Assembly: GCA_951406725.2 (NCBI GenBank)
Contig: OX597823.1
Location: 96,782,001-96,846,000, forward strand
DNA from: Octopus vulgaris
Lineage: Eukaryota
Length of the DNA: 64,000 nucleotides
Reading direction: 5' to 3'
Shown here: in pieces, positions 1 through 64,000 of the stretch
Layout of the letters: every line of letters begins with the position of its first letter
Numbering within the stretch: position 1 is the first letter of the stretch
Program-made: the position numbers and the translations under genes
The notes under the pieces: generated by a model
What the model was told of the DNA's origin: nothing
What the model saw: the letters and a program-made list of their open reading frames with translations, nothing else
Database searches by the model: none

Positions 1-380
1 CCAAGAGCACCATCTGAGTGTGACCTTTGCCAGAGCAGCTATCTGCCTTTCGTGCCGGTGGCACGTAAAAGGGCACCATTCGAGCGTGATCGTTACCAAC
101 GGCACCTTACTGGCACCTGTGCTGGTGGCATGTGTAAAGAAATTCGAGCAAGGTCATTACCAGTACCGTCTGACTGACCCTCGTGCCTGTGGCACGTAAA
201 AAGCACCCACTACCCTCTCGGAGTGGTTGGCATTAGGAAGGGCATCCAGCTGTAGAAACTCTGCCAGATCAAGATTGAAGCCTGGTGCAGCCATCTGGTT
301 CGCCAGCCCTCAGTCAAAATCGTCCAAGCCATGCTAGCATGGAAAGCGGACGTTAAACGATGATGATGATGATGATGATG
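1..380 (+). mobile_element. RTE-type LINE 3' tail (family C) with repeated GTGCCGGTGGCACGTAAAA hairpin units and (GAT)n end; 5' part outside window
   Basis: Same GGAGTGGTTGGC-TTAGGAAGGGCATCCAGCTGTAGAAAC...CCATGCTAGCATGGAAA..GGACGTTAAA(GAT)n end as copies at 9850-10032, 35320-35505 and 46430-46600. A related tail directly follows an RTE ORF end at 46785-46940. Confidence 0.75.
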
Positions 381-1164
381 ATATATATTGGGTTTGTTTC
401 AGCTAATTGTGTGTTGTGATGATTGTAAAGGCACAATGTTGACTAAAACAACCTATAGATGTGTTCTATGATACATTATATCGTTCATATAGCTGAGACT
501 GAATCATACAATGTGTTCTTGGTGTTTTTTTAAAAAGATGTTAGGATGTGGTTCAAGTGAGCTTTTGCTGCTATTTCTAGCATATCAAGTGACCACATAG
601 AGGCTCTTCGCTTTGATTTGGTTTTTACTGGGCAGCTTACATAATGAAAGCTACTGCTTTAGAAAGAAAGAAAGAAAGGAAGGAAGGAATTTTCTCAGTT
701 GATTTCTCTCTTGCTGGATTACATATGTTTGTCTCAAATAATCTCTTGGTTAATTAACAATCAATTACTCATTGACCAATTAAACGGTGCTTATGTTGCA
801 TGAAAGATAAAAATGCACGAAACAAAACAACAAAAATGCCGGTTCCTTAGTCTAAAAAAATGCTGTGTTATAACTTGTGTTTTCTGTATGAGAATTAATT
901 GAAGGCGAGAACAACTATTTGTCCAAAAACGAGAATAGATTTACGCCAGACACGTACTTGTGTGTATTTCTATGCGTTTGTTCATGTGTGTACATTATGT
1001 AAATAAATGCGTGCATAAACAATTTTCTTTTGCTATGAGTTCTACGTCTATTTGTGGTGTCCTGTACTCACGTATATATATTTATATATACATGTAGATG
1101 TAGGTACGTACATATATGTATGCATATATTTTATTTATTACACTATATATATATATATATATAG

Positions 1165-1475
1165 CTGTCTGCAAGCCTCTCTGCTTTTCCCCCCTCTCTC
1201 CCTCTCCCAACTATTTCTCTCTCTTTCTTGTCTCTTTCTATTTTTTCTGTTTTTCTTCTGTCTTTCTCTCTCTACTTTTCTCATATCTATTTATTAATCT
1301 CTTTCTCCGCTTGACGATCTCTCTACTCTCTCTCCTATTTGTCTTTCTATCTGCTATTTATTTTCCTCATATCTCTCAGACTGTCTCTATCTCCGTTGTA
1401 CTTCTCTCTCTCTCTTTCTTTCTCTCTCTCTCTTTCTTTCTCTCTCTCTCTTTCTTTCTCTCTCTCTCTTTCTAA
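1165..1475. repeat. Polypyrimidine (CT/CTTT)n low-complexity tract
   Basis: Direct reading; explains the Ser/Leu/Phe ORFs. Confidence 0.9.
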
Positions 1476-1852
1476 TATTCATCTTACCTCCTCCTACTCC
1501 CCCTCACACCTCTTGACTTAAAACAGGTGTTGTCCATAAAAGTCCATAATGGCCTTATAAATTAATCTTAGATAATTAGGCACTGCTAATTATTATTATT
1601 CGTTCAGTGTAATTTCATGGCGTAATATTAAACAGCAAACAGTGCAACATGTACCCCCTCATACACATTCTCGTTTTATGATAGATTGCATTAAAAGAAC
1701 CTTGACTAATATTATCACAACGGTTTTATATTATTAATAACGACTCCCTTAAACCAGTCAACTGGAAAAAAAAAGTAAAAAAAAAATCAGTTATTTGGGT
1801 TAAGTCAGTACGGAAATGTAAATGGTAGTTCGTTTATTTATTTATACCTTGT

Positions 1853-2392
1853 ATTTGTTTCAGTCATTAGACCAGTGGTTTTCAACCTAGTTCCGCCAGT
1901 ACAGTCCAGGGGTTCCGCAAGAAGTTACAAAACTGCTAAAGTCGACAGTAATTTTTAATTCTCCTGTGCAGATATGTGTGCATAGGACAATTAAATTATT
2001 GCACAGGGGTTCCTCGAGCCAGTGAAATGTTTTCTTGGGGTTCTGCTCCAGCAAAAAGTTTGAAAAGCACTGCATTAGACTGTTGCCATGCTGGGGCACC
2101 AATATGAAGGGACCCCAGTATTTACTTAAGCCTTGTATTGATTATTTTGTTGAACCACCAAGTTTCGGGGGTGTAAAGAAACTAATATGCGTTATCAAGC
2201 AGTGATAGGGAACAATCACACACACACACACAACAGGCTTCTTTCAGTTTCTGTCTACCAAATTCCCTCATAAGGCTTTCGTCAGCCCAAAGCTGTAGTA
2301 GAAAACACTTTCTTAAAATGTTATGCAGTGGGATGAACTCAGAACTGTGTGGTTGGGAAGTGAACTTCCCGCCACACACCCACACTTGTGCC
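1853..2392 (-). mobile_element. SINE family A (tRNA-like head), interrupted by a hAT MITE
   Basis: Reverse complement of the family A head (TGGCTGTGTGG A-box, GTTCAGTCCC B-box) and tail (CAGCATGGC..CAGTC.AATGACTGAAAC), diverged. Confidence 0.75.
1873..2072. mobile_element. hAT-type MITE
   Basis: TIRs CAGTGGTTTTCAAC / TTTGAAAAGCACTG; perfect 8-bp TSD CATTAGAC (1865-1872, 2073-2080). Confidence 0.9.
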
Positions 2393-3393
2393 ATATTTAT
2401 CTAATTGATGTTTTGCCTTAGGCCTGTCCTGATTAAAGAGACCAACAATCGAAGGCATTCTAGTCATGACCATCTCAACTTTTTTCATGTATCTTGAACA
2501 GCACTGTGCACAGTGTTTTTTTTGGGTGGGAGGGAAGATTGTTAAGCGGTATTATACAATATAATTTGAGGGTGATTTGGTAGTTATTTCTATCATGAGC
2601 AGCCATGTAGGAACTTATTTCATTGACCTTTAATGTATGTCTAAAGTCTCCCTTAATTTTATTAAAAGAATCATGTATATCATTATACAATATATGTTGC
2701 ATGTTCATTTGTGGAAGTAACAAAAGAAGCAAACTTTAAAATAACAGTGAAACTTTATTCCTTCGTGAAATGGTTCAGTGGATCCAAAGCAAGAAACATT
2801 GTGAATTCTGGTGGTTGGTCATCTGTCATTTGGATAATTCAGCTTGGGTCATCGTTGGTTGCATGGGGTCCATTATATTAACTCTCTTCTGTAAAACACT
2901 GGGTTCTATGTAACTCACCCTGTTGAAAAACTCTCACCCCTCTGACTTGTAAAAAATTTGTTGAACAATTTATGGGAAAAAGGAGGCTCCAAAACACATG
3001 GATTAGTTGTTTGAAAATATATTACATGCAACATGATTGGACCTTTGATCCAATTCCCATGCAACACTCAACCAATCACAACACAGAACTCAACAAATGT
3101 CCAAACACTCACATGATAGCTATGTTGACCAGTCACTATAGATTAACCTGGGAACAACATTATTGTCTGTGTCTGGCTATTAACATTCTTGCTTGGTGTT
3201 AGCCATTTATCATCTGTTTTATCCATATGTCGTTGGTTATTATCCACCTGTTGCATGCTTCATGTTTGCAGCCAAGATTTTTGGGAAACCATATTTATTT
3301 GCTTTTGTCTTAAATATAAAATTGTTATTTCGTTTTGGGATTTGGTTTGCAAGATTCTTTATGTGAGTTTGTGTGTTAAAGCATTTTCTGTTG

Positions 3394-3620
3394 TGTCTGG
3401 GGAGAGTCATTTTCTTTTTGTGCCTTATAATGTAGCACACTCACCGGTAAAATTTCCACTTATTTCTTATTTTTATTTTCCTTAAGTTTTCTTGACTATT
3501 GAAAGGGTTGCAAGATGCAATGAAAATTTTAGGAAAATAAAAATAAGAAATAAGTGGAAAATTTTACCAGTGAGTTTGTTAAATTATAAGGCATGAAAAG
3601 AAAATGACTCTCCCCAGACA
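3394..3620. mobile_element. Palindromic element (~98-bp arms) with hammerhead-like motif at its centre; probable Penelope-like terminal repeat fragment
   Basis: Arms 3394-3491 and 3522-3620 are near reverse complements. Centre 3496-3532 reads CTA-TTGAAAG-GGTTGC-AAGAT-GCAAT-GAAA-AT-TT-TAG. Confidence 0.7.
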
Positions 3621-3648
3621 AAATTGTTAGTCTTTTCTTTAAATATAG

Positions 3649-4480
3649 AATGAGCTCTTCAACATTGAATTTTGTGAATTTGTCAGAAAGTATTAATGTG
3701 GGGAAATACGCAGCGAAGTTGTTTGTTTTTTTCAAGAGAAGGATGTTATACCTAAGAAGATGTATAGGAGGGGAACATTTTATGAACTTGAAACTAAACA
3801 CCATGGCTGTGTTTATTGGAGGAGTAGTAAATGTCCTGAGTCTGTCTCTGTGAGAAAAAGCACATGGTTGGAAGAGGGCGACTCTTCTTCTTAAGAACTA
3901 CAGCTCTGTTTTTTGTATTTCTTGGTGAAAGAACTGACCACAATTTATTTTTGTGTGGAAGAGTTAGGAATCAGCAGTGTTTGACTTTAATTACAGCAAT
4001 TATTTACGAAGCATGTGCAGAGGATTGGTGGTCCTGACCAGACTGTCAATATTGACAAGATGATGTTTCCCAGGCAGAAATACACCCAAGGAAGAATGCT
4101 GTCTGAACAGCGAGTCTTCAGCAATATGTGCCATGAGACACAAGAGGCATCTCTTTATGTTGTGTCTACTTGGAATTGTGGCACATTAGAAGAGTGCATT
4201 TGACAATCAGTTCTACTGGGAAAATCTTTCAAAGGCTTCTCACAGAAAATTAATGTGGTTTTCATTATGATCATGCAAAAACTATAATCAACATAGAAAA
4301 TTTGAAACTCCTCTCACAAGTCTGACAGTGTCAACATACTGAACGATCAGTGGAGGTGATTTAACATTTTGCTTGAAACAATCAGAACTGTGCTCACTGC
4401 AAAGACATTCACTCAGCACTTGGATGTAATTCACTATAAATATCAGGAATAGTAAAGTTTTTCGTAAAGACAGTAGAAGG
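3649..4480 (+). pseudogene. Decayed Merlin/IS1016-like (ISXO2) DDE transposase
   Basis: ORF 4015-4203 IGGPDQTVNIDKMMFPRQKYTQGRMLSEQRVFSNMCHETQEASLYVV matches the Merlin motif IGGxxxxVEIDESxFxxRKYxxGRxxxxQWVFGxxxRET. Downstream NQHRKFETPLT / QHTERS matches VNHSxxFVDPxTGxHTQxIE. Multiple stops and frameshifts. Confidence 0.75.
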
Positions 4481-5034
4481 ATTTTAAAAAGAGTCAATCA
4501 ACTTCATAATCTATTAAAATATTTGCAATTATTTTGTCTGCTTTACAAGCAAATTAGCTGTACTAGCCTTGATTTTTAAATTGTTAATTGCACTGAAATG
4601 CTTTAAGTGCTTGGTGAGTGTCTTTGCTATGAGCATTGCGCAGTTCTGGTTGTTTTAAACAAAATGTTAGCCCCACTTCATTTGGCTCGTAGGCTGACAC
4701 TATTAAATTTCAATTGAGTTATTATAAACCATTGAAATACTTGTCAGTTTACACAGTCTTGTTACAAGAGATGAACATCACCTACTCATGTTACTTATTT
4801 AAATTGCTTGTTGTACTGGAGAGTCCTAACGAGTGGAGGATACTGATGAGAAAAGGAAAGCTAATGACTTTTTGGCTGATACTCCCCTCCATGTTCTATC
4901 AACCCCGTGGCATTACCAGAAGATAGAGGTTCTTTTGGTGAGTTTTAGAATAGCTATCTCTACCTCATAGGGAAAGGAAGTGACAAGGAATGGGAGGGAC
5001 TTTTTTTTATCTTTAGTATTCCAGTATTTCACTG

Positions 5035-5248
5035 CTGTTGTTTTAACATCCACTTTTCCTTGCCAGCATGGATCAGACAGGATTTGTTGAATCAGATTTT
5101 CTTCCTCTCACCAATCTTCACCTGTTTTCAAGTCAGGTAATATTTCCCCATGGTCAGATGTTTTCACAGAAGATTGGAAACAAAGCGCCCTGCTTTCATA
5201 AGGGTGACACTTGTTTACAACTATTATGTAATGTTAAGACAAGGAAAC

Positions 5249-5294
<46 letters not shown>

Positions 5295-5490
5295 CCCCCC
5301 CCTCTCTCTCTCTTTCACTCACACACACATGTAGATATACATATATGATGAGCTTCTTTGAGTTGCTCTCTATCAAGTCTATTCACAAGGGCTGTAGTAG
5401 AAGGTGCTTGCCCAAGGTGCCATGCAGTGAGACTGAACCAGAAACCATGTGGTTGGGAAGCAAGCTTCTTATCCCACACAGCCACACTTA
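5035..5490 (-). mobile_element. SINE A head joined to RTE-type tail (family A2)
   Basis: Reverse-complement family A head 5345-5490, a microsatellite, then a tail resembling that of 23520-23770. Confidence 0.65.
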
Positions 5491-6173
5491 CAGTTCTAAA
5501 TTTTTTTCATAGAATTTCAATTTTTTCCTCATATTTTGTCCCCCAATTCTGTGCTTTTTCCCCTTCCTCATGAGGTACTGATAGCCATTCCAAAGCCAAC
5601 CCTTCTTTAACTCAATTTAAGAGAATGATTTTAAGCTTTGCTCTAAAACAGTTTTGAGTTTATAACCCCCAGAAGAGTGGCCCCAAAAGAATGTGCTGGG
5701 GTACATTAGTGTGCAACAAAATGTAACTAGGTACACTATGAAAACAATTAAATTATATTTTTGAAAATTTGAAAAACACAAACTGAAATTTCAAATATAA
5801 TTCTGATAACTAACCATGCTATTTTTTTACTTCTTACTGAGTCAAGTTGAAAAGATTTGATAATTTTCTGCAGTTCAGTCTCCTCCTCTTCTGCATCGTC
5901 ATCATCATCTTCATCTTCATCATCATCCTCATCACCATTGTTATTTTACATCCAACTTCCAATCTAAAATAGCTGATGTACATTAACAAATTTAAGTCAC
6001 ACATTTAAAAAGAAAAAAATCTAAATAACCACAGTTTAATTATAAAATTAATTATAATCAATAATAATAAAATATTTTCTTTAATTAATAAATCTACTTG
6101 AATTTCAGAATGTTGAAATAATGATAATAATAATAATAATAATAATAGTAGTAGTAGTAGTAGTAGTAGCAGC

Positions 6174-6212
<39 letters not shown>

Positions 6213-6732
6213 TTTTGTTTGTTTAAATTACTAAACAGCAGGGTAAAAGCTGAGAATTTTAATTTGATTTTTTAAAAAAAATTTATCTTGAAATCTTTAT
6301 ATACAAAGAATTCAGAGCAATTGTTGTTGGTTGTTGTTTAGATCTAGGTCAGCCCTGATTGAACAGACTTAACCAAACTATAATAAAAAAAATATACCAA
6401 CTGCAACTATCCTGTCGTTTCCCTATAAGCAGGAAACCAAGGAATGCATAATCCAGTATGTTCCTTTCCAATATGACAGGGTGGTAATATTTGAAGGAGA
6501 TTTGGCTATCATTTCTAATAGGTTGAGCAACCACATAGATTGGCCTTCATTGAAAGCAATTTGTTCCTATTCAAAGCACCCAGTATAGTTTGGTCATACA
6601 CTCTATATAAGATTAGTGTCACTTTATTAAATATGTTTATGCCATTATTAGGGTCTTCTGAAAAGCTTTACACTCTACTCTCCCTCAACAACAAGAAAAA
6701 AGGGACAGTAAGACTTCACACACACTCACACC

Positions 6733-6776
<44 letters not shown>

Positions 6777-6944
6777 TACATATTCATGCACTTATTCTTG
6801 TGACCTATCCTTTATCAATATGTTTTAACTATCCTATTGTTTGTAGAAACAAGCCATTTCCTTCCTGTAAATTCCATAAGTTCTTTTTCAAAGCTTTTAA
6901 TAGTTTAAAATGTAATTTCTCATTCTAAATAAACTCTGTAATAC

Positions 6945-7136
6945 TGACTTGGCTGTGTGGTTAAGAAGCTTGCTTACCAACTCTATGGCTGTGAGTTCAG
7001 TTCCTACTATGTAGCACCTTGAACAAATGTCTTCTGTGACAGCATCTGGGCTAACAAAAGCCTTGTAAGTGGATTTGCTAAATGGAAACTGAAAGAAGAC
7101 TGCTGAGCCTGGTTTTATATATGTGTATTTGTTTGC

Positions 7137-7204
<68 letters not shown>

Positions 7205-7510
7205 TTGTTTGCTTGTGTGTGTGTGTGTGTGCGTGTATTTTTTTGCTTGTGTGTGTGTGTGTGTGTATTTGTCTGCTTGTGTGTGTGTGTGTGACTCCTC
7301 TTTGCATTGTATTATAGCTGTAAAAGAGTGCCACCATCATGCAAGCAGTGTTTAATTTCTAGTCTTCTGTGAAAACATGTCTGGCCATGGAGAAATATTA
7401 TTGTCCTTGGGAATAGATGAAGAATGGTAACAGGAACGGCATCTAGCCATAAGCATTAGTCTCAATGAACTCTCTCCAACCCATGCTAGCATTGAAAAGT
7501 GGATATTAAA
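6945..7510 (+). mobile_element. SINE family A2 with expanded internal (TG)n
   Basis: TGGCTGTGTGGTTAAGAAG head; (TG)n 7120-7292; tail ending CCATGCTAGCATTGAAAAGTGGATATTAAA. Confidence 0.7.
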
Positions 7511-7789
7511 TCAAAGACAATGGATGCTGAATTCCACCATTGATATTATAACACAAATACATTTTAAAGAGGAGCATCCAGCCACAGGAACCAAACAAAT
7601 GTAGACATTGGCTTGCTAGTTCCTGTTAAACTGTCTAACCCATGCCAGCATGGAAAACTGATGTTAAATAACGAGGATAATATATACAATTGAATGAAAT
7701 GATAATCCAGTATATTACCGGTACATGTTTTTTGACTCTAAACAAATGAAAAGCAAAGTGGTAAGATTTGAACTGAGAACATTGAGGTA

Positions 7790-8282
7790 GGTGCAAGCGT
7801 GGTTGTGTGGTAAGTTTGCTTCACATGATTCTGGGTTCAGTCCCACTGGGCAAGTGTTCTCTATTATAGTCTCAGGCCACTTGTGAGTGAATTTGGTAGA
7901 TGGAAAATGATAGAAGCCTGTTGTGTGTGTGTCTTTGTGTCAGCCTTTGTTCCCCACCACTGCTTGACAACCAGTGTTGGTTTGTGCATGACTCAGCACT
8001 GTTTCTACCATTCTCAATTTCTTGCCATTTTCTATATGAGTATATTAAAGTGAAACAAGTACTTTCTTGGGTAAATATATTTATCTTTATACAAACCACT
8101 GGCAACTAAGTCACCATGACTTAGTGGTTCAACAAAAGAGAACCAATAGAATAAGTACCAGGCTTTAAAAAATATATAAGTATTGGGGTTGATTCATATG
8201 ATTGAAAATTCTTCAAAGCCATGCCCCAGCATGGCCACAGTCTAATGACTGAAACACGTAAAAGATAAAAAATAAAAAGATA
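7790..8282 (+). mobile_element. SINE family A carrying a 120-bp foreign insert (7988-8107)
   Basis: Family A head and tail on either side; the insert matches 11828-11947. Confidence 0.8.
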
Positions 8283-9099
8283 TTTCTTTGGATACAACAA
8301 GGAATTTTGTGGTATTTAGTGTTTAAGTCTTTGAGTTTTCACCAAAATTAGATTGGATTTGCTTGTGCCTCATCCAAAATCTGTTAATTTTTTTCTAATT
8401 TTTATCTAATCTTCTGTTAGGCCTTGCTTGTATTTGTTGCTGTTCTTTGCATCCTGAGTTCAAACTGTGCTAAAGTCAGTTCTGTGTTTCATGAGAGGTC
8501 GATAATGAATGAAGTATCAGTCAAGTGCTGGGGTACAACCCTCACCTCCACCCTCTTTCTCACCATTTATCACCTTGGATACTCCACTGGGTGGTAGGGT
8601 CGAGAGGGAGGTCAGTGCTTGCTCTGAAGAACATTAGTACCTGAAAAAGATTAGGGAAAGACATCTTGCATGCTGTGCTGATACCAAATCATGGTTGGCT
8701 GCCATATTTTGTTAAGCCTTATCTTACTTTTATATATATACACATATATATCTATATGTATGTATCTATCTATATATATATATATGTGTGTGTATGGGTG
8801 TGTGAATGTAAATGGTTCATTTTATGTGAGATAAACAAGAATTACATACCTGGGTTAGTATTTTATTTGATTGGTCTTATGCTCAGCTTGTTAAAAAAAA
8901 CAAGGTCTGGGAATGTAATCCTGGTTTATCTCATATATAAAGAAACTCACATACACTCACACATACACATGCATCTATCTATGTATGTGTGCATGTGTAC
9001 GTGTGTGTGTTTGTGTGTATATATACACCTACACACACACACAAACATACACACACATTTATGAATATACATGTGTATATATTTGTGTATTTGTGTATG

Positions 9100-9144
<45 letters not shown>

Positions 9145-9182
9145 ATAAATGTGTATATGTATGTGTGTGTGTATATATATAT

Positions 9183-10030
9183 CAAATCAAATCAAATCAA
9201 AATAGATGAACATCAATGGAATTTGTATCTTTGTGGTACCAGTGCCGGTGGCACACAAGAAAACCATCCGAACGTGGCCGTAGCCAGTACCGCATCGACT
9301 GGCCTCCGTGCCGTGGGCACGCAACAAACACCATCCGATCGTGGCCGTTCGCCAGCCTCATCTGGCACCTGTGTCGGTGGCACATAAAAACACCATCCGA
9401 AGACCTGGCAAGACTAGTCAGGCCATAACCCGTGGCCCCTACCTGGGACGTAGTCAGTCCACCTGTGCATACCTTCCTTCTTGTGACACTTGTGAAGACC
9501 TGTTGAGGCAAGTGAAAATCAAAATCAAATCAAATCAAAACAAATCAAAATAGATGAACATCAATGGAATTTGTATCTTTGTGGTACCAGTGCCGGTGGC
9601 ACACAAGAAAATCATCCGAACGTGGCCGTAGCCAGTACCGCATAGACTGGCCTCCGTGCTTTGGGGACGTAACAAACACCATCCGATCGTGGCCGTCCGC
9701 CAGCCTCATCTGGCACCTGTGTCGGTGGCACATAAAAACACCATCCGAGCGTGGCCGTCTGCCAGCCTCGTCTGGCACCTGTGTCGGTGGCACATAAAAA
9801 CACCATCCGAGCGTGGCCGTTCGCCAGCCTCGTCTGGCACCTGTGTCGGTGGCACATAAAATCACCCACTACACTCTCGGAGTGGTTGGCGTTAGGAAGG
9901 GCATCCAGCTGTAGAAACACTGCCAGATCTGACTGGCCTGGTGCAGCCTTCGGGCTCCCCAGACCCCAGTTGAACCGTCCAACCCATGCTAGCATGGAAA
10001 ACGGACGCTAAATGATGATGATGATGATGA

Positions 10031-10032
<2 letters not shown>
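9183..10032 (+). mobile_element. Young 5'-truncated RTE-type LINE 3' end with duplicated 5' segment and ~60-bp internal tandem units
   Basis: 9183-9400 is repeated at 9531-9748. Unit CCATCCGAGCGTGGCCGTTCGCCAGCCTCGTCTGGCACCTGTGTCGGTGGCACATAAAAACA occurs x3 at 9679-9860. (CAAAT)n and (GAT)n tail present; CpGs retained. Confidence 0.8.
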
Positions 10033-10078
<46 letters not shown>

Positions 10079-10109
10079 ATATATGTATATATATATATAT
10101 ATATATATC

Positions 10110-10483
10110 TGTGTGGTAAGAAGCTTCCTTCCCAACCACATGGTTCTGGGTTCAGTCCCACTGTATGGCACCTTGGGCCAACCAAAGCCTTGTGAGTGGA
10201 TTTAGTAGACGGAAACTGAAAGAAGCCCATCGTATATATGTAAATATATGTACATGATTATGAGTATGTGTGTCTGTGTTTATCGCCCTGCCATCACTTG
10301 ATAACCGATGTTAGTGTGTTTACATTCTTGTAACTTAGCAGTTTGGCAATAAAGACTGAGAGAATAAGTACTAGGCTTACAAAGTATAAGTCCTGGGGTT
10401 GATATGTTCAACTAAAACCCTTTAAGGTGGTGCCCCAGCATAGCTGCAGTCAAATGACTGAAACAAGTAAAAGAATAAAAGAA
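10110..10483 (+). mobile_element. SINE family A
   Basis: Head GTGTGGTAAGAAGCTT...GGTTCAGTCCCAC...CCTTGGGC; tail ...AATGACTGAAACAAGTAAAAGAATAAAAGA. Confidence 0.85.
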
Positions 10484-10495
10484 TATATATATATA

Positions 10496-10895
10496 CAAGG
10501 TGACCCCCAAAAAAGACAAAACCCACAACTCTTTGAATAAAATGATGCAGAGGGGATAGATCAAAATGAAGAATGGTTCCAGCAAGACGGGGCCACCCCT
10601 CACACATCAAATGACTCTCTAGCCTGTCTGAGAGCATGATTTCAGGAGAGACTGACCAGCAGAAAGTATGACGTTGAGTGGGCACCACATTCACTGGACT
10701 TGAACCCCCAGATTTTTATCCATTGGGGTATCTTAGGGATAATGTTTACCAGAACAACCCTCAAACGATTGGTGAACTGAAGGCAGCAATCACAACAGAA
10801 ATCAAGGAAATCCCCAAAGAGGAATTTGTTTGAGTAATTGACAATTTTGCGTGACACATGCGAGTGTTTGCCTGGCGTATGCCATTTGGAGCCTA
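10496..10895 (+). pseudogene. Internally deleted Tc1/mariner element of the DD41D (rosa-like) type; C-terminal catalytic fragment
   Basis: TA-CAAGGTGACCCC end, then WFQQDGATPHTSNDSLACLRA*FQERLTSRKYDVEWAPHSLDLNP/DFYPLGYLRDNVYQNNPQTIGELKAAI. 41 residues lie between the last two D after restoring a 1-nt frameshift. Confidence 0.8.
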
Positions 10896-11365
10896 AAATA
10901 TATATATCTTATATATATATTTTTTTCTGGTGAAGGCCAGTTTATGATGTTACCCTGGGTTTCTCATCCATATATAAACATATCTAAATTGAGGGAGTGG
11001 AGCAGATAAAATTCAGGCTACAAGTTGCTAGTCGTGAACTGTAAAACAATTTTTCAGCTTATTGAATGTCGATATGGGAAAAGCCTACAACCCTCGCCAA
11101 TACATTAATATTGTTCTTCAACATTGTTTTTTATGCCTACCACAGACTACTTACAAACTTCCTACACTTAGATCTTTGGATCTTATAATTACATATATGT
11201 GTATAATTATAATTACATGTGTGTGTGCGCGTGTGTGTGTGTGTGTGTATCAAATAGTTCTTTCATTTGATTAGGCAGAAGTTCGATAATTTGGGAGATT
11301 GGTGTATTGTAATCAATTGAATTGGTACTGGTTTATTACAGGTATTTGATATTTAATTCACCTAA

Positions 11366-11580
11366 GGTGGCAAGATGGCTGAATTGTTAGCATGCAAGGC
11401 AAAATGCTTGGCAGTATTTCTTCTGTCTTTATGTCCTGAGTTCAAATTCTGCTGAGGTTGGCATTGCCTTTCAATCTTTCAGGGTCGATAAAACAAGTAC
11501 CAGTTGAACACTGAGGTCAGTGTAATCGACTTAAGCCCTTCCCCACAAAGGCTGGCCTTGTGCTAAACTTTGAAACCAAT
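11366..11580 (+). mobile_element. SINE family B, older subfamily
   Basis: CTGAGTTCAAATTCTGC..GCCTTTCA..TTTCAGGGTCGATAAAA..AGTACCAG core; tail GGCCTTGTGC..TTTGAAACC. Confidence 0.8.
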
Positions 11581-11642
11581 ATCTAATTCACCCACAAGCA
11601 GTTGAAAGGCAAAGTTGCCCCTTTAAAAGATTCTGTCTCCTA

Positions 11643-11680
<38 letters not shown>

Positions 11681-12463
11681 CCATCACTTTGTATCTATTT
11701 TCCCATGTTTACATTGGTTTGACAAGTCTTCTGTAACCTCACATCGTGTCACTGGTGAGTCTGAATCATTTCCTTCATGATGTCCTCTTCTAAGATATAA
11801 AATACTAAATGTTGCAAGTACTTTAGTATGACTCAGAACCATTCCTACCATTCTCAATTTCTTGCCTTTTTCTATATAAATATATTAAAGTGAAACAAAT
11901 ACTTTCTTGGGTAAATATATTTATCTTTATACAAACCACTGGCAACTTTATTTTTTTTTTATATTAGCCTTCACAGTTATTTTGTTTTCTTTTTAGCTTG
12001 CCACTCTTAACTGGTCTTTTTTATTTTTCTATGCTACATGGCAACATGTTTATATACACTTTCTCGTGTTACGTAACTTATGAAAGCTATTTTTCATAAG
12101 TAATTTTGTTTAATTAGATTTTAGATATTCGTTATCTGAAATCTGTTTGTAAACTTAGGACTTAACTTATAAAAGAAACAAAAAAGAAAACCCACACAAA
12201 ACGGTTAGGTTTCATGAGATTGTTTTCAGATTCTGTCTTTTATTGTCTGTTATTGTGACCCACCCCTCCCCGTTTACTCCCTCTTTACCCTATCCTTACG
12301 CTTTTTCTAAGCAAATTCACTATTTGTATATTACAGAAATTTTGAAAATAATCAAGAATTTGGAAGTATTTAGTAAATTAACTGACATTCACATTGTTAG
12401 CATGATGATATTTGAAACATAACATAACAAGGGTTTTTGCATATATTTGTCCATGCTACACAG

Positions 12464-12499
<36 letters not shown>

Positions 12500-12878
12500 T
12501 CACACCAACAGATATGCAATCTCTCACTCATATGCATGAATATATACACACATTTAAAGGTTTGACACTGCTTAGCAACATGTAAACAAGACTGAACTTT
12601 TGCAAGAGTTCGCTATAATACTCACATGACAAGGTTCGAGAGATGAAATGAAATTGTTCTGAGATTGAAATAATGTAAACATTCAACAATAAAAAATAAT
12701 AAAAAAGACTGAAAAATATGAAGGAACAGCTTGTGTATTTAACCAATAGATGGCACTGCAGAGTACAGGAAGATTTAAATAAATAACCCTTTCTAATATA
12801 GGCACAAGGCCTGAAATTTCAATGGAGGGGGCAAGTTGATTACATTGACCCCAGTGTGAAACTGGTATTTATTTCATC

Positions 12879-12984
12879 CTTTCGGGGTCGATAAATTAAG
12901 TACCAGTTACGCACTGGGGTCGATATAATCGACTTAATCCGTTTGTCTGTCCTTGTTTGGCCCCTTGTGGGTAGTAAAGAAATA
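12879..12984 (+). mobile_element. 5'-truncated young SINE B inserted antisense into an older SINE B (12790-13122, minus)
   Basis: 15-bp TSD GGTATTTATTTCATC at 12864-12878 and 12985-12999. Confidence 0.9.
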
Positions 12985-13492
12985 GGTATTTATTTCATCA
13001 ATTCCAAAAGAATGAATGGCAAAGTTGACCTTGGTGGCATTTGAACTCAGAACGTAAAGAGAGAGATGAGATGCCACTAAGCATTTCGTCCAGTATGCTA
13101 ACAATTCTGCCAGCTTGCTGCCTTGGTTTAAAAAGAAATAAAAGAGTCTTACGTAAAAATCTATGAAGGAAAGTTTTAAATTTAAATATGGACATTTTAG
13201 AATTAGGGATTTTGTAATATAAAATCATAGGTGGGTTGGTATGAAAAGGGGTTTTAAATTATAAGTAATGTTTGTTGCCAGTTTAAATAGTAAAGAGTAG
13301 GAAAAGTTCTTTCCTCTGTGTTTGCATGAGTGTGTATGTGTGTGCATACATGTTTGTCTGAGTGGGTTCATGTGTCTCTTCTTCACATATATTCACTATA
13401 AACAACAGGACATGTGGCATTTTTTTTTTCAATTCAATTTTTATTGGCTCAAAAAGCAAAAGCAAGGCCATATAGGGGGACAGGGAGGGTGG

Positions 13493-13682
13493 TCATACAA
13501 AGAGTTCAGGCCATTTCTGGTCAAGAGAGACTTTGAACCGAGCGGTCGTCGGCATCTTCACTATCTCGTCACTGCAGTCAACCACATAGAGCATGTTCTG
13601 GTTTCTTGACATATCTTGACATGTCGCACCGTCTTCGTAAACAAAAGACTCCTTCATATGATGTTCTTTATTTCCAGTTAAC
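13493..13682 (-). CDS. Probable terminal coding exon of an unidentified host gene (LTGNKEHHMKESFVYEDGATCQDMSRNQNMLYVVDCSDEIVKMPTTARFKVSLDQKWPELFV*)
   Basis: Non-repetitive, higher-GC, CpG-retaining block. Acceptor GGTTTTGTAG|G at 13683/13682; only one minus frame is open (62 codons to TGA 13495-13493); AATAAA at 13445-13440. Unique AT-rich UTR-like sequence follows. Confidence 0.65.
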
Positions 13683-15635
13683 CTACAAAACCATATCCAC
13701 ATTATTTGTTGTTTGATAGACTCAGTGAAGTCGTTTCTTTGCTTGGAAACAGGTGAGGGTTAGTGACAGGAAGGGCATCTCAAAGCAGAAAACCTCCCTC
13801 CATCAATTCCATCTGACATATGCAGACACGGAAAACTGCTGAATGCCAAAACAACTACACCGATTATGTACATGAAGGGCGTTTACATGATGTAAAAATA
13901 CTGCAATGACACTTTTATGTATTCTCAAATGAATTTAGATCAAGCTAACCAAAGATATTCCAGTTGTGACCATCCTATCTTTTTTTTTTCCTAAACAAAA
14001 TGCAACTGGATATTCATTATTGAATGTTTCCGAATTTTTTTTCTAAGCTGACAGAGTGTAATTTGAGGCGACCAAAACTGCTAATTTTAGCAAGTTGAGT
14101 ATTGACTCGGAAGGTGTTAACACTGTATTGTATAAAGAAGACACAACATTGTGTGTAAAATACTGGGTCAATGCTGTTGTTGTATTTCAGAGAGTAATAT
14201 AGATATTGTGAAAGGAATTCAATATGTGTATGCAAGCATTAAGTTTCAGAGCAGAGTTTGCACAAATGTGCACTGAGAATTTATTTTTTATTTATATGTG
14301 CTTCGTTTGGAGTGAAAACAGTGTTCATGACCTGTTATTGGGTCTCTGAGATTAGCAGGAGAGAGGGAGGTACTTTCAAACCAGAAAATTTAACCTAAAT
14401 ACTTTCAACAGATTGGATGCTACTAAAGGCACCAAAGATGCTAGCTGCTGGTGTTTTAAACCAAGCAATGGCATATGTCTACTATCCATGTAGGCCATGG
14501 CAGGATCTGAACTCAGAACCCCAAGAGCTTGAACAAATACTACAAAGCATCTGGTGCAATGTTCTTACAGTTCTACCAATCCATTGCTCTGGATTGGTAC
14601 TTTTTTATTGTCCCTCTAAAGGATGAAAGTCAAAGTGGACCCTTGTGGGATTTGAACTCTGAGTGTCAAGTGTCAGAGCTAAAGCGATGTTCTAATGACT
14701 CTACCAATCTACAATATGAAGTCTACTATACCATACCCTAAAATCCAAAGATTATTTCCATAACTAACAACAGGAAAAAGATGGGGACTATAATGTTGAA
14801 GGGTTAAAGATGCTGTAATCTCCATCATGTGTTAAGGATTATCAGCCAAACTTCATGGGGATCAGTTTCACTCAATTAAACCCCAAAAATTTTATTGGTG
14901 AATTATTTTATTTTATTTTTTACTTTTTCCGTTCCAGGGGCTTAAATTTCTTTTATTTGTTTTTTAATATATTTATTTCTTAATATTAGATTTTTGAGGG
15001 AAATTTTTTGTTTGTAGCTATTTCTTTTAAGAATTAACTTATTTCTTAGTTAAATGTTGATGTGCCTATATCTAGGCCCAGGCATGGCTATGTGGTTAAG
15101 AAGTGCATTTCCCAACCACGTGGTTTCTGGTTCAACCCCACTGTGTGGCACTTTGGGTAAACATCTTTTACTATAACCCTAGGCCAACTTTGTGATTTGG
15201 TTGACAGAAAAAAGAAGCCCATCATATATATATATATATATATATATAGTGTGTGTGTGTGTGTGTGTGTTTGGTTGTGCTTGTTGAATGAGTTTATATC
15301 TCCAAGGCATGTGTGTTCAGTGATTGTAAACAAAGGTCCCACTTCCCACAGATGATGTCATTTACTTACACTACACCATGAGAACTTTTTCAGGCCCCTT
15401 GACATGTCTTGATTCGTTGCATGATCTTTGTAATCAAAAGGCTCATTCAAACACTGCTATCTGTTTCTAATTCTCTGGGCTGTTGTTCTACCTCACCTGG
15501 TCCCTGGGAAATCTTGACACCAGAGAAATCTCTATTCCAGCATACTCTTGACTGACCCATTCAAGCATCAATAGGCAGATGCTAGAATGATGATGATGTT
15601 AAATTTGCATTTCTCATAGCTGCTTCTTGAATACC

Positions 15636-15867
15636 TATTTCTTTACTACCCACAAGGGGCTAAACATAGAGGGGACAAACAAGGACAGACAAAGGTATTA
15701 AGTCGATAAAATCGACCCCAGTGCGTAACTGGTACTTAATTTATCGACCCCGAAAGGATGAAAGGCAAAGTCGACCTTGGCAGAATTTGAACTCAGAACG
15801 TAGCGTCAGACGAAATACCGCAACGCATTTTGCCCGGCGTGCTAACATTTCAGCCAGCTCACCGCCC
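15636..15867 (-). mobile_element. Full-length young SINE B
   Basis: 16-bp TSD CTGCTTCTTGAATACC (15620-15635, 15868-15883); close match to 55029-55258. Confidence 0.9.
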
Positions 15868-16525
15868 CTGCTTCTTGAATACCATCAATAGGGATCCACA
15901 GATACCTCTAACTGTCTTCCTGTACAAATGTCATGAAACGCTGACAAATTTCTCATTGATTAATAATCTTTTGGGTTACCTTGGTATGTTTCAGTGACCA
16001 GAACAGTGGCATGGATGGAGGAAGAATTTTTAAGCAATAATATTGCAGTTGTTAGAGCTTTGAATAAAATATATCTTGCAGTATATATTCCAGCTGTTCT
16101 TGGCTCCTTTTCCTATGTTTGCTTCTTTACACCTGGCACAAAGCCACCCCTTTCAGTCTTGCAATCCCACTCTGTCTAGGGGTATTGTCTTGTTCGTTAT
16201 TTGGTGACCTCATGAGTTGGTGCTGGAACCATGAGAAAAAGCAACTAGTATACTCTTTCGAGGGATTGGAATTATGAAGGGTATCCAGCAGTAGAAATCT
16301 CACCAAAGCAAACATTGCGCTATCCTTGCTGTATCCTGTTGAACCATCCAACCCATGCCAACAAGGAAGTCAAATGATGCCAGTGTTCTGAGTTCAAATC
16401 CTTCTGTGGTTAACTTTACTTTTTATCACTTTGTGGGTTGATAAATTAAAGTATCAGTCAAGGTCAATTTAATTAACTAATTCTGCCCCTTCCAGATTTC
16501 CAGCTTTGTGCTTATTATGTAAGAA

Positions 16526-16578
<53 letters not shown>

Positions 16579-17010
16579 GGTAAGCTGGCAGAATCATTAA
16601 AATGCCTGGCAAAATGCTTAGCGGTATTTCATCTGCCACTATGTTCTGAGTTCAAATTCTGCCAAGGTTGACTTTGCCTTTCATACTTTTGGGGTTGATA
16701 AAATAAGTACCAGTTGAGCACTGGGGGTGATGTAATTGACTCATCTCCTACTCCAAAACTGCTGCCCTTGTCACAAAATTTAAGATCATCATCATCATCA
16801 TCATTATTATTAAGGCGATGAGCTGGCAGAGTCGTTTGCATGCCAGACAAAATGTTTAGTGGCATTTGCTTTCTGAGCTCAACTTTGCCCTTCGTCCTTT
16901 CAGGGTCAACAAAACGAGTACCAGTCAAGCACTGGGGTTGATGTAATCAACCAGTCCCCTCCCACCAAATTTCTGGCCTTGTGCCTTTGGTGGAAAGGAT
17001 TATCATTAAT
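16579..17010 (+). mobile_element. Two head-to-tail older SINE B copies separated by (ATC)n/(ATT)n
   Basis: Two AGCTGGCAGA heads (16582, 16821) each followed by the family B core and tail. Confidence 0.8.
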
Positions 17011-17203
17011 AACATTATTATTATTAAAAGCAAATATTTGTTATTACTGCTGTTTCTTTGGATATTGTTGTTTCTTCAAGTCTGTTTTTCTCACTTAATT
17101 CTCTGTTAACTCCCACTGTTAACCTAACTCTGTCCTTGTCATGTTCCTTCATAATCTCCCTTGTGGCAAATAAAGACATTTATCAATATTAACAATAAAT
17201 ACA

Positions 17204-17234
<31 letters not shown>

Positions 17235-17251
17235 CTTGTTAGATGGATAAT

Positions 17252-17282
<31 letters not shown>

Positions 17283-17322
17283 CTCAAGAATATTTAGATG
17301 TAGAAATGTATGCCATTTTTAG

Positions 17323-17690
17323 CAATAACAGCTGTTCGTTCTCTCCAGGCGTAAGTTAAACCATGTAGGATTAAAATGACATTTTTGTTTATGTTTAGAA
17401 TAAGGAAATAGGTTGCCAGCCTTTCCTAGCCTCTTTACAATGGGAATATTGTCCTGAAATTTAGGATTTTTTTGTTTTTCTTCTTTTCTAAATTGCTTAT
17501 TAAGAGGAACTGAGGCAAGAAACACACTTGACTCTTTTATAGAGAAAATGAAGGGAGAATGTTCTCCACAGACTGGAGGCTTGGCCTTCAGTGTTTGGAC
17601 AGAGTGGACACTGATAAAATACCCAATGTCCAGACAGTGGAGTTAAACTGTCCCATGGATGACATGTGCTACTCATTATTATTGTCTTAA
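17323..17690 (+). other. Candidate plus-strand two-exon fragment (17323-17350, 17543-17690)
   Basis: TTTTTAG|28 nt|GTAAGT, then CTCTTTTATAG| and a phase-compatible open frame AITAVRSLQA-ENEGRMFSTDWRLGLQCLDRVDTDKIPNVQTVELNCPMDDMCYSLLLS*. No homology recognised. Confidence 0.3.
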
Positions 17691-18025
17691 TTTTTAGGAC
17701 AATATTAACACTTTCACGGCTATATTTCTAATGAAGATCACTGAAGTTTTTTTTGCTTTGTCCCAATTAAATTTGAATATAGTTATGACTTTTAAGGGGT
17801 TTAATAAAATAGCTGTAACTTTAATATCATTATCATCGTCTTTATTTTTATGTCTAATTTTTCTTGCTTGCATGGGTTAGACAAAAATCATTGAGGCAGA
17901 TTTTCTATGGCCTCAGGATGTTCTTACCCTCACCAACCCTCATATATATATAATATACTTTATATCACGCACACATACACGTGTGTATGTGCACACATAT
18001 ATATATATATATATGTTTTGAATGT

Positions 18026-18063
<38 letters not shown>

Positions 18064-19189
18064 ATGCACATGCATGCACACACACACACACACATACTGG
18101 TAGGTGATAGTAGATTATGCATGAAATAAAAAATACCTTGTGGTATTTATGATACATTTATGTCCCTTTAAATCAGGTCAACTTTGCCTTTTATTCTCTC
18201 TGAAATCAATAAAACAAGTCTGAAAGAAAGTACTGGAATCAATATTATTAACAGAAACAAATTCTCTGAAGGCTGTGCTACAGCATGGCCGTAACCCAAT
18301 GAAGTAACTTAATGCAAAAAAATTATCAAATATATTTTTTTTAAATAGAAACAGCATTACAGCTTTTTATTTGTGTTGAAGTTATTTATAAAACTGATGT
18401 TAACAACAGCTTAATGATTTGTTAATTAGGCATGAAAAAGTGGTGGGGGGAGCAAAATTAGATGAGGATGGGTAAGAGGGTGGGAAGGAGGGAAAAATTG
18501 CTGGATTCATGTTCTGTTAACTCACCTCCATCACCCCAAGAGACTTTTTAGAGCACAATATATAGAAGCTGTATATTTCAATTGCTTATAGAACAAGCCA
18601 ACAAAAGGGAGCTAGAATTTTAAGGGAGTGGAACTGCAAGCATATAAGAACCCACGGGAGCATATCTATGCTTCAGAAAATAGTAATGAGTTCATAATTT
18701 TATAAATTCAGAGCCATGCAACTGCCATTAAATTGCTGTTCTGGTTTTTGAGGCTGAAACTTGTTTTCGCATTTTTTATCCTTTTGCATATGAGTTTTAA
18801 AGAGCATTCGAGCGTGGTTTCAAATTTCATTGTTGGGAAGGTGTTCCCCCACCCCTACTCTACATATTCTCTCGATCTGCTAAAAATAGCAGCAGCCAAA
18901 TTTCCCCTTAAACCATCACCACCACCATCACCATCGCCATCATCTTTGTTTTATATGTGCACATTTTTACCGTTGCATGAGTCAAGGAAGATTATGTTGG
19001 TGCAGTGTTTTTTATGCTCTCCTTCCTGTTGTTAACCTCTACTTGTTTCCAGGTGGAATACTAGTCTCCCAGTCTGCTGAACAGCAAACAAGCTGGACAT
19101 GTTTATTTGGAGAACTAGAAACAAATGACACCATTGCAACAAGTCTATGAAGAGGTTTTATCTCAGACAATTCCACAACATCGTGCCAT

Positions 19190-19545
19190 AAAGAGTAAGC
19201 TACAAACCGTCATTTGCACCACATTCTCAGGATCTGGTGCCTGGACAAAATTTCAAACAGAAGTCTGTAGGACAGAACAAGCCAAGAAATTCTGAAGAGG
19301 AAATGGGACTCGATTGGTCACACTCTAAGGAAACTTCCAAGCAGCATTACAAGACAAGAGTTAGACTGGCAACCAGAAGGAAGGAGGAAGGTTCCTGGAG
19401 GAGCTAAGAAGACTTGGAAAGGATGCATGGAAGATGAGGCAGAAACAGTCAGTCTCTCTTGATTGGAAATCCAAGAAGTAGCCCAAGATTGCATTCACTG
19501 GCATGAAATAGTCATGGCTCTATGCTCCTTAAGGAGTAATATGAA
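19190..19545 (+). pseudogene. RTE-clade LINE ORF C-terminal relic
   Basis: RHLHHILRIWCLDKISN..ILKRKWDSIGHTLRK..ITRQELDWQPEGRRK..KKTW..VAQDCIHW..MALCS matches the conserved RTE C-terminus (RRILRIxWxDxISN, RRWxWIGHTLRK, ALxWNPQGKRKxGRPKxTW). Confidence 0.85.
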
Positions 19546-20732
19546 CCAACTAATGCCGTAAAATGGTCGTGTATACACTTGAGTGTGATACACAGTTGGT
19601 AAGACAATATCATTTTCATTGCTGTTTAGGTTTTAATGCTTATCATCATCATCATTGTTCGACCGTGGTCGAGACTTTCAGTCTTTTCAAATGGCTAATA
19701 ATGTGTGCGCGCGCCACTACTACACACATAATGCTTAACCACAATGACAGCTTAAATGACAGAGACAGGAGGTCATTTAAACAGATAAAGAACCATAAAG
19801 AATGAATATATAGATTATGTCGGTTATTCATATATACTGTAAGTAAAACTACTGCATTATCTAATGTGTCTGATCATGTTTTTAAAATGGTAGGAGTGTA
19901 ATTTGAGAGGGGTTTGACTGTTATTTCTAGCACAGTGTGTGACTGTGTAGATATACTTGTGATACTGTAACAGGCAAAAATGAATGGTCCTGATTGGGAA
20001 AATTTATGAACTAAGCTAAGTGTGGGAAATTTAGCTTTGAATCACATCCAATAAGGGTGGGGGAAGGGGATTTAATCAATCTAAGGTGTTTAACTCGGCT
20101 GGCAAATTGCCGATAAAAACAAACTTTACCAAAATATTTTTTATTAGATAATAGACTGATGGACCAAATGCCTGGAGTTATTTTGCTCTATTTCTTTAGA
20201 TTTCAAGTTCAAATCTTATCAGGCCAACTTTTCTCTTTCATTTTTCTAGGTCTAATAAAATTAAGTAGCTGTCATGTACTGGGGGTTGATATAATGTACA
20301 ATTACACTGGAATGTATAATAGAATATAGCACAATGTAGAATACCAGCACATATTATATTGTCAGTTGACTATACATGTAGCTAAAAGTAATATTTCTGC
20401 ATGGCAAGACATGTTTTCATTGAGCATTAGAAATGAATGACCATGCCATCTCAAGCCAAGGTGACCCCCCACACACACACACCCATATTGGGTGTACATT
20501 TTCACACTGAGTGAAATGATGAGGGAATCTAATGAAGGACTTATCTAAACAATCACCTGAGAGCATGCATTTTACACCTTGGATGTATGATAAGGATTAC
20601 ACAACACCTCACACCAATGTACTACAGGTATAAAAATGGGTTGAAAGAATTGTAGTGATTTTAAGTAAAGAATGTCATTCATTTTACTTTCTATCAGTTT
20701 ATCCATCTATCCTTCCATCCATTCGTCCCTCT

Positions 20733-20780
<48 letters not shown>

Positions 20781-20804
20781 TTATTTATATTCATATTTAT
20801 ATAT

Positions 20805-21094
20805 TGATAGAAATGGCAAGACAACAAAAGAATGAAAGAGACCTTGATATTATGTAAATAGAGGAAATTTATCTGTAAATGTAATATGAGACAATTATTC
20901 AGTAGCCAAGATAAAACTCCGAGTTTCGGATGTCGGGGCGGAAATCCACTCCGGCATCTCTTTAGTTATCGGGCCATCGAAAAAATGCTATGATGGCCTG
21001 ATAACTGAAGAGATGCTGGCATGGGTTTCCACCCTGACATCTGAAATTTGGAGTTTTATCATGGCTACCAAATAATTGTTACATTATATTTACA
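20805..21094. mobile_element. Palindromic Penelope-like terminal-repeat element (family P1) in (TA)n
   Basis: Arms 20874-20978 and 20992-21094; each arm holds a hammerhead fold. Further copies at 21677-21842 and 35898-36092. Confidence 0.75.
20995..21066 (+). ncRNA. Minimal type I hammerhead ribozyme motif
   Basis: GATAA-CTGAAGA-GATG..CATC-T-GAAA-TTTGGAG-TT-TTATC. The mirror arm (minus strand) has intact CGAAACTCGGAGTT; stem I is GATAA/TTATC. Confidence 0.7.
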
Positions 21095-21112
21095 TATATA
21101 TATACACACATA

Positions 21113-21156
<44 letters not shown>

Positions 21157-21254
21157 TAATAATAAAAGGGTGAAATTAATTAATTAGGGATAATTATCAA
21201 TTACACCAAGTAGATTTCGGTATGTAAAAGCCCCATTCGAGGAAAATTTAAGTA

Positions 21255-21483
21255 ATACTAAGTAATTAAGGGTTTAGCAACGAATTGCCTCACCAACACA
21301 CCGAATTTAGAAATAGCAGTCAAAGAGATATAGCTATTCCTTCTACTAAAAGGGGGATCTCAGTAAAAACACAGCACTCTGAGATCCCCCTTTTAGTAGA
21401 AGGAATAGCTATATCTCTTTGACTGCTATTTCTAAATTCGGTGTGTTGGTGAGGCAATTCGTTGCTAAACCCTTAATTACTTA

Positions 21484-21487
<4 letters not shown>
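21255..21487. repeat. Perfect 109-bp inverted repeat with 15-nt spacer
   Basis: 21255-21363 is the exact reverse complement of 21379-21487. The element lies between (TA)n runs. Confidence 0.95.
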
Positions 21488-21527
<40 letters not shown>

Positions 21528-21676
21528 TAATAAATAAATAAAATATATGCATATATACATACATATATGTACGTACCTACCTCTACATGTATATATACAT
21601 GCATGTATGGGTACAGGACACCAAAAAAACGTCGAACACAATGAGAAACGAAAACATAAACACAAAACCAAAGAAA

Positions 21677-21842
21677 TCTGTAAAATAATATGTGACAATT
21701 ATTCAATAGCCAAGATAAAACTCTGAATTTTGGATGCCGAGGTGGAAATCCACAACACCATCTCTTCGGTTATCTGGCCATCTCTATTTACATAATATTG
21801 AGGTCTCTTTCTTTCTTTTGTTATCTTACCGTTTTTACCAAT
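21677..21842. mobile_element. Rearranged copy of family P1
   Basis: 21677-21780 matches 20871-20978; 21782-21842 is the inverted equivalent of 20805-20863. Confidence 0.8.
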
Positions 21843-22567
21843 ATATATATATATATATATATATGAAAGGATTCTTTCAGTTTCTGTCTAGCAAATCCAC
21901 CCACAAGGCTTTGGTTGGACAAGGGTTATAGAAGAAGGCACTTGGCATGTGGACATGTATGGTTTACATGTGTGCAGTTATGTATGTGCTACAAAGTTGC
22001 GTTGTTTCATTTTAAAGTTGTGTTACCTGCAAACACCTGTTGCTACATGTTTAAACATTCATTTTATAATTGCACGTTCTTAAAATTGTAAAATATTTAC
22101 AATTGTTATAAATATAGATATCCACTTACAGCAGTCTGTGTTACCAAATTGCTTCATGTGATGATGAATGAGCTTCTATATGGTTGCTCACTCTGCTAAA
22201 AACAACAGCCAAATTTCTTTCAATCAAGCTCCAATGTTGTTAGAAAAAGAACACCTTTGAAATAACATGGTCCAGGATATTCTACCAAAACAAAATTAAT
22301 AAAAAGAAAGACGACAGGATGGTCATGGTTGGAATATTTTTGATCATAAGTCTACTCAGTCATGGTTGCACTAGAGCTAAACAGCAACCAAATGATGTTA
22401 TGAAGTTAGCCCTAACCTTGACCCACTTATAATGAAAAAGGAAACCTATCTGAGGATATCTGATATTTTACCCTAAACTTGATTTCGTTTGATAAAAAAT
22501 ATACTAAAATAAAGACAAAAGAAAACTTACTTCATTTTTGCTTAAGCTTATTCTATTATGTTATGTG

Positions 22568-22890
22568 AAGGCGCATGGCTTAGTGGTTAGGGCATTCGGC
22601 TCACCATCGTAAGGTCGTCAGTTCAATTCCCAGTGATGTGTTCTGTCCTTGAGTGAGACACTTTATTTCATGTTACTCCAGTCTACTCAGCTGGCAAAAA
22701 TGAGCAGTACCTGTACTTCAAGGGAGCCAGCCTTGTCACACTCTGTGTCATGCTGAATCTCCCTGAGAACTACGCTAGGGGTACACGTGTCTATGGATTA
22801 CTCAGCCACTTGCATGTTAATTTCACAAGCAAGCTGTTCCGTTGATCATATCAGCTGGAACCCTCATCATCATAACCGACAGAGTGCTCC
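22568..22890 (+). mobile_element. tRNA-derived SINE family D
   Basis: A-box TGGCTTAGTGG, B-box GTTCAATTC, TCCTTGAG..ACACTT core. Confidence 0.85.
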
Positions 22891-22943
22891 TTTTATTATG
22901 TTATACAATCTGAGTCATTACTTAGAAATACTATATTTAAACC

Positions 22944-23252
22944 TCGGTTACTACGACAGAGGCCCCAGTTGGTTCTATTCATAAAGCTGCCTGCTTGTGA
23001 AATTAATATACATGTGACCGAGCGCTCCTCACACACATTCAACCTTAACATAGTTCTTGGGCAGATTCAGCATTACACAGAATGGGACAAGGCTGACCCT
23101 TTGAATTACCGGTACAACTCATTTCTCCCAGCTGAGCAGACTGCAACAGCATGAAACAAAGTGTTTTGCTCAAGGAGACAACGATCTGCTAGGTATTGAA
23201 CTCATGTCCTTACAATTATGAACTGAATACCCTAAACACTAAGCCATGCACC
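22944..23252 (-). mobile_element. SINE family D-related copy, tail-to-tail with 22568-22890
   Basis: Reverse-complement head (AACACTAAGCCATGCACC) and shared body motifs (GTGAAATTAA, CAGATTCAGC). Confidence 0.75.
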
Positions 23253-23322
23253 AGCATACCAGGTACAATACTTATATTTTAATCATTGGCATGGCTATAT
23301 AGGCACAGGTGTGGTCATATAG

Positions 23323-23481
23323 GTGGTGGCATGGCTGTGTGGTTAAGAAGCTCTCTTTGCAATCACATGGTTTTGGGTTCTATCCCACTGCACAGCACCT
23401 TGGGCAAGTATCTTCTATGATAGCTCCAGCCCAATCAATACCTTGGAAGTAAATTAGGTAGGTGGAAACTGTGTAAGCAGC

Positions 23482-23518
<37 letters not shown>

Positions 23519-23770
23519 GTTCCTTGGCTTGACATCACATAATAGCTGTAAATGAGTGTCACCATCATACAAGCAGTGTCATTTGTTTCCAGCCTTCCCT
23601 GACAGCATGTCCAGTCATGGGGAAATATTACTTTGATTGGAAACAAGGGAATGTTGGCAACAGGAAGGGCATTCAGGGTGCAGAAAATTTGCCTCAACAA
23701 ATACTCTCTGACTCATGCAAGCAAGGGAAACAGAACATTAAAATAATGACATCAATGACGATGATGGTGG
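23323..23770 (+). mobile_element. SINE family A2 (A head + RTE-type tail)
   Basis: Family A head, (TG)n, then GTTGGCAACAGGAAGGGCATTCAG..CATGCAAGCA..CATTAAA and GAT repeats. Confidence 0.75.
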
Positions 23771-25210
23771 TGGTGGTGGTGGTAACGATGATGATGATAA
23801 TGATGATTAATTAGTAAAGTTGTGGAATATTACAAAACACTAATTAATCTTGTTATTTTATTTTCTCTTCTCATTTTCCCAATTCTTATTTCATTTGTAT
23901 GTTGAATGTTCTAATTAAGAGCATTGCAATTTGAGTAGCCAGACTATTGCTTAACGAGACTGACAGTAATTTTGCTATTGTCCTTGTGAGCTTTTGCTGA
24001 CATACTTGCTGCTATGAATTTACTCAATTAAAAGAAAATTAATTAAATTAGATATCACAGACCTAAAGAATTAGTAAATAATTCTTTAAAGTGTGCACTG
24101 CACCATCACCTCTTAGATCTAACCATTAAAATGTTAGGTGCCACAATTTATACCTTTTTGTTTGCTTGATTCCTTCAGTGTTTCAGAAAGTAAATTGGTG
24201 ATTTGCAGTGCTTGAGAAGATCCATCCAGCTAAGCACAAATGAGGCCCTAAAGGCATGTCCTTTTTGTCCATCTTACTTCCTCACACACAAAATCTGTTC
24301 CCTGAAAAACCTCTTCCCCCCATAATCCATTTCCTTGACCCTTTCATCCCCCCCACCACCACCACCACTTGAACTCACCATCCATTGTATTACCCTCCCC
24401 TCTATTTCCCCACTCTCCTTCATGAACCTACCTGCTCACAGTTTGTCCCTGTTTTTCTCACAACACACCCTTCTAATATGCCCTCCCCTTGTCTGTGTCC
24501 ACTCATTGCATTCCCTCCACCCACCATCTCCTGCCCTCCTTTTGCAACATCACAAACTTACCCACCCACCCAAACCCCTAATCCACTTCACTAAATACAC
24601 CTCCCTGTAACTTGCGGGTGTTCTCCCCCCCATCATCTCATCTTTACCATCTTATCTCCCCCCACCTGAGACAACCATGTTTCTTCTCTAGTGCAACACA
24701 CCTTTTCCTGTCCATCAATAATACTCCTCCATCTCAGTTGAAGGGCCTTGTCTTCCAAGATTTTTGGAAAAAGCACCCACCACTCTCTGTAAAGTGGTTG
24801 GCATTAAGGGTGGCATCCAATCTTTGAAACCTTGCCAAAACAGAAGACAGGGATGGGTGCAGTCTTCTGACTTTGCAGCCAATTCCTACCAACCCATCCA
24901 ACCCATGCCAGCATTGAAAACAGTCATTAAACAATGATGATGCTGTTGATGATGGTGTACCAGACACCAGTGTAATAATGACAAAGTTATTTTACCAAAT
25001 TCTTTGTTATTCTCAAAATTTATTGAAACAAAGGCAATATATTTCAACAGAAATAAGATCACAAAGGGGTTACCCGTTTTGATACCAGTCCACCTGAGAC
25101 TATGAGGTACAAACTTCCTGTGTTAAAGTGATCTAGGAACAAAACAAAAAACTTGGCAATTCTGAAACAACAATTGTTTACCATATTTCTGTTGAGATGC
25201 AGCACAAAGT

Positions 25211-25261
25211 TTTGTCAGTGAACAGTTTGCAGTCTCAAAGCGACGAAAATATTTTGACAAA
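25211..25261 (+). ncRNA. Minimal type I hammerhead motif with G3-C8 swapped core, inside a ~260-bp element (25136-25398)
   Basis: TTTGTCA-GTGAACA-GTTTGC-AGTCTCAAA-GCGAC-GAAA-ATAT-TT-TGACAAA: perfect 7-bp stem I, stem II, palindromic AATATT stem III. Confidence 0.7.
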
Positions 25262-25978
25262 TTAAATTTAAATGTTGAAGTGAATCTAACGGTTTTTGTG
25301 TGTTTCTTAAATGGCTTATAAACACCTTCCACGCTGCAATTGTTTTTGTTCCAGCACACCATCTCAGATCAAGTCACTTGCTATGCAAGTACATCTCCAA
25401 AATACTTTTCTTTCATTTTTTTATGAAAACAATGAAGAATTTAGTGAAATAATTGCAATATTAAGTTGGTGTTTGGAAATTTTGATGGCACTTTTAAATT
25501 TAGATCACTTTAAAGTAGTCTCAGGTTGGTTGGTATCAAATGGGTTAAGTGCTTCCTTGTCAAAATCTATTTTCCTCTTAGCTCTCATCCAATCAAATTA
25601 TTCTTGTTGAGAAGAACATCAGGATTTCCTTGAAATTTAAAATTTTCAGCATTTAATTAATTTCTATGGAATTTATTTAGTGTATGTAAAAAGCATTAGT
25701 GCTGGTGCCATGTAAAAAGCACCCTGCACACACTGTAGACTAGTTGGTGTTAGGGAGACATCCAACTGCAGAAACCAAAACAGACTATGGAACCTAGTTT
25801 GGCTCCTGGCCTTGCCAGCTCCTGGTACACCATCCAAACCATGCCAGCATGGAAAACAGATGTTAAATGATGATGATGATATATGGTGCAGGCATAGCTG
25901 TGTGGTTAAGAAGTTCACTACCCAACTATTGGGTTCAGGTTCAACCCTCCTGCATGGTACCTTGGTCAAGTGTTTTCT

Positions 25979-26193
25979 TATTTCTTTATTGCCCACAAGG
26001 GGCTAAACATAGAGGGGACAAACAAGGAAAGACAAATGATTAAGTCAATTACATCGACCCCAGTGCGTAACTGGTACTTAATTTACCAACCTCAAAAGGA
26101 TGAAAGGCAAAGTCGACCTTGGCGGAATTTGAACTCAGGCGAAATACCGCTAAGTATTTCGCCTGGCATGCTAACGTTTCTGCCAGCTCACTG
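25979..26193 (-). mobile_element. SINE B inserted into a SINE A head
   Basis: 19-bp TSD CCTTGGTCAAGTGTTTTCT (25960-25978, 26194-26212). Confidence 0.9.
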
Positions 26194-26342
26194 CCTTGGT
26201 CAAGTGTTTTCTGTTATAGCCCTAGGCTAATCAAAGCTTTGTGAGTGGATTTGGTTGATCCCTAATGTTTGACTGCTACTGTTTTAGTAACTTCAAAAGA
26301 GTTGACTGGAAGGTGTAGGAGTAAATATTCTAAATATTTTCA

Positions 26343-26705
26343 TGGCACAGGAGTGATGGGTGGTAAGTAGCTTGCTTACCAACCACATGGTTCCAGGTTC
26401 AGTCCTACTGCTTGGCACCTTGGGCTATTGTCTTCTACTATCGTCTTGGGTTGACCAAAGCCTTGTGAGTGGATTTGGTAGAAGGAAACTGAAAGAAGCC
26501 TATTATATATATATGTGTGTGTTTGTGTGTCTGTGTTGACAACTGATGTTGGTGTGTTTACGTCCCCATAACTTAATGGTTTGACAAAAGAGACTGATAG
26601 AATAAGTACTAGGCTTACAAAGAATAGGTCCTGGGGTTCATCTATTCGACTAAAAGCTGTGCTCCAGCATGGCCACAGTCAACTGACTGAAACAAATAAA
26701 AGAAT
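26343..26705 (+). mobile_element. SINE family A
   Basis: Full head to AATAAAAGAA tail. Confidence 0.85.
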
Positions 26706-27502
26706 GGAATTGATGAAAATCCTAATAGTTAATGGTTGACTCTTGTTAAGGAAGTGAGCCAATCGTCACTCAACAGAAATTTGATATCACTCTCACTCTT
26801 ATCTCACAACCACTTCTTTAGTCATCTCTTTAACCTCATTACTTATCTTTCTCCCTCTCTCTTTAAATCCACTCCCTCCCTCCTCAGCAACTCTCTTGTG
26901 GCCCCACCCTAAATGTCACTCTCTCTTACTAGCTCTTTATCCATCTCTATAGCTTTTTCTTTCTACCCCCACCCCTTCTTATCTCCTTTATTCTTTCTTC
27001 TCTCCCTCCCCATTTCTCTCTCAGGAATACTTCCCCTCTTCCCACTCCTCCTTCTCTTAGCTCTTTATCCCTTTCTCTCTCCTTTCTCTTTGCACTTCTC
27101 TCTCTACTTAAAGCTCTTTCTTGCACTCTCTAGCCCTAGCTCTCTCCCTCTCTTGCTCTCCCAACCTTGATCATTGGATATTGACCTTAACAAATTCAAT
27201 CTGACCAGGCAAACATAGACACATAGAAAAGCACATGTTCAAATAATGATGACGGTGATGATGAATCAAAAGGGGTGAAATAGCAGAATTGGAAGAGTGA
27301 TTAGATTAGGGGGTCCCCCCCCCCACTTTATACTGTGAGTTGAAATGCCATTAGGGTCAAATTTGCTTTTCCTTCTTCCAGGTTCTTTAAAATTAGTACC
27401 AAGTACCTATATCTAAGTTGATGTAATATGTAGCTTGTATGCCAATGTTAGAAATCATTTTATAAATTTGTGAATTTTGTAAGAAAGTTGGAGTTGTATT
27501 CT

Positions 27503-27955
27503 TTAGACCCTTTTGATACCAAACCCCCTGAGATCCCTTTAATACTAATCCTCCTGAGATATATCCTAGATCATTGATAGAAACTTCCTGCTTTAAAGTG
27601 ATCTAAATTAAAATCTCATTCAAAATTCAATGTTAATTTATGTTCTAAACACCGGTTTCATAGTGGCAAACTTATTTTCCTAAATTCCCCATTGTATCCA
27701 AAATTAATTAAAGCAAATGCAGTGTATTTCAACAGAAATATAGAAACAATAGGATTAATAATGACCAATTTATTTGACTAAATTCTTCGTTATTTTCAAA
27801 ATCAATTAAAATAGAGGCAGTGTATTTCAGTATAAATATGGTAATGAAAGGATTAATATTGTCAAAGTTATTTTACTAAATTTCTCGTTATTTTCAAATT
27901 AATTGAAACAATAGAACTGTATTTCAACAGAAATACTGTAACAAATGGATTTATT
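27503..27955. mobile_element. TTAA-type (piggyBac-like) MITE with its terminal ~98 bp triplicated
   Basis: Starts CCCTTTTGATACC; three successive copies of the AAGTTATTTT.CTAAATT...GTATTTCAACAGAAATA..GGATT unit (27657-27758, 27755-27855, 27853-27952). Confidence 0.7.
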
Positions 27956-28369
27956 GGTCTAAATGAGTTATTTAAAGTAAAAAACTAATGAATAAATTTT
28001 TTAATTGAATCTCAATTTTAGGACTAAACATCAAAAAGCAAAATTCAAATTCAGTAGGACTATATGACCATATGAAAATATTATAAGAAAATAGGTAATT
28101 AATCAATAATAATTTATTAATTACTTCTCTACTTTCTTATCTTATTATAATAAATGAAATATATATAAACCATGGTTTATATAGTTACTTTGTAGTTGAG
28201 TATTAATTGTAATGTTCAACATTCTTTGTATAGGTAACTAACCAGTAATTTCATAGGATTTTGCTATCCCTTAATGAGGTCTTGTAACCTTTATTTGTAC
28301 ATATGAAAATATACATACATACATATACATACACACACACTCACACACACATATGTGTGTGTGTATATG

Positions 28370-28411
<42 letters not shown>

Positions 28412-28537
28412 AGTGTATATTTATATATATGTGTGTGTATGTATATATATGTGCGTGTGTGTATATATGTGCGTGTGTGTATATAATGTGTGTATGTATG
28501 TATGTGTGTGTGTGTATATATGTGTATGTGTGTATAA

Positions 28538-28930
28538 GCACAGGTATGGTTGAGTGGTTAGAAGTTTACTTCCCAACCACATGGTTCCAGGTTCAGTCCC
28601 ACTGCGTGAGACCCTGTACAGGTGTCTTCTACTATAGCCTCAGGAGGACCAAAGCTTTGTGAGTGAATTTGGTTGGTGGAAACTGAAAGAAGCTCATCAT
28701 ATGTATGTGTGTGTGTTTGTTACTCCCCCTCCCCACCACCTGACGACCAGTGTCGATTTGCCTATGTCTCCATAGCATAGCATTCAGCAAAAGAGACTGA
28801 CAGAGTAGGTACCAGTCTTTAAAAAAATCAGTGCCAGGGTTGATTTGTTTGTCTAAAACCTTTTCAAAGCGGTGCTCCAGCATGGCCTCAGCCTAAAGAC
28901 TGAAACATTAAAACAGGTAGAAGATAAAAG
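28538..28930 (+). mobile_element. SINE family A
   Basis: Head and tail motifs as in other copies. Confidence 0.8.
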
Positions 28931-30821
28931 ATATATTGATCAACATTGACCATATGTATGTGTAGGGCTGGGCATGATTTTTGGAGGAAGACTAGTAGTT
29001 GCCCATGTATGTATGTGCTCCCTTTTCACAACGCTGATGTTTATCTGAGACAAAGGCCACCAACCTGTGTAGGCACAACTTGGCACCATGGTCCTTTCAG
29101 GTTTCAAAAGAGACTGCAAAGTATCTTGCCAGACCCTCAACAATTCTGCCAATCCACTATCATGGCTTGATACTTTTTTTGTCAACCCTGAAAGGATGAA
29201 ATGTAATATTGACTTCTGTGAGAACTGAACTCAGAGTGCAGAGGATCGGAACAAACATGTATTGTATTCAATGTTCTAACAGTTCTGACTAAATGAAAAT
29301 GTTTTCATGTGTAGCTATGTGACCCCATGGTTTTATGGAACTCACCATCATCAATTGGTTAAATTTTTGGAGCCTCAAACAAATGCTTTGAGGTATTTGT
29401 TACAAATCATTATGTGCTGAGTTCAAATCTCACCATGGTCAACTATACTTTTATTTTTTTTTTTTTAGAATCACCAAGATAAAGTACTATTTGACTGCTG
29501 GGGTCAGTTTGGGGCCAGGTCAATTCTAGGATGCATGACATTCCTATAATATATCCAAGATGTAAATATAATGGAATTATAATAGCAGACTTAGACATTT
29601 ACTGACAGAAATGTTTGTAACTACTTCTCCAAGAAGTAGAAACCATTGAATCATATTGTACTGTTTTAATAAAAGGAAGGAGACATTAGATGATGTAGTC
29701 CTAGATACATTTGCCTGACAAAAACCCAAAAAAGACTGAATGGTTAAAGCTGGAACATCTTTGATTATAGTCTGGCCTGGAGTTAAACATAGATGAATCT
29801 CTGTCATACAATACAAATTTGATATAAAAAGGTTTTGTTTTCTTTTAGAATATCTATATTAGAACTTTCAAGGAAAAGGTCAAGATGTCAAATTCAGAAT
29901 CAGTTAAATGAAGTTACATATGTATCCCATTACCAAATTTTAATTATTCCTTTCATAAAATGATGTCTTACAAATTAAGATGTTTGCTGAAAAGATAACA
30001 AGCTATTATATACATACATATATTATATATTATATATATACATATACTAATTTATAAGTCAAATAATGAAATCTTTGTTTATTGGAATTTGAAAATGTTA
30101 CCATAAACAAGCCTGCATTTCATTATATAAGTCACATTGGACTCTGATATTTCATCCAAGATATTAAACTGTACGGTTATTCTTCTTTGTTCTCGAATCT
30201 CTTAGATAGCTTTGTTATAGTCTTATCTACTATTTTTCACTGTTCTGTGTTGTCGACTTATAACTTGATAAATTTCTTCAACAGACTACGTTCAACACGA
30301 AGTAACAAGACAATATTTATTTGAGCACGTTCTTATTCGTTCATAATGATTCCAATTTTGGTTATAGTGGTGATAGAATTGGTTCAACAAGGATACACTG
30401 AATGCCTTTGTTCCATCACAGGCACATGAAGACTTAATCTATCATCATCATCATCATCAACTTTTCCATACTTGCATGGGTTGGATGGAATTCGTTGAGG
30501 TGGATTTTCTATGTTCAGATGCCCTTCCTGTCATCAACCCTCGTTTGTTTCCAAATAAGGTAATACTTCCCCCACAGTCAAACAGGGAAGACTGAAAACA
30601 AAGAACACTTATTCATATGACAGCGACACTTATTTACAACTCTCAATGTTAAGACAGGGAAACACTCACACTCATCCATACATACATACATACATATATT
30701 GTACATACATGCATGATGATAATTGCATATATATATATACACACGTGTGTGTGTGTGTGTGTGTGTATACAGGGGTTGGACAAAATAATGGAAACACTTT
30801 AAAATTTCAAACAAATTTATT

Positions 30822-32072
30822 TTAATATGGAATAGGACCACTTTTGGCAGTAATTACAGCTTGAATTCTATGAGGTATGGACTCGTAAAAAGTTTGAATT
30901 GTTTCCAAAAGAATTTTTGTCCATTCTTCAGCTAAAACAATCTCCAGTTCTTGTAATGATGATGGTGGAGGATATCGATTCCTTACTTGTTTTTCTAAAA
31001 TGCACCATAAATGTTTTATAATATTGAGATCTGGGGTCAGTGGTGGCCACATAAGATGTTCACTTGAATGTTCCTCGTGCCATTCAGCTACAATTTTAGC
31101 TGTGGGAATTTGTGCCTTATCATCTTGAAAGATTGTGTTTTCCTCCAGAAACAATTCTGCAACCATAGGATGAATTTGATCAGATAAAATGCTTAAATAA
31201 TGTTGATTATTAATTCTGCCACTAAGGGAAACCATTGGGCCAGTGGATTTCCAAGATATAGCCCCCACCCACTCCAATCATCACAGATCCTGCTCTATGT
31301 TTAACCCTTTCGTTACTGTATTTATTTTGAGATGCTCTGTGTTTCTTTCAATTACTTTAAATATAACAAAAGAATTTAGTAAAATAACTCAGTTATCATT
31401 CAGCTAGTGTTAGGAACATAAATTGTGAGTAAAGTTTGGTGGAAGATTTTAATTCAAAACTTATGAAAACAAGGCATTTGTACTCAGAGCCAGAGATGGT
31501 TTCAGCCGAGTTGGTAACGAAAGGGTTAACAGTTGGCAGAAGGCAGTCTGGGTCAAATGCTTCTTTTGGCTATCGTATACTCATCCAGTGGTCGAAAATA
31601 AGGTAAAGGATGACTCGTCCAAGAAAATAACATTATTCCACTGCTCTAGGGACCAATTCTGTAGGTTTTTACTCCACTCTAAATGTTTTACAACATTTGT
31701 TTTTGGAAGTAGTGGTTTTCTGATTGAATGACTCCTGTGAAATCCGGCTTTGTGCAGCTCCCGGCGAACAGTTTTTGTGGAAACTGGGTTCTCAAGGTGG
31801 TCATGAAGCACTGCAGTAATTTTGAGAGCTGTACTTTTGTGATTCTTTCTTATAGTTTGCTTAAGAGTCTGACGGTCCCTATCTGAAAGTTTTGGTTTTC
31901 TTCCGGAGTTTTGTTTCGACAAGGAGGTTTTTCTCTCTTTCTCAAAGGCTGTCATTACTTTTGAGACAGTACCTCTTGATACACCAAACGTTTCGGCTGT
32001 TTTCATTATGCTAGCGCCTACAATACGAGCACCAACAATTTGACCTCTTTGAAAGTCTGATAGCTCTGTCAT
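30822..32072 (-). pseudogene. Tc1 transposase pseudogene (paired-like HTH + DD34E)
   Basis: MTELSDFQRGQIVG..GRKPKLSDRDR HTH; FLDES, PTVKH..SVM, FQDD, WPPxxPDLNII(E>K) with 34-residue spacing. Stop at 31583-31581, frameshifts, MITE insertion. Confidence 0.95.
31305..31525. mobile_element. piggyBac-like MITE
   Basis: TTAA TSD (31301-31304, 31526-31529); 12-bp TIR CCCTTTCGTTAC. Confidence 0.92.
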
Positions 32073-33235
32073 TTTAATGAATTTTAATTATCTTTTTCTG
32101 ATGATATCTGAAAAGAAACAGCAATTTTAGCAAAACATATTAAGCAACACTTATAATGAATAAAAAAATATAAAAATAAACAAGCTTTTGACGATTTTAT
32201 AGATATTTCAAAATTATAATGCTATGATGCTAGGAGTTTCTATTATTTTGCCCAAACCCTGTATATATATGTGTGTGTGTGTGTGTGTATAAAACAGAGT
32301 TATTAGTGAGGGATTATTAATCTGGGCATATATATAAGCTCTCTGTCAGTACACCAGGCAAATAATGTTTTATTAGTAAAGAATTCCACATATTCTTGAG
32401 GTGATGTCTGAGGTTATAGTTCATCACCATTCTAGGTTTTAAGTCCATGGTTGTGCTCCAGATATATTGGTTTCTACATGGTACCTTGTCTTGTGTGTGT
32501 TTGTGTGTGTATTACACACATACACATAGACAAGTGCACACACATTCACACTTTCAGTTTCTGTCTACCAAATCCACTTTTAGCATTTTCTGAATGGCTC
32601 AGGAAGACCCTAGTTTATGTGGTAAACCTGGGGTTTATACTGATGACCCTTTCCTACACATGGTACCCATTTAAAACTATAGATCATGGCAGGGACTGTT
32701 AAATATTTTTATCATAGATATAACATGACATTAGTGAATACCAACTATCAATACTTTGGTTGTTTAATTCCTTGCTGACCCAGCCATCTGGGATTCTACA
32801 AGCCTTTTTTTTTTTTGGCCTTTTTTCAGGAACTTTCTCATCATTTTTAGATTAGCTTTTGAGTTTTTATTTTATTTTAGTGTGGTTTAGTTTTTGTATG
32901 CTGAAAGGCATGACTCTGCTTAACAACTGTCTGGTGTTCTGTAATACCATTGTGATGGTTAGAGTTGGAGGCAGACTCTCAGCAAGTTAAGGTCATGACC
33001 TAATTTAAATTCTTCCTGGTAATCTGTATTTTATGGTACTTAGTTGTTAATGCATTTAAAAAAAAAAAGAAAGCAAGAAAAACTCTTCTTCTGTAACCAG
33101 TTGCTTATTCATTACATTCTTGTGTCTAGCATATGTCCATTATTCCTCATTCTTTCTTCAACAAACATCTTACTTCGTAAGCCACCATTTTATGAAGGTA
33201 GAGATGAAATAATGATAATGATGATGATGATGATG

Positions 33236-33289
<54 letters not shown>

Positions 33290-33293
<4 letters not shown>

Positions 33294-33745
33294 CTTCCAG
33301 ACAGATAGGGTGCTAGAGTATCAAAGGCCAGATATAGTAACGTTTAGGAGGGACAAACAAGAGTGCCTAATAACTGATGTGGCAGTGCCAGGAGATCAAC
33401 ATATTATCATGAAAGAAGGAGAAAAGATTGATGAATATGGGGACCTGAGAATTGAGATTGTCAAGGATGTAGCAGCTGCGAGAGTGAAACATAAGGGTTG
33501 TCCCTGTTGTCATCGGAGCATTGGGTTCAATACCACCCAACCTGAAGAAGCATCTGGGAACTTTAGAAATACCTTACAATCTAGGCGTATTGCAAAAATT
33601 GGCATTTTTTGGAACTGCACACATATTGCGTAAAGTACAGTCTGTCTGAGGTACTTGTTGTGACTTGACAGAGTACAAGCCCCAGGTAGACATAATATCT
33701 CTAATCAACATCACAATATTTGATGCTGTGCGACTTCTTAAATAA
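33290..33745 (+). mobile_element. 5'-truncated R4/Dong-clade non-LTR retrotransposon (restriction-like endonuclease C-terminus + 3' UTR) in (TAA)n
   Basis: QTDRVLEYQRPDIV..CLITDVAVPGD..EKIDEYGDL../VVPVVIGALGSI..LQK..GTAHILRKV is the PD-(D/E)xK RLE signature; TAA repeats on both flanks. Confidence 0.88.
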
Positions 33746-34764
33746 TAATATTAATTCTTTCTTTGAAAGACACAAGTCCTGAAATTTTGGAGAAGGGAGC
33801 TTGTTGATTACATCGATCCCAGTGCACAACTGGTACTTACTCTATTGACCCCTAAAAGATGAAAGACAATGTTGAAAAAATAATAATAATATTTGTATAA
33901 ACTTTTTCACAGGACCAGCAATTTTTAGTGGGAGGATGTTAATTAATCACATTGACCCCTATACTTGATTGGTACTTTATTTTATCAATAACCCCCACCC
34001 CACAAAGGATGGAAAGCTAAGTTGACCTCAGCAGGATTTGAACTCAGAACATAAAGAGCCAGAAGAAATACCACGTTATATTTTCTCTGATGTTCTAATG
34101 ATTTTGTGAATCAATTAAAATTTACTAACGAGAGACATTAATAACTTGAATTTCAAAACCTATGACTTAACCCATTTCATTGATTAGATTTACTTTTATT
34201 TTTATGTTCACATATCAGAACCCTTTAGTTTGGTTGGGAAATATTATAGTCTGTTAGGCTGATAGGAGTCCCTAGGTGATGTAACAGGGTTTAAGGAGGA
34301 GCTGGGGGTCAAGTTTTGTCATACTTTTATTCCTAAATACACAAAAGCAATTAAAATGCTTCAAAGTAGATGTAAAGCAATTCATTTTCTAGAGTTGTGA
34401 TTCTTAAAACCAGGTGCTATTTCCTCCCCACCACCAACACCACCGCCGCCACTTTCCTACACTCACTCGGGAGGAATGGTAGTGAGATTGCTTTAAGAAG
34501 ATGGTTTTCCTTTCTAATTAGTGAGGGTATTCTTCAGAGATTGTTGGGTTTATTGTTAGCATTTTAAAATTCCTTGTATTATTGTTATCTTCCTTGTAGT
34601 TTTGTGTGAGTCACTTTTCTGGGTAATGTCAAAGTGGGAGAAAAATCTGGTGATGAGAGATGTCAATGTAGACATGGGTGGTGGTGGTGGTGGCAAAGGA
34701 GAAGAGACAAAAAAAAAGTAAAGAATCACTGTTTAACCCTTTTGTTGCCATATTTATTTTCATT

Positions 34765-34801
<37 letters not shown>

Positions 34802-35154
34802 CCATCATCATCATTTAACATCACTGATTTGGGCTTTTATCTTTTCAGGGTCAATAAAATAAATACCAGTTAAGTACTGGGGTCAATTAAAGTGACTTAG
34901 CCCACTCCCCCAAATTACTGGCCTGGTGCCAAAATTTGAAATCATTTTTAAGCTGAGGTTTGGTCTTAAGATTACAGAATCGTTCAGACACTGAGCTAAA
35001 TGCTTAGCAGCATTTTGTGCGTCTATGTTGTGAGTTCAAATTTCACTGAAGTCGACTTTGCCTTTCATCCTGTTAGGGTTGAAAAAATAAGTACCAGTTA
35101 AGCACTTGCTCTCTCTCCTGAAACTTGCTGGCCTTGTGCCAAAATTTGAAACTG

Positions 35155-35505
35155 GATTGGTGCCCCCTGACTGGTTCTTGTGCCGGTGGCATGTAAAAAG
35201 CACCATCCGAATGTGGTCGATGCCAGGTCCGACTGACTGGTTCCCATGCCAGTGGTGCGTAAAAAGCACCAACTGATTGTGACCAATACCAATACTCCCT
35301 GACTGGCTCCCATGCTGGTGGCATGTAAAAAGCACCCACTACACTCTCAGAGCGGTTGGCATTAGGAAGGGCATCCAGCTGTAGAAACTTTGCCAGATCA
35401 GATTGGAGTCTGGTGCAGCCACTGGCTCTCCAGACCTTAGTCAAACTGTCCAAACCATGCCAGCATGGGAAGCGGACATTAATTGATGATGATGATGATG
35501 ATGAT
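35155..35505 (+). mobile_element. Family C RTE-type 3' tail with three GGTGGCATGTAAAAAGCACC units
   Basis: Same terminal block and (GAT)n tail. Confidence 0.8.
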
Positions 35506-35897
35506 TAAGCTGGTGTTTGGAACATAAGTTAGCATGAAATTTTGATGAAAAGTTTTAACTTAGGTCACTTTAATTTAGGCCAAAGTTTTATGAGTGGATT
35601 TGGTTGACAGAAACTGAAAAAAGTCCATTGTGTGTGTGTGTGTGTAAAATTTAAATAATCAGAAAATGGAGAAAACTTTTGATCAACAATGAAACAAATT
35701 GAACCACATCGGTTGACTATTTTTTAATACAAAGACATGTTTATCCTGTTGTTACCTGTCCCCTATGAGCATGGTTTGCCTGCATACCTATACCCAGGGA
35801 CAGAACAGGTAATTGATACTCATAATAAATATCGATACTATTATCCCTTAGTTGGTTACCACAACTGATAACTCTGCTTTCCTACATATATATATAT

Positions 35898-36089
35898 ATC
35901 TGTAAATATAATATGTGACAATTATTCAGTAGTCAAGATAAAACTCTGAGTTTCAGATGCCGAGGTGGAAGAAACTCAGAGTTTTATCTTGGCTACCGAA
36001 TAATTGTCACATATTATATTTACAGATAAATTCCTCTATTTACATAATATTGAGGCCTCTTTCTTTCTTTTGTTATCTTACCGTTTTTA

Positions 36090-36092
<3 letters not shown>
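35898..36092. mobile_element. Family P1 palindromic copy in (TA)n
   Basis: Arms 35898-35954 and 35971-36027; the right arm starts exactly at hammerhead GAAACTCAGAGTTTTATC. Confidence 0.8.
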
Positions 36093-36127
<35 letters not shown>

Positions 36128-36502
36128 TATACACACACATACATATATACATTTGGGATACATATACATTTGTTCTCAATGTTATGTCAGCCTTTGAATT
36201 ACTAAACCTGTTATTGGTCTTCTGTATATTTGCATTGTTATTGTTGTTGTTGTTAATGCTGTTGTTGTTGTTGCAATAAGTGAAGGTGAAGGCTGCATTG
36301 GTAAAGCTTGAACTCGATGCCTTGTAGTATTTGGTGCTGTTTTAAATGTTCTGAAGTCAGCATCCTGCTGAGCTTTGCATTAGGAATTTTTTGTATCCTT
36401 TCCAGAATTGATAAAACACATAATGGGACTAATTTTACTCACCATCTCTTCTAAAAATCAGAATTGATAATAATGATAATAATAATAATAATAGTAATAA
36501 TA

Positions 36503-36715
36503 GTTTCAAATTTTGCCACAAGGGCAGGTATTTTGGGAGAGGGGATGTGTTGATTACATCAGCCCCAGTGTTTCACTAGTACTTAATTTATCGACCCCAA
36601 AAGGATGAAAAGCAGGGTCGACCTCAGCGAAATTTGAACTCAGAATGTAACGGAAGATGAAATACTGCTAAGCATTTTGCCTGGCATGCTAACGATTCTG
36701 CCAGCTCACTGCCTT
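36503..36715 (-). mobile_element. SINE family B between (AAT)n runs
   Basis: Reverse-complement family B head and core. Confidence 0.85.
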
Positions 36716-37363
36716 AATAATAATAATAATAAAAATGATGATAATGATGATGATGATCATCATCATCATAATGAGTTTATTATATATCAGTGCTCAGGTG
36801 CACAGCAATGCATCGGGAAAAGGGGTCAGAAAGCAGCAGTAAGTGAATTAGAAAAGTGAACAGTAAAAGAGCTATAAAGGAGAGAGGGTGCACAGACATG
36901 TCGGGAGCAGTGTTGGTTGGCAGATTAGGGAAGCATAGAATTTTTGTAAATGTTTTAATGTAAGAAATCAGTATTTTAAGTGAAAGAAGGGATAAATCAT
37001 GATTTTTTTGTTAAATTGTTTGGCACTCAATGATCATATAACATCTGAAATTTTCATTTGAAGAATCTCGCTTGGATACACATAAATGTTAAGAATTAAG
37101 AACTGAGGTATGTCAGTGCAGTGTATAAGCGACAAACTAGAAGCAAACAATTTGAGTAGATCATAATATATAATATATTATATTCAGAAATGAGTTTGCC
37201 TGATGCCTACCTTAGACACGAGGGTAGCTTTTATTTTCAATGTCACTAATGGAAAATGGACAGATCTTATTTAGCTCAAGTATTTAAACATCTGTGTTTG
37301 ATAGACATGTTTAAATTTGCCACATCACATAAGTTGTCGCTTTTTCTCTTAAATATGTATGTA

Positions 37364-37405
<42 letters not shown>

Positions 37406-37743
37406 ACTATATATATATCTGTAACTATATAAATATTAATATAGATATACACACACACATACACACCCATACATATATGTATATACACATGTATGTATAT
37501 AATGTTTTCTGTTGTTAATAAGTGTCATATTTTGTTTCATTCTTCTTATTTTTTGGGGGTGTTTTGCAGTTTTGTTTTTGTAATTATTTTTACAGCTGGG
37601 TGCATATTATTTTTTCTTGTTAAGCACCCCAGTGTAAAAGCAGAAGTGCTGCCTCCATGTTAGACCAGAAAACTGAAGGAAATAAATTTTTGTACTTTTG
37701 AGAAGAGTACCACTCAATACCTTTCGTTGTAGTAGCAGTAGTG

Positions 37744-37779
<36 letters not shown>

Positions 37780-39138
37780 ATAAAGTTTGAATATGTGACA
37801 GTAAGGTTCAGTAATCCAATAACTTAACCTTATAAGTGATTGACTTGAATGTCAATATAGACTAGGAAATATATGAAATATAGACTAGGAAAGCGCGCTC
37901 ACACACACACATATATATATATATACACACCACACCACCTCTAAATTATGCATGTGTGTGTGTTGGATTGAGGACTGATGAGAAAATGTTTTAGACTATT
38001 TTTTCTTTCATTCCAGTGATTGAATTGATAGCAGGAATTAAATATTAGCAACTAACCCTTGGGTCCCTTAACTAGAGTCTACTCTGTTGCAAGCATTTAA
38101 CCCAGGGTCCCTATTTGGAGAATACCATTCTCCTTCCCAGCTCATAGATACTGACTTTTCTATGGCTAACTACTTTCCAGAGTGTATTGTTTGCTGTTTG
38201 TTTCCTTGGTACCAGCACTTGTGGGATCACCAAGTAACTTGCAAGACAAAAGAAAAAGACCCTCAACTGAGTGGGGTTATTGTACAAAAGAAATGGGCTT
38301 AATGCCTGGTTTCAAGGGCCTAAAGTATGAATGAGGGACAAGCACAGGTGTCTTGTTGTAGGGGAGATATATGGCTAACCTGCAAGATACATGTCTACCA
38401 AGGTATATTGTTTAGACTGAACTATAGCTCTCATCTATTAAATGTCATAAACCTCTCAAAAATGTACCCCCCTCTTCCCAAAGGGCTCTTAAGAGCTCCT
38501 TGATGGGGTGCTTCTGAGGTATTTACATTCATAATATCTATACTTCTTTGAATTGAGGCATGAAAAATGAGGTCTTTCAGGTTAGCCTGGTGCCCTATTC
38601 AGACTGAGAGATGCTTCTCATCTGTTAAAATGACATTAAACTGTATACAAGCCCCAACCAGCTCTTAAACGCCCCCTTAGGGGTACTTCCCAGACATTTT
38701 CATTCATAATATTTATGCTTCTGTGAGTCACAGCCTGAAAAATATCTTCACTGAAAGACTGGTTGTTCTATCCACGATGGCACTTTTACTTATCATTGCT
38801 GTCTTTATTTGACTTACTGCTGCTTTCTGTTCCTCTTTTACTCTTTTCTGATCAGCTGTAAATACACCTAAATTATGTCTACAATAAATTCATTATTATT
38901 ACAAAAGTAGCCATTTAACTCTTGCTTCTAAAAAATCCATGCTTCCTGAAATTCACCAACGCCACTGCATTTAAAGTACCTCTGCACTCTTTTTGCTGTT
39001 CACTCTTATGTCTGTCTGTGTTCTGTTCTCTCTACCATACACGTACTCCCAGGCTTCCTAGTTGCCATCTTCCTTTAATTGTTGTCTTCACGTATGGCAT
39101 TCTTTCTATCCCTTCTTTTGCTCTTTTCCTGATGAACT

Positions 39139-39183
<45 letters not shown>

Positions 39184-39490
39184 TAAGTACATCTGGGTTT
39201 TTTCTGGTTTTGTTTTAATTTATATAGTTTAGTTAGATGTGGTCTGGCAAAGCTCATGATCTTTTTTACCGGGCTTATTTGCTTAGCAGGCAAACAGAGA
39301 CAAAAATTTTGATACCTTCAGACTAATGATTCATTCCAAATGTATACAACAGAATGGACTTTGCTAGGCACCCCAGTGCAATGTGCTGGTGTTAAAACCA
39401 GATAATGGATTATGGTATGTTAAGATCCATGAAATAATAATAATGATAATGATAATAATAATAATAATGATAATAATAATAATAATAATG

Positions 39491-39547
<57 letters not shown>

Positions 39548-39792
39548 GTGGCAATTATTGTTGGGTCCTTGGTAACAGTATTAGGAGGCATCAAGAGGAA
39601 TATAAAAGAAATTGGAATAGAGTGCCCAGTAGAACTGTTACAAAAGGTTTGCCTCCTTGGCAGGGCCAGAATAAACAGGAAAGTATTAGATAGCTGAAAA
39701 GAACAAATAGCATGGTACTGTAGGCTGCAGGTATTAAGTCCGCTATACATGCAAGACTCCAGGAGTTCCAACAAAACCTGTGACAAAAAGAA
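39548..39792 (+). mobile_element. Second R4/Dong-type 3' end in (TAA)n
   Basis: VAIIVGSLVTV..IGIECPVELLQKVCLLGRARINRKVLDS* matches the RLE-LINE C-terminus; long (TAA)n on both sides. Confidence 0.8.
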
Positions 39793-39827
<35 letters not shown>

Positions 39828-41295
39828 TATTGATGATGATGATGATGATGATTTCTTTTATTTGCCACCTGGGCGAAGATGAAGGGGACAAATAATTATT
39901 GTATATAGTACTCAGGTGTCCTCATTGGAAAAGGGTAAAAGAGGGATTAGGAAGCAGTAATAAGTTAAATAAAGAAAGCCAGCAATATCAACTGAAAGTA
40001 CTTACCTAATACACAGAATAAGACAAAAAAACACAGAAAAGCGAAGTGCGGTAAAGCCATAAAGTGGAAAAGTTGTATAGGCATGTCAGGAGTACTATTG
40101 GCAAATTTCAAAAAACAAAGAATTTTTGCCATGTTTCAGTGTAAGAATTCATTATTTTGCGACCAATTCTATTCATTGTACTTTTCCCCTACAAATTTAT
40201 AGACTTGTTTTTAATGTTTAAAACACATTAGTGGGTGGTGGTGAATTTCAGGGTGCATGGAATTTTTGAAGGATACATTGTCCTGGCAGCTTCTAACTGA
40301 CACGGGTAGTTTATTCTTCCATACTTCAGAAATGCTTCTGAGTGTAAAAAATAAAAATTTCCAAAAATCATGGGTGCCACACTTTTTTTTTTTTTAAGCA
40401 CCATCCCTTGGAAAAAAAAAAAAAGAAGGAAAGAAAGAGAGACCCCGTATATAATATCTCCATGTCTACATGATATCTATGTGTCCTTGAATAAAGGCAA
40501 TGTCTCCAGTGGTTGTACCCAAACTTCCTAAGATATTGCTTACCTCGTCAAAATTAATTTCAATGAAATTGTTAATATTTTCATTTACTTTTCTTTTTTC
40601 CTTTTTGTTTATTTATTTTTTTGCATTTTTGGCATTTACTCACTGAAATAGCTTCTCCCCTCCTCCTCTTCTTCCCCCTCCTCCTCCCCTTATCATGTAA
40701 GGCATCTTAAGGGTATTTAAAACTAAAAGTTCTACTCCTTCACCTTTACCATCCCCTGACCCCGCTCTCTCATGACACTGCCGGGGGGGTGGGGGTTTAG
40801 TTCTTATCTTGTTACTTTGCAATTTACCATTGAAAATTAAAAAAAAGCAGAAAACATTTCCCCGTTTTGGAGCTGAGTTGGGAAGAATTCCGATTAAAAG
40901 TGTTTTAAAGTCATCAGGTAATTTACTCTCACTGTATTTTATTTCCAAGTAAAACAAACACACACACACACACACACACACTGTTGTCTTCTGTCTTACC
41001 CTCTTTCTTATTATCTCTCTTTCTCACTTATCCATTCACTGTCTCTCCCCCTCTCTCTCTAACTAATCTTTCACTTTCTCTCTCTCTCTCTCTCTCTGTT
41101 CTTTCACTCTTTCTTACCCATACTTTCTCTTTTTCTTCTTCTCATTCTCACTTTCCACTCCTTCCTACCACTACCCCCCCTCCTATTCTCTCTTATATTA
41201 CTGTATCTGGTCAGCTGGCAAAAATGGCAAAGTATCTGTAATTCAAAGAGTCTGTTTGTCACATTCAGTGTCACACTGAATCTTCCTGAGAACTG

Positions 41296-41710
41296 TGTGG
41301 CTGTGTGGTAAGTAGCTTGCTAACCAACCACATGGTTCCGAGTTCAGTCCCACTGCGTGGCACGTTGGGCAAGTGTCTTCTGCTATAGCCCCGGGCCGAC
41401 CAAAGCCTTGTGAGTGGATTTGGTAGACAGAAACTGAAAGAAGTCTGTCGTATATATGTATATATATATATATATATATATAAGTGTGTGTGTATATGTT
41501 TGTGTGTCTGTGTTTGTCCCCCTAGCATTGCTTGACAACCGATGCTGGTGTGTTTACGTCCCCGTCACTTAGCGGTTCGGCAAAAGAGACTGATAGAATA
41601 TGTACTGGGCTTACAAAGAATAAGTCCCGGGGTCGATTTGCTCGACTAAAGGCGGTGCTCCAGCATGGCCGCAGTCAAATGACTGAAACAAGTAAAAGAG
41701 TAAAGAGAGT
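41296..41710 (+). mobile_element. Young full-length SINE A nested in a SINE D (41210-41815)
   Basis: CpG-rich family A copy; family D body resumes at 41711. Confidence 0.9.
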
Positions 41711-42250
41711 ATGTCTGTGGGGTGCTCAGCCACTTGCACATTAATTCCACCAGCAGGCTTTTCCATTGGTTCGATTAACCGGAACTCTCGTTGTCATAAC
41801 CAATGAAGTACCAGTTTGTGTTTTTCTTTTCATTTTAACACTATTTTAACACTTTCTCATTTTAACACTGTAGAGTGTTTACACTATATTACACTATTAA
41901 CACTCTACCCTGTGGGAGTGGTTGATGTTAAGAAGGGGATCCAGGTTTAGAAAACCATGCAAAATCAGACTGGAGTCTGGTGCAGCCTTCCAGCATGCCA
42001 GTCCAGTCAAACTGTCCAACACATGCCAGCATGGACAACGGACGTTAAATGATGACGGTGATGACTGACCAATTTACAGGTTATTTGTGGACTTAAAATT
42101 CTGAGTTCAAATCATACTTGAAGTACTCTTTACATTTAATAGACTGGCAATTCAGTATGATAGGCTAATATTATATGTAACAGGCTAACATTGTAAGGAG
42201 TAGACTAACCTTATATGAGGCTGAATTGCATTGCATCTCATTGGGCAGCG

Positions 42251-42530
42251 TTATGTATGGTTGAATAGCATCATATGTGGTTGAATAACACTATATCTGG
42301 TTGGATAGCTTTATATCTGGTTGAATAGCTTTATATCTGGTTAGATAGCATTATATCTGGTTGAATAGCTTTATATCTGGTTAGATAGCATTATATCTGG
42401 TTGAATAACATTATATCTGGTTGAATAACATTATATCTGGTTGGATAGCATTATATCTGGTTGAATAACATTATATCTGGTTGGATAGCATTATATCTGG
42501 TTGGATTGTTTTATGTATAGTTGAACAGTA
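42251..42530. repeat. 20-bp minisatellite (TTATATCTGGTTGAATAGCA), ~14 units
   Basis: Contiguous units without spacers; degenerate units upstream to ~42160. Confidence 0.95.
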
Positions 42531-42875
42531 ACATATATAGCAGAGTAGCAGCTTATCCAGGGGAAGGTTTGTCTCTCCGGCTACTGGGTTATGAGAAGCT
42601 TGAGCCACTGTTTGTGCCACATCTAAAGAAATTAAAATGAAAAATGTTATTCAATTCACTAAGAGTGATGGAATTTGTGAAATGAAGTATATTTTAGGAC
42701 ACAGGTATGGCTGTGTTCTAAGGAGTTTGATTTCCAATCTTGTGATTTCAAGTTCAGTTCCACTGTGTGTTATTTTGGTCAAGTGTTTTCTACTATAGCC
42801 TTGGAACTAGCCTTGTGAATAAATTTGGTAGATGGAAAACAAAAGAAGCTCATCATGTGTGTGTGTGTTGGTGCA

Positions 42876-42920
<45 letters not shown>

Positions 42921-42924
42921 TTCT

Positions 42925-43340
42925 CTTTTCTCTCTTTTACTTGTTTCAGTCAATTTGACTGCGGCCATGCTGGAGCACCGCCTTTAGTCAAGCAAATTGA
43001 CCCCCGGACTTATTCTTTGTAAGCCTAGTACTTATTCTATCGGTCTGTTTTTCCGAACCGCTAAGTTACAGGGACATAAACACACCAGCATCGGTTGTCA
43101 AGCAATGTTGCGGGGACAAGCACAGACACACAAACATATACACACATACATGTATATATATACATATACATATATACAACAGGCTTCTTTCAGTTTCTGT
43201 CTACCAAATCCACTTACAAGGCTTTGGTTGGCCTGAGGCTATAGTAGAAGACACTTGCCCAAGGTGCCATGCAGTGGGACTGAACCTGGGATCATGTGGT
43301 TGGTAAGCAAGCTACTTACCACACAGCCACTCATACGCCT
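42925..43340 (-). mobile_element. Full-length SINE A
   Basis: Reverse complement of 41296-41710. Confidence 0.9.
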
Positions 43341-44157
43341 ATGATAAATATAATAAATAAAACTTGTGTCTAACTCTTCACATTCCATTATCTTTTAACC
43401 ATTACGATGCACATGTGATAGGAAAATTCACTGATGGCTGTGAGAATGGCAATACCAATGATGGTTATTAATAATTACTAATACTTAAATGGCCAATACT
43501 TGATTGGTCACTCTTGTATGTAAGTGCCTACTTTCAGTTCATTTAGTCACGTATTTACTGATCTTGTTACTTCAAGAGAACACACAACAAGCAATGTCAT
43601 TCCTGATGATGATGAGGATGGATGAGGTTTCAAGTTGTTCTGACTTGCAAGAACAATAAAACTTGGCATGAAACACTTCCCGAATTGTTTTTTCCAAGTA
43701 CTTTCGAGTCCTTAGATGCAAGCATGACTCTGTGGTTGAGAAGCTTGCTCCCACAGTCATTATGGTTTTTAAGTTGGCACATTCGGCAAGTGCCTTCTAC
43801 AATAGTTCCAAGATGAACAAAGCCTCATGAGTAGATTTGGTAGATGGGAAACTGAAAGAAGTTTGTTGTTTATGTGTGTATAGCAGCTCCATTGTGTGAC
43901 TTTTAGTGGACCCCAGCAACTTTGTTTCGGGGCCCCATTCCTTCAATCAAAATTCATAATCTGTGCACCCTTTATTCATAGCTATATTTTACTTTATTCT
44001 ATCTGAAGTTCAATATTTCCCATTATCCTAAAGAGCATCTTTAAAAGTACAACATGTTAAATTTATTTAGGTCTCTTACAAATTCCAATAAGTAAAACTT
44101 CCAGATATGAATAAAAGAGCACTTTTATAATCCAGGCAACTTTCAAAGACAAACATG

Positions 44158-44262
44158 GTGCACTTTTCACTTTGTGAAATCATCGATCAGTTCAGAATAA
44201 TCAGGCTGAGAGCTAAGTTCGTCTTCAATAGATATCATAGACAATCCACCAAAGTCTGGTAC
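44158..44262 (-). pseudogene. hAT transposase C-terminal (dimerisation region) relic
   Basis: DFGGLSMISIEDELSSQPDYSELIDDFTK*K resembles RLxxLAxLSIExxxxxxxDYxxLIDxFAxxK. Confidence 0.6.
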
Positions 44263-45239
44263 ACGTTTGTGGTATATTGAGTTTGATGTGGGGTCATGTG
44301 CCTTTTTTTTTTCCGTTCTGAGTTAATATCCTTCTGGGATCAACATTGTTTATAGACTATTAGAAGGGTGTGTGTGTGTGTGTGTATGTGTGTGCATGTG
44401 CATGCATGTGTGTGTGATTGCGTGTGTGTGTGTGTGATTGCGTGTGTGCGCGTGTGTGTGTGTGTGTGATTGCGTGTGTGTGTGTGTGCATGTTTGCAAG
44501 TGGATGAGAAGTAATAGAGTAAATGTCAGTTAATTACTGAGCTATTGATTAAATCAGCTAAACCCTTGCTCTCTTTTTCCTTCTCAACATGAAAATATGT
44601 GGACTTGTACCAAAATTAGAAACTGTTACCAATATCATCATCATTGTCATTATAGTCATTGTAATTAACATTCATTCTAATTAAGACTTGTCATGAATCA
44701 AATGAAGTTTGGGTAGCTGACTGATCATACCTTTTCTGCTTTCATTCTCTCTCTCTCTCTCTCTCTCATTGCTATCACCTTTTCTATCTACTTTCATTAT
44801 TTTCAAGTTGTCCCCACCCGGCTCTCTCTCTCTCTCTCTCCTGCTGATTACACAATATCTCTTGACTCCAGAAACCATTAAGTCTGGGTCAGTGCTACCT
44901 TGCAGCAACAATAGTGATGGTGGTGGTGGTGGTGGTGGTGGTGACAGCACCTACAACCTATACAATACACACCAACCACAACACCACCACCACCACCACC
45001 CTAGCCTCCATCACTACCACCTCCACTATTACTACCTCCATTCTGTGTAATACTCCACCATCATCACCATTTACACCACCGCCACCACCATCTCCATGTC
45101 TATCTCCATTATAGCTTCTTCCTTCATCGCCACTTCTACTGTCACAACAACCACCACCACCATCGCCACCCCACCACCATCACTGCTAACACCAGCTGCA
45201 CCAACACCTCCATCGCCACCATGTTTGCCTCCACCCCCT

Positions 45240-45340
45240 TATTCTATCGGTCTCTTTTGCCGAACCGCTAAGTGACGGGGACATAAACACACCAGCATCA
45301 GTTGTCAAGCAATGCTAGGGGAACAAACACAGGCACACAA

Positions 45341-45409
<69 letters not shown>

Positions 45410-45572
45410 TACGACAGGCTTCTTTCAGTTTCTGTCTACCAAATCCACTCACAAGGCATTGGTCGGCCCGGGGCTATAGCAGAACACTTGCCCAAGGTAC
45501 CACACAGTGGGACTGAACCCGGAACCATGTGGTTGGTTAGCAAGCTACTTACCACACAGCCACTCCTGCGCC
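45240..45572 (-). mobile_element. SINE A, 3'-truncated
   Basis: Reverse-complement head CACAGCCACTCCTGCGCC and body. Confidence 0.85.
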
Positions 45573-46135
45573 TATTGCTTTTTTTATAATTTTCCATAAT
45601 GTATCTAGGAATACAACATCCAGCGTGTTCTTTTTGCCTTCCCAATCAGTTGGATATGGTTTGAGTAAGGTTCTAATAGGTGCCATGGCTGTTAGAAATA
45701 GCAGCCAAATCTCACTCAAACCTCATCCTATCATCTCAAAGACAAGATGGTCACAACTTGTGTTCCAGCAGTGACCATCCTGTCATTTTGTATAATAAGG
45801 CAGGATGGTCACAGCTGGAACAGCCGTACATTGTTTACTGTATCATTCTTTTTTTTATGATAATGTATAAATGTGTGTGTGGATGTATGTGTGGTGTGTG
45901 TGTGTGTGTGTGTGTGTGTGGATGTATGTATGGTGTGTGTGTGTGTGTGTGTGGATGTATGTATGGTGTGTGTGTGTGTGGATGCATGTGTGTGTGTGTG
46001 TGTGTTAATGTATGTGTCTGAACATATACGAGTGTGTGTGTGTAGATACAAGAAATTAAATAGTTATACACTCAGCCGAAACGTGTTAACAACAAACAAG
46101 AGGACAAATATCCATCAAATGTAAATAATGTACAT

Positions 46136-46600
46136 TGACAGAGTGGCTAACCAGCTTCCATGCCAGTGGCACTTAAAAGGCACCATTCGAGCGTGATCGT
46201 TACCAGTGTCGCATTACTGGCACTCAAGCCCCGTGCTAGTAGGGTATTAAGAGCACCATCCGAGCGTGATCGTTGCCAGAGCGGCTATCTGGCCTCCATG
46301 CCAGTGGCACGTAAAAGACACCATTTAAGCAAGATCGTTACCAACGTCACCTTACTGGCACCTGTGCCGGTGGCATGTGTAAAAGATTCGAGCAAGGTCG
46401 TTGCCAGTGCCACCTGACTGGCCCCGTGCTGGTGGCACGTAAAAGCACCCACTACACTCTCAGAGTGGTTGGCATTAGGAAGGGCATCCAGCCGTAGAAA
46501 CTCTGCCAGATCAAGATTGCCATCTGGTTAGCCAACCCTCAGTCATACGTCCAACCCATGCTAGCATGGAAGGCGGATGTTAAACAATGATGTTGATGAA
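46136..46600 (+). mobile_element. Family C RTE-type tail, same subfamily as 1-380
   Basis: Shares GCACCATTCGAGCGTGATCGTTACCA units and the terminal block. Confidence 0.8.
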
Positions 46601-46784
46601 TTCCTCATCTCTCAAATATGGAACTGAAACAATGATTACATTTGACAGAGTAATCAGAATGCAAACAGGTTAATGTACATTTTTCCCATGCTTACCTGAG
46701 TCAGATTTTCTACTGTCAACCTCTTGTCAACCCTCACCTGTTTCCCTTCCGACAAAGGTAATATGGCATCATTTGTGTGAGGCT

Positions 46785-47145
46785 GATGGAGCTTGTGGAA
46801 GAGGGAGACCCATAAAGATAGGGGATGAAGTATTCAGGGCTGATCCCCAAACACTGAGCCTTATGAAAGGAATGACTAAGGACCAAGATATCTGGTACAT
46901 TGTTGGACTCAGGAAGACCTGTCCTCCACAATGGAAATGATTCTGGCACTGGTGCCACATTAAAAGCACCCAGTACTCCCTGTGGAGTGGTTGGCATTAG
47001 GAAGGGCATCCAGCCATAGAAACACTGCCAGGACAGGCAATGGAGCCTGGTGCTGCCCCTGATCTTACCAGCTTCAATCAAACTATCCAATCTATGCCAG
47101 TATGTAAATGGACATTAAAAGATGATGACAACGACAACAACGACA

Positions 47146-47176
<31 letters not shown>

Positions 47177-47180
47177 CATG
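46785..47180 (+). mobile_element. 5'-truncated RTE LINE: ORF end plus 3' UTR and (GAT)n
   Basis: DGACGRGRPIKIGDEVFRADPQTLSLMKGMTKDQDIW..RKT* (stop 46938-46940), followed by the family C terminal block. Confidence 0.8.
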
Positions 47181-48616
47181 ATGTCAAGACAAGGAGACTC
47201 AAACTCACACACACAATATGTAATGGGCTTTCAGTTTCCATCTACCAAATCCACTCACAATGCTTTGGTTGACCTGAAGCTATAGAAGAAGTTCTCTTGC
47301 CCATGGTGCCAGGCATGGGGATTGGACCGTGGTTGGGAAGCAAACTTCTTAATCCCATTGTCATGTCTGCATGTGCATATAGGATTAACACTTCTTTATC
47401 CAGTTTTGTCACTTCCTTTTCAGGGATTGTAGGGGAGACAAAGATCTGGCTGTTATTTATAGCACGTCAAATCATCCTTCCATGTAAAAGTCCCACTTGT
47501 TGGTTACCTGTGGTGTTGTTGGTGATGGTGGTGATGATTGGGGAACTGGAAGGAGCCAAAGATTTTGTTAGAAGTTATAAAAACTCAAGTCCCTTCTTCT
47601 AGTAAAGAAGAAAAAATGGCTTCTGCTGCTGTTATTGTTGTTGTTGATGTTAGTGATGGTGGTGGTGGTGGTGGGTTTCATCTCCCCCCTCCTTCACCAC
47701 CACCACCATAAAGATGATGATGAGTGTGATAATGAATCTATTTCTTTTTTTTTTGTTTCTAAACCAGACACAGCATTCTCTTTCTGAATAAAGAAAGTAA
47801 AAATTAAACATAAAACAAGCAATCAAACACATCTACATTTTTTCTCAGTATAACAACATTCGTTGTCATCAAGGCTGCCACCACTACCACCACCACCACC
47901 ATTATTAGCATCAATGCAACTATTATTGTAATCATTACCAAAACCATCACCACCACCATCACAGATATTATTATCATCATCATCATCATCATCATTATTG
48001 CTATCAAGTTATTACTGACACTTCCACCTTCTTTACTATCACTACTACCCTCATTAACCCCCCAGAGCAATCATCATCCCTACCACCACCACCACCACCA
48101 ACAACAACAACATCATCATCATCATCATCATCAGTAGCAACCGCAGCATGAATAATTTCAAAGTTATTCCATAAAGACCTACACCAGGATATTGAAAAAC
48201 ACATGTGAAAACAAAGAGAAAAAAACCTTTTAATTTAAGGTCCCTCACTTGGGGATTCAGGGGTTTTTATTTTGGAACAGCCTACATTTTTGTCTTCTTT
48301 GATATCATCATCATCATCATCATCATCATAATCATTGTTTTAACGTTCAGTTTTCCATGCTTGTTTGGGTCTGACAATTCTTTGGGTAGATTTTCTGTGG
48401 CCAGGTGTTCTTCCTGGTGTCAGTCCTCACTGGCTTTTAAGCAAGCTAATTTTGCCCCATGACCAAACATGTTTACATGCAAGATTGGTAAGGAATGGCA
48501 CCACTTGCATGACAGTCACACTTGTCTATAACCATTGTGCAATGTCAAGATGTGGAGGCACACACACACACACACATACACACACACACACATACACACA
48601 CACATTCACACACACA

Positions 48617-48647
<31 letters not shown>

Positions 48648-48819
48648 TCAGACACACGTGAGAGGCTTCTTTCAGTTCTGTCTACCAAACCTACTCACAA
48701 GGCTTTGGTCAGCCCAGAGCTGAAGTAGGAGACACTTGCTCAAGGTGTCACACAATGGAACTGAACCCATCACACAGCCACATCTGCTCCTACACAGCTA
48801 TTTTGTTGGTTATCCTGGT

Positions 48820-49285
48820 GACACCCATCTTCTCTTCATGATATGATTGCCATTATCTCTCAAGGAACTCACCTGCCTTTGACAGGTTTTGTTATTTAAT
48901 TCTGCCAAGTGCCCACACAACCTCCTCAAATGGAAAGTCTAGCACTAGGCCAATTTAGTCACCAACCACTCAACCATTAGCAAGTAGTATACAGATACCT
49001 GTAGCAGGTTTCTATCAACCCACAATAGAATTGGTCCTCACCTGACATACAATATCCTTAATTATCTGCAAACATCATACCTTCTCCACCCACTGCTGTT
49101 ATTTATTCAGAAGAATGTGTACCTGTGTTTTTTCTCTGCAAAGAATGTGACTGAGGAACCCCTCCATCTTACCTCATGCATGCAGCTTATATCTATTCAC
49201 CTCTGCTCCAGTATTACGCCTGACCTATCTCTCATTGTAATAATGTCTGTAACTGGCAGCCCTGAATTTTTGCACCTGACAGGAT
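48820..49285 (-). pseudogene. RTE LINE apurinic endonuclease N-terminal relic
   Basis: TMRDRSGVILEQR*IDISCMHEVRWR resembles the TMxGRSxExxxxLxRRxVDIxCxQExRW motif; heavily decayed. Confidence 0.55.
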
Positions 49286-49515
49286 GAGGTATGTGTGTAT
49301 ACATATATGTATGTGTGTAAATATGTATAGATATGTGTATGTGAATGTGTATATCTATGTGGGTATAAGTGTGGTTATGTGTGTGTATGTGTATATGAAT
49401 GTATGTATGTGTGTGTGTATGTGTGCATATATATGTGTTTGTGTGTATATATGTGTGCATGTATTTGTATGTATGCTTGTATGTATGTATCTATATATGT
49501 ATGTGTGTTTGTGTG

Positions 49516-49546
<31 letters not shown>

Positions 49547-49943
49547 CTATATATGTATGTATATGTGTAAAACCTTCCTTCCCTTACACACACACAAACA
49601 CACACAATGTGCCGCCTTCCATTTACAACAGAGTTAATGGCTAATGTTTACTGCTGGAGTAATGTACCATGTATACGTAAACTACAAACACTGCTGACTG
49701 ATCAATAGATAAGATAGGTGTCCCCCCCTTCATCACCACCACCGCTGCCATCTCTTCCTATACAGGATCCATTCGATAAGCTAATACATGCCCACACTCT
49801 CCTGAAGTATTTTTAGGTTATCTTACACAAGACATTATTCTTCTTAAGCACCTATAAATAGCTACTTTAGTATATCTGAGGCCAGACATGCATACACACA
49901 CACACAAGCACACACACACATGCACACACACACACACATGCAT

Positions 49944-49980
<37 letters not shown>

Positions 49981-50044
49981 AATATGTACTTGCATATGTA
50001 TATGTGTCTATGAATATATATGTATGTATGTATATGTGTATGTG

Positions 50045-50432
50045 TTTGTGTGGCTGTGTAGTAAGAAGCATGCTTCACAACCACATGGTTCCGGGTTCAG
50101 TCCTACTGTGTGGCACCCTACTATAGCCTTGGATCGACCAAAGCCTTGTGAGTGGATCTAGTAGAGACGGAAACTGAACGAAACCCGTTGTGTGTGTGTA
50201 TATATATGTGTGTGTGTGTGTGTGTTTGTGTGTCTGTTTTTGTCTCCCCACCATCGCTTGACAACCGATGTTGGTGTGTTTACGTCCCTATAACTTAGAG
50301 GTTCGGCAGAAGAGACCAATAGAAATAAGTACTTGGCTTACAAAGAATAAGTCCTGGGGTCAATTCGTTCGACTAAAGTCAGTGCTCCAGCATGGCCACA
50401 GTCAAATGACTGAAACCAGTAAAGGAATAAAG
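50045..50432 (+). mobile_element. SINE family A
   Basis: Head and tail motifs. Confidence 0.85.
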
Positions 50433-50527
50433 AAATATAAATATATATATCCATACATATGTATACACCCACAAATACAGACACTCACACACAGATATAC
50501 ATATATATGTATGCTTGTATGTATGTG

Positions 50528-50622
<95 letters not shown>

Positions 50623-51368
50623 ATATATATTCCAGGCATTGACCCTCTAATCTCTGGAGAGCCTATTTCCTATTAGGTGTGCCTACATTGTTGCTGTGTA
50701 TATGTGGCATGGAAACATTTCATGAGTTGGAAGATGAACACACACACATACACATAAACTTACATACATACACTTGCACACATATGTACATCCATACGTG
50801 TATATGTGTGTGTGTGTGTGTGTATATTTACATTAGTCACAAGTGTGATCGGTTTATTTATTAGATTTATTATTTCTAGTTTGACCCTTTATAATCTTTC
50901 CTTAGAATTTTTTCTGTATAATCATTTCCTCTGCATTGGTGTGTGTGTGTGTGTGTGCGCGCCTGCCTGCCTGTCTGTCCGTCTGTGTGTGTGTATACAT
51001 GTATGTACATGATCCTATTTACAAAGTAACAGAGGCTTTTCAGACTTGTCTAGTGCAAACTACTCGTGTTTTATGTTGACTTTTTTTTTTTTTCATTTAA
51101 TTAAATTCTACACAATTTATTAATTTTATAAACGCACAAGATTGATTGATATGTTAACCAGATCTCTGGGGTTCTTGTTTTGGGCCTTTGTCATTTTACT
51201 TTTCTGTTTCTGAGTATAATGAAACACACATACACACACATGCACACACACACACACACACACAAACAATGTGTTTATATATATGTTTAAGGAAGATATG
51301 TCCATAACTATATATATATATATATGGAAAATGGATGTTAAACAATGATGATGACGATGAGGATGATG

Positions 51369-51762
51369 ATAAGCAAATATATAATCACAAACGATAGATA
51401 AATGTCAGTTCATTACAGCTGTTTCTAACACACTTTTTAATAGATGAATGAGTGCAGTACATCATAGCAAAAATCCATTTCCATCAGATGATACAGGAGA
51501 TTTCAAACAATGGGAAAACAATTCATGAACACAATGGGAACACATTTGGACACCAGCCCAAGCTGGCCTGGAATGAGAGAACAAAGAAAAGGCTATAATG
51601 ACCATAAAAAGAGCTAGAGAGACATTAGGAGTTTAGTTAGTGGATAAGGGCATAGCCAACATACCTGTATGCTGGCTGTAAATCATCTAGTAAAAACTGC
51701 ATTAGAAACAGCTGTAATGAACTGACATTTATCCATAGTTTGCGATTTATTTATTTGCTTAT
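51369..51762. mobile_element. Palindromic element (family P3) with hammerhead-like motif
   Basis: Arms 51369-51447 and 51683-51762. Minus strand 51491-51410 reads TCAT-CTGATGG-[~55 nt]-GAAA-CAGCTG-TA-ATGA. Confidence 0.7.
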
Positions 51763-52836
51763 AATACACCAAAAGGAATTCCTGATCTGTTGGACATCCT
51801 GGAATTTACCAAACACCATGTGACCAATACAACATAGGCTTTGGACCAGCCCCAAGGTGTTAAATACTCATAACGGTTAAATTCTCTGTATGCATAACCT
51901 GAATATTTTACTGGGTCTACTTCCCAACCCAGTGTATTTATGTGACTAAACGTAGTGTTTACAAGTTAATTCAACCCAACCTGGTGCCTACTATTTAAGT
52001 TCCTGATTCTATCCTGAATCCTTAATATTGTGTATGTGTGTGTGTGTTTTCCATGCTGGCATAGGTTAGATGGTTTGACTGGGGACTGGCAAGCCAGTGG
52101 GCTGCGCCAGGCTCCAGTCGGATGTGACAAGGTTCCTACAACTGGATGCCCTTCCTAACGCCAAATCACAATCTTACAGTCATGAGCCCCTGTAATTTTA
52201 ATCCATGACTAACAACAAAAAAAAACCCACTTAGCTGTGTGGCCTCTATATTCCAAGAAACAATCCTTCTATCTGTAATGACTATTTCTAGAATACCTGA
52301 ATTTCAGAATTAACAGAATTTCATGCCTCACAGTTGTTGAAAGCCAATCACAACACTCCCACGTGCAAACCTCTTCAAATCCAGGATGGACTTAACATCC
52401 TGTGATTCAAATATTTTAGTCATATAAAATGCCATCTGTTTGTTATCTGTTACATTTTCTATTATCACATCTTGCTGTTTATTACCAATTCTTTTTTTTT
52501 TTTCTCTACATTCTGTGTTCAAATCCCACTGAGATGATAAACTTTGCCTTTTGTTTCTCCAGGCTCCAGAAACTAAAGTACCAGTAGAGGGGTCAAAGTA
52601 ATCAACTAACCCCTTTCCCTTAAAAGTTGCTCTTGAATTTGTATCAGAAACAATTGTTATACCTTACTGTTTTCCAGCTCTTAACATTCTGAGTTCAAAT
52701 TCCACTGAAGTCAACTTTGCTTTCATTCCACTGTGTTTGATAAAATAAAGTACCAGTCATGCACTTAGGTTGAAGTAAACCTCCTTCCCTTCAAAATTGC
52801 TAGCCTTGTGTGTAAATTAGAAACAAATATGATACC

Positions 52837-53043
52837 TATTTCTTTACTACCCACAAGGGGCTAAACACAGAGAGGACAAACAAGGACAGACAAACGGATT
52901 AAGTCGATTAAATCAACCCCAGTACGCAACTGGTACTTAATTTATCGACTCCGAAAGGATGAAAGGCAAAGTTGACCTTGGCGGAATTTGAACACAGAAC
53001 GTAACGGCAGACGAAATACAGCTACGCATTTCACCCAGTGTGC
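52837..53043 (-). mobile_element. Young SINE B
   Basis: TSD TATGATACC (52828-52836, 53044-53052); follows two older plus-strand B copies (52515-52830). Confidence 0.88.
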
Positions 53044-53391
53044 TATGATACCTTGCTGTATTTAGTTGAGTACCTTTATGTTCTGAGTTCAAATCCCAGT
53101 CAAAGTTGACTTTCAAACACTGAGGTTATTTAAAAGAGGTACCATTTGAACACTGGAATCATTCAAATCAACTCTTACCACCTCTCACATTTGAGGCCTT
53201 GTGTTACACAAATGAGAAGTTTCTTAAGTTACATAGATGGAAAGGCGACTGCCTCTTCTTCTGCTAAATACACAAGGATATTGAATAGATTTCTAAGAAA
53301 TTAATTAGATTTTTTCCCAATGATTTGGAAATAGGTTTAAAATAGAGGACACAAAATTCTGTGTGTGTGGTTATGTGTGTGTGTGTGTGGT

Positions 53392-53432
<41 letters not shown>

Positions 53433-53527
53433 AATAAGCAAATGGAAAACCTTTGTTGCAGCACACTTAATTAGTGCTATGTATGAGCAAACTATAACAT
53501 AAATCAAACAGGATGACAAATTTTTGA

Positions 53528-54267
53528 AGGTCAAGTTCCTTTATCATGGGAATACAAAATACATAAAAAATTCACTGAGATGTTAGATCTCAAGTGCCCC
53601 AAAATTATAATCCAAAGAAAAGCAGCAGTTCAAAATCTTACGGTCTTTTTGAGGACTGTGTTTGTATTAGGCAAGTCTTCCAGCCCAATACAAATAGTCG
53701 CATTTCTCTCATCAGAGGTACAAATAAAATGATTAAAATAGTTTAAAAATTGAGAAAGCTTAAAATATCTCCTCCTACTTACAGAACTTGGAGTCATATT
53801 GAGTAATGTTATATTGTTTTTTAAATGTTATAGAATCTTTAAAAAGGTTTGCAAGGATATAGAGAGGCTTGAAGGATATAGAAGTGGGAAAAGTTGTGAA
53901 TGAAAATGGAATATTTGTAAAATGAAATAAAATGAGGACTTGGGTTAAACCTGGTTAACCATTTAACATTTTTGAAGAAAATATAACATTACCCAATATG
54001 ACTCCAAGTTCTCTAAGTAGGAGGAGATATTTTAAGCTTTCTCAATTTTTAAACTATTTTAATCAATTTATTTGTACCTCTGAAGAGAGAAATGCGACTA
54101 TTTGTATTGGGCTGGGTAACTCGCCTAATACAAATGCATTCCTCAAAAAGACCGTAAGGTTCTGAACTGCTGCTTTTCTTTGGATTGTAATTTTGAAGCA
54201 CTTGAGATCTAACATCTCAATGAATTTTTTATGTATTTTGTATTCCCATGATAAAGGAACATGACCT
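53528..54267. mobile_element. Large palindromic element (family P4), ~300-bp arms, each with a long-stem-II hammerhead-like motif
   Basis: Arms 53528-53830 and 53964-54267. 54076-54160 reads ACCT-CTGAAGA-GAGAAATGC..GCATTCCTC-AAAA-AGACCG-TA-AGGT; the mirror arm has CTGATGA (53715-53709). Confidence 0.8.
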
Positions 54268-54395
54268 ATGAAAATCTGTCAACCAGAGAGAATGAAAAAA
54301 AAGTGTTATATATATATATATATATATATGTGTTATATATATATATATATATATATATACAACAGGCTTCTTTCAGTTTCCATTTGCCAAATCCA

Positions 54396-54437
<42 letters not shown>

Positions 54438-54442
<5 letters not shown>

Positions 54443-54777
54443 ACCTCCCCTCGGTCATGAATGACCATGAGATTGCACCTAGAAAGTTACCCTCAAGGCA
54501 CAAGTCTGAGAAAGGTTGTTTATGGAATACCAGCAATCGCCCATGCATACCAGCCTCCCATCTCTATGCCATCGATGTTATCCAAGGGAAAGGCAAAGGG
54601 GTCGATACAGCTTGGCACCAGTGACATCGTCACTTATTTCTACAGCTGAGTGAACTGGAGCAATGTGAAATAAAGTATCTTGCTCAAGAACACAACATGC
54701 AGCCCAGGTCTGGAATCAAGCTCACAACCTCTCGATTGTAAGCTCAATCCTCTAACCACTGAGCCATGTGCCTTCAC
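54438..54777 (-). mobile_element. tRNA-derived SINE family E
   Basis: Minus-strand head GAAGGCACATGGCTCAGTGGTTAG, TTCTTGAGCAAGATACTT core shared with family D, distinct tail. Confidence 0.8.
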
Positions 54778-55028
54778 ACACACAGATAGGCAGGTTCAGG
54801 CATGGCTGTGTAGTTAAGTTTGCTTCCCAGCTATATGGTTTCAGGTTCAGTCCCACTGTGCAGCAGTGTCTGGTCATGGGTAGATATTACCTAGCTTGGA
54901 AACAGGTGAGATTTGGCGACAGGAAGAGCATCCAGCTTTGAAAACACTGCCTCAACAAATTCCATCTGATCCATGCAAGCATGGCATAATGGACGTTAAA
55001 TGACTCTGATGCTGGTATGCACGCACAC

Positions 55029-55258
55029 GTGGCGAGCTGGCAGAAACGTTAGCACGTCGGGCGAAATGCTAAGCGGTATTTCGTCTGCCATTACGTTCTG
55101 AGTTCAAATTACGCCGAGGTCGACTTTGCCTTTCATCCTTTCGGGGTCGATAAATTAAGTACCAGTTACGCACTGGGGTCGATATAATCAACTTAATACC
55201 TATGTCTGTCCTTGTTTGTCCCCTCAATGTTTAGCCCCTTGTGGGTAATAAAGAAATA
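55029..55258 (+). mobile_element. Young full-length SINE B
   Basis: CpG-rich; TSD GGTATGCAC(G/A)CACAC (55014-55028, 55259-55273). Confidence 0.92.
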
Positions 55259-56071
55259 GGTATGCACACACACACACGTGTGTGTGTGTGTATGTCTGTC
55301 CCAGCCTGACGACAATCTATCGACAAAATACAGTAACAGAATTGCGGGAATGTAGGTATTTATTGATGTGTATGTATATATTTACGTGTGTGTATTAATG
55401 TGCTAATGTGTTTGTCTATTAATGAGTGTATGTGTAGTTACATGTTTGGCTAAAATCGTGTACGTGCATGTCCATATATGTATGGATATATACACTCATA
55501 TACAAGAAAAATACATATATACGTCATTCATACGTAAAATATAAAAAATCAAATTCCATGATCATGCCTGTTCGTATTGTACGTTTATTTCCCGTATCAT
55601 TCTATCCTTCTCCTCACATCCTAATATCACGCCCACTTGTCATTTTTATCCACTGCTGCAGTTATACCTTTTTTTTCTTTCTTAGTAACCTACCTAAATA
55701 CTGAAGTAATTAGTGACTAAGACCTCAAGGATTGTTGCGTAGGATCTCTACCAATGAACACTGTCCAAATACTATTACTATTACTACTATAGTCATTCGG
55801 CTGGTTTACGTTGTACACACCCTCCGGATATAATAATTTAATTGTGTTGTTCAGATTACAATGACTGATGACGAAACAGGAGGTAAAAATGGGATGTGCC
55901 TCTTTCTGTTTATCTATTGTTGTTGTTGTCAATATGAGGTTTAGATAATATTTAACAGGTGGGCAAAGGATGTACGGCTGTGAAGGAGTGTTTCAAATCA
56001 CTCTTCACACACACACACACGCACTTAAATACATACAGACAGACAGACAAATAGGTTGGTATACATTCACG

Positions 56072-56305
56072 AGTGTGTGAAGTGTATATGAATCTATGTA
56101 TGTATGTATGTATGTATATGTGTGTATGTATGTATGTGTGTATGTATGTATGTATGTGTATGTATGTGTGTATGTATGTATGTGTGTGTATGTGTGTGTG
56201 TATGTATGTGTGTGTATGTATGTATGTGTGTATGTATATATGTATGTGTGTATGTATGTATTATGTATGTATGTATGTATGTATGTATGTGTGTGTGTGT
56301 GTGTA
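56072..56305. repeat. (TATG)n/(TG)n compound microsatellite, representative of many such tracts
   Basis: Direct reading; similar tracts at 8980-9182, 28310-28535, 45870-46020, 49290-49570, 50510-50630. Confidence 0.95.
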
Positions 56306-56505
56306 TTCTGCATACATCTCTTTAAAATCTAACCCTCACTTCCTAAGCACACGCATGTCTGTGAACTTAAGAAGTTTGCTTCCCACCCTTGTGGTTTCAA
56401 GTTCAGTCCGACTGCGTGGCACCTTGTGCGTTTGTTTTTCACTTTAGCCCTGGGACAACCAATGCCTTATGGGTGAATTTGGTAGATGGAAACTGAAAGA
56501 TACTC

Positions 56506-56545
<40 letters not shown>

Positions 56546-56874
56546 AATTTGTATTTCCCTCGTCCGCATGTATACTTTGCTTGATGATAATAAACAGTGA
56601 CTTTTTACTAACCTTGTGTTATTTACCTTTAGTGGTCCACATAAGCAAATCTAGGCTCCTTCACATGTTACATTTCTTATTTTCTGAGTTCAAATCTCAA
56701 TTCAGATTGACTTTCCCTTCCAGTGTTGATGAAATAAACCATCTGCCAAATACTGTTATCACCTGCCTAACTTCACTAGCACCACTTGAATGACCGTTTT
56801 GAATATGAGGGATTTATTAGAATCAATCTAATAATCCCATAAAGCAGCCAGATCTGAATGGAATTATAACAGAA

Positions 56875-57245
56875 CTAGCAGTATCGCCCGACGTTGCTCG
56901 GGTTTGTAAGGGAAATAACTATAAAGCATTTTTAGAGAGTTATAGCCAAAAAATGGAAAAAAAATGATGGTAAATTTTTTTTTAGTTAAAAAGTTCGAGT
57001 TGCATCCCCTAGACAGTCTGTGGTTTGTGTTTCTGATTCTTGACCCCATGTTGAATTTATCGATTTTTTTCAGAACTGGGGGAACTTTTCAAAATTTTCG
57101 CTGCGTTAGTTTTGAATTATGACATTGGACTATGTGTGTGTCAAGTTTCATCAGAATCGATTGAAAGCCGTGGTCAGGGTGAGGGTACAACCTAACAGAC
57201 ACACAGAAACACACACAGACAAACTGCCGTTTATATATAGAGAGA
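56875..57245 (-). mobile_element. Non-autonomous Helitron
   Basis: Minus strand A|TCTCTCTATATATAAA...CCCGAGCAACGTCGGG hairpin..CTAG|T; no TSD; inserted in an AT dinucleotide. Confidence 0.88.
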
Positions 57246-57486
57246 TATTGGCAGTTCGCGTCGTCTTCACTTTGTTCTGAACATGGATTGCTCTAATTAT
57301 GTTATAAAAATATTAACACAAACACACACACACACACACACACACAAATGAAGTGAAGCTAACTTTAGAGCAAAGGATATGCTCTCGTTGACAGAGTTTC
57401 AATCCTCGGTTAGGCCTTTTGATACCACCCCACCTGTGATCACCCCTGGTTCCATGATACAAACTTTCTATTTTAAAGGGATCTAT

Positions 57487-57768
57487 ATGGCCTAGTGGTC
57501 AGAGCAGCGGACTTGTGGTCGAGGGATCGTGGGTTCGAATCTCAGACCAGGCAATGTGTGTGTTTATGAGCGAAACACCTAAACTCCATGCGGCTCCGGC
57601 AGAAGGTAATGGCAAACTTCTGCTGACTCTTTCGCCACAACTTTCTCTCACTAGCAGCTCACCTGCGATGGACCAGCGTCCTGTCCAGGTGGGGAACTTA
57701 TATGCCAAGGAAACCAGGAAACCGGCCCTTATGAGCCAGGCATGGCTCGAGAAGGAAGAGAAGAAACA
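57487..57768 (+). mobile_element. tRNA-derived SINE family F nested in a TTAA MITE (57410-57885)
   Basis: A-box TGGCCTAGTGG, B-box GGTTCGAATC. Halves of the MITE family of 27503 and 61826 flank it. Confidence 0.8.
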
Positions 57769-58445
57769 GTTCCACACACCAGCTGAATAATGACAAAGTT
57801 ATTTTATTAAATCCTTCATTATTTTCAAAATTGACCAAGTCAAAAGCAGTGTATTTCTACAGAAATATGGTAACAAAAGCGTTAAAGCTGTTTCATTTCA
57901 TTTATTCCAACAACAGTTCATAGGGAATGTATAAAAGCCAAGTGAAGAGTCTCTGTTCTAATAATAAATGGTTAAAGAAGAAATCTCCGGAAACTATTTA
58001 AACTCTGGAGTCGTATCTGACTGAACAGATATGATGTTTATCATATATTTAGCCATTATATTTAGTATCACACTGGCTAAGTTCCAGAAGCCAGCAGCTC
58101 ACCTCAGCCTACGCTTGACTCAAGATAGCAGCTTAGACAAATGGACATCCATACTTAATATCAAGGAATTTCCGTAGATATTTCAACTCGAAATAATAAT
58201 AATAACAATATTGATTTCAGATTTTCGTACAAAGCCAGCCGTTTGGGGTTTGGGGCTAAGTTGATTAAATTGACCCCAGTGCTCAACTGGTACACATTTT
58301 ATTGACCTCGGAATGATAAAAGGTAGCACCAAACTTGACAAAATTTGAACTCAGAATGTAAAGACAGATAAAATGCTGCAAAGCATTTTGCCTGGTCTGG
58401 TTACAATGTTGCCAGCTTGCCACTTTATAAACTAACAATAGTATT

Positions 58446-58812
58446 AACAAGAGCATTCAGAGAGCACAAGCCTCCACCAAAGCAACACCAACGTCCTCTC
58501 AACGATTAGCCAGAGATTATTTTTAAAATGAGAATATCTGAAATAAACTTGACTGCTCTCACAAACAAGAATACTAAAAATGAACCCAACTGCTCTCAAA
58601 ATTTAAGTAAAAAAAAAAACAGAAAAATAATCCAGAATCTTTGTCCGGTACTGGGGCGTCCCAAAATCTAATCAATTTGTGCCAGTCATGGGGCCAAACA
58701 CCCCTAAAAGTTTCATCTGAATCCATCCAATGGTTCTTGAGATATCTTGTTCCCGGAAAACAAACAAACAAACATAACTGAAAACAATATCTCCGTTGAA
58801 GTGGAGGTAATA
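58446..58812 (+). mobile_element. Helentron-associated (HINE/DINE-1-like) non-autonomous element
   Basis: AACAAGAG start, AAAGTTTCAT...GGTTCTTGAGATAT block, (AAAC)n, terminal stem-loop CTCCGTTGAAGTGGAG then AATAA. Confidence 0.65.
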
Positions 58813-59860
58813 ATGGTTTCAGGACAATGGACTGGCAGAATTGTTAACACACTGGGCAAAATGCTTAGTGGCATTTCATTCTAATTTATGTTCTGAGTTC
58901 AAATTTTGACAAGGTCAACTTTACCTTTCATCTTTCAGGGTTGATAAGTACCAGTTGAACACTGGGATTGATGCAATCAGTTTATCTCAACCTCTAAAAT
59001 TGCTGGCCTTGTTAACGAAGGTTTCAAATTTTGGTACTAAACCAGTGAAGATAGGAGGAAGGGGTTAGTCAATTAAATTAATCCCTTCCCCAGTACTTGA
59101 CTGGTACTTTAATCAATCAGTCCCAAAAGAATGGTAGTCAAAATCAACCCTGGCAGGACTTGAACTGAGAATCTGAAGAGCTGTAAGATATGCCAACCAA
59201 AGACTTGTGAGTGAATCTGATAGGGGCAGAAACAATGTGAAACCTCTGTCCATATGAATGGGGAGTCTTTTGTTTACAATCATCATCATCTTCATCATTG
59301 TTGAATGTTCACATTTTCATGGTTGCCTAGATCAGATAGAATCTGTTGAGGCAGATTTTTTATAACCTGATGCCTTTCCTGTTGCCAACCCTCTCCTATT
59401 CGCAATCAAAGCAATATTTCAATGTTGAAGACAAAAAAGGAAGAACATTGCCTGTATGATGATGATGATACTCATTTATGATCATTACAAGATGACAAGA
59501 TAAGGGCACACACACACATACACACACACACACATATGTGTGTGTACATACATATATGACAGGCCTCTTTCACTTTCTGTTTACCAAATCCACTCATAAG
59601 GCTTTGATTTCCTAGATCTATTTCAGAAGGCACTTGCCCAAAGTGCTATGCAGTGGCACTTGAACCGAAGACCACATAGTTGAGAAGCAAACTTCTTAAC
59701 TACACAGACACACCCACAACTAATCAGCACTCACACATATCAAGACAAAGGGAAATATATTTGATCAAATTATGTATAATCAAATTATATATCCTTGACA
59801 AGTTGTGGTGCACCTGAGCACTGTATACAATAATTTCATTATTATTATTATTATTATTAT

Positions 59861-60377
59861 TGAGTGAGAGAGCAGTGCATGCCATCAAAGTGACACTGGG
59901 GTAAAATATACGAAGCCCAATATACCCATCATGACTACCCGTCTGATAAGGGTACACCAGGCACATGCATCACAACCATATGTGCGCGACATGGTGATCT
60001 CATATCAAGATAAACAGCACATGACCTTGCAGGTGGAGCCCAATTAGAATTTTCTTCAGATCGAGTAACCCATCCCGCTCAAAAGGTCCCTGAATAAGGG
60101 TTGTTTAAGGATGTTGAAAGAACCACCCATGTTTCCAGAGGTGAATTATTCAAACCCCAAAGAATCCCTCTCAACACATGGCTATGATGCTCCCCACTAC
60201 TTCTGCTCGTGATCAGAGATGCACATATCGTCAGCCACTAAGGGACATGCTCAACTGGTTAAGGTCAAACAACTGACAAGCAAATCTGTGGTATTGAGCA
60301 GAATATTTACTGTAGCCCATCTTTTATACCAAGACAAAACAATGTACATGATAACAAGACAAAACAATGTACATGAT
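59861..60377. mobile_element. Unclassified ~515-bp insert within (TTA)n, possibly a TAA-targeting LINE 3' end
   Basis: Higher-GC block with TTA repeats on both sides; terminal tandem duplication AAGACAAAACAATGTACATGAT x2. Confidence 0.5.
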
Positions 60378-60396
60378 TATTATTATCATTATTATG

Positions 60397-60440
<44 letters not shown>

Positions 60441-60611
60441 GGTACTAATTAATACAGCAAAACAAAATTTACTTATTTTTATCCAATAAAATGTCTTTTA
60501 GTATTTAGCTATGATTCCTTATGTTCTAAGTTCAAATCCTGTTGGCATTGACTTTGCCTTCCAACCTTTTGGGAGTAGATAAAATAAATGCAAGCACGCA
60601 TTACTTTAGTT

Positions 60612-60847
60612 CAGTGGTTCTAAACAGGGGTCCATATGACCAATGGGGGTCCGTTTAAGATTTTGTTATTGAAGTACACAGAGTATTTTAAACAATTTTG
60701 TATACAATACCTAACAATATTTCATTATAAAAATGTAAGAAGATTTTTTTTATATACATTGAATGACTCATAGGGTCCATCTGAGTAAAATAAGAATCAA
60801 AGAGGTCCATAGGTAAAAAAAATAACAAAAATGGTTGAGAACCACTG
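60612..60847. mobile_element. hAT-type MITE
   Basis: TIRs CAGTGGTTCTAAAC / GTTGAGAACCACTG; 8-bp TSD CTTTAGTT / CCTTAGTT. Confidence 0.88.
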
Positions 60848-61825
60848 CCTTAGTTGGGAACAGGTGAAGGTTGACGACAGGAAAGGCATCCAGCTATAAA
60901 AAAAAATCTGCCTCAGTGAATTCTGCATGACCTATGCAAGCAAGGAACAGTGGCTGTTAAAATGATGATGATGAGGATGGTGATGTTGGCTGGAATATCT
61001 TTGATCATCTGTCTACAGAATCAGTGCAGACATGGAACTAAATAACCACAATGGTAATGAAATGATATAGAAGACCGGGTAAAGAAATCCAGTCATGCAA
61101 ACATTTATTTCTTTTATAAGATATGAATGCTTTGAAAGGTTTCTATTGTACAACATTTCATTTATTTCTATTTTGATTCTGTTGACCTATATTGCTTTTT
61201 TTCCCTACCTGTTGCAATAATAACAAAACGATATTTATTTCAACTGGGCATTAAGCCAAGCTTTGAAAGAAGAGGGATTTAGATGAATGAATTTGCTGCA
61301 ATGATAGCAATATAGATATAAATCTAGTCTAATGCAGTGTATGCCTGATTAGTAGGGGGTTGTGAGGTTGGTGAAGAGGTTTCACCATATATCGAAATAT
61401 ATCAAGACCCTTTTGGTACCAACCCACCTGTGACTGCCCCTTGTTCTGCAATGCTAACTTTCTGTTTTAAAGTAATGTAAATTAAAGAAATTTCTATAAA
61501 AATTTCATGTTATGGTCCAAAAACCAGCTTTGTATTTATTTCAGCAGCAGAACAAAAGGTTTTATGAAAATGATCATTTATTTTTCATAAAATTGATTTC
61601 TGTTATGGGCTTAATCCTCAAATATAGGGAAAGAACAATCGTCTATATGAAACTCCAATGCTCCTCAGGTATATTATTGTATTGCCCCCAGAGATAAAAA
61701 GGAAAATTGACCTTGGCGGAATTTGAACTCAGAACATAAAAAGCTAGAACAAATATCACAAGGCATTATATCCTCCGCTCTAACGATTCTGCCAATCTAC
61801 TTTAGCCCTAATGAGTCTTTGGTTC

Positions 61826-62050
61826 TTAACCCTTTTGTTACCATATTTCTGTTGAAAGACACTGCCTATGTTTCAATTAATTTTGAACATGAAGAATTTC
61901 ATAAAATAACTTTTATCATTATTATTAAACTGGTGTATGGAACAAATTAACATGAAATTTTGATGGAAGGTTTTAATTCTGATCACTTCAAAACAGAATT
62001 TGTGTCATAAAACCAGGGTTGCCTCAGGTGGGTTGTTACCAAATGGTTTG
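61826..62050. mobile_element. TTAA-type MITE, family of 31305-31525
   Basis: TTAACCCTTTTGTTACC start; body similar to the Tc1-inserted copy; right end decayed. Confidence 0.75.
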
Positions 62051-62438
62051 AGGAATCTTTGTCTTTTTTTTTTTGCTGTTGTTAATTGTGTATTTGGTTC
62101 AAGATGGAGTTTTTGTATCTACAATTTGAAACTTAGTTTTATGGAATTTATTTGGAAATGGAAATGTTTTGTAAACTCTTTAAAAGCCTTGGGTTTATGC
62201 ACCAATGGCAACTTAGTCTGATGGAGCTTATAAGGCACCTTCACAAGGTAGAACTTTCTGAAAGCCGTTAACCTGTATGTAGATATGAAGAACTTTCTTT
62301 TCTCTTAATTACTAAACTACTAACACTCTATGAAGGGAAAAAAATAAAACATTTTATGAATTTCTGCCAGACTGAAATTATTTTCCATCAAAAGAAACAG
62401 TTCCACAAAATGTTTAATCAATAAACCTTAGGTTATGC

Positions 62439-62600
62439 CAGTGGTTCCCTGGGATCCACGGACCCCTGGTAGTCTGCAAACGTAGTACTGGGGGTCCGTG
62501 AACTAAATTCAAAATTTCATGTATATATATAGATAAGGATAAACATATTAAAAGGGGTCCATGTGAAAGCTCATTTGAATAAAAGGGTTGAGAACTACTG
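62439..62600. mobile_element. hAT-type MITE
   Basis: CAGTGGTTC / GAACTACTG ends; perfect TSD GGTTATGC (62431-62438, 62601-62608). Confidence 0.9.
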
Positions 62601-63904
62601 GGTTATGCCATGCTGATGATTTCTAAAAGGAATGAAATAGTGCTTTACATGGTTGGCACTGACTAGAAATTTTAAGAACTTTATGATAAAAAACAGAAAA
62701 TGTGTATTTTTTGTGCATCTTTTTCTTTATCCCTTAACCCTATCACACCATGTTCCTGATTTACCAGGATTAGCATAAATTTAATCTCTACTGGATTCCC
62801 AGCAAAGTGCTAATGGATAACATATGCAAATTAAGAAGATAAAATACTAAAAATAGACAACTGGTCATGATGCAGCTTTGTAGTCATGTGACGTGTTTAT
62901 GATTCGTTGTTAATGGTGTCCCCCCCCCATGGCTGTTGTTTACTTTTGTTTTTAATTTAATAAAAAGAAAACAATTTTGCCACGAAACAACTGTGTAATG
63001 AATTCAGCATTTTGTCTTGTAAATGAGTAAAGCCTAAACTCTTTGCATTTGAGGAAATTATTGATGATATTTACTCTTTAGATGAAGAGTTTACATTTAT
63101 GGTGGCAATGAGAGTGATTCAGACAATCAAACTTTTGAAAGTGAAGAAGAAAATAGCGATTCTAGTGAACAAATATGGTGGTTGAGGAAGAGACCTATTA
63201 TTGTTATTCTCCTGAATTTATTTGTGATTCTGTCTGCTTGTTTGCCTGCAATCATTACTTTTGAGCTGTATATGCTACTATTTATTTATTTTTTTTTGCT
63301 CAGGAGCCCAGTTGGAGAGTAAAGTTAGATTTAGGGTCCCAGGTCTGAGAGTCAGTTTCTAACTTCTTATCCATCTAGATACTGTGAAGAGATGATTACG
63401 TTCCTTGTATTAACTGTTCACTAGAGAAGACCTCATGCTTGATGTTTCAGTGTCTAAATGAAATATCTAAACAAGGATTGTACCCTACATCTTGAACTTT
63501 AATTATTTGGTACTTAATAACACCTCTCCATGGTGTTTTTTCTCAGTGTATGATGCTTAGACATCCACCCCATAAGGGAGGTTGTTGGAGTTGAATATAT
63601 CTTACATGACAAGCAAATTCTGCAGAATAGCTGTATGTGATCTCTTTGTTAATATGGCTACAAGAGCTAAGATACCACACATTCTTGCTTCTTCTTCATA
63701 ATCCAGTATTTTTATACCTCATTAAGAATCCTTTTGTTTTGTTTCTGCTTTTTTTGTTTATTTTTATTAGGTATTTAGTTTTGGGTAATTTTGGTTTTAA
63801 TTTTCACTTTGGATCACTACAACATGAACACCACAACTTCCCAAAACCTTTACTCCCAAAATTCTCAGGCAATATTCTTAGTGTTTCCTTTCCATAATTA
63901 AGCC

Positions 63905-63948
<44 letters not shown>

Positions 63949-64000
63949 TGTGTGTGTGTGTGTTAGACTAAGATGAATTACTTTTATCTAACAGCACATA

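Follow-up and report, generated by a model that had tools for sequence, protein, structure and literature searches.

Probable 3' ends of Penelope-like elements in Octopus vulgaris carry minimal hammerhead motifs with three Watson-Crick states of the 3-8 pair

We analysed a window of 64,000 nucleotides of the Octopus vulgaris genome (contig OX597823.1, positions 96,782,001 to 96,846,000), in which five short elements had been predicted to carry minimal hammerhead ribozymes; their families are named F1 to F5 here. The five elements are best read as 5'-truncated, mostly inverted insertions of the 3' ends of Penelope-like elements (PLEs), with the ORF traced for three families and likely for the other two. 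Each contains a minimal hammerhead for which slow cleavage is predicted, as a dimer within the parent's tandem transcript, and most copies are likely inert. We give this reading a probability of about 0.8. It is supported by a series of observations: the families are dispersed, the order ORF, UTR and ribozyme is found on one strand, and tandem pLTR-ORF-pLTR units are present.

Hammerhead motifs in the window

All five elements read stem I, core, stem II, GAAA, insert, UH and stem I' in the letters of the window, as predicted, with the hammerhead at 51410-51491 on the minus strand. The F1 hammerhead (3496-3532, plus strand, sense arm to 3623) has a U3-A8 pair, a stem I of 3 bp, a stem II of 5 bp and an AAUU stem III; position 9 is G in this copy (A9G) and A in the family, whose core is UUGAAAA with an additional G. 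The inverted arm of this element (3328-3491, minus strand) is 5'-truncated and has a tail of about 56 nt. The long stem I which the window suggests for F1 was rejected: it derives from the inverted arm, and the native upstream sequence differs. The F2 hammerhead (20995-21066, plus strand, arm to 21101) is assigned to the 3' end of a Hydra-clade-like PLE and has a C3-G8 pair and an intact core, with C-to-U decay in stems II and III. Its insert is AUUUGGAGU; the insert originally quoted for it, ACUCGGAGU, belongs to the inverted partner (20800-20978, minus strand), which has a tail and whose own ribozyme carries G5A. Two further F2 insertions are found at 21676-21845 (two short inverted arms) and at 35894-36097 (inverted arms, mainly 3' of the ribozyme core).

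The F3 insertion (25195-25398, plus strand) is the 5'-truncated 3' end of a coding PLE, with a tail. Its hammerhead (25211-25261, plus strand) has a G3-C8 pair, a 7-bp stem I and an AAUAUU stem III, is missing G10.1 of stem II, and has its predicted cut after 25254. The elements had been described as ORF-less PLE derivatives; this copy itself keeps codons 1 to 29 of the parent ORF, starting at 25311. The F4 arm which bears the hammerhead at 51410-51491 (51366-51624, minus strand) has a C3-G8 pair, a long stem II and a ACAGCUGU stem III; its core is actually CUGAUGG, that is, A9G. The opposite F4 arm (51668-52035, plus strand) has a long tail and only the 3' half of the ribozyme. In F5, the arm with the hammerhead at 54076-54160 (53964-54285, plus strand), assigned to the 3' end of a Hydra-clade-like PLE, has a C3-G8 pair, a long stem II and a broken stem III. 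The GAAA reported for this copy is AAAA (G12A), and the change is common to both arms, the other being an inverted arm with a tail (53428-53845, minus strand). A hammerhead of a sixth family, F6, absent from the original prediction, is found at 62607-62653 (plus strand), with a C3-G8 pair, an intact core and a near-palindromic stem III of 10 nt.

Core mutations are thus present in three of the five window copies (those at 3496, 51410 and 54076). With a strict descriptor the window alone gives two matches (25211 and 62607-62653) against 0.4 in 20 shuffles, and for this reason it is weak evidence by itself. Concerning Rfam, no hammerhead family is among the matches listed for the window (150 of 184), and no hammerhead reaches the gathering score in four loci with better-kept copies.

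Cores, folds and conservation in the families

Each of the five elements is a dispersed repeat, and most genomic copies read as a minimal type I hammerhead. We compared the best-scoring copies, picked by their likeness to the window copy (25, 25, 30, 25 and 25 for F1 to F5). Among these, the 3-8 pair is U-A in 23/25 for F1, C-G in 25/25 for F2, G-C in 30/30 for F3, and C-G in 19/25 for F4 and 22/25 for F5; all 11 core positions are intact in 16/25, 17/25, 26/30, 11/25 and 12/25, respectively. The three Watson-Crick states predicted for this pair hold at the family level, and the family majorities support the identification as PLE-type minimal type I hammerheads with a palindromic stem III. The insert, first counted as palindromic in four elements, is so in all five families, that of F5 being a perfect palindrome (ACGAUCGU). 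Many copies are decayed, as was expected.

In 1.064 Mb of DNA chosen without regard to the motif, a scan with positions 3 and 8 left free gives 29 Watson-Crick matches (C-G 22, U-A 4, G-C 3, A-U 0) against 1.4 expected from six shuffles; other pairs give 8 matches against 5.3 expected. Five of these eight occur once in the DNA examined, and two cluster with a C-G copy. Also, the same DNA contains 18 matches of an abundant family with an A6U core. Chance matches inside foldback or MITE-like repeats would fit the low count of the strict descriptor in the window, the location of four of the five elements in inverted repeats and the 3-bp stem I of F1. The probability of such an origin is next to negligible in view of the excess in the scan, of family majorities which fit the hammerhead better than the window copies do, and of arms whose asymmetry, with a tail on one side, sets them apart from terminal inverted repeats; for F2, F3 and F5 it is already refuted, with the ORF links described below. 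The hammerhead motifs are real, with the case for them resting on the families rather than on the window copies.

In their minimum-energy folds, natural copies of F1 and F3 form stems I and II and leave the core open; a natural F5 copy also gives stems I and II, F2 comes near, and the predicted fold of the F4 copy tested is not a hammerhead. A decayed F6 copy, from locus L139, was left aside. Stem II pairs are kept in 91%. The predicted stem III duplex is strong in F2, F4 and F5 and weak in F1 and F3 (+2.2 and -0.2 kcal/mol), whose predicted dimers leave stem III unused; the predicted dimer minimum of F5 contains an intermolecular stem III. The inverted arms place the second ribozyme on the other strand, so that they cannot provide the partner of a dimer, which would need tandem units or two RNA molecules. 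Concerning the expected excess conservation of the core, it is seen in the pooled data (departures of 4.0% in the core vs 5.9% in flanks that are confounded by alignment error, p=0.001), but it is significant in one of six families.

Parent elements

F3 ends a young RT/GIY-YIG element with a recently active coding parent. In six of the seven longer loci, an RT-CX3CxxC-GIY-YIG ORF precedes the G3-C8 ribozyme on the same strand, at a distance of about 1 kb. This ORF is open over 985 aa in locus L314 (Pfam GIY-YIG, E 1.5e-5) and its Atlas neighbours are RT/HTH_animal/GIY-YIG at 0.96-0.98, while a PDB sequence search with it gave no match. Locus L323 reads ribozyme, ORF, ribozyme, with 4,261 nt between the ribozymes and the ATG 57 nt past the predicted cut; it is a partial tandem with a ribozyme in each pLTR, and such units were not seen for F1, F2, F4 and F5. 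Of the Neptune/Nematis traits (a CX2-5CxxC linker, a CCHH endonuclease and fingers without an insertion), the linker and the Cys/His residues are present in the F3 parent; its motifs A and B are about 65 aa further apart than in a 781-aa family, which has U3-A8 in both pLTRs (L324, L325). In L374, a metagenomic homologue with 41% identity to the F3 ORF, the ORF is followed closely on its 3' side by a C3-G8 hammerhead. In contigs from four public runs, which cannot show RNA ends, no other letter reaches 3% or more at positions 3 and 8.

The five elements had been called sequence-unrelated, which does not hold for the F1 and F3 families: they align colinearly over about 170 nt with a score of 42, against 23.3+-3.8 in shuffles (0/500 as high). 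Theirs is the only one of 15 family pairs without any shuffle as high, each of the others being matched by some shuffle, and from this alignment F1 (U3-A8) and F3 (G3-C8) are probably sisters. Changes on both sides are found between them at 3-8 and at one stem II pair (one event each, for two related groups). An alignment score between F3 and F2 was due to (TA)n and was gone once this was trimmed.

F2 and F5, both C3-G8, end Hydra-clade-like elements, as assigned by motifs in decayed ORF pieces. The end of the endonuclease, with CxCX5C, lies upstream of the F5 ribozyme in 7/7 loci. For F2, the end of a Hydra-like ORF is present in 5/5 loci chosen for their long shared upstream DNA, with the ribozyme in four of them, and the upstream DNA common to F2 copies leads to this ORF. 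The ORFs of both families were read by motif; translations of the decayed copies contain the CxCX5C linker, and the CCHH motif is absent from them. Two other candidate links of F2 were rejected: that to a GIY-YIG piece in L082/L181, because an inverted arm and a (TA)n run intervene, and that to a Neptune-type ORF in L329, which is a chimera (the F2 UTR is found in one of seven loci of that ORF).

Longer copies of F2, F3 and F5 thus reach RT/GIY-YIG ORFs upstream on the same strand, and these families are not ORF-less. A linked RT/GIY-YIG ORF was found neither for F1 (25+8 loci) nor for F4 (25 loci) in flanks of 1.5 kb, and a parent ORF of F6 was searched for and not found. F1 and F4 have the inverted arms and one-sided tail of the ORF-linked families, and likely belong to PLE 3' ends too.

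Insertion structure and proposed mechanism

An inverted 5'-truncated arm with a tail on one side only is found in all five families and in four of the five window elements. In head-to-head pairs the 3' ends are unequal (F3 15/15, F2 14/14, F4 9/9, F5 5/6, and F1 25/25, where the query itself is a pair). The two 3' ends fall 45-320 nt beyond the predicted cut, and the longer of them occurs on a single arm; they may represent two internal reverse-transcription start sites (after PMC11167929). Insertions are flanked by (TA)n. The copies span the predicted cut site and their ends do not mark it: no pile-up of 5' ends is seen there (within 5 nt, 3/72 ends for F3 and 8/72 for F1, the F2 reference being too decayed to inform). 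The 5' ends of F3 cluster about 14 nt before stem I, likewise in 6/18 incidental copies. A cap-derived extra G at F3 5' ends was rejected as query bias, because it is present in about 2/7 unselected copies vs 20/30 selected matches.

The F3 cluster would suit short copies that act as independent, non-autonomous elements (SINE- or retrozyme-like), transcribed and multiplied from a promoter of their own. The same can be said of the ORFs not found for F1, F4 and F6, and of the short copies far outnumbering ORF-bearing ones among the matches (one of the 30 best F3 matches, a biased sample, extends upstream into the UTR). We consider such an origin unlikely, as three families are contiguous with ORFs and in F2, F4 and F5 the 5' ends of the copies scatter over hundreds of bases of UTR. 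Also, retrozymes are tandem non-coding units each with a hammerhead, whereas the copies here are dispersed, single or inverted, and tied to ORFs. Part of the F3 copies can be self-standing without altering the origin.

If the elements are truncated PLE 3' ends, the palindromic stem III would pair two ribozyme halves, with predicted cleavage at UH, and cleavage would trim or circularise unit-length RNA, perhaps with the help of the PLE protein. As the copies span the cut site, the cDNA template would be uncut or re-ligated RNA. Selection on master elements would keep 3 and 8 paired while their identity shifts (C-G, U-A, G-C), and the inserted copies would then decay almost neutrally.

The hammerhead fold could instead be retained for a role as a structural or protein-binding signal close to the RT start, or be a relic, with cleavage minor and swapped 3-8 pairs persisting as only the fold matters. 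Copies that extend across the cut site instead of ending at it agree with this, as do the predicted stem III, too weak in the G3-C8 and U3-A8 families, the abundance of the family with U at position 6, and the unimpaired in vitro insertion reported in parts of PMC11167929 for ribozyme mutants of PAc. Also, G12A in both F5 arms means that a dead-core template appears to have been copied; gene conversion is an alternative source of the shared change. The 3-8 pair forms in the active hammerhead conformation. Against a purely structural role, it stays paired across families alongside G5, G12, A13 and A14, and the palindrome is retained though its sequence and length change; such a pattern is required for catalysis. 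Related PLE ribozymes show weak cleavage as dimers. We judge a signal or relic with minor cleavage quite improbable.

Comparison with known systems

Minimal hammerheads in the pseudo-LTRs of metazoan PLEs, with a U3-A8 variant and opposite-strand pairs, have been described (Cervera and de la Pena 2014, PMC4209133). According to passages of that paper, they are alike in the type I fold, short stem I, palindromic stem III, the extra nucleotide between 9 and 10.1 (here in F1 and F3), the many unrelated families per genome, mostly as solo truncated copies, and the opposite-strand pairs 100-700 bp apart. In contrast, these passages do not mention a G3-C8 core, nor do those of the supplement mention a cephalopod; F4 and F5 have much longer stems II, and F4 is without G10.1-C11.1. 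For PAc, a Poseidon PLE of Anolis, the available text of Frangieh et al. 2024 (PMC11167929) reports that the ribozyme is dispensable for insertion in vitro, that no RNA-seq reads end at its cut site, and that cleavage is partly rescued in the double mutant C3G/G8C. Similar to our families, PAc has two 3' ends within the ORF start which give the tail, a ribozyme beside the ORF start, AT-rich targets and uncut RNA as template. Unlike the PAc described there, where G3-C8 is a lab mutant, F3 has it naturally and family-wide, and its parent has a CX3CxxC linker (Neptune/Nematis type), a microsatellite-rich UTR of about 1 kb and a long stretch inserted between motifs A and B of the RT.

The F2 and F5 parents resemble Hydra-clade PLEs, as portrayed in passages of Craig et al. 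2021 (10.1101/2021.04.23.441226), in the C-terminal endonuclease, CxCX5C linker, hammerhead, (TA)n insertions, inverted arm and one-sided tail, but they are known from decayed ORF pieces that do not extend over the site of the DKT motif. Covariation of 3-8 to U3-A8 is also reported among natural core variants (Perreault et al. 2011, PMC3088659), whose relevant section does not name G3-C8 and A6U. The small PLE hammerhead variants of Lünse, Weinberg and Breaker, as summarised in part of PMC6765202, share the PLE association and the short palindromic stem III and cleave as dimers. For a natural G3-C8 core, the text of the literature searched gave lab mutants only; the variants of Lünse et al. 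2017 may already include it. Metazoan non-LTR retrozymes, according to parts of 10.64898/2026.07.22.740005, also have type I hammerheads and a proposed PLE origin; they differ in being tandem arrays without an ORF, whereas the five octopus elements are best read as scattered, truncated ends of coding elements.

The study adds a variant and a test system rather than a new kind, because hammerheads at PLE ends and opposite-strand pairs have been in print since 2014. The hammerhead is almost universal in PLEs; its activity in vitro is weak, and the one reconstituted system can insert without it. F3 with its coding parent, the U3-A8 sister and the C3-G8 homologue form a test set for selection on cleavage and its rate. 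Our tentative proposal, held with less than even confidence, is that a young coding PLE family fixed the G3-C8 core, reported so far as a lab rescue mutant, and multiplied to about ten thousand copies; U3-A8 would have been fixed in the sister family, and C3-G8 retained in an outside homologue. If true, one lineage shows all three states of the catalytic tertiary pair. This would be evidence that selection on PLEs favours a ribozyme that works but is deliberately slow, and a sign that a large share of animal hammerheads, including the abundant A6U core, escapes standard searches. As had been predicted for CUGANGA searches, both these descriptors and Rfam miss some hammerheads, and undercount them in the Octopus vulgaris genome.

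Distribution and consensus of the hammerhead families

At the five sites F1 (3496), F2 (20995), F3 (25211), F4 (51410, minus strand) and F5 (54076), inspection of the sequence finds the predicted order of stem I, core, stem II, GAAA, insert, UH and stem I'. The layout stands but the intact core does not: three copies are mutated (A9G in F1 and F4, G12A in F5). G10.1 is missing in the F3 copy. A descriptor with positions 3 and 8 paired, stem I of at least 4 bp and a near-palindromic insert matched the window twice (F3, and a sixth family, F6, at 62607-62653), compared with 0.4 for 20 shuffles, and Rfam gave no hammerhead among the matches listed for the window or for four loci with better-kept copies; with so weak an excess and no Rfam hammerhead, the window by itself is insufficient for the claim. 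Pieces of another hammerhead-bearing family, known from the sample scan, lie at 46072-46135 and 46586-46626. The window (32-43% GC, in a 2.8-Gb genome) is rich in microsatellites and SINEs, the latter presumably resembling octopus SINEs. Based on motifs in the ORF list, we take 30822-32087 (minus strand) to be a broken Tc1-like transposase and 33208-33633 (plus strand) a fragment whose motif is that of a restriction-enzyme-like endonuclease.

F1 to F6 are each dispersed repeats in the genome, with 1460, 2125, 1579, 386, 113 and 435 first-look candidates, respectively, which are not copy numbers. The family consensus, taken as the commonest letters in the best 20-30 copies, is a clean hammerhead in all six families. 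These best-copy majorities are U3-A8 with a 3-bp stem I and stem III AAUU in F1, G3-C8 with a 7-bp stem I and stem III AAUAUU in F3, and C3-G8 in F2 (ACUCGGAGU), F4 (ACAGCUGU), F5 (ACGAUCGU) and F6; the three predicted Watson-Crick states of the tertiary 3-8 pair (C-G, U-A, G-C) all occur among families. At one F2 position T is commonest, from C-to-T decay. The family 3-8 state is kept in 23/25 (F1), 25/25 (F2), 30/30 (F3), 19/25 (F4), 22/25 (F5) and 17/20 (F6) best copies. F3 splits into two subfamilies that differ in loop II and share the core; its approximately seven insertions in 1.064 Mb extrapolate to roughly ten thousand or more genome copies. Excess core conservation is slight and appears when pooled (61/1541 departures in core, 970/16318 in flanks), reaching significance in F5 (p=0.04) and in none of the other five families, a pattern that would follow if selection worked on master elements and their inserted copies then decayed.

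Pairing of positions 3 and 8

A scan with positions 3 and 8 left free, over 1.064 Mb (664 kb from C10, in which the window lies, and 200 kb from each of C3 and C15), returned 37 matches in 23 clusters: C-G 22, U-A 4, G-C 3, A-U 0, U-G 4 and other 4, against shuffle means (n=6) of 1.4 for Watson-Crick matches and 5.3 for the rest. Of the eight matches without a Watson-Crick pair, five are single-copy in all fetched DNA, and two are arms of one insertion that cluster with a C-G copy; among Watson-Crick matches one U-A and one C-G are single-copy. Groups with at least two matches, counted over all fetched loci in a sample skewed by the searches, number 12 for C-G, three for U-A, one for G-C and one for U-G, a tally which indicates that positions 3 and 8 stay paired in repeated motifs.

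The five elements had been called unrelated, which fails for one pair: F1 and F3 align from stem I to the tail without large gaps (score 42, 0/500 shuffles as high), whereas the next best family pair is equalled in 9/500. The region 3' of the ribozyme alone gives 15/1000, and tail positions are alike (+100/+156 and +90/+148). F1 and F3 are probably sister families, judging from these alignments. Nine natural F1/F3 copies, when aligned, vary between G-C and U-A at the 3-8 pair and between C-G and U-A at one pair of stem II; given the relatedness, each pair counts as one event and not as a probability. A metagenomic contig (from 3 loci out of 40 candidate stretches, one other stopping before the UTR) carries an ORF 41% identical to that of the F3 parent and, directly beyond it, a C3-G8 hammerhead with palindromic AUUAAU.

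The minimal hammerhead class of Penelope-like elements (PLEs), U3-A8 and opposite-strand pairs are known, appearing in the text of Cervera and de la Pena 2014 (PMC4209133), with natural U3-A8 also in that of Perreault 2011 (PMC3088659). Natural G3-C8 was not found in the literature text searched, where it was met only as lab mutants; Lünse et al. 2017 would be the likeliest place for it.

Insertion anatomy and parent elements

Head-to-head inverted arms with a tail on one arm are found in 15/15 (F3), 25/25 (F1, where the query is itself an inverted pair), 14/14 (F2), 9/9 (F4) and 5/6 (F5) pairs, so that the PLE insertion signature, as the literature consulted describes it, is present in all five families. 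ORFs trace F3, F2 and F5 to PLEs, and a PLE origin is likely for F1 and F4. The elements had also been described as ORF-less; this does not hold for F3, F2 and F5, whose longer copies have an ORF upstream of the ribozyme, while F1, F4 and F6 show none in 1.5-kb flanks. One F1 insertion (10-bp target duplication) lies inside another repeat and has multiplied with it (L367, L368, L372, L373).

The F3 parent was reached through a long copy met in the random sample. Its ORF, open for 985 aa in locus L314, combines RT motifs with a CX3CxxC linker and a GIY-YIG domain (Pfam E 1.5e-5; Atlas neighbours RT/HTH_animal/GIY-YIG). In 6/7 longer loci it is followed by a microsatellite-rich UTR of approximately 1 kb and the G3-C8 ribozyme, and the proteins of copies are 92-98% alike, which indicates a young family. 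In L323 ribozyme and tail continue into the ORF start, with the ATG 57 nt beyond the predicted cut, and are repeated 4,261 nt further on; the window copy retains the first 29 codons. The parent RT (L314:209-3163, minus strand) has approximately 65 extra residues between motifs A and B relative to the 781-aa family described below. They resemble the insertion in fingers, which the text of Craig et al. (10.1101/2021.04.23.441226) gives for N-terminal-EN PLEs only; the endonuclease here is nonetheless C-terminal. A long copy in L238 has its microsatellite UTR interrupted, at 6155-7425, by what is, by motifs, presumably a mariner-like element. The 5' ends of F3 copies, like the joints of their inversions, cluster approximately 14 nt upstream of stem I (window 25195-25200; L317; L323:3700-3725), where long copies read branch point, pyrimidine tract and AG; this may be a 3' splice site or a transcription start. 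The Penelope intron ends at helix I.

In 7/7 loci F5 is preceded on its 5' side by a decayed ORF that contains CxCX5C. A similar ORF precedes F2 in five loci picked for long shared upstream DNA, four of them with the ribozyme. By sequence, both parents fit the Hydra clade as defined in the consulted part of Craig et al. (10.1101/2021.04.23.441226). Two apparent F2-ORF links were false. At L329:1877-3059 a Neptune-type RT-GIY-YIG end is joined to a Hydra-like F2 UTR and ribozyme, possibly by ribozyme swap or nested insertion. A GIY-YIG search of the genome gave 6136 candidates; many of the 150 scored lie in 781-aa frames of Neptune type, a family with a U3-A8 ribozyme in both pseudo-LTRs (L324, L325).

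Evidence on cutting

With the anatomy and order of parts established here, we infer the following cutting steps. In tandem transcripts two ribozyme halves would join through stem III, and the paired halves would cut slowly, leaving the unit trimmed or circularised; cDNA would begin downstream of the ribozyme and pass an uncut or re-ligated site. Such passage agrees with 5' ends not gathering at the predicted cut (within 5 nt in 3/72 for F3 and 8/72 for F1, with no pile-up). G12A is common to both F5 arms, and for F1 and F3 the predicted stem III duplex is not stable alone, which counts against a strong role for cutting. We infer that inverted arms cannot act as each other's dimer partners; a transcript running through both would fold into a long hairpin. 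Minimal PLE hammerheads are described as cutting weakly and as dimers only (text of PMC4209133). For PAc, the Poseidon PLE of Anolis, the portions consulted of Frangieh et al. 2024 (PMC11167929) place the tail between two internal RT start sites and report that the ribozyme requires protein, that a C3G/G8C double mutant gives partial rescue, that ribozyme mutants still insert and that RNA-seq gave no reads terminating at the cut site.

Overall, the original prediction is confirmed in part as observation and supported in part as interpretation. Two further hammerhead-bearing repeats were seen. An abundant Neptune-type PLE family (L354, L355, L358), with 18 matches across the 1.064-Mb sample and none in the window, has a terminal hammerhead core CUGUUGA, with U at position 6 (CUGUAGA in some copies), stem II GAGC/GCUC and stem III ACGU, a further variant invisible to CUGANGA searches. 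At L271 (G000:C3, ~50,145,400-50,146,800) 481-bp units stand in tandem, and every unit has an intact C3-G8 hammerhead whose stem III is an 11-nt palindrome; judged by these features, this is a non-LTR retrozyme-like array.

Follow-up and report, generated by a model that had tools for sequence, protein, structure and literature searches.

The window analysed here is a stretch of 64,000 nucleotides of Octopus vulgaris DNA, and the feature of interest lies on its forward strand between positions 25195 and 25398. Judged from its sequence, this feature is a pseudo-LTR stub of a Penelope-like element (PLE), which had been overlooked in an earlier sequence-only reading of the same DNA. The stub is composed of the following parts:

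25195..25398, forward strand: solo pseudo-LTR with tail of a C-terminal-endonuclease Penelope-like element, a stub without RT; this is the extent shared by the copies, and it flanks the RT/GIY-YIG ORF on both sides in locus L187
25194..25196, forward strand: sharp 5' end, with the likely transcription start at A25195; G25194 is possibly cap-derived or may belong to the flank
25311..25397, forward strand: first 29 codons of the element ORF (MAYKHLPRCNC...); the same ATG opens a long ORF in L186, L187 and L145
25346..25398, forward strand: optional tail between two common 3' ends (about 25345; 25398-25404)

Window positions 25211-25261, inside this pseudo-LTR, form a real type I hammerhead motif with a G3-C8 core. 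Its parts are given below, with nucleotides numbered according to the established hammerhead convention:

25211..25217, forward strand: stem I, 5' strand, TTTGTCA, with 7 Watson-Crick pairs to the 3' strand
25218..25224, forward strand: core G3 U4 G5 A6 A7 C8 A9 (GTGAACA), with G3 at 25218 and C8 at 25223
25225..25244, forward strand: extra nucleotide 9a (G25225) and stem-loop II (25226-30 / 25240-44), with copy-specific substitutions at 25226 and 25228
25245..25254, forward strand: G12 A13 A14 A15.1 (GAAA at 25245-48), palindrome AATATT (25248-53, predicted intermolecular stem III), U16.1 and U17, with the predicted cut after 25254 (U17)
25255..25261, forward strand: stem I, 3' strand, TGACAAA

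Stem I, the core GTGAACA, the GAAA, the AATATT and the U at 25254 had all been pointed out from the letters alone, and each is present where it had been placed. The constituents expected of a three-way junction of type I, namely both stems, U4 G5 A6, A9, G12 A13 A14, A15.1-U16.1 and H17, are all present, and positions 3 and 8 form a Watson-Crick pair in the window motif as in its family (G3-C8). A C3-G8 pair is a hallmark of the active hammerhead fold, and its swap to G3-C8 is the classic rescue mutant. The core reads GUGAACA and not the canonical CUGANGA, and comparison of the window motif with Rfam gave no match at the gathering score and none of hammerhead type at E<=10. The stem III palindrome is perfect, 6 nt long and nearly invariant in the family; the dimer model that it would support is not the predicted minimum-energy cofold, and stem III of the monomer has 2 bp only.

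The Element Carrying the Motif

In longer copies of the family, the stub is preceded by a 3' UTR rich in (ATAC)n and, further upstream, by a GIY-YIG endonuclease. The link between stub and ORF was obtained from loci selected for this endonuclease, 27 of 30 of which hold the motif about 1 kb behind the endonuclease stop and on the same strand, while the remaining three stop short of that point or contain a second arm of the ORF. A protein of 1005 aa (P0002) encoded in L112 exhibits the RT motifs YVDD and DKS and a C-terminal PF01541 domain (residues 895-985, E 1.7e-5), and a CX3CxxC linker, CQSNCAVC, occurs in both P0001 and P0002. The complete arrangement, pseudo-LTR, ORF and pseudo-LTR, is found in L187, where two G3-C8 motifs at a distance of 4.26 kb from each other flank an RT/GIY-YIG ORF that starts 56 nt downstream of the motif and its cut. 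Because the ATG that opens this ORF matches window position 25311, the window stub can be read as a pseudo-LTR followed by 29 codons.

The family copies, not the window itself, have the single ORF of EN+ PLEs, in which a telomerase-like RT is joined to a C-terminal GIY-YIG domain; pseudo-LTRs in partial tandem, 5' truncation, inverted 5' copies and an optional tail are found as well. Neptune and Nematis elements are characterized by a CX2-5CxxC linker before the GIY-YIG domain and by (TA)n targets, as described in the relevant passages of PMC8557442. Such a linker and TA-rich 3' flanks both occur in the octopus family, which on these linker and target features appears to have the Neptune/Nematis layout. 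Tandem arrays of hammerhead-bearing units, as in retrozymes, are not the arrangement here, the window copy being single and most fetched copies being solo or inverted pairs. A tandem run of at least seven pseudo-LTR units of ~150 bp, each with the motif and with (TA)n in between, forms a retrozyme-like array in L147. An open frame at L036:4964-5510, adjoining a family copy, presumably resembles a dCMP deaminase exon.

Boundaries of the Stub and Genomic Setting

Copies of the family commonly extend from 25195 to about 25345 or to 25398-25404, are often followed by (TA)n and are often arranged head to head. Sequence continues upstream past the 5' end in 6 of the 100 listed copies that hold the 5' part (counted by eye), and no shared sequence was found 3' of the tail among 100 listed copies. 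A G precedes AGATG in 35 of the 53 copies that start there, at a position where the element itself has C or T (by eye). From this 5' end with its added G we infer that the copies were reverse-transcribed from a capped RNA whose first nucleotide corresponds to 25195.

The sharp 5' end and the added G come directly after a sequence resembling a branch point and splice acceptor. Use of this end as a splice acceptor (CTAAC, pyrimidines, CAG) is disfavoured, since no shared upstream exon was seen and a G is added instead. The upstream AUG at 25197 was dismissed as a conserved uORF, its reading frame being of different length between subfamilies (22 vs 7 codons).

The motif had earlier been assigned to an element of ~260 bp with short inverted ends, a proposal that does not agree with the boundaries of the repeat (25195-25398). 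Its left end, GGAACAAAA at 25136, falls outside the repeat, and the match of its right end, TTTTGTTCC, depends on the T at 25347, which has replaced the C found there in 86% of the subfamily's sampled copies; an inverted-end (MITE-like) element at 25136-25352 was rejected on both grounds. An AT-rich repeat with diverged inverted arms (24960-25032 and 25407-25476) lies on either side of the stub and has relatives at 27580-27915, 31342 and 57770. As these flanks match other AT-rich repeats of the window, with 25407-25476 inverted to 24960-25032, the stub seems to be inserted in an older repeat.

The 3-8 Pair Across the Family

When the motif context was searched with positions 3, 7 and 8 left free, 6183 occurrences were found in the genome, 5595 of which read exactly GTGAACA and a single one C3-G8; a downstream anchor was counted 9354 times. 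G3-C8 characterizes the family and is not a product of decay. The census bears out the sequence-only reading, which had taken GTGAACA for a natural G3-C8 hammerhead core unlikely to result from random decay and had proposed a genome-wide check of the consensus; homologous PLE hammerheads have C-G or U-A at these positions. Short descriptors do match by chance: any 3-8 pair turned up in 5 of 200 resamples, and G3-C8, under a looser descriptor, in 1 of 200 when the window was resampled with a first-order Markov model. Nevertheless, a chance motif, or the decay of a canonical CTGANGA core in the window copy, is an explanation of vanishingly small probability, refuted by a copy census in which identical cores occur by the thousands; the fixed position in the PLE pseudo-LTR and the homologous motifs of relatives likewise speak against it.

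A mismatched form, G3-G8, is present in 175 copies genome-wide. It outnumbers the C8>T transition at position 8 (96 copies) and is far more abundant than the corresponding transversion at position 3, G3>C (about 14 among 100 listed out of 146). Among 20 fetched loci (L263-L282), G3-G8 was found on several subfamily backgrounds and, on C16, linked to the ORF with separate junctions; it is common to both arms in two of three short inverted pairs. The G3-G8 lineage has spread, and a matched 3-8 pair is therefore not required for a round of transposition. ORF-linked copies of this lineage cluster on C16 at about 1.6-10.6 Mb.

Subfamilies were compared in 137 copies, a non-random sample picked by searches. 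Between the older and the younger subfamily, a difference is found at 1 of 42 structured positions and at 12 of the remaining 72 non-coding ones (p=0.03); loop II holds five of these 12. The sole structured difference is a gap placed in a T run, and with another placement the figures become 0/42 vs 13/72 (p=0.002). A second subfamily comparison gave 1/42 vs 9/72 (p=0.09).

State of the Window Copy

Stem II of the family is GTCGC/GCGAC, with G25225 as an unpaired extra nucleotide after A9. The window copy departs from the commonest letter of its subfamily at five positions, two of which lie in stem II: 25226 (position 10.1) is changed from G to T, and 25228 from C to T. Its predicted hammerhead fold reaches -5.1 kcal/mol, versus about -13 kcal/mol in the family (-12.4 and -13.3 for two natural copies), and its stem II pair probability is 0.05 or less versus 0.99-1.0. 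For family copies, the hammerhead fold is predicted with pair probabilities of 0.94-1.0. With two stem II substitutions and this loss of predicted stability, the motif can no longer be described as "apparently intact", and the window copy, slightly decayed, is predicted to be weak or inert as a ribozyme. Because 25226 and 25228 are substituted and G25225 is unpaired in the family, the stem II formerly drawn as GTTTGC/GCGAC closed by a G-C pair corresponds to a weaker, bulged register.

It is very unlikely that the window copy is an intact, active monomeric ribozyme inside a 260-bp inverted-end element. An alternative stem II closed by G25225-C25244 can indeed be drawn, and the core is then without the extra nucleotide. 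However, this register is bulged and has a probability of about 0.05, stem III of a monomer has just its two pairs, and the claimed inverted ends are not element ends. Moreover, minimal PLE hammerheads are described in the text of PMC4209133 as lacking monomer activity.

Homologous Motifs and Covariation

The closest sister family, found in the same genome, has 57% aa identity over the searched region, an ORF of 1312 aa and the same layout. Its motif occupies the same place and carries C3-G8 (53 of 53 occurrences), C9 and the same extra G; since the sister core has C9, cores appear to be permissive in this clade. Copies of the sister family are about 99% identical, and its hammerhead, located at L160:672-735 (reverse strand), combines C9 with a stem III palindrome that is imperfect. 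In L195, C9 occurs as in the sister family, but with U3-A8.

Hammerhead motifs were also sought in 69 metagenome loci of relatives. The descriptor matched 34 of them, many redundant, and these comprised 32 credible C3-G8 motifs, one U3-A8 motif (L195) and one match that is likely spurious; no G3-C8 was found among the 69 loci. The marine relatives L194 and L198 have C3-G8, and L196 has U3-A8 (by eye). The L194 motif (4970-5035) has U15.1-A16.1 inside its palindrome (by eye). A further, distant octopus PLE family, with 781-aa frames and many intact copies, has U3-A8 (L059, L061, L062, L065, L070 and L076). The A3-U8 form was not found among the loci examined.

In each of the six homologous motifs under comparison, positions 3 and 8 form a Watson-Crick pair, of which three forms occur. 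Because the C3-G8 sister and the C3-G8 and U3-A8 marine relatives all keep this pair, the swap may be regarded as natural covariation. An RT tree was built from 13 of 18 proteins, five having been dropped for want of a BLAST match in the longest frame. In this midpoint-rooted tree, the G3-C8 family joins its C3-G8 sister (98/99) and then falls inside C3-G8 L194 (93/91), a placement from which G3-C8 is most simply derived from C3-G8.

Cleavage or a Retained Fold

The reading that we favour, with a probability of about 0.6, takes the stub in the window for a decayed solo pseudo-LTR from an octopus PLE and the family motif for a putative slow, dimer-dependent, probably protein-assisted self-cleaving RNA, the window copy being predicted weak or inert. 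Transcription would start about 60 nt upstream of the cut. Within one pLTR-ORF-pLTR transcript, pairing via AAUAUU would join the two motifs, separated by 4.26 kb, in a double hammerhead. This would cut slowly after U17, probably with assistance from the protein of the element, and the cut would release a unit-length, uncapped RNA. As cutting is likely slow, most RNA would stay uncut, and the RT of the element would mostly copy uncut capped RNA back to the cap, starting within the ORF at 35 and about 90 nt from its beginning. The outcome would be thousands of 150-210 bp stubs in AT-rich targets, among them the window copy.

Partial rescue of activity by C3G/G8C double mutants had been given as established, and it is indeed reported: G8C is partly rescued by C3G (PMC8495972), and C3G/G8C partly rescues a PLE hammerhead, which in that study needs the PLE protein (PMC11167929). 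Nearest-neighbour energies place the double-hammerhead model 2-4 kcal/mol above two monomers, and it is not the predicted cofold. Copies that start exactly at the cut (25255) number 34; for six positions nearby, the corresponding numbers are 9, 25, 17, 16, 68 and 34. Some internal deletions and point changes are contained in every one of these counts. Of 100 sampled copies, 92 run through the cut site (by eye). With no peak at the junction, copies starting at the cut were discarded as proof of cleavage. The insertion template of the Poseidon element PAc of Anolis is uncut RNA (PMC11167929), and the same is expected for the octopus element, so the absence of a peak at the cut is a weak test of cleavage.

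The main rival to slow cleavage is a fold derived from a hammerhead that has lost useful cleavage and is retained as a structural or sequence signal (for protein binding, as an internal promoter directly downstream of the start site, or in RT template handling), G3-C8 being a historical left-over. The missing junction peak and the transposition of the G3-G8 lineage favour this rival. So do, in the passages cited, PAc catalytic mutants that have no effect on PLE insertion in vitro and the absence of RNA ends at the site in Anolis (PMC11167929), as well as the location of the motif, +17 to +67 relative to the inferred start, which is the region of internal promoters in PLEs (PMC8557442). Against it, all six homologous motifs preserve a Watson-Crick 3-8 pair, in three forms, and this pair forms only in the active fold (PMC3884650). 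In addition, loop II varies freely, which core and stems do not, and the spacing from start to G3 differs by one base between subfamilies. On this evidence, we consider a retained, non-cleaving fold less likely than slow cleavage.

A stronger version of the slow-cleavage reading can be put forward tentatively, with a probability well short of an even chance. It proposes that an actively spreading octopus PLE uses a selected, catalytically active G3-C8 hammerhead, and that the clade might tune the speed of cutting by core variants (G3-C8, U3-A8, C9 and U15.1-A16.1), sparing capped RNA for retrotransposition. As such variant cores escape CUGANGA descriptors and Rfam, many PLEs said to be without hammerheads may carry them if this proposal is true.

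Significance and Comparison with Known Systems

Pseudo-LTRs of PLEs are a well-known setting for hammerheads, and those of metazoan elements carry the minimal type I form (Cervera and de la Pena 2014, PMC4209133). Natural U3-A8 has been reported (PMC3088659; PMC4209133), and G3-C8 has been described as an engineered variant (PMC3884650; PMC11167929; PMC8495972). Natural G3-C8 was not found in the covered portions of the literature searched. The odds that a natural G3-C8 hammerhead is new to the literature are about even. Variants of PLE hammerheads have reportedly been surveyed on a large scale by Lunse et al. 2017. With its 5,600 or more natural G3-C8 copies, the octopus family would add a third natural form of the 3-8 pair. 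It would also provide a natural series, with a matched G-C, a mismatched G-G lineage and a C-G sister, for the question of what PLE hammerheads do, and it illustrates that standard hammerhead searches miss whole families.

The octopus motif resembles the hammerheads of PMC4209133 in being of type I and located in the pseudo-LTR, with an extra nucleotide between 9 and 10.1, G10.1-C11.1, a palindromic short helix III and mostly solo truncated copies. It also shares with them natural 3-8 covariation, represented there by U3-A8 in Schistosoma Cercyon. In contrast to those hammerheads, described as C3-G8 and U3-A8 only, the octopus family has G3-C8 and a longer stem I (7 bp). Natural core variants with 3-8 covariation and U15.1-A16.1, the latter found here in L194, are also known from Perreault et al. 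2011 (PMC3088659), whose text, in the sections concerned, lists U3-A8 only and not G3-C8. Non-LTR retrozymes (bioRxiv 10.64898/2026.07.22.740005) are comparable as short non-coding units with a type I motif derived from PLE pseudo-LTRs. Unlike their tandem arrays, octopus copies are dispersed as solo or head-to-head stubs with the ORF start and tail, and are tied to an autonomous element.

PAc (Frangieh et al. 2024, PMC11167929) differs from the octopus family in having C3-G8, with G3-C8 merely as an engineered partial rescue, and in an ORF that starts within stem II, versus 56 nt after the cut in octopus; the octopus element, unlike PAc, has the CX3CxxC linker of Neptune/Nematis types. Both elements have the hammerhead at the junction of pseudo-LTR and ORF as well as AT-rich targets, and the two 3' ends that define the octopus tail, inside the start of the ORF, match the two internal RT start sites of PAc (PMC11167929).
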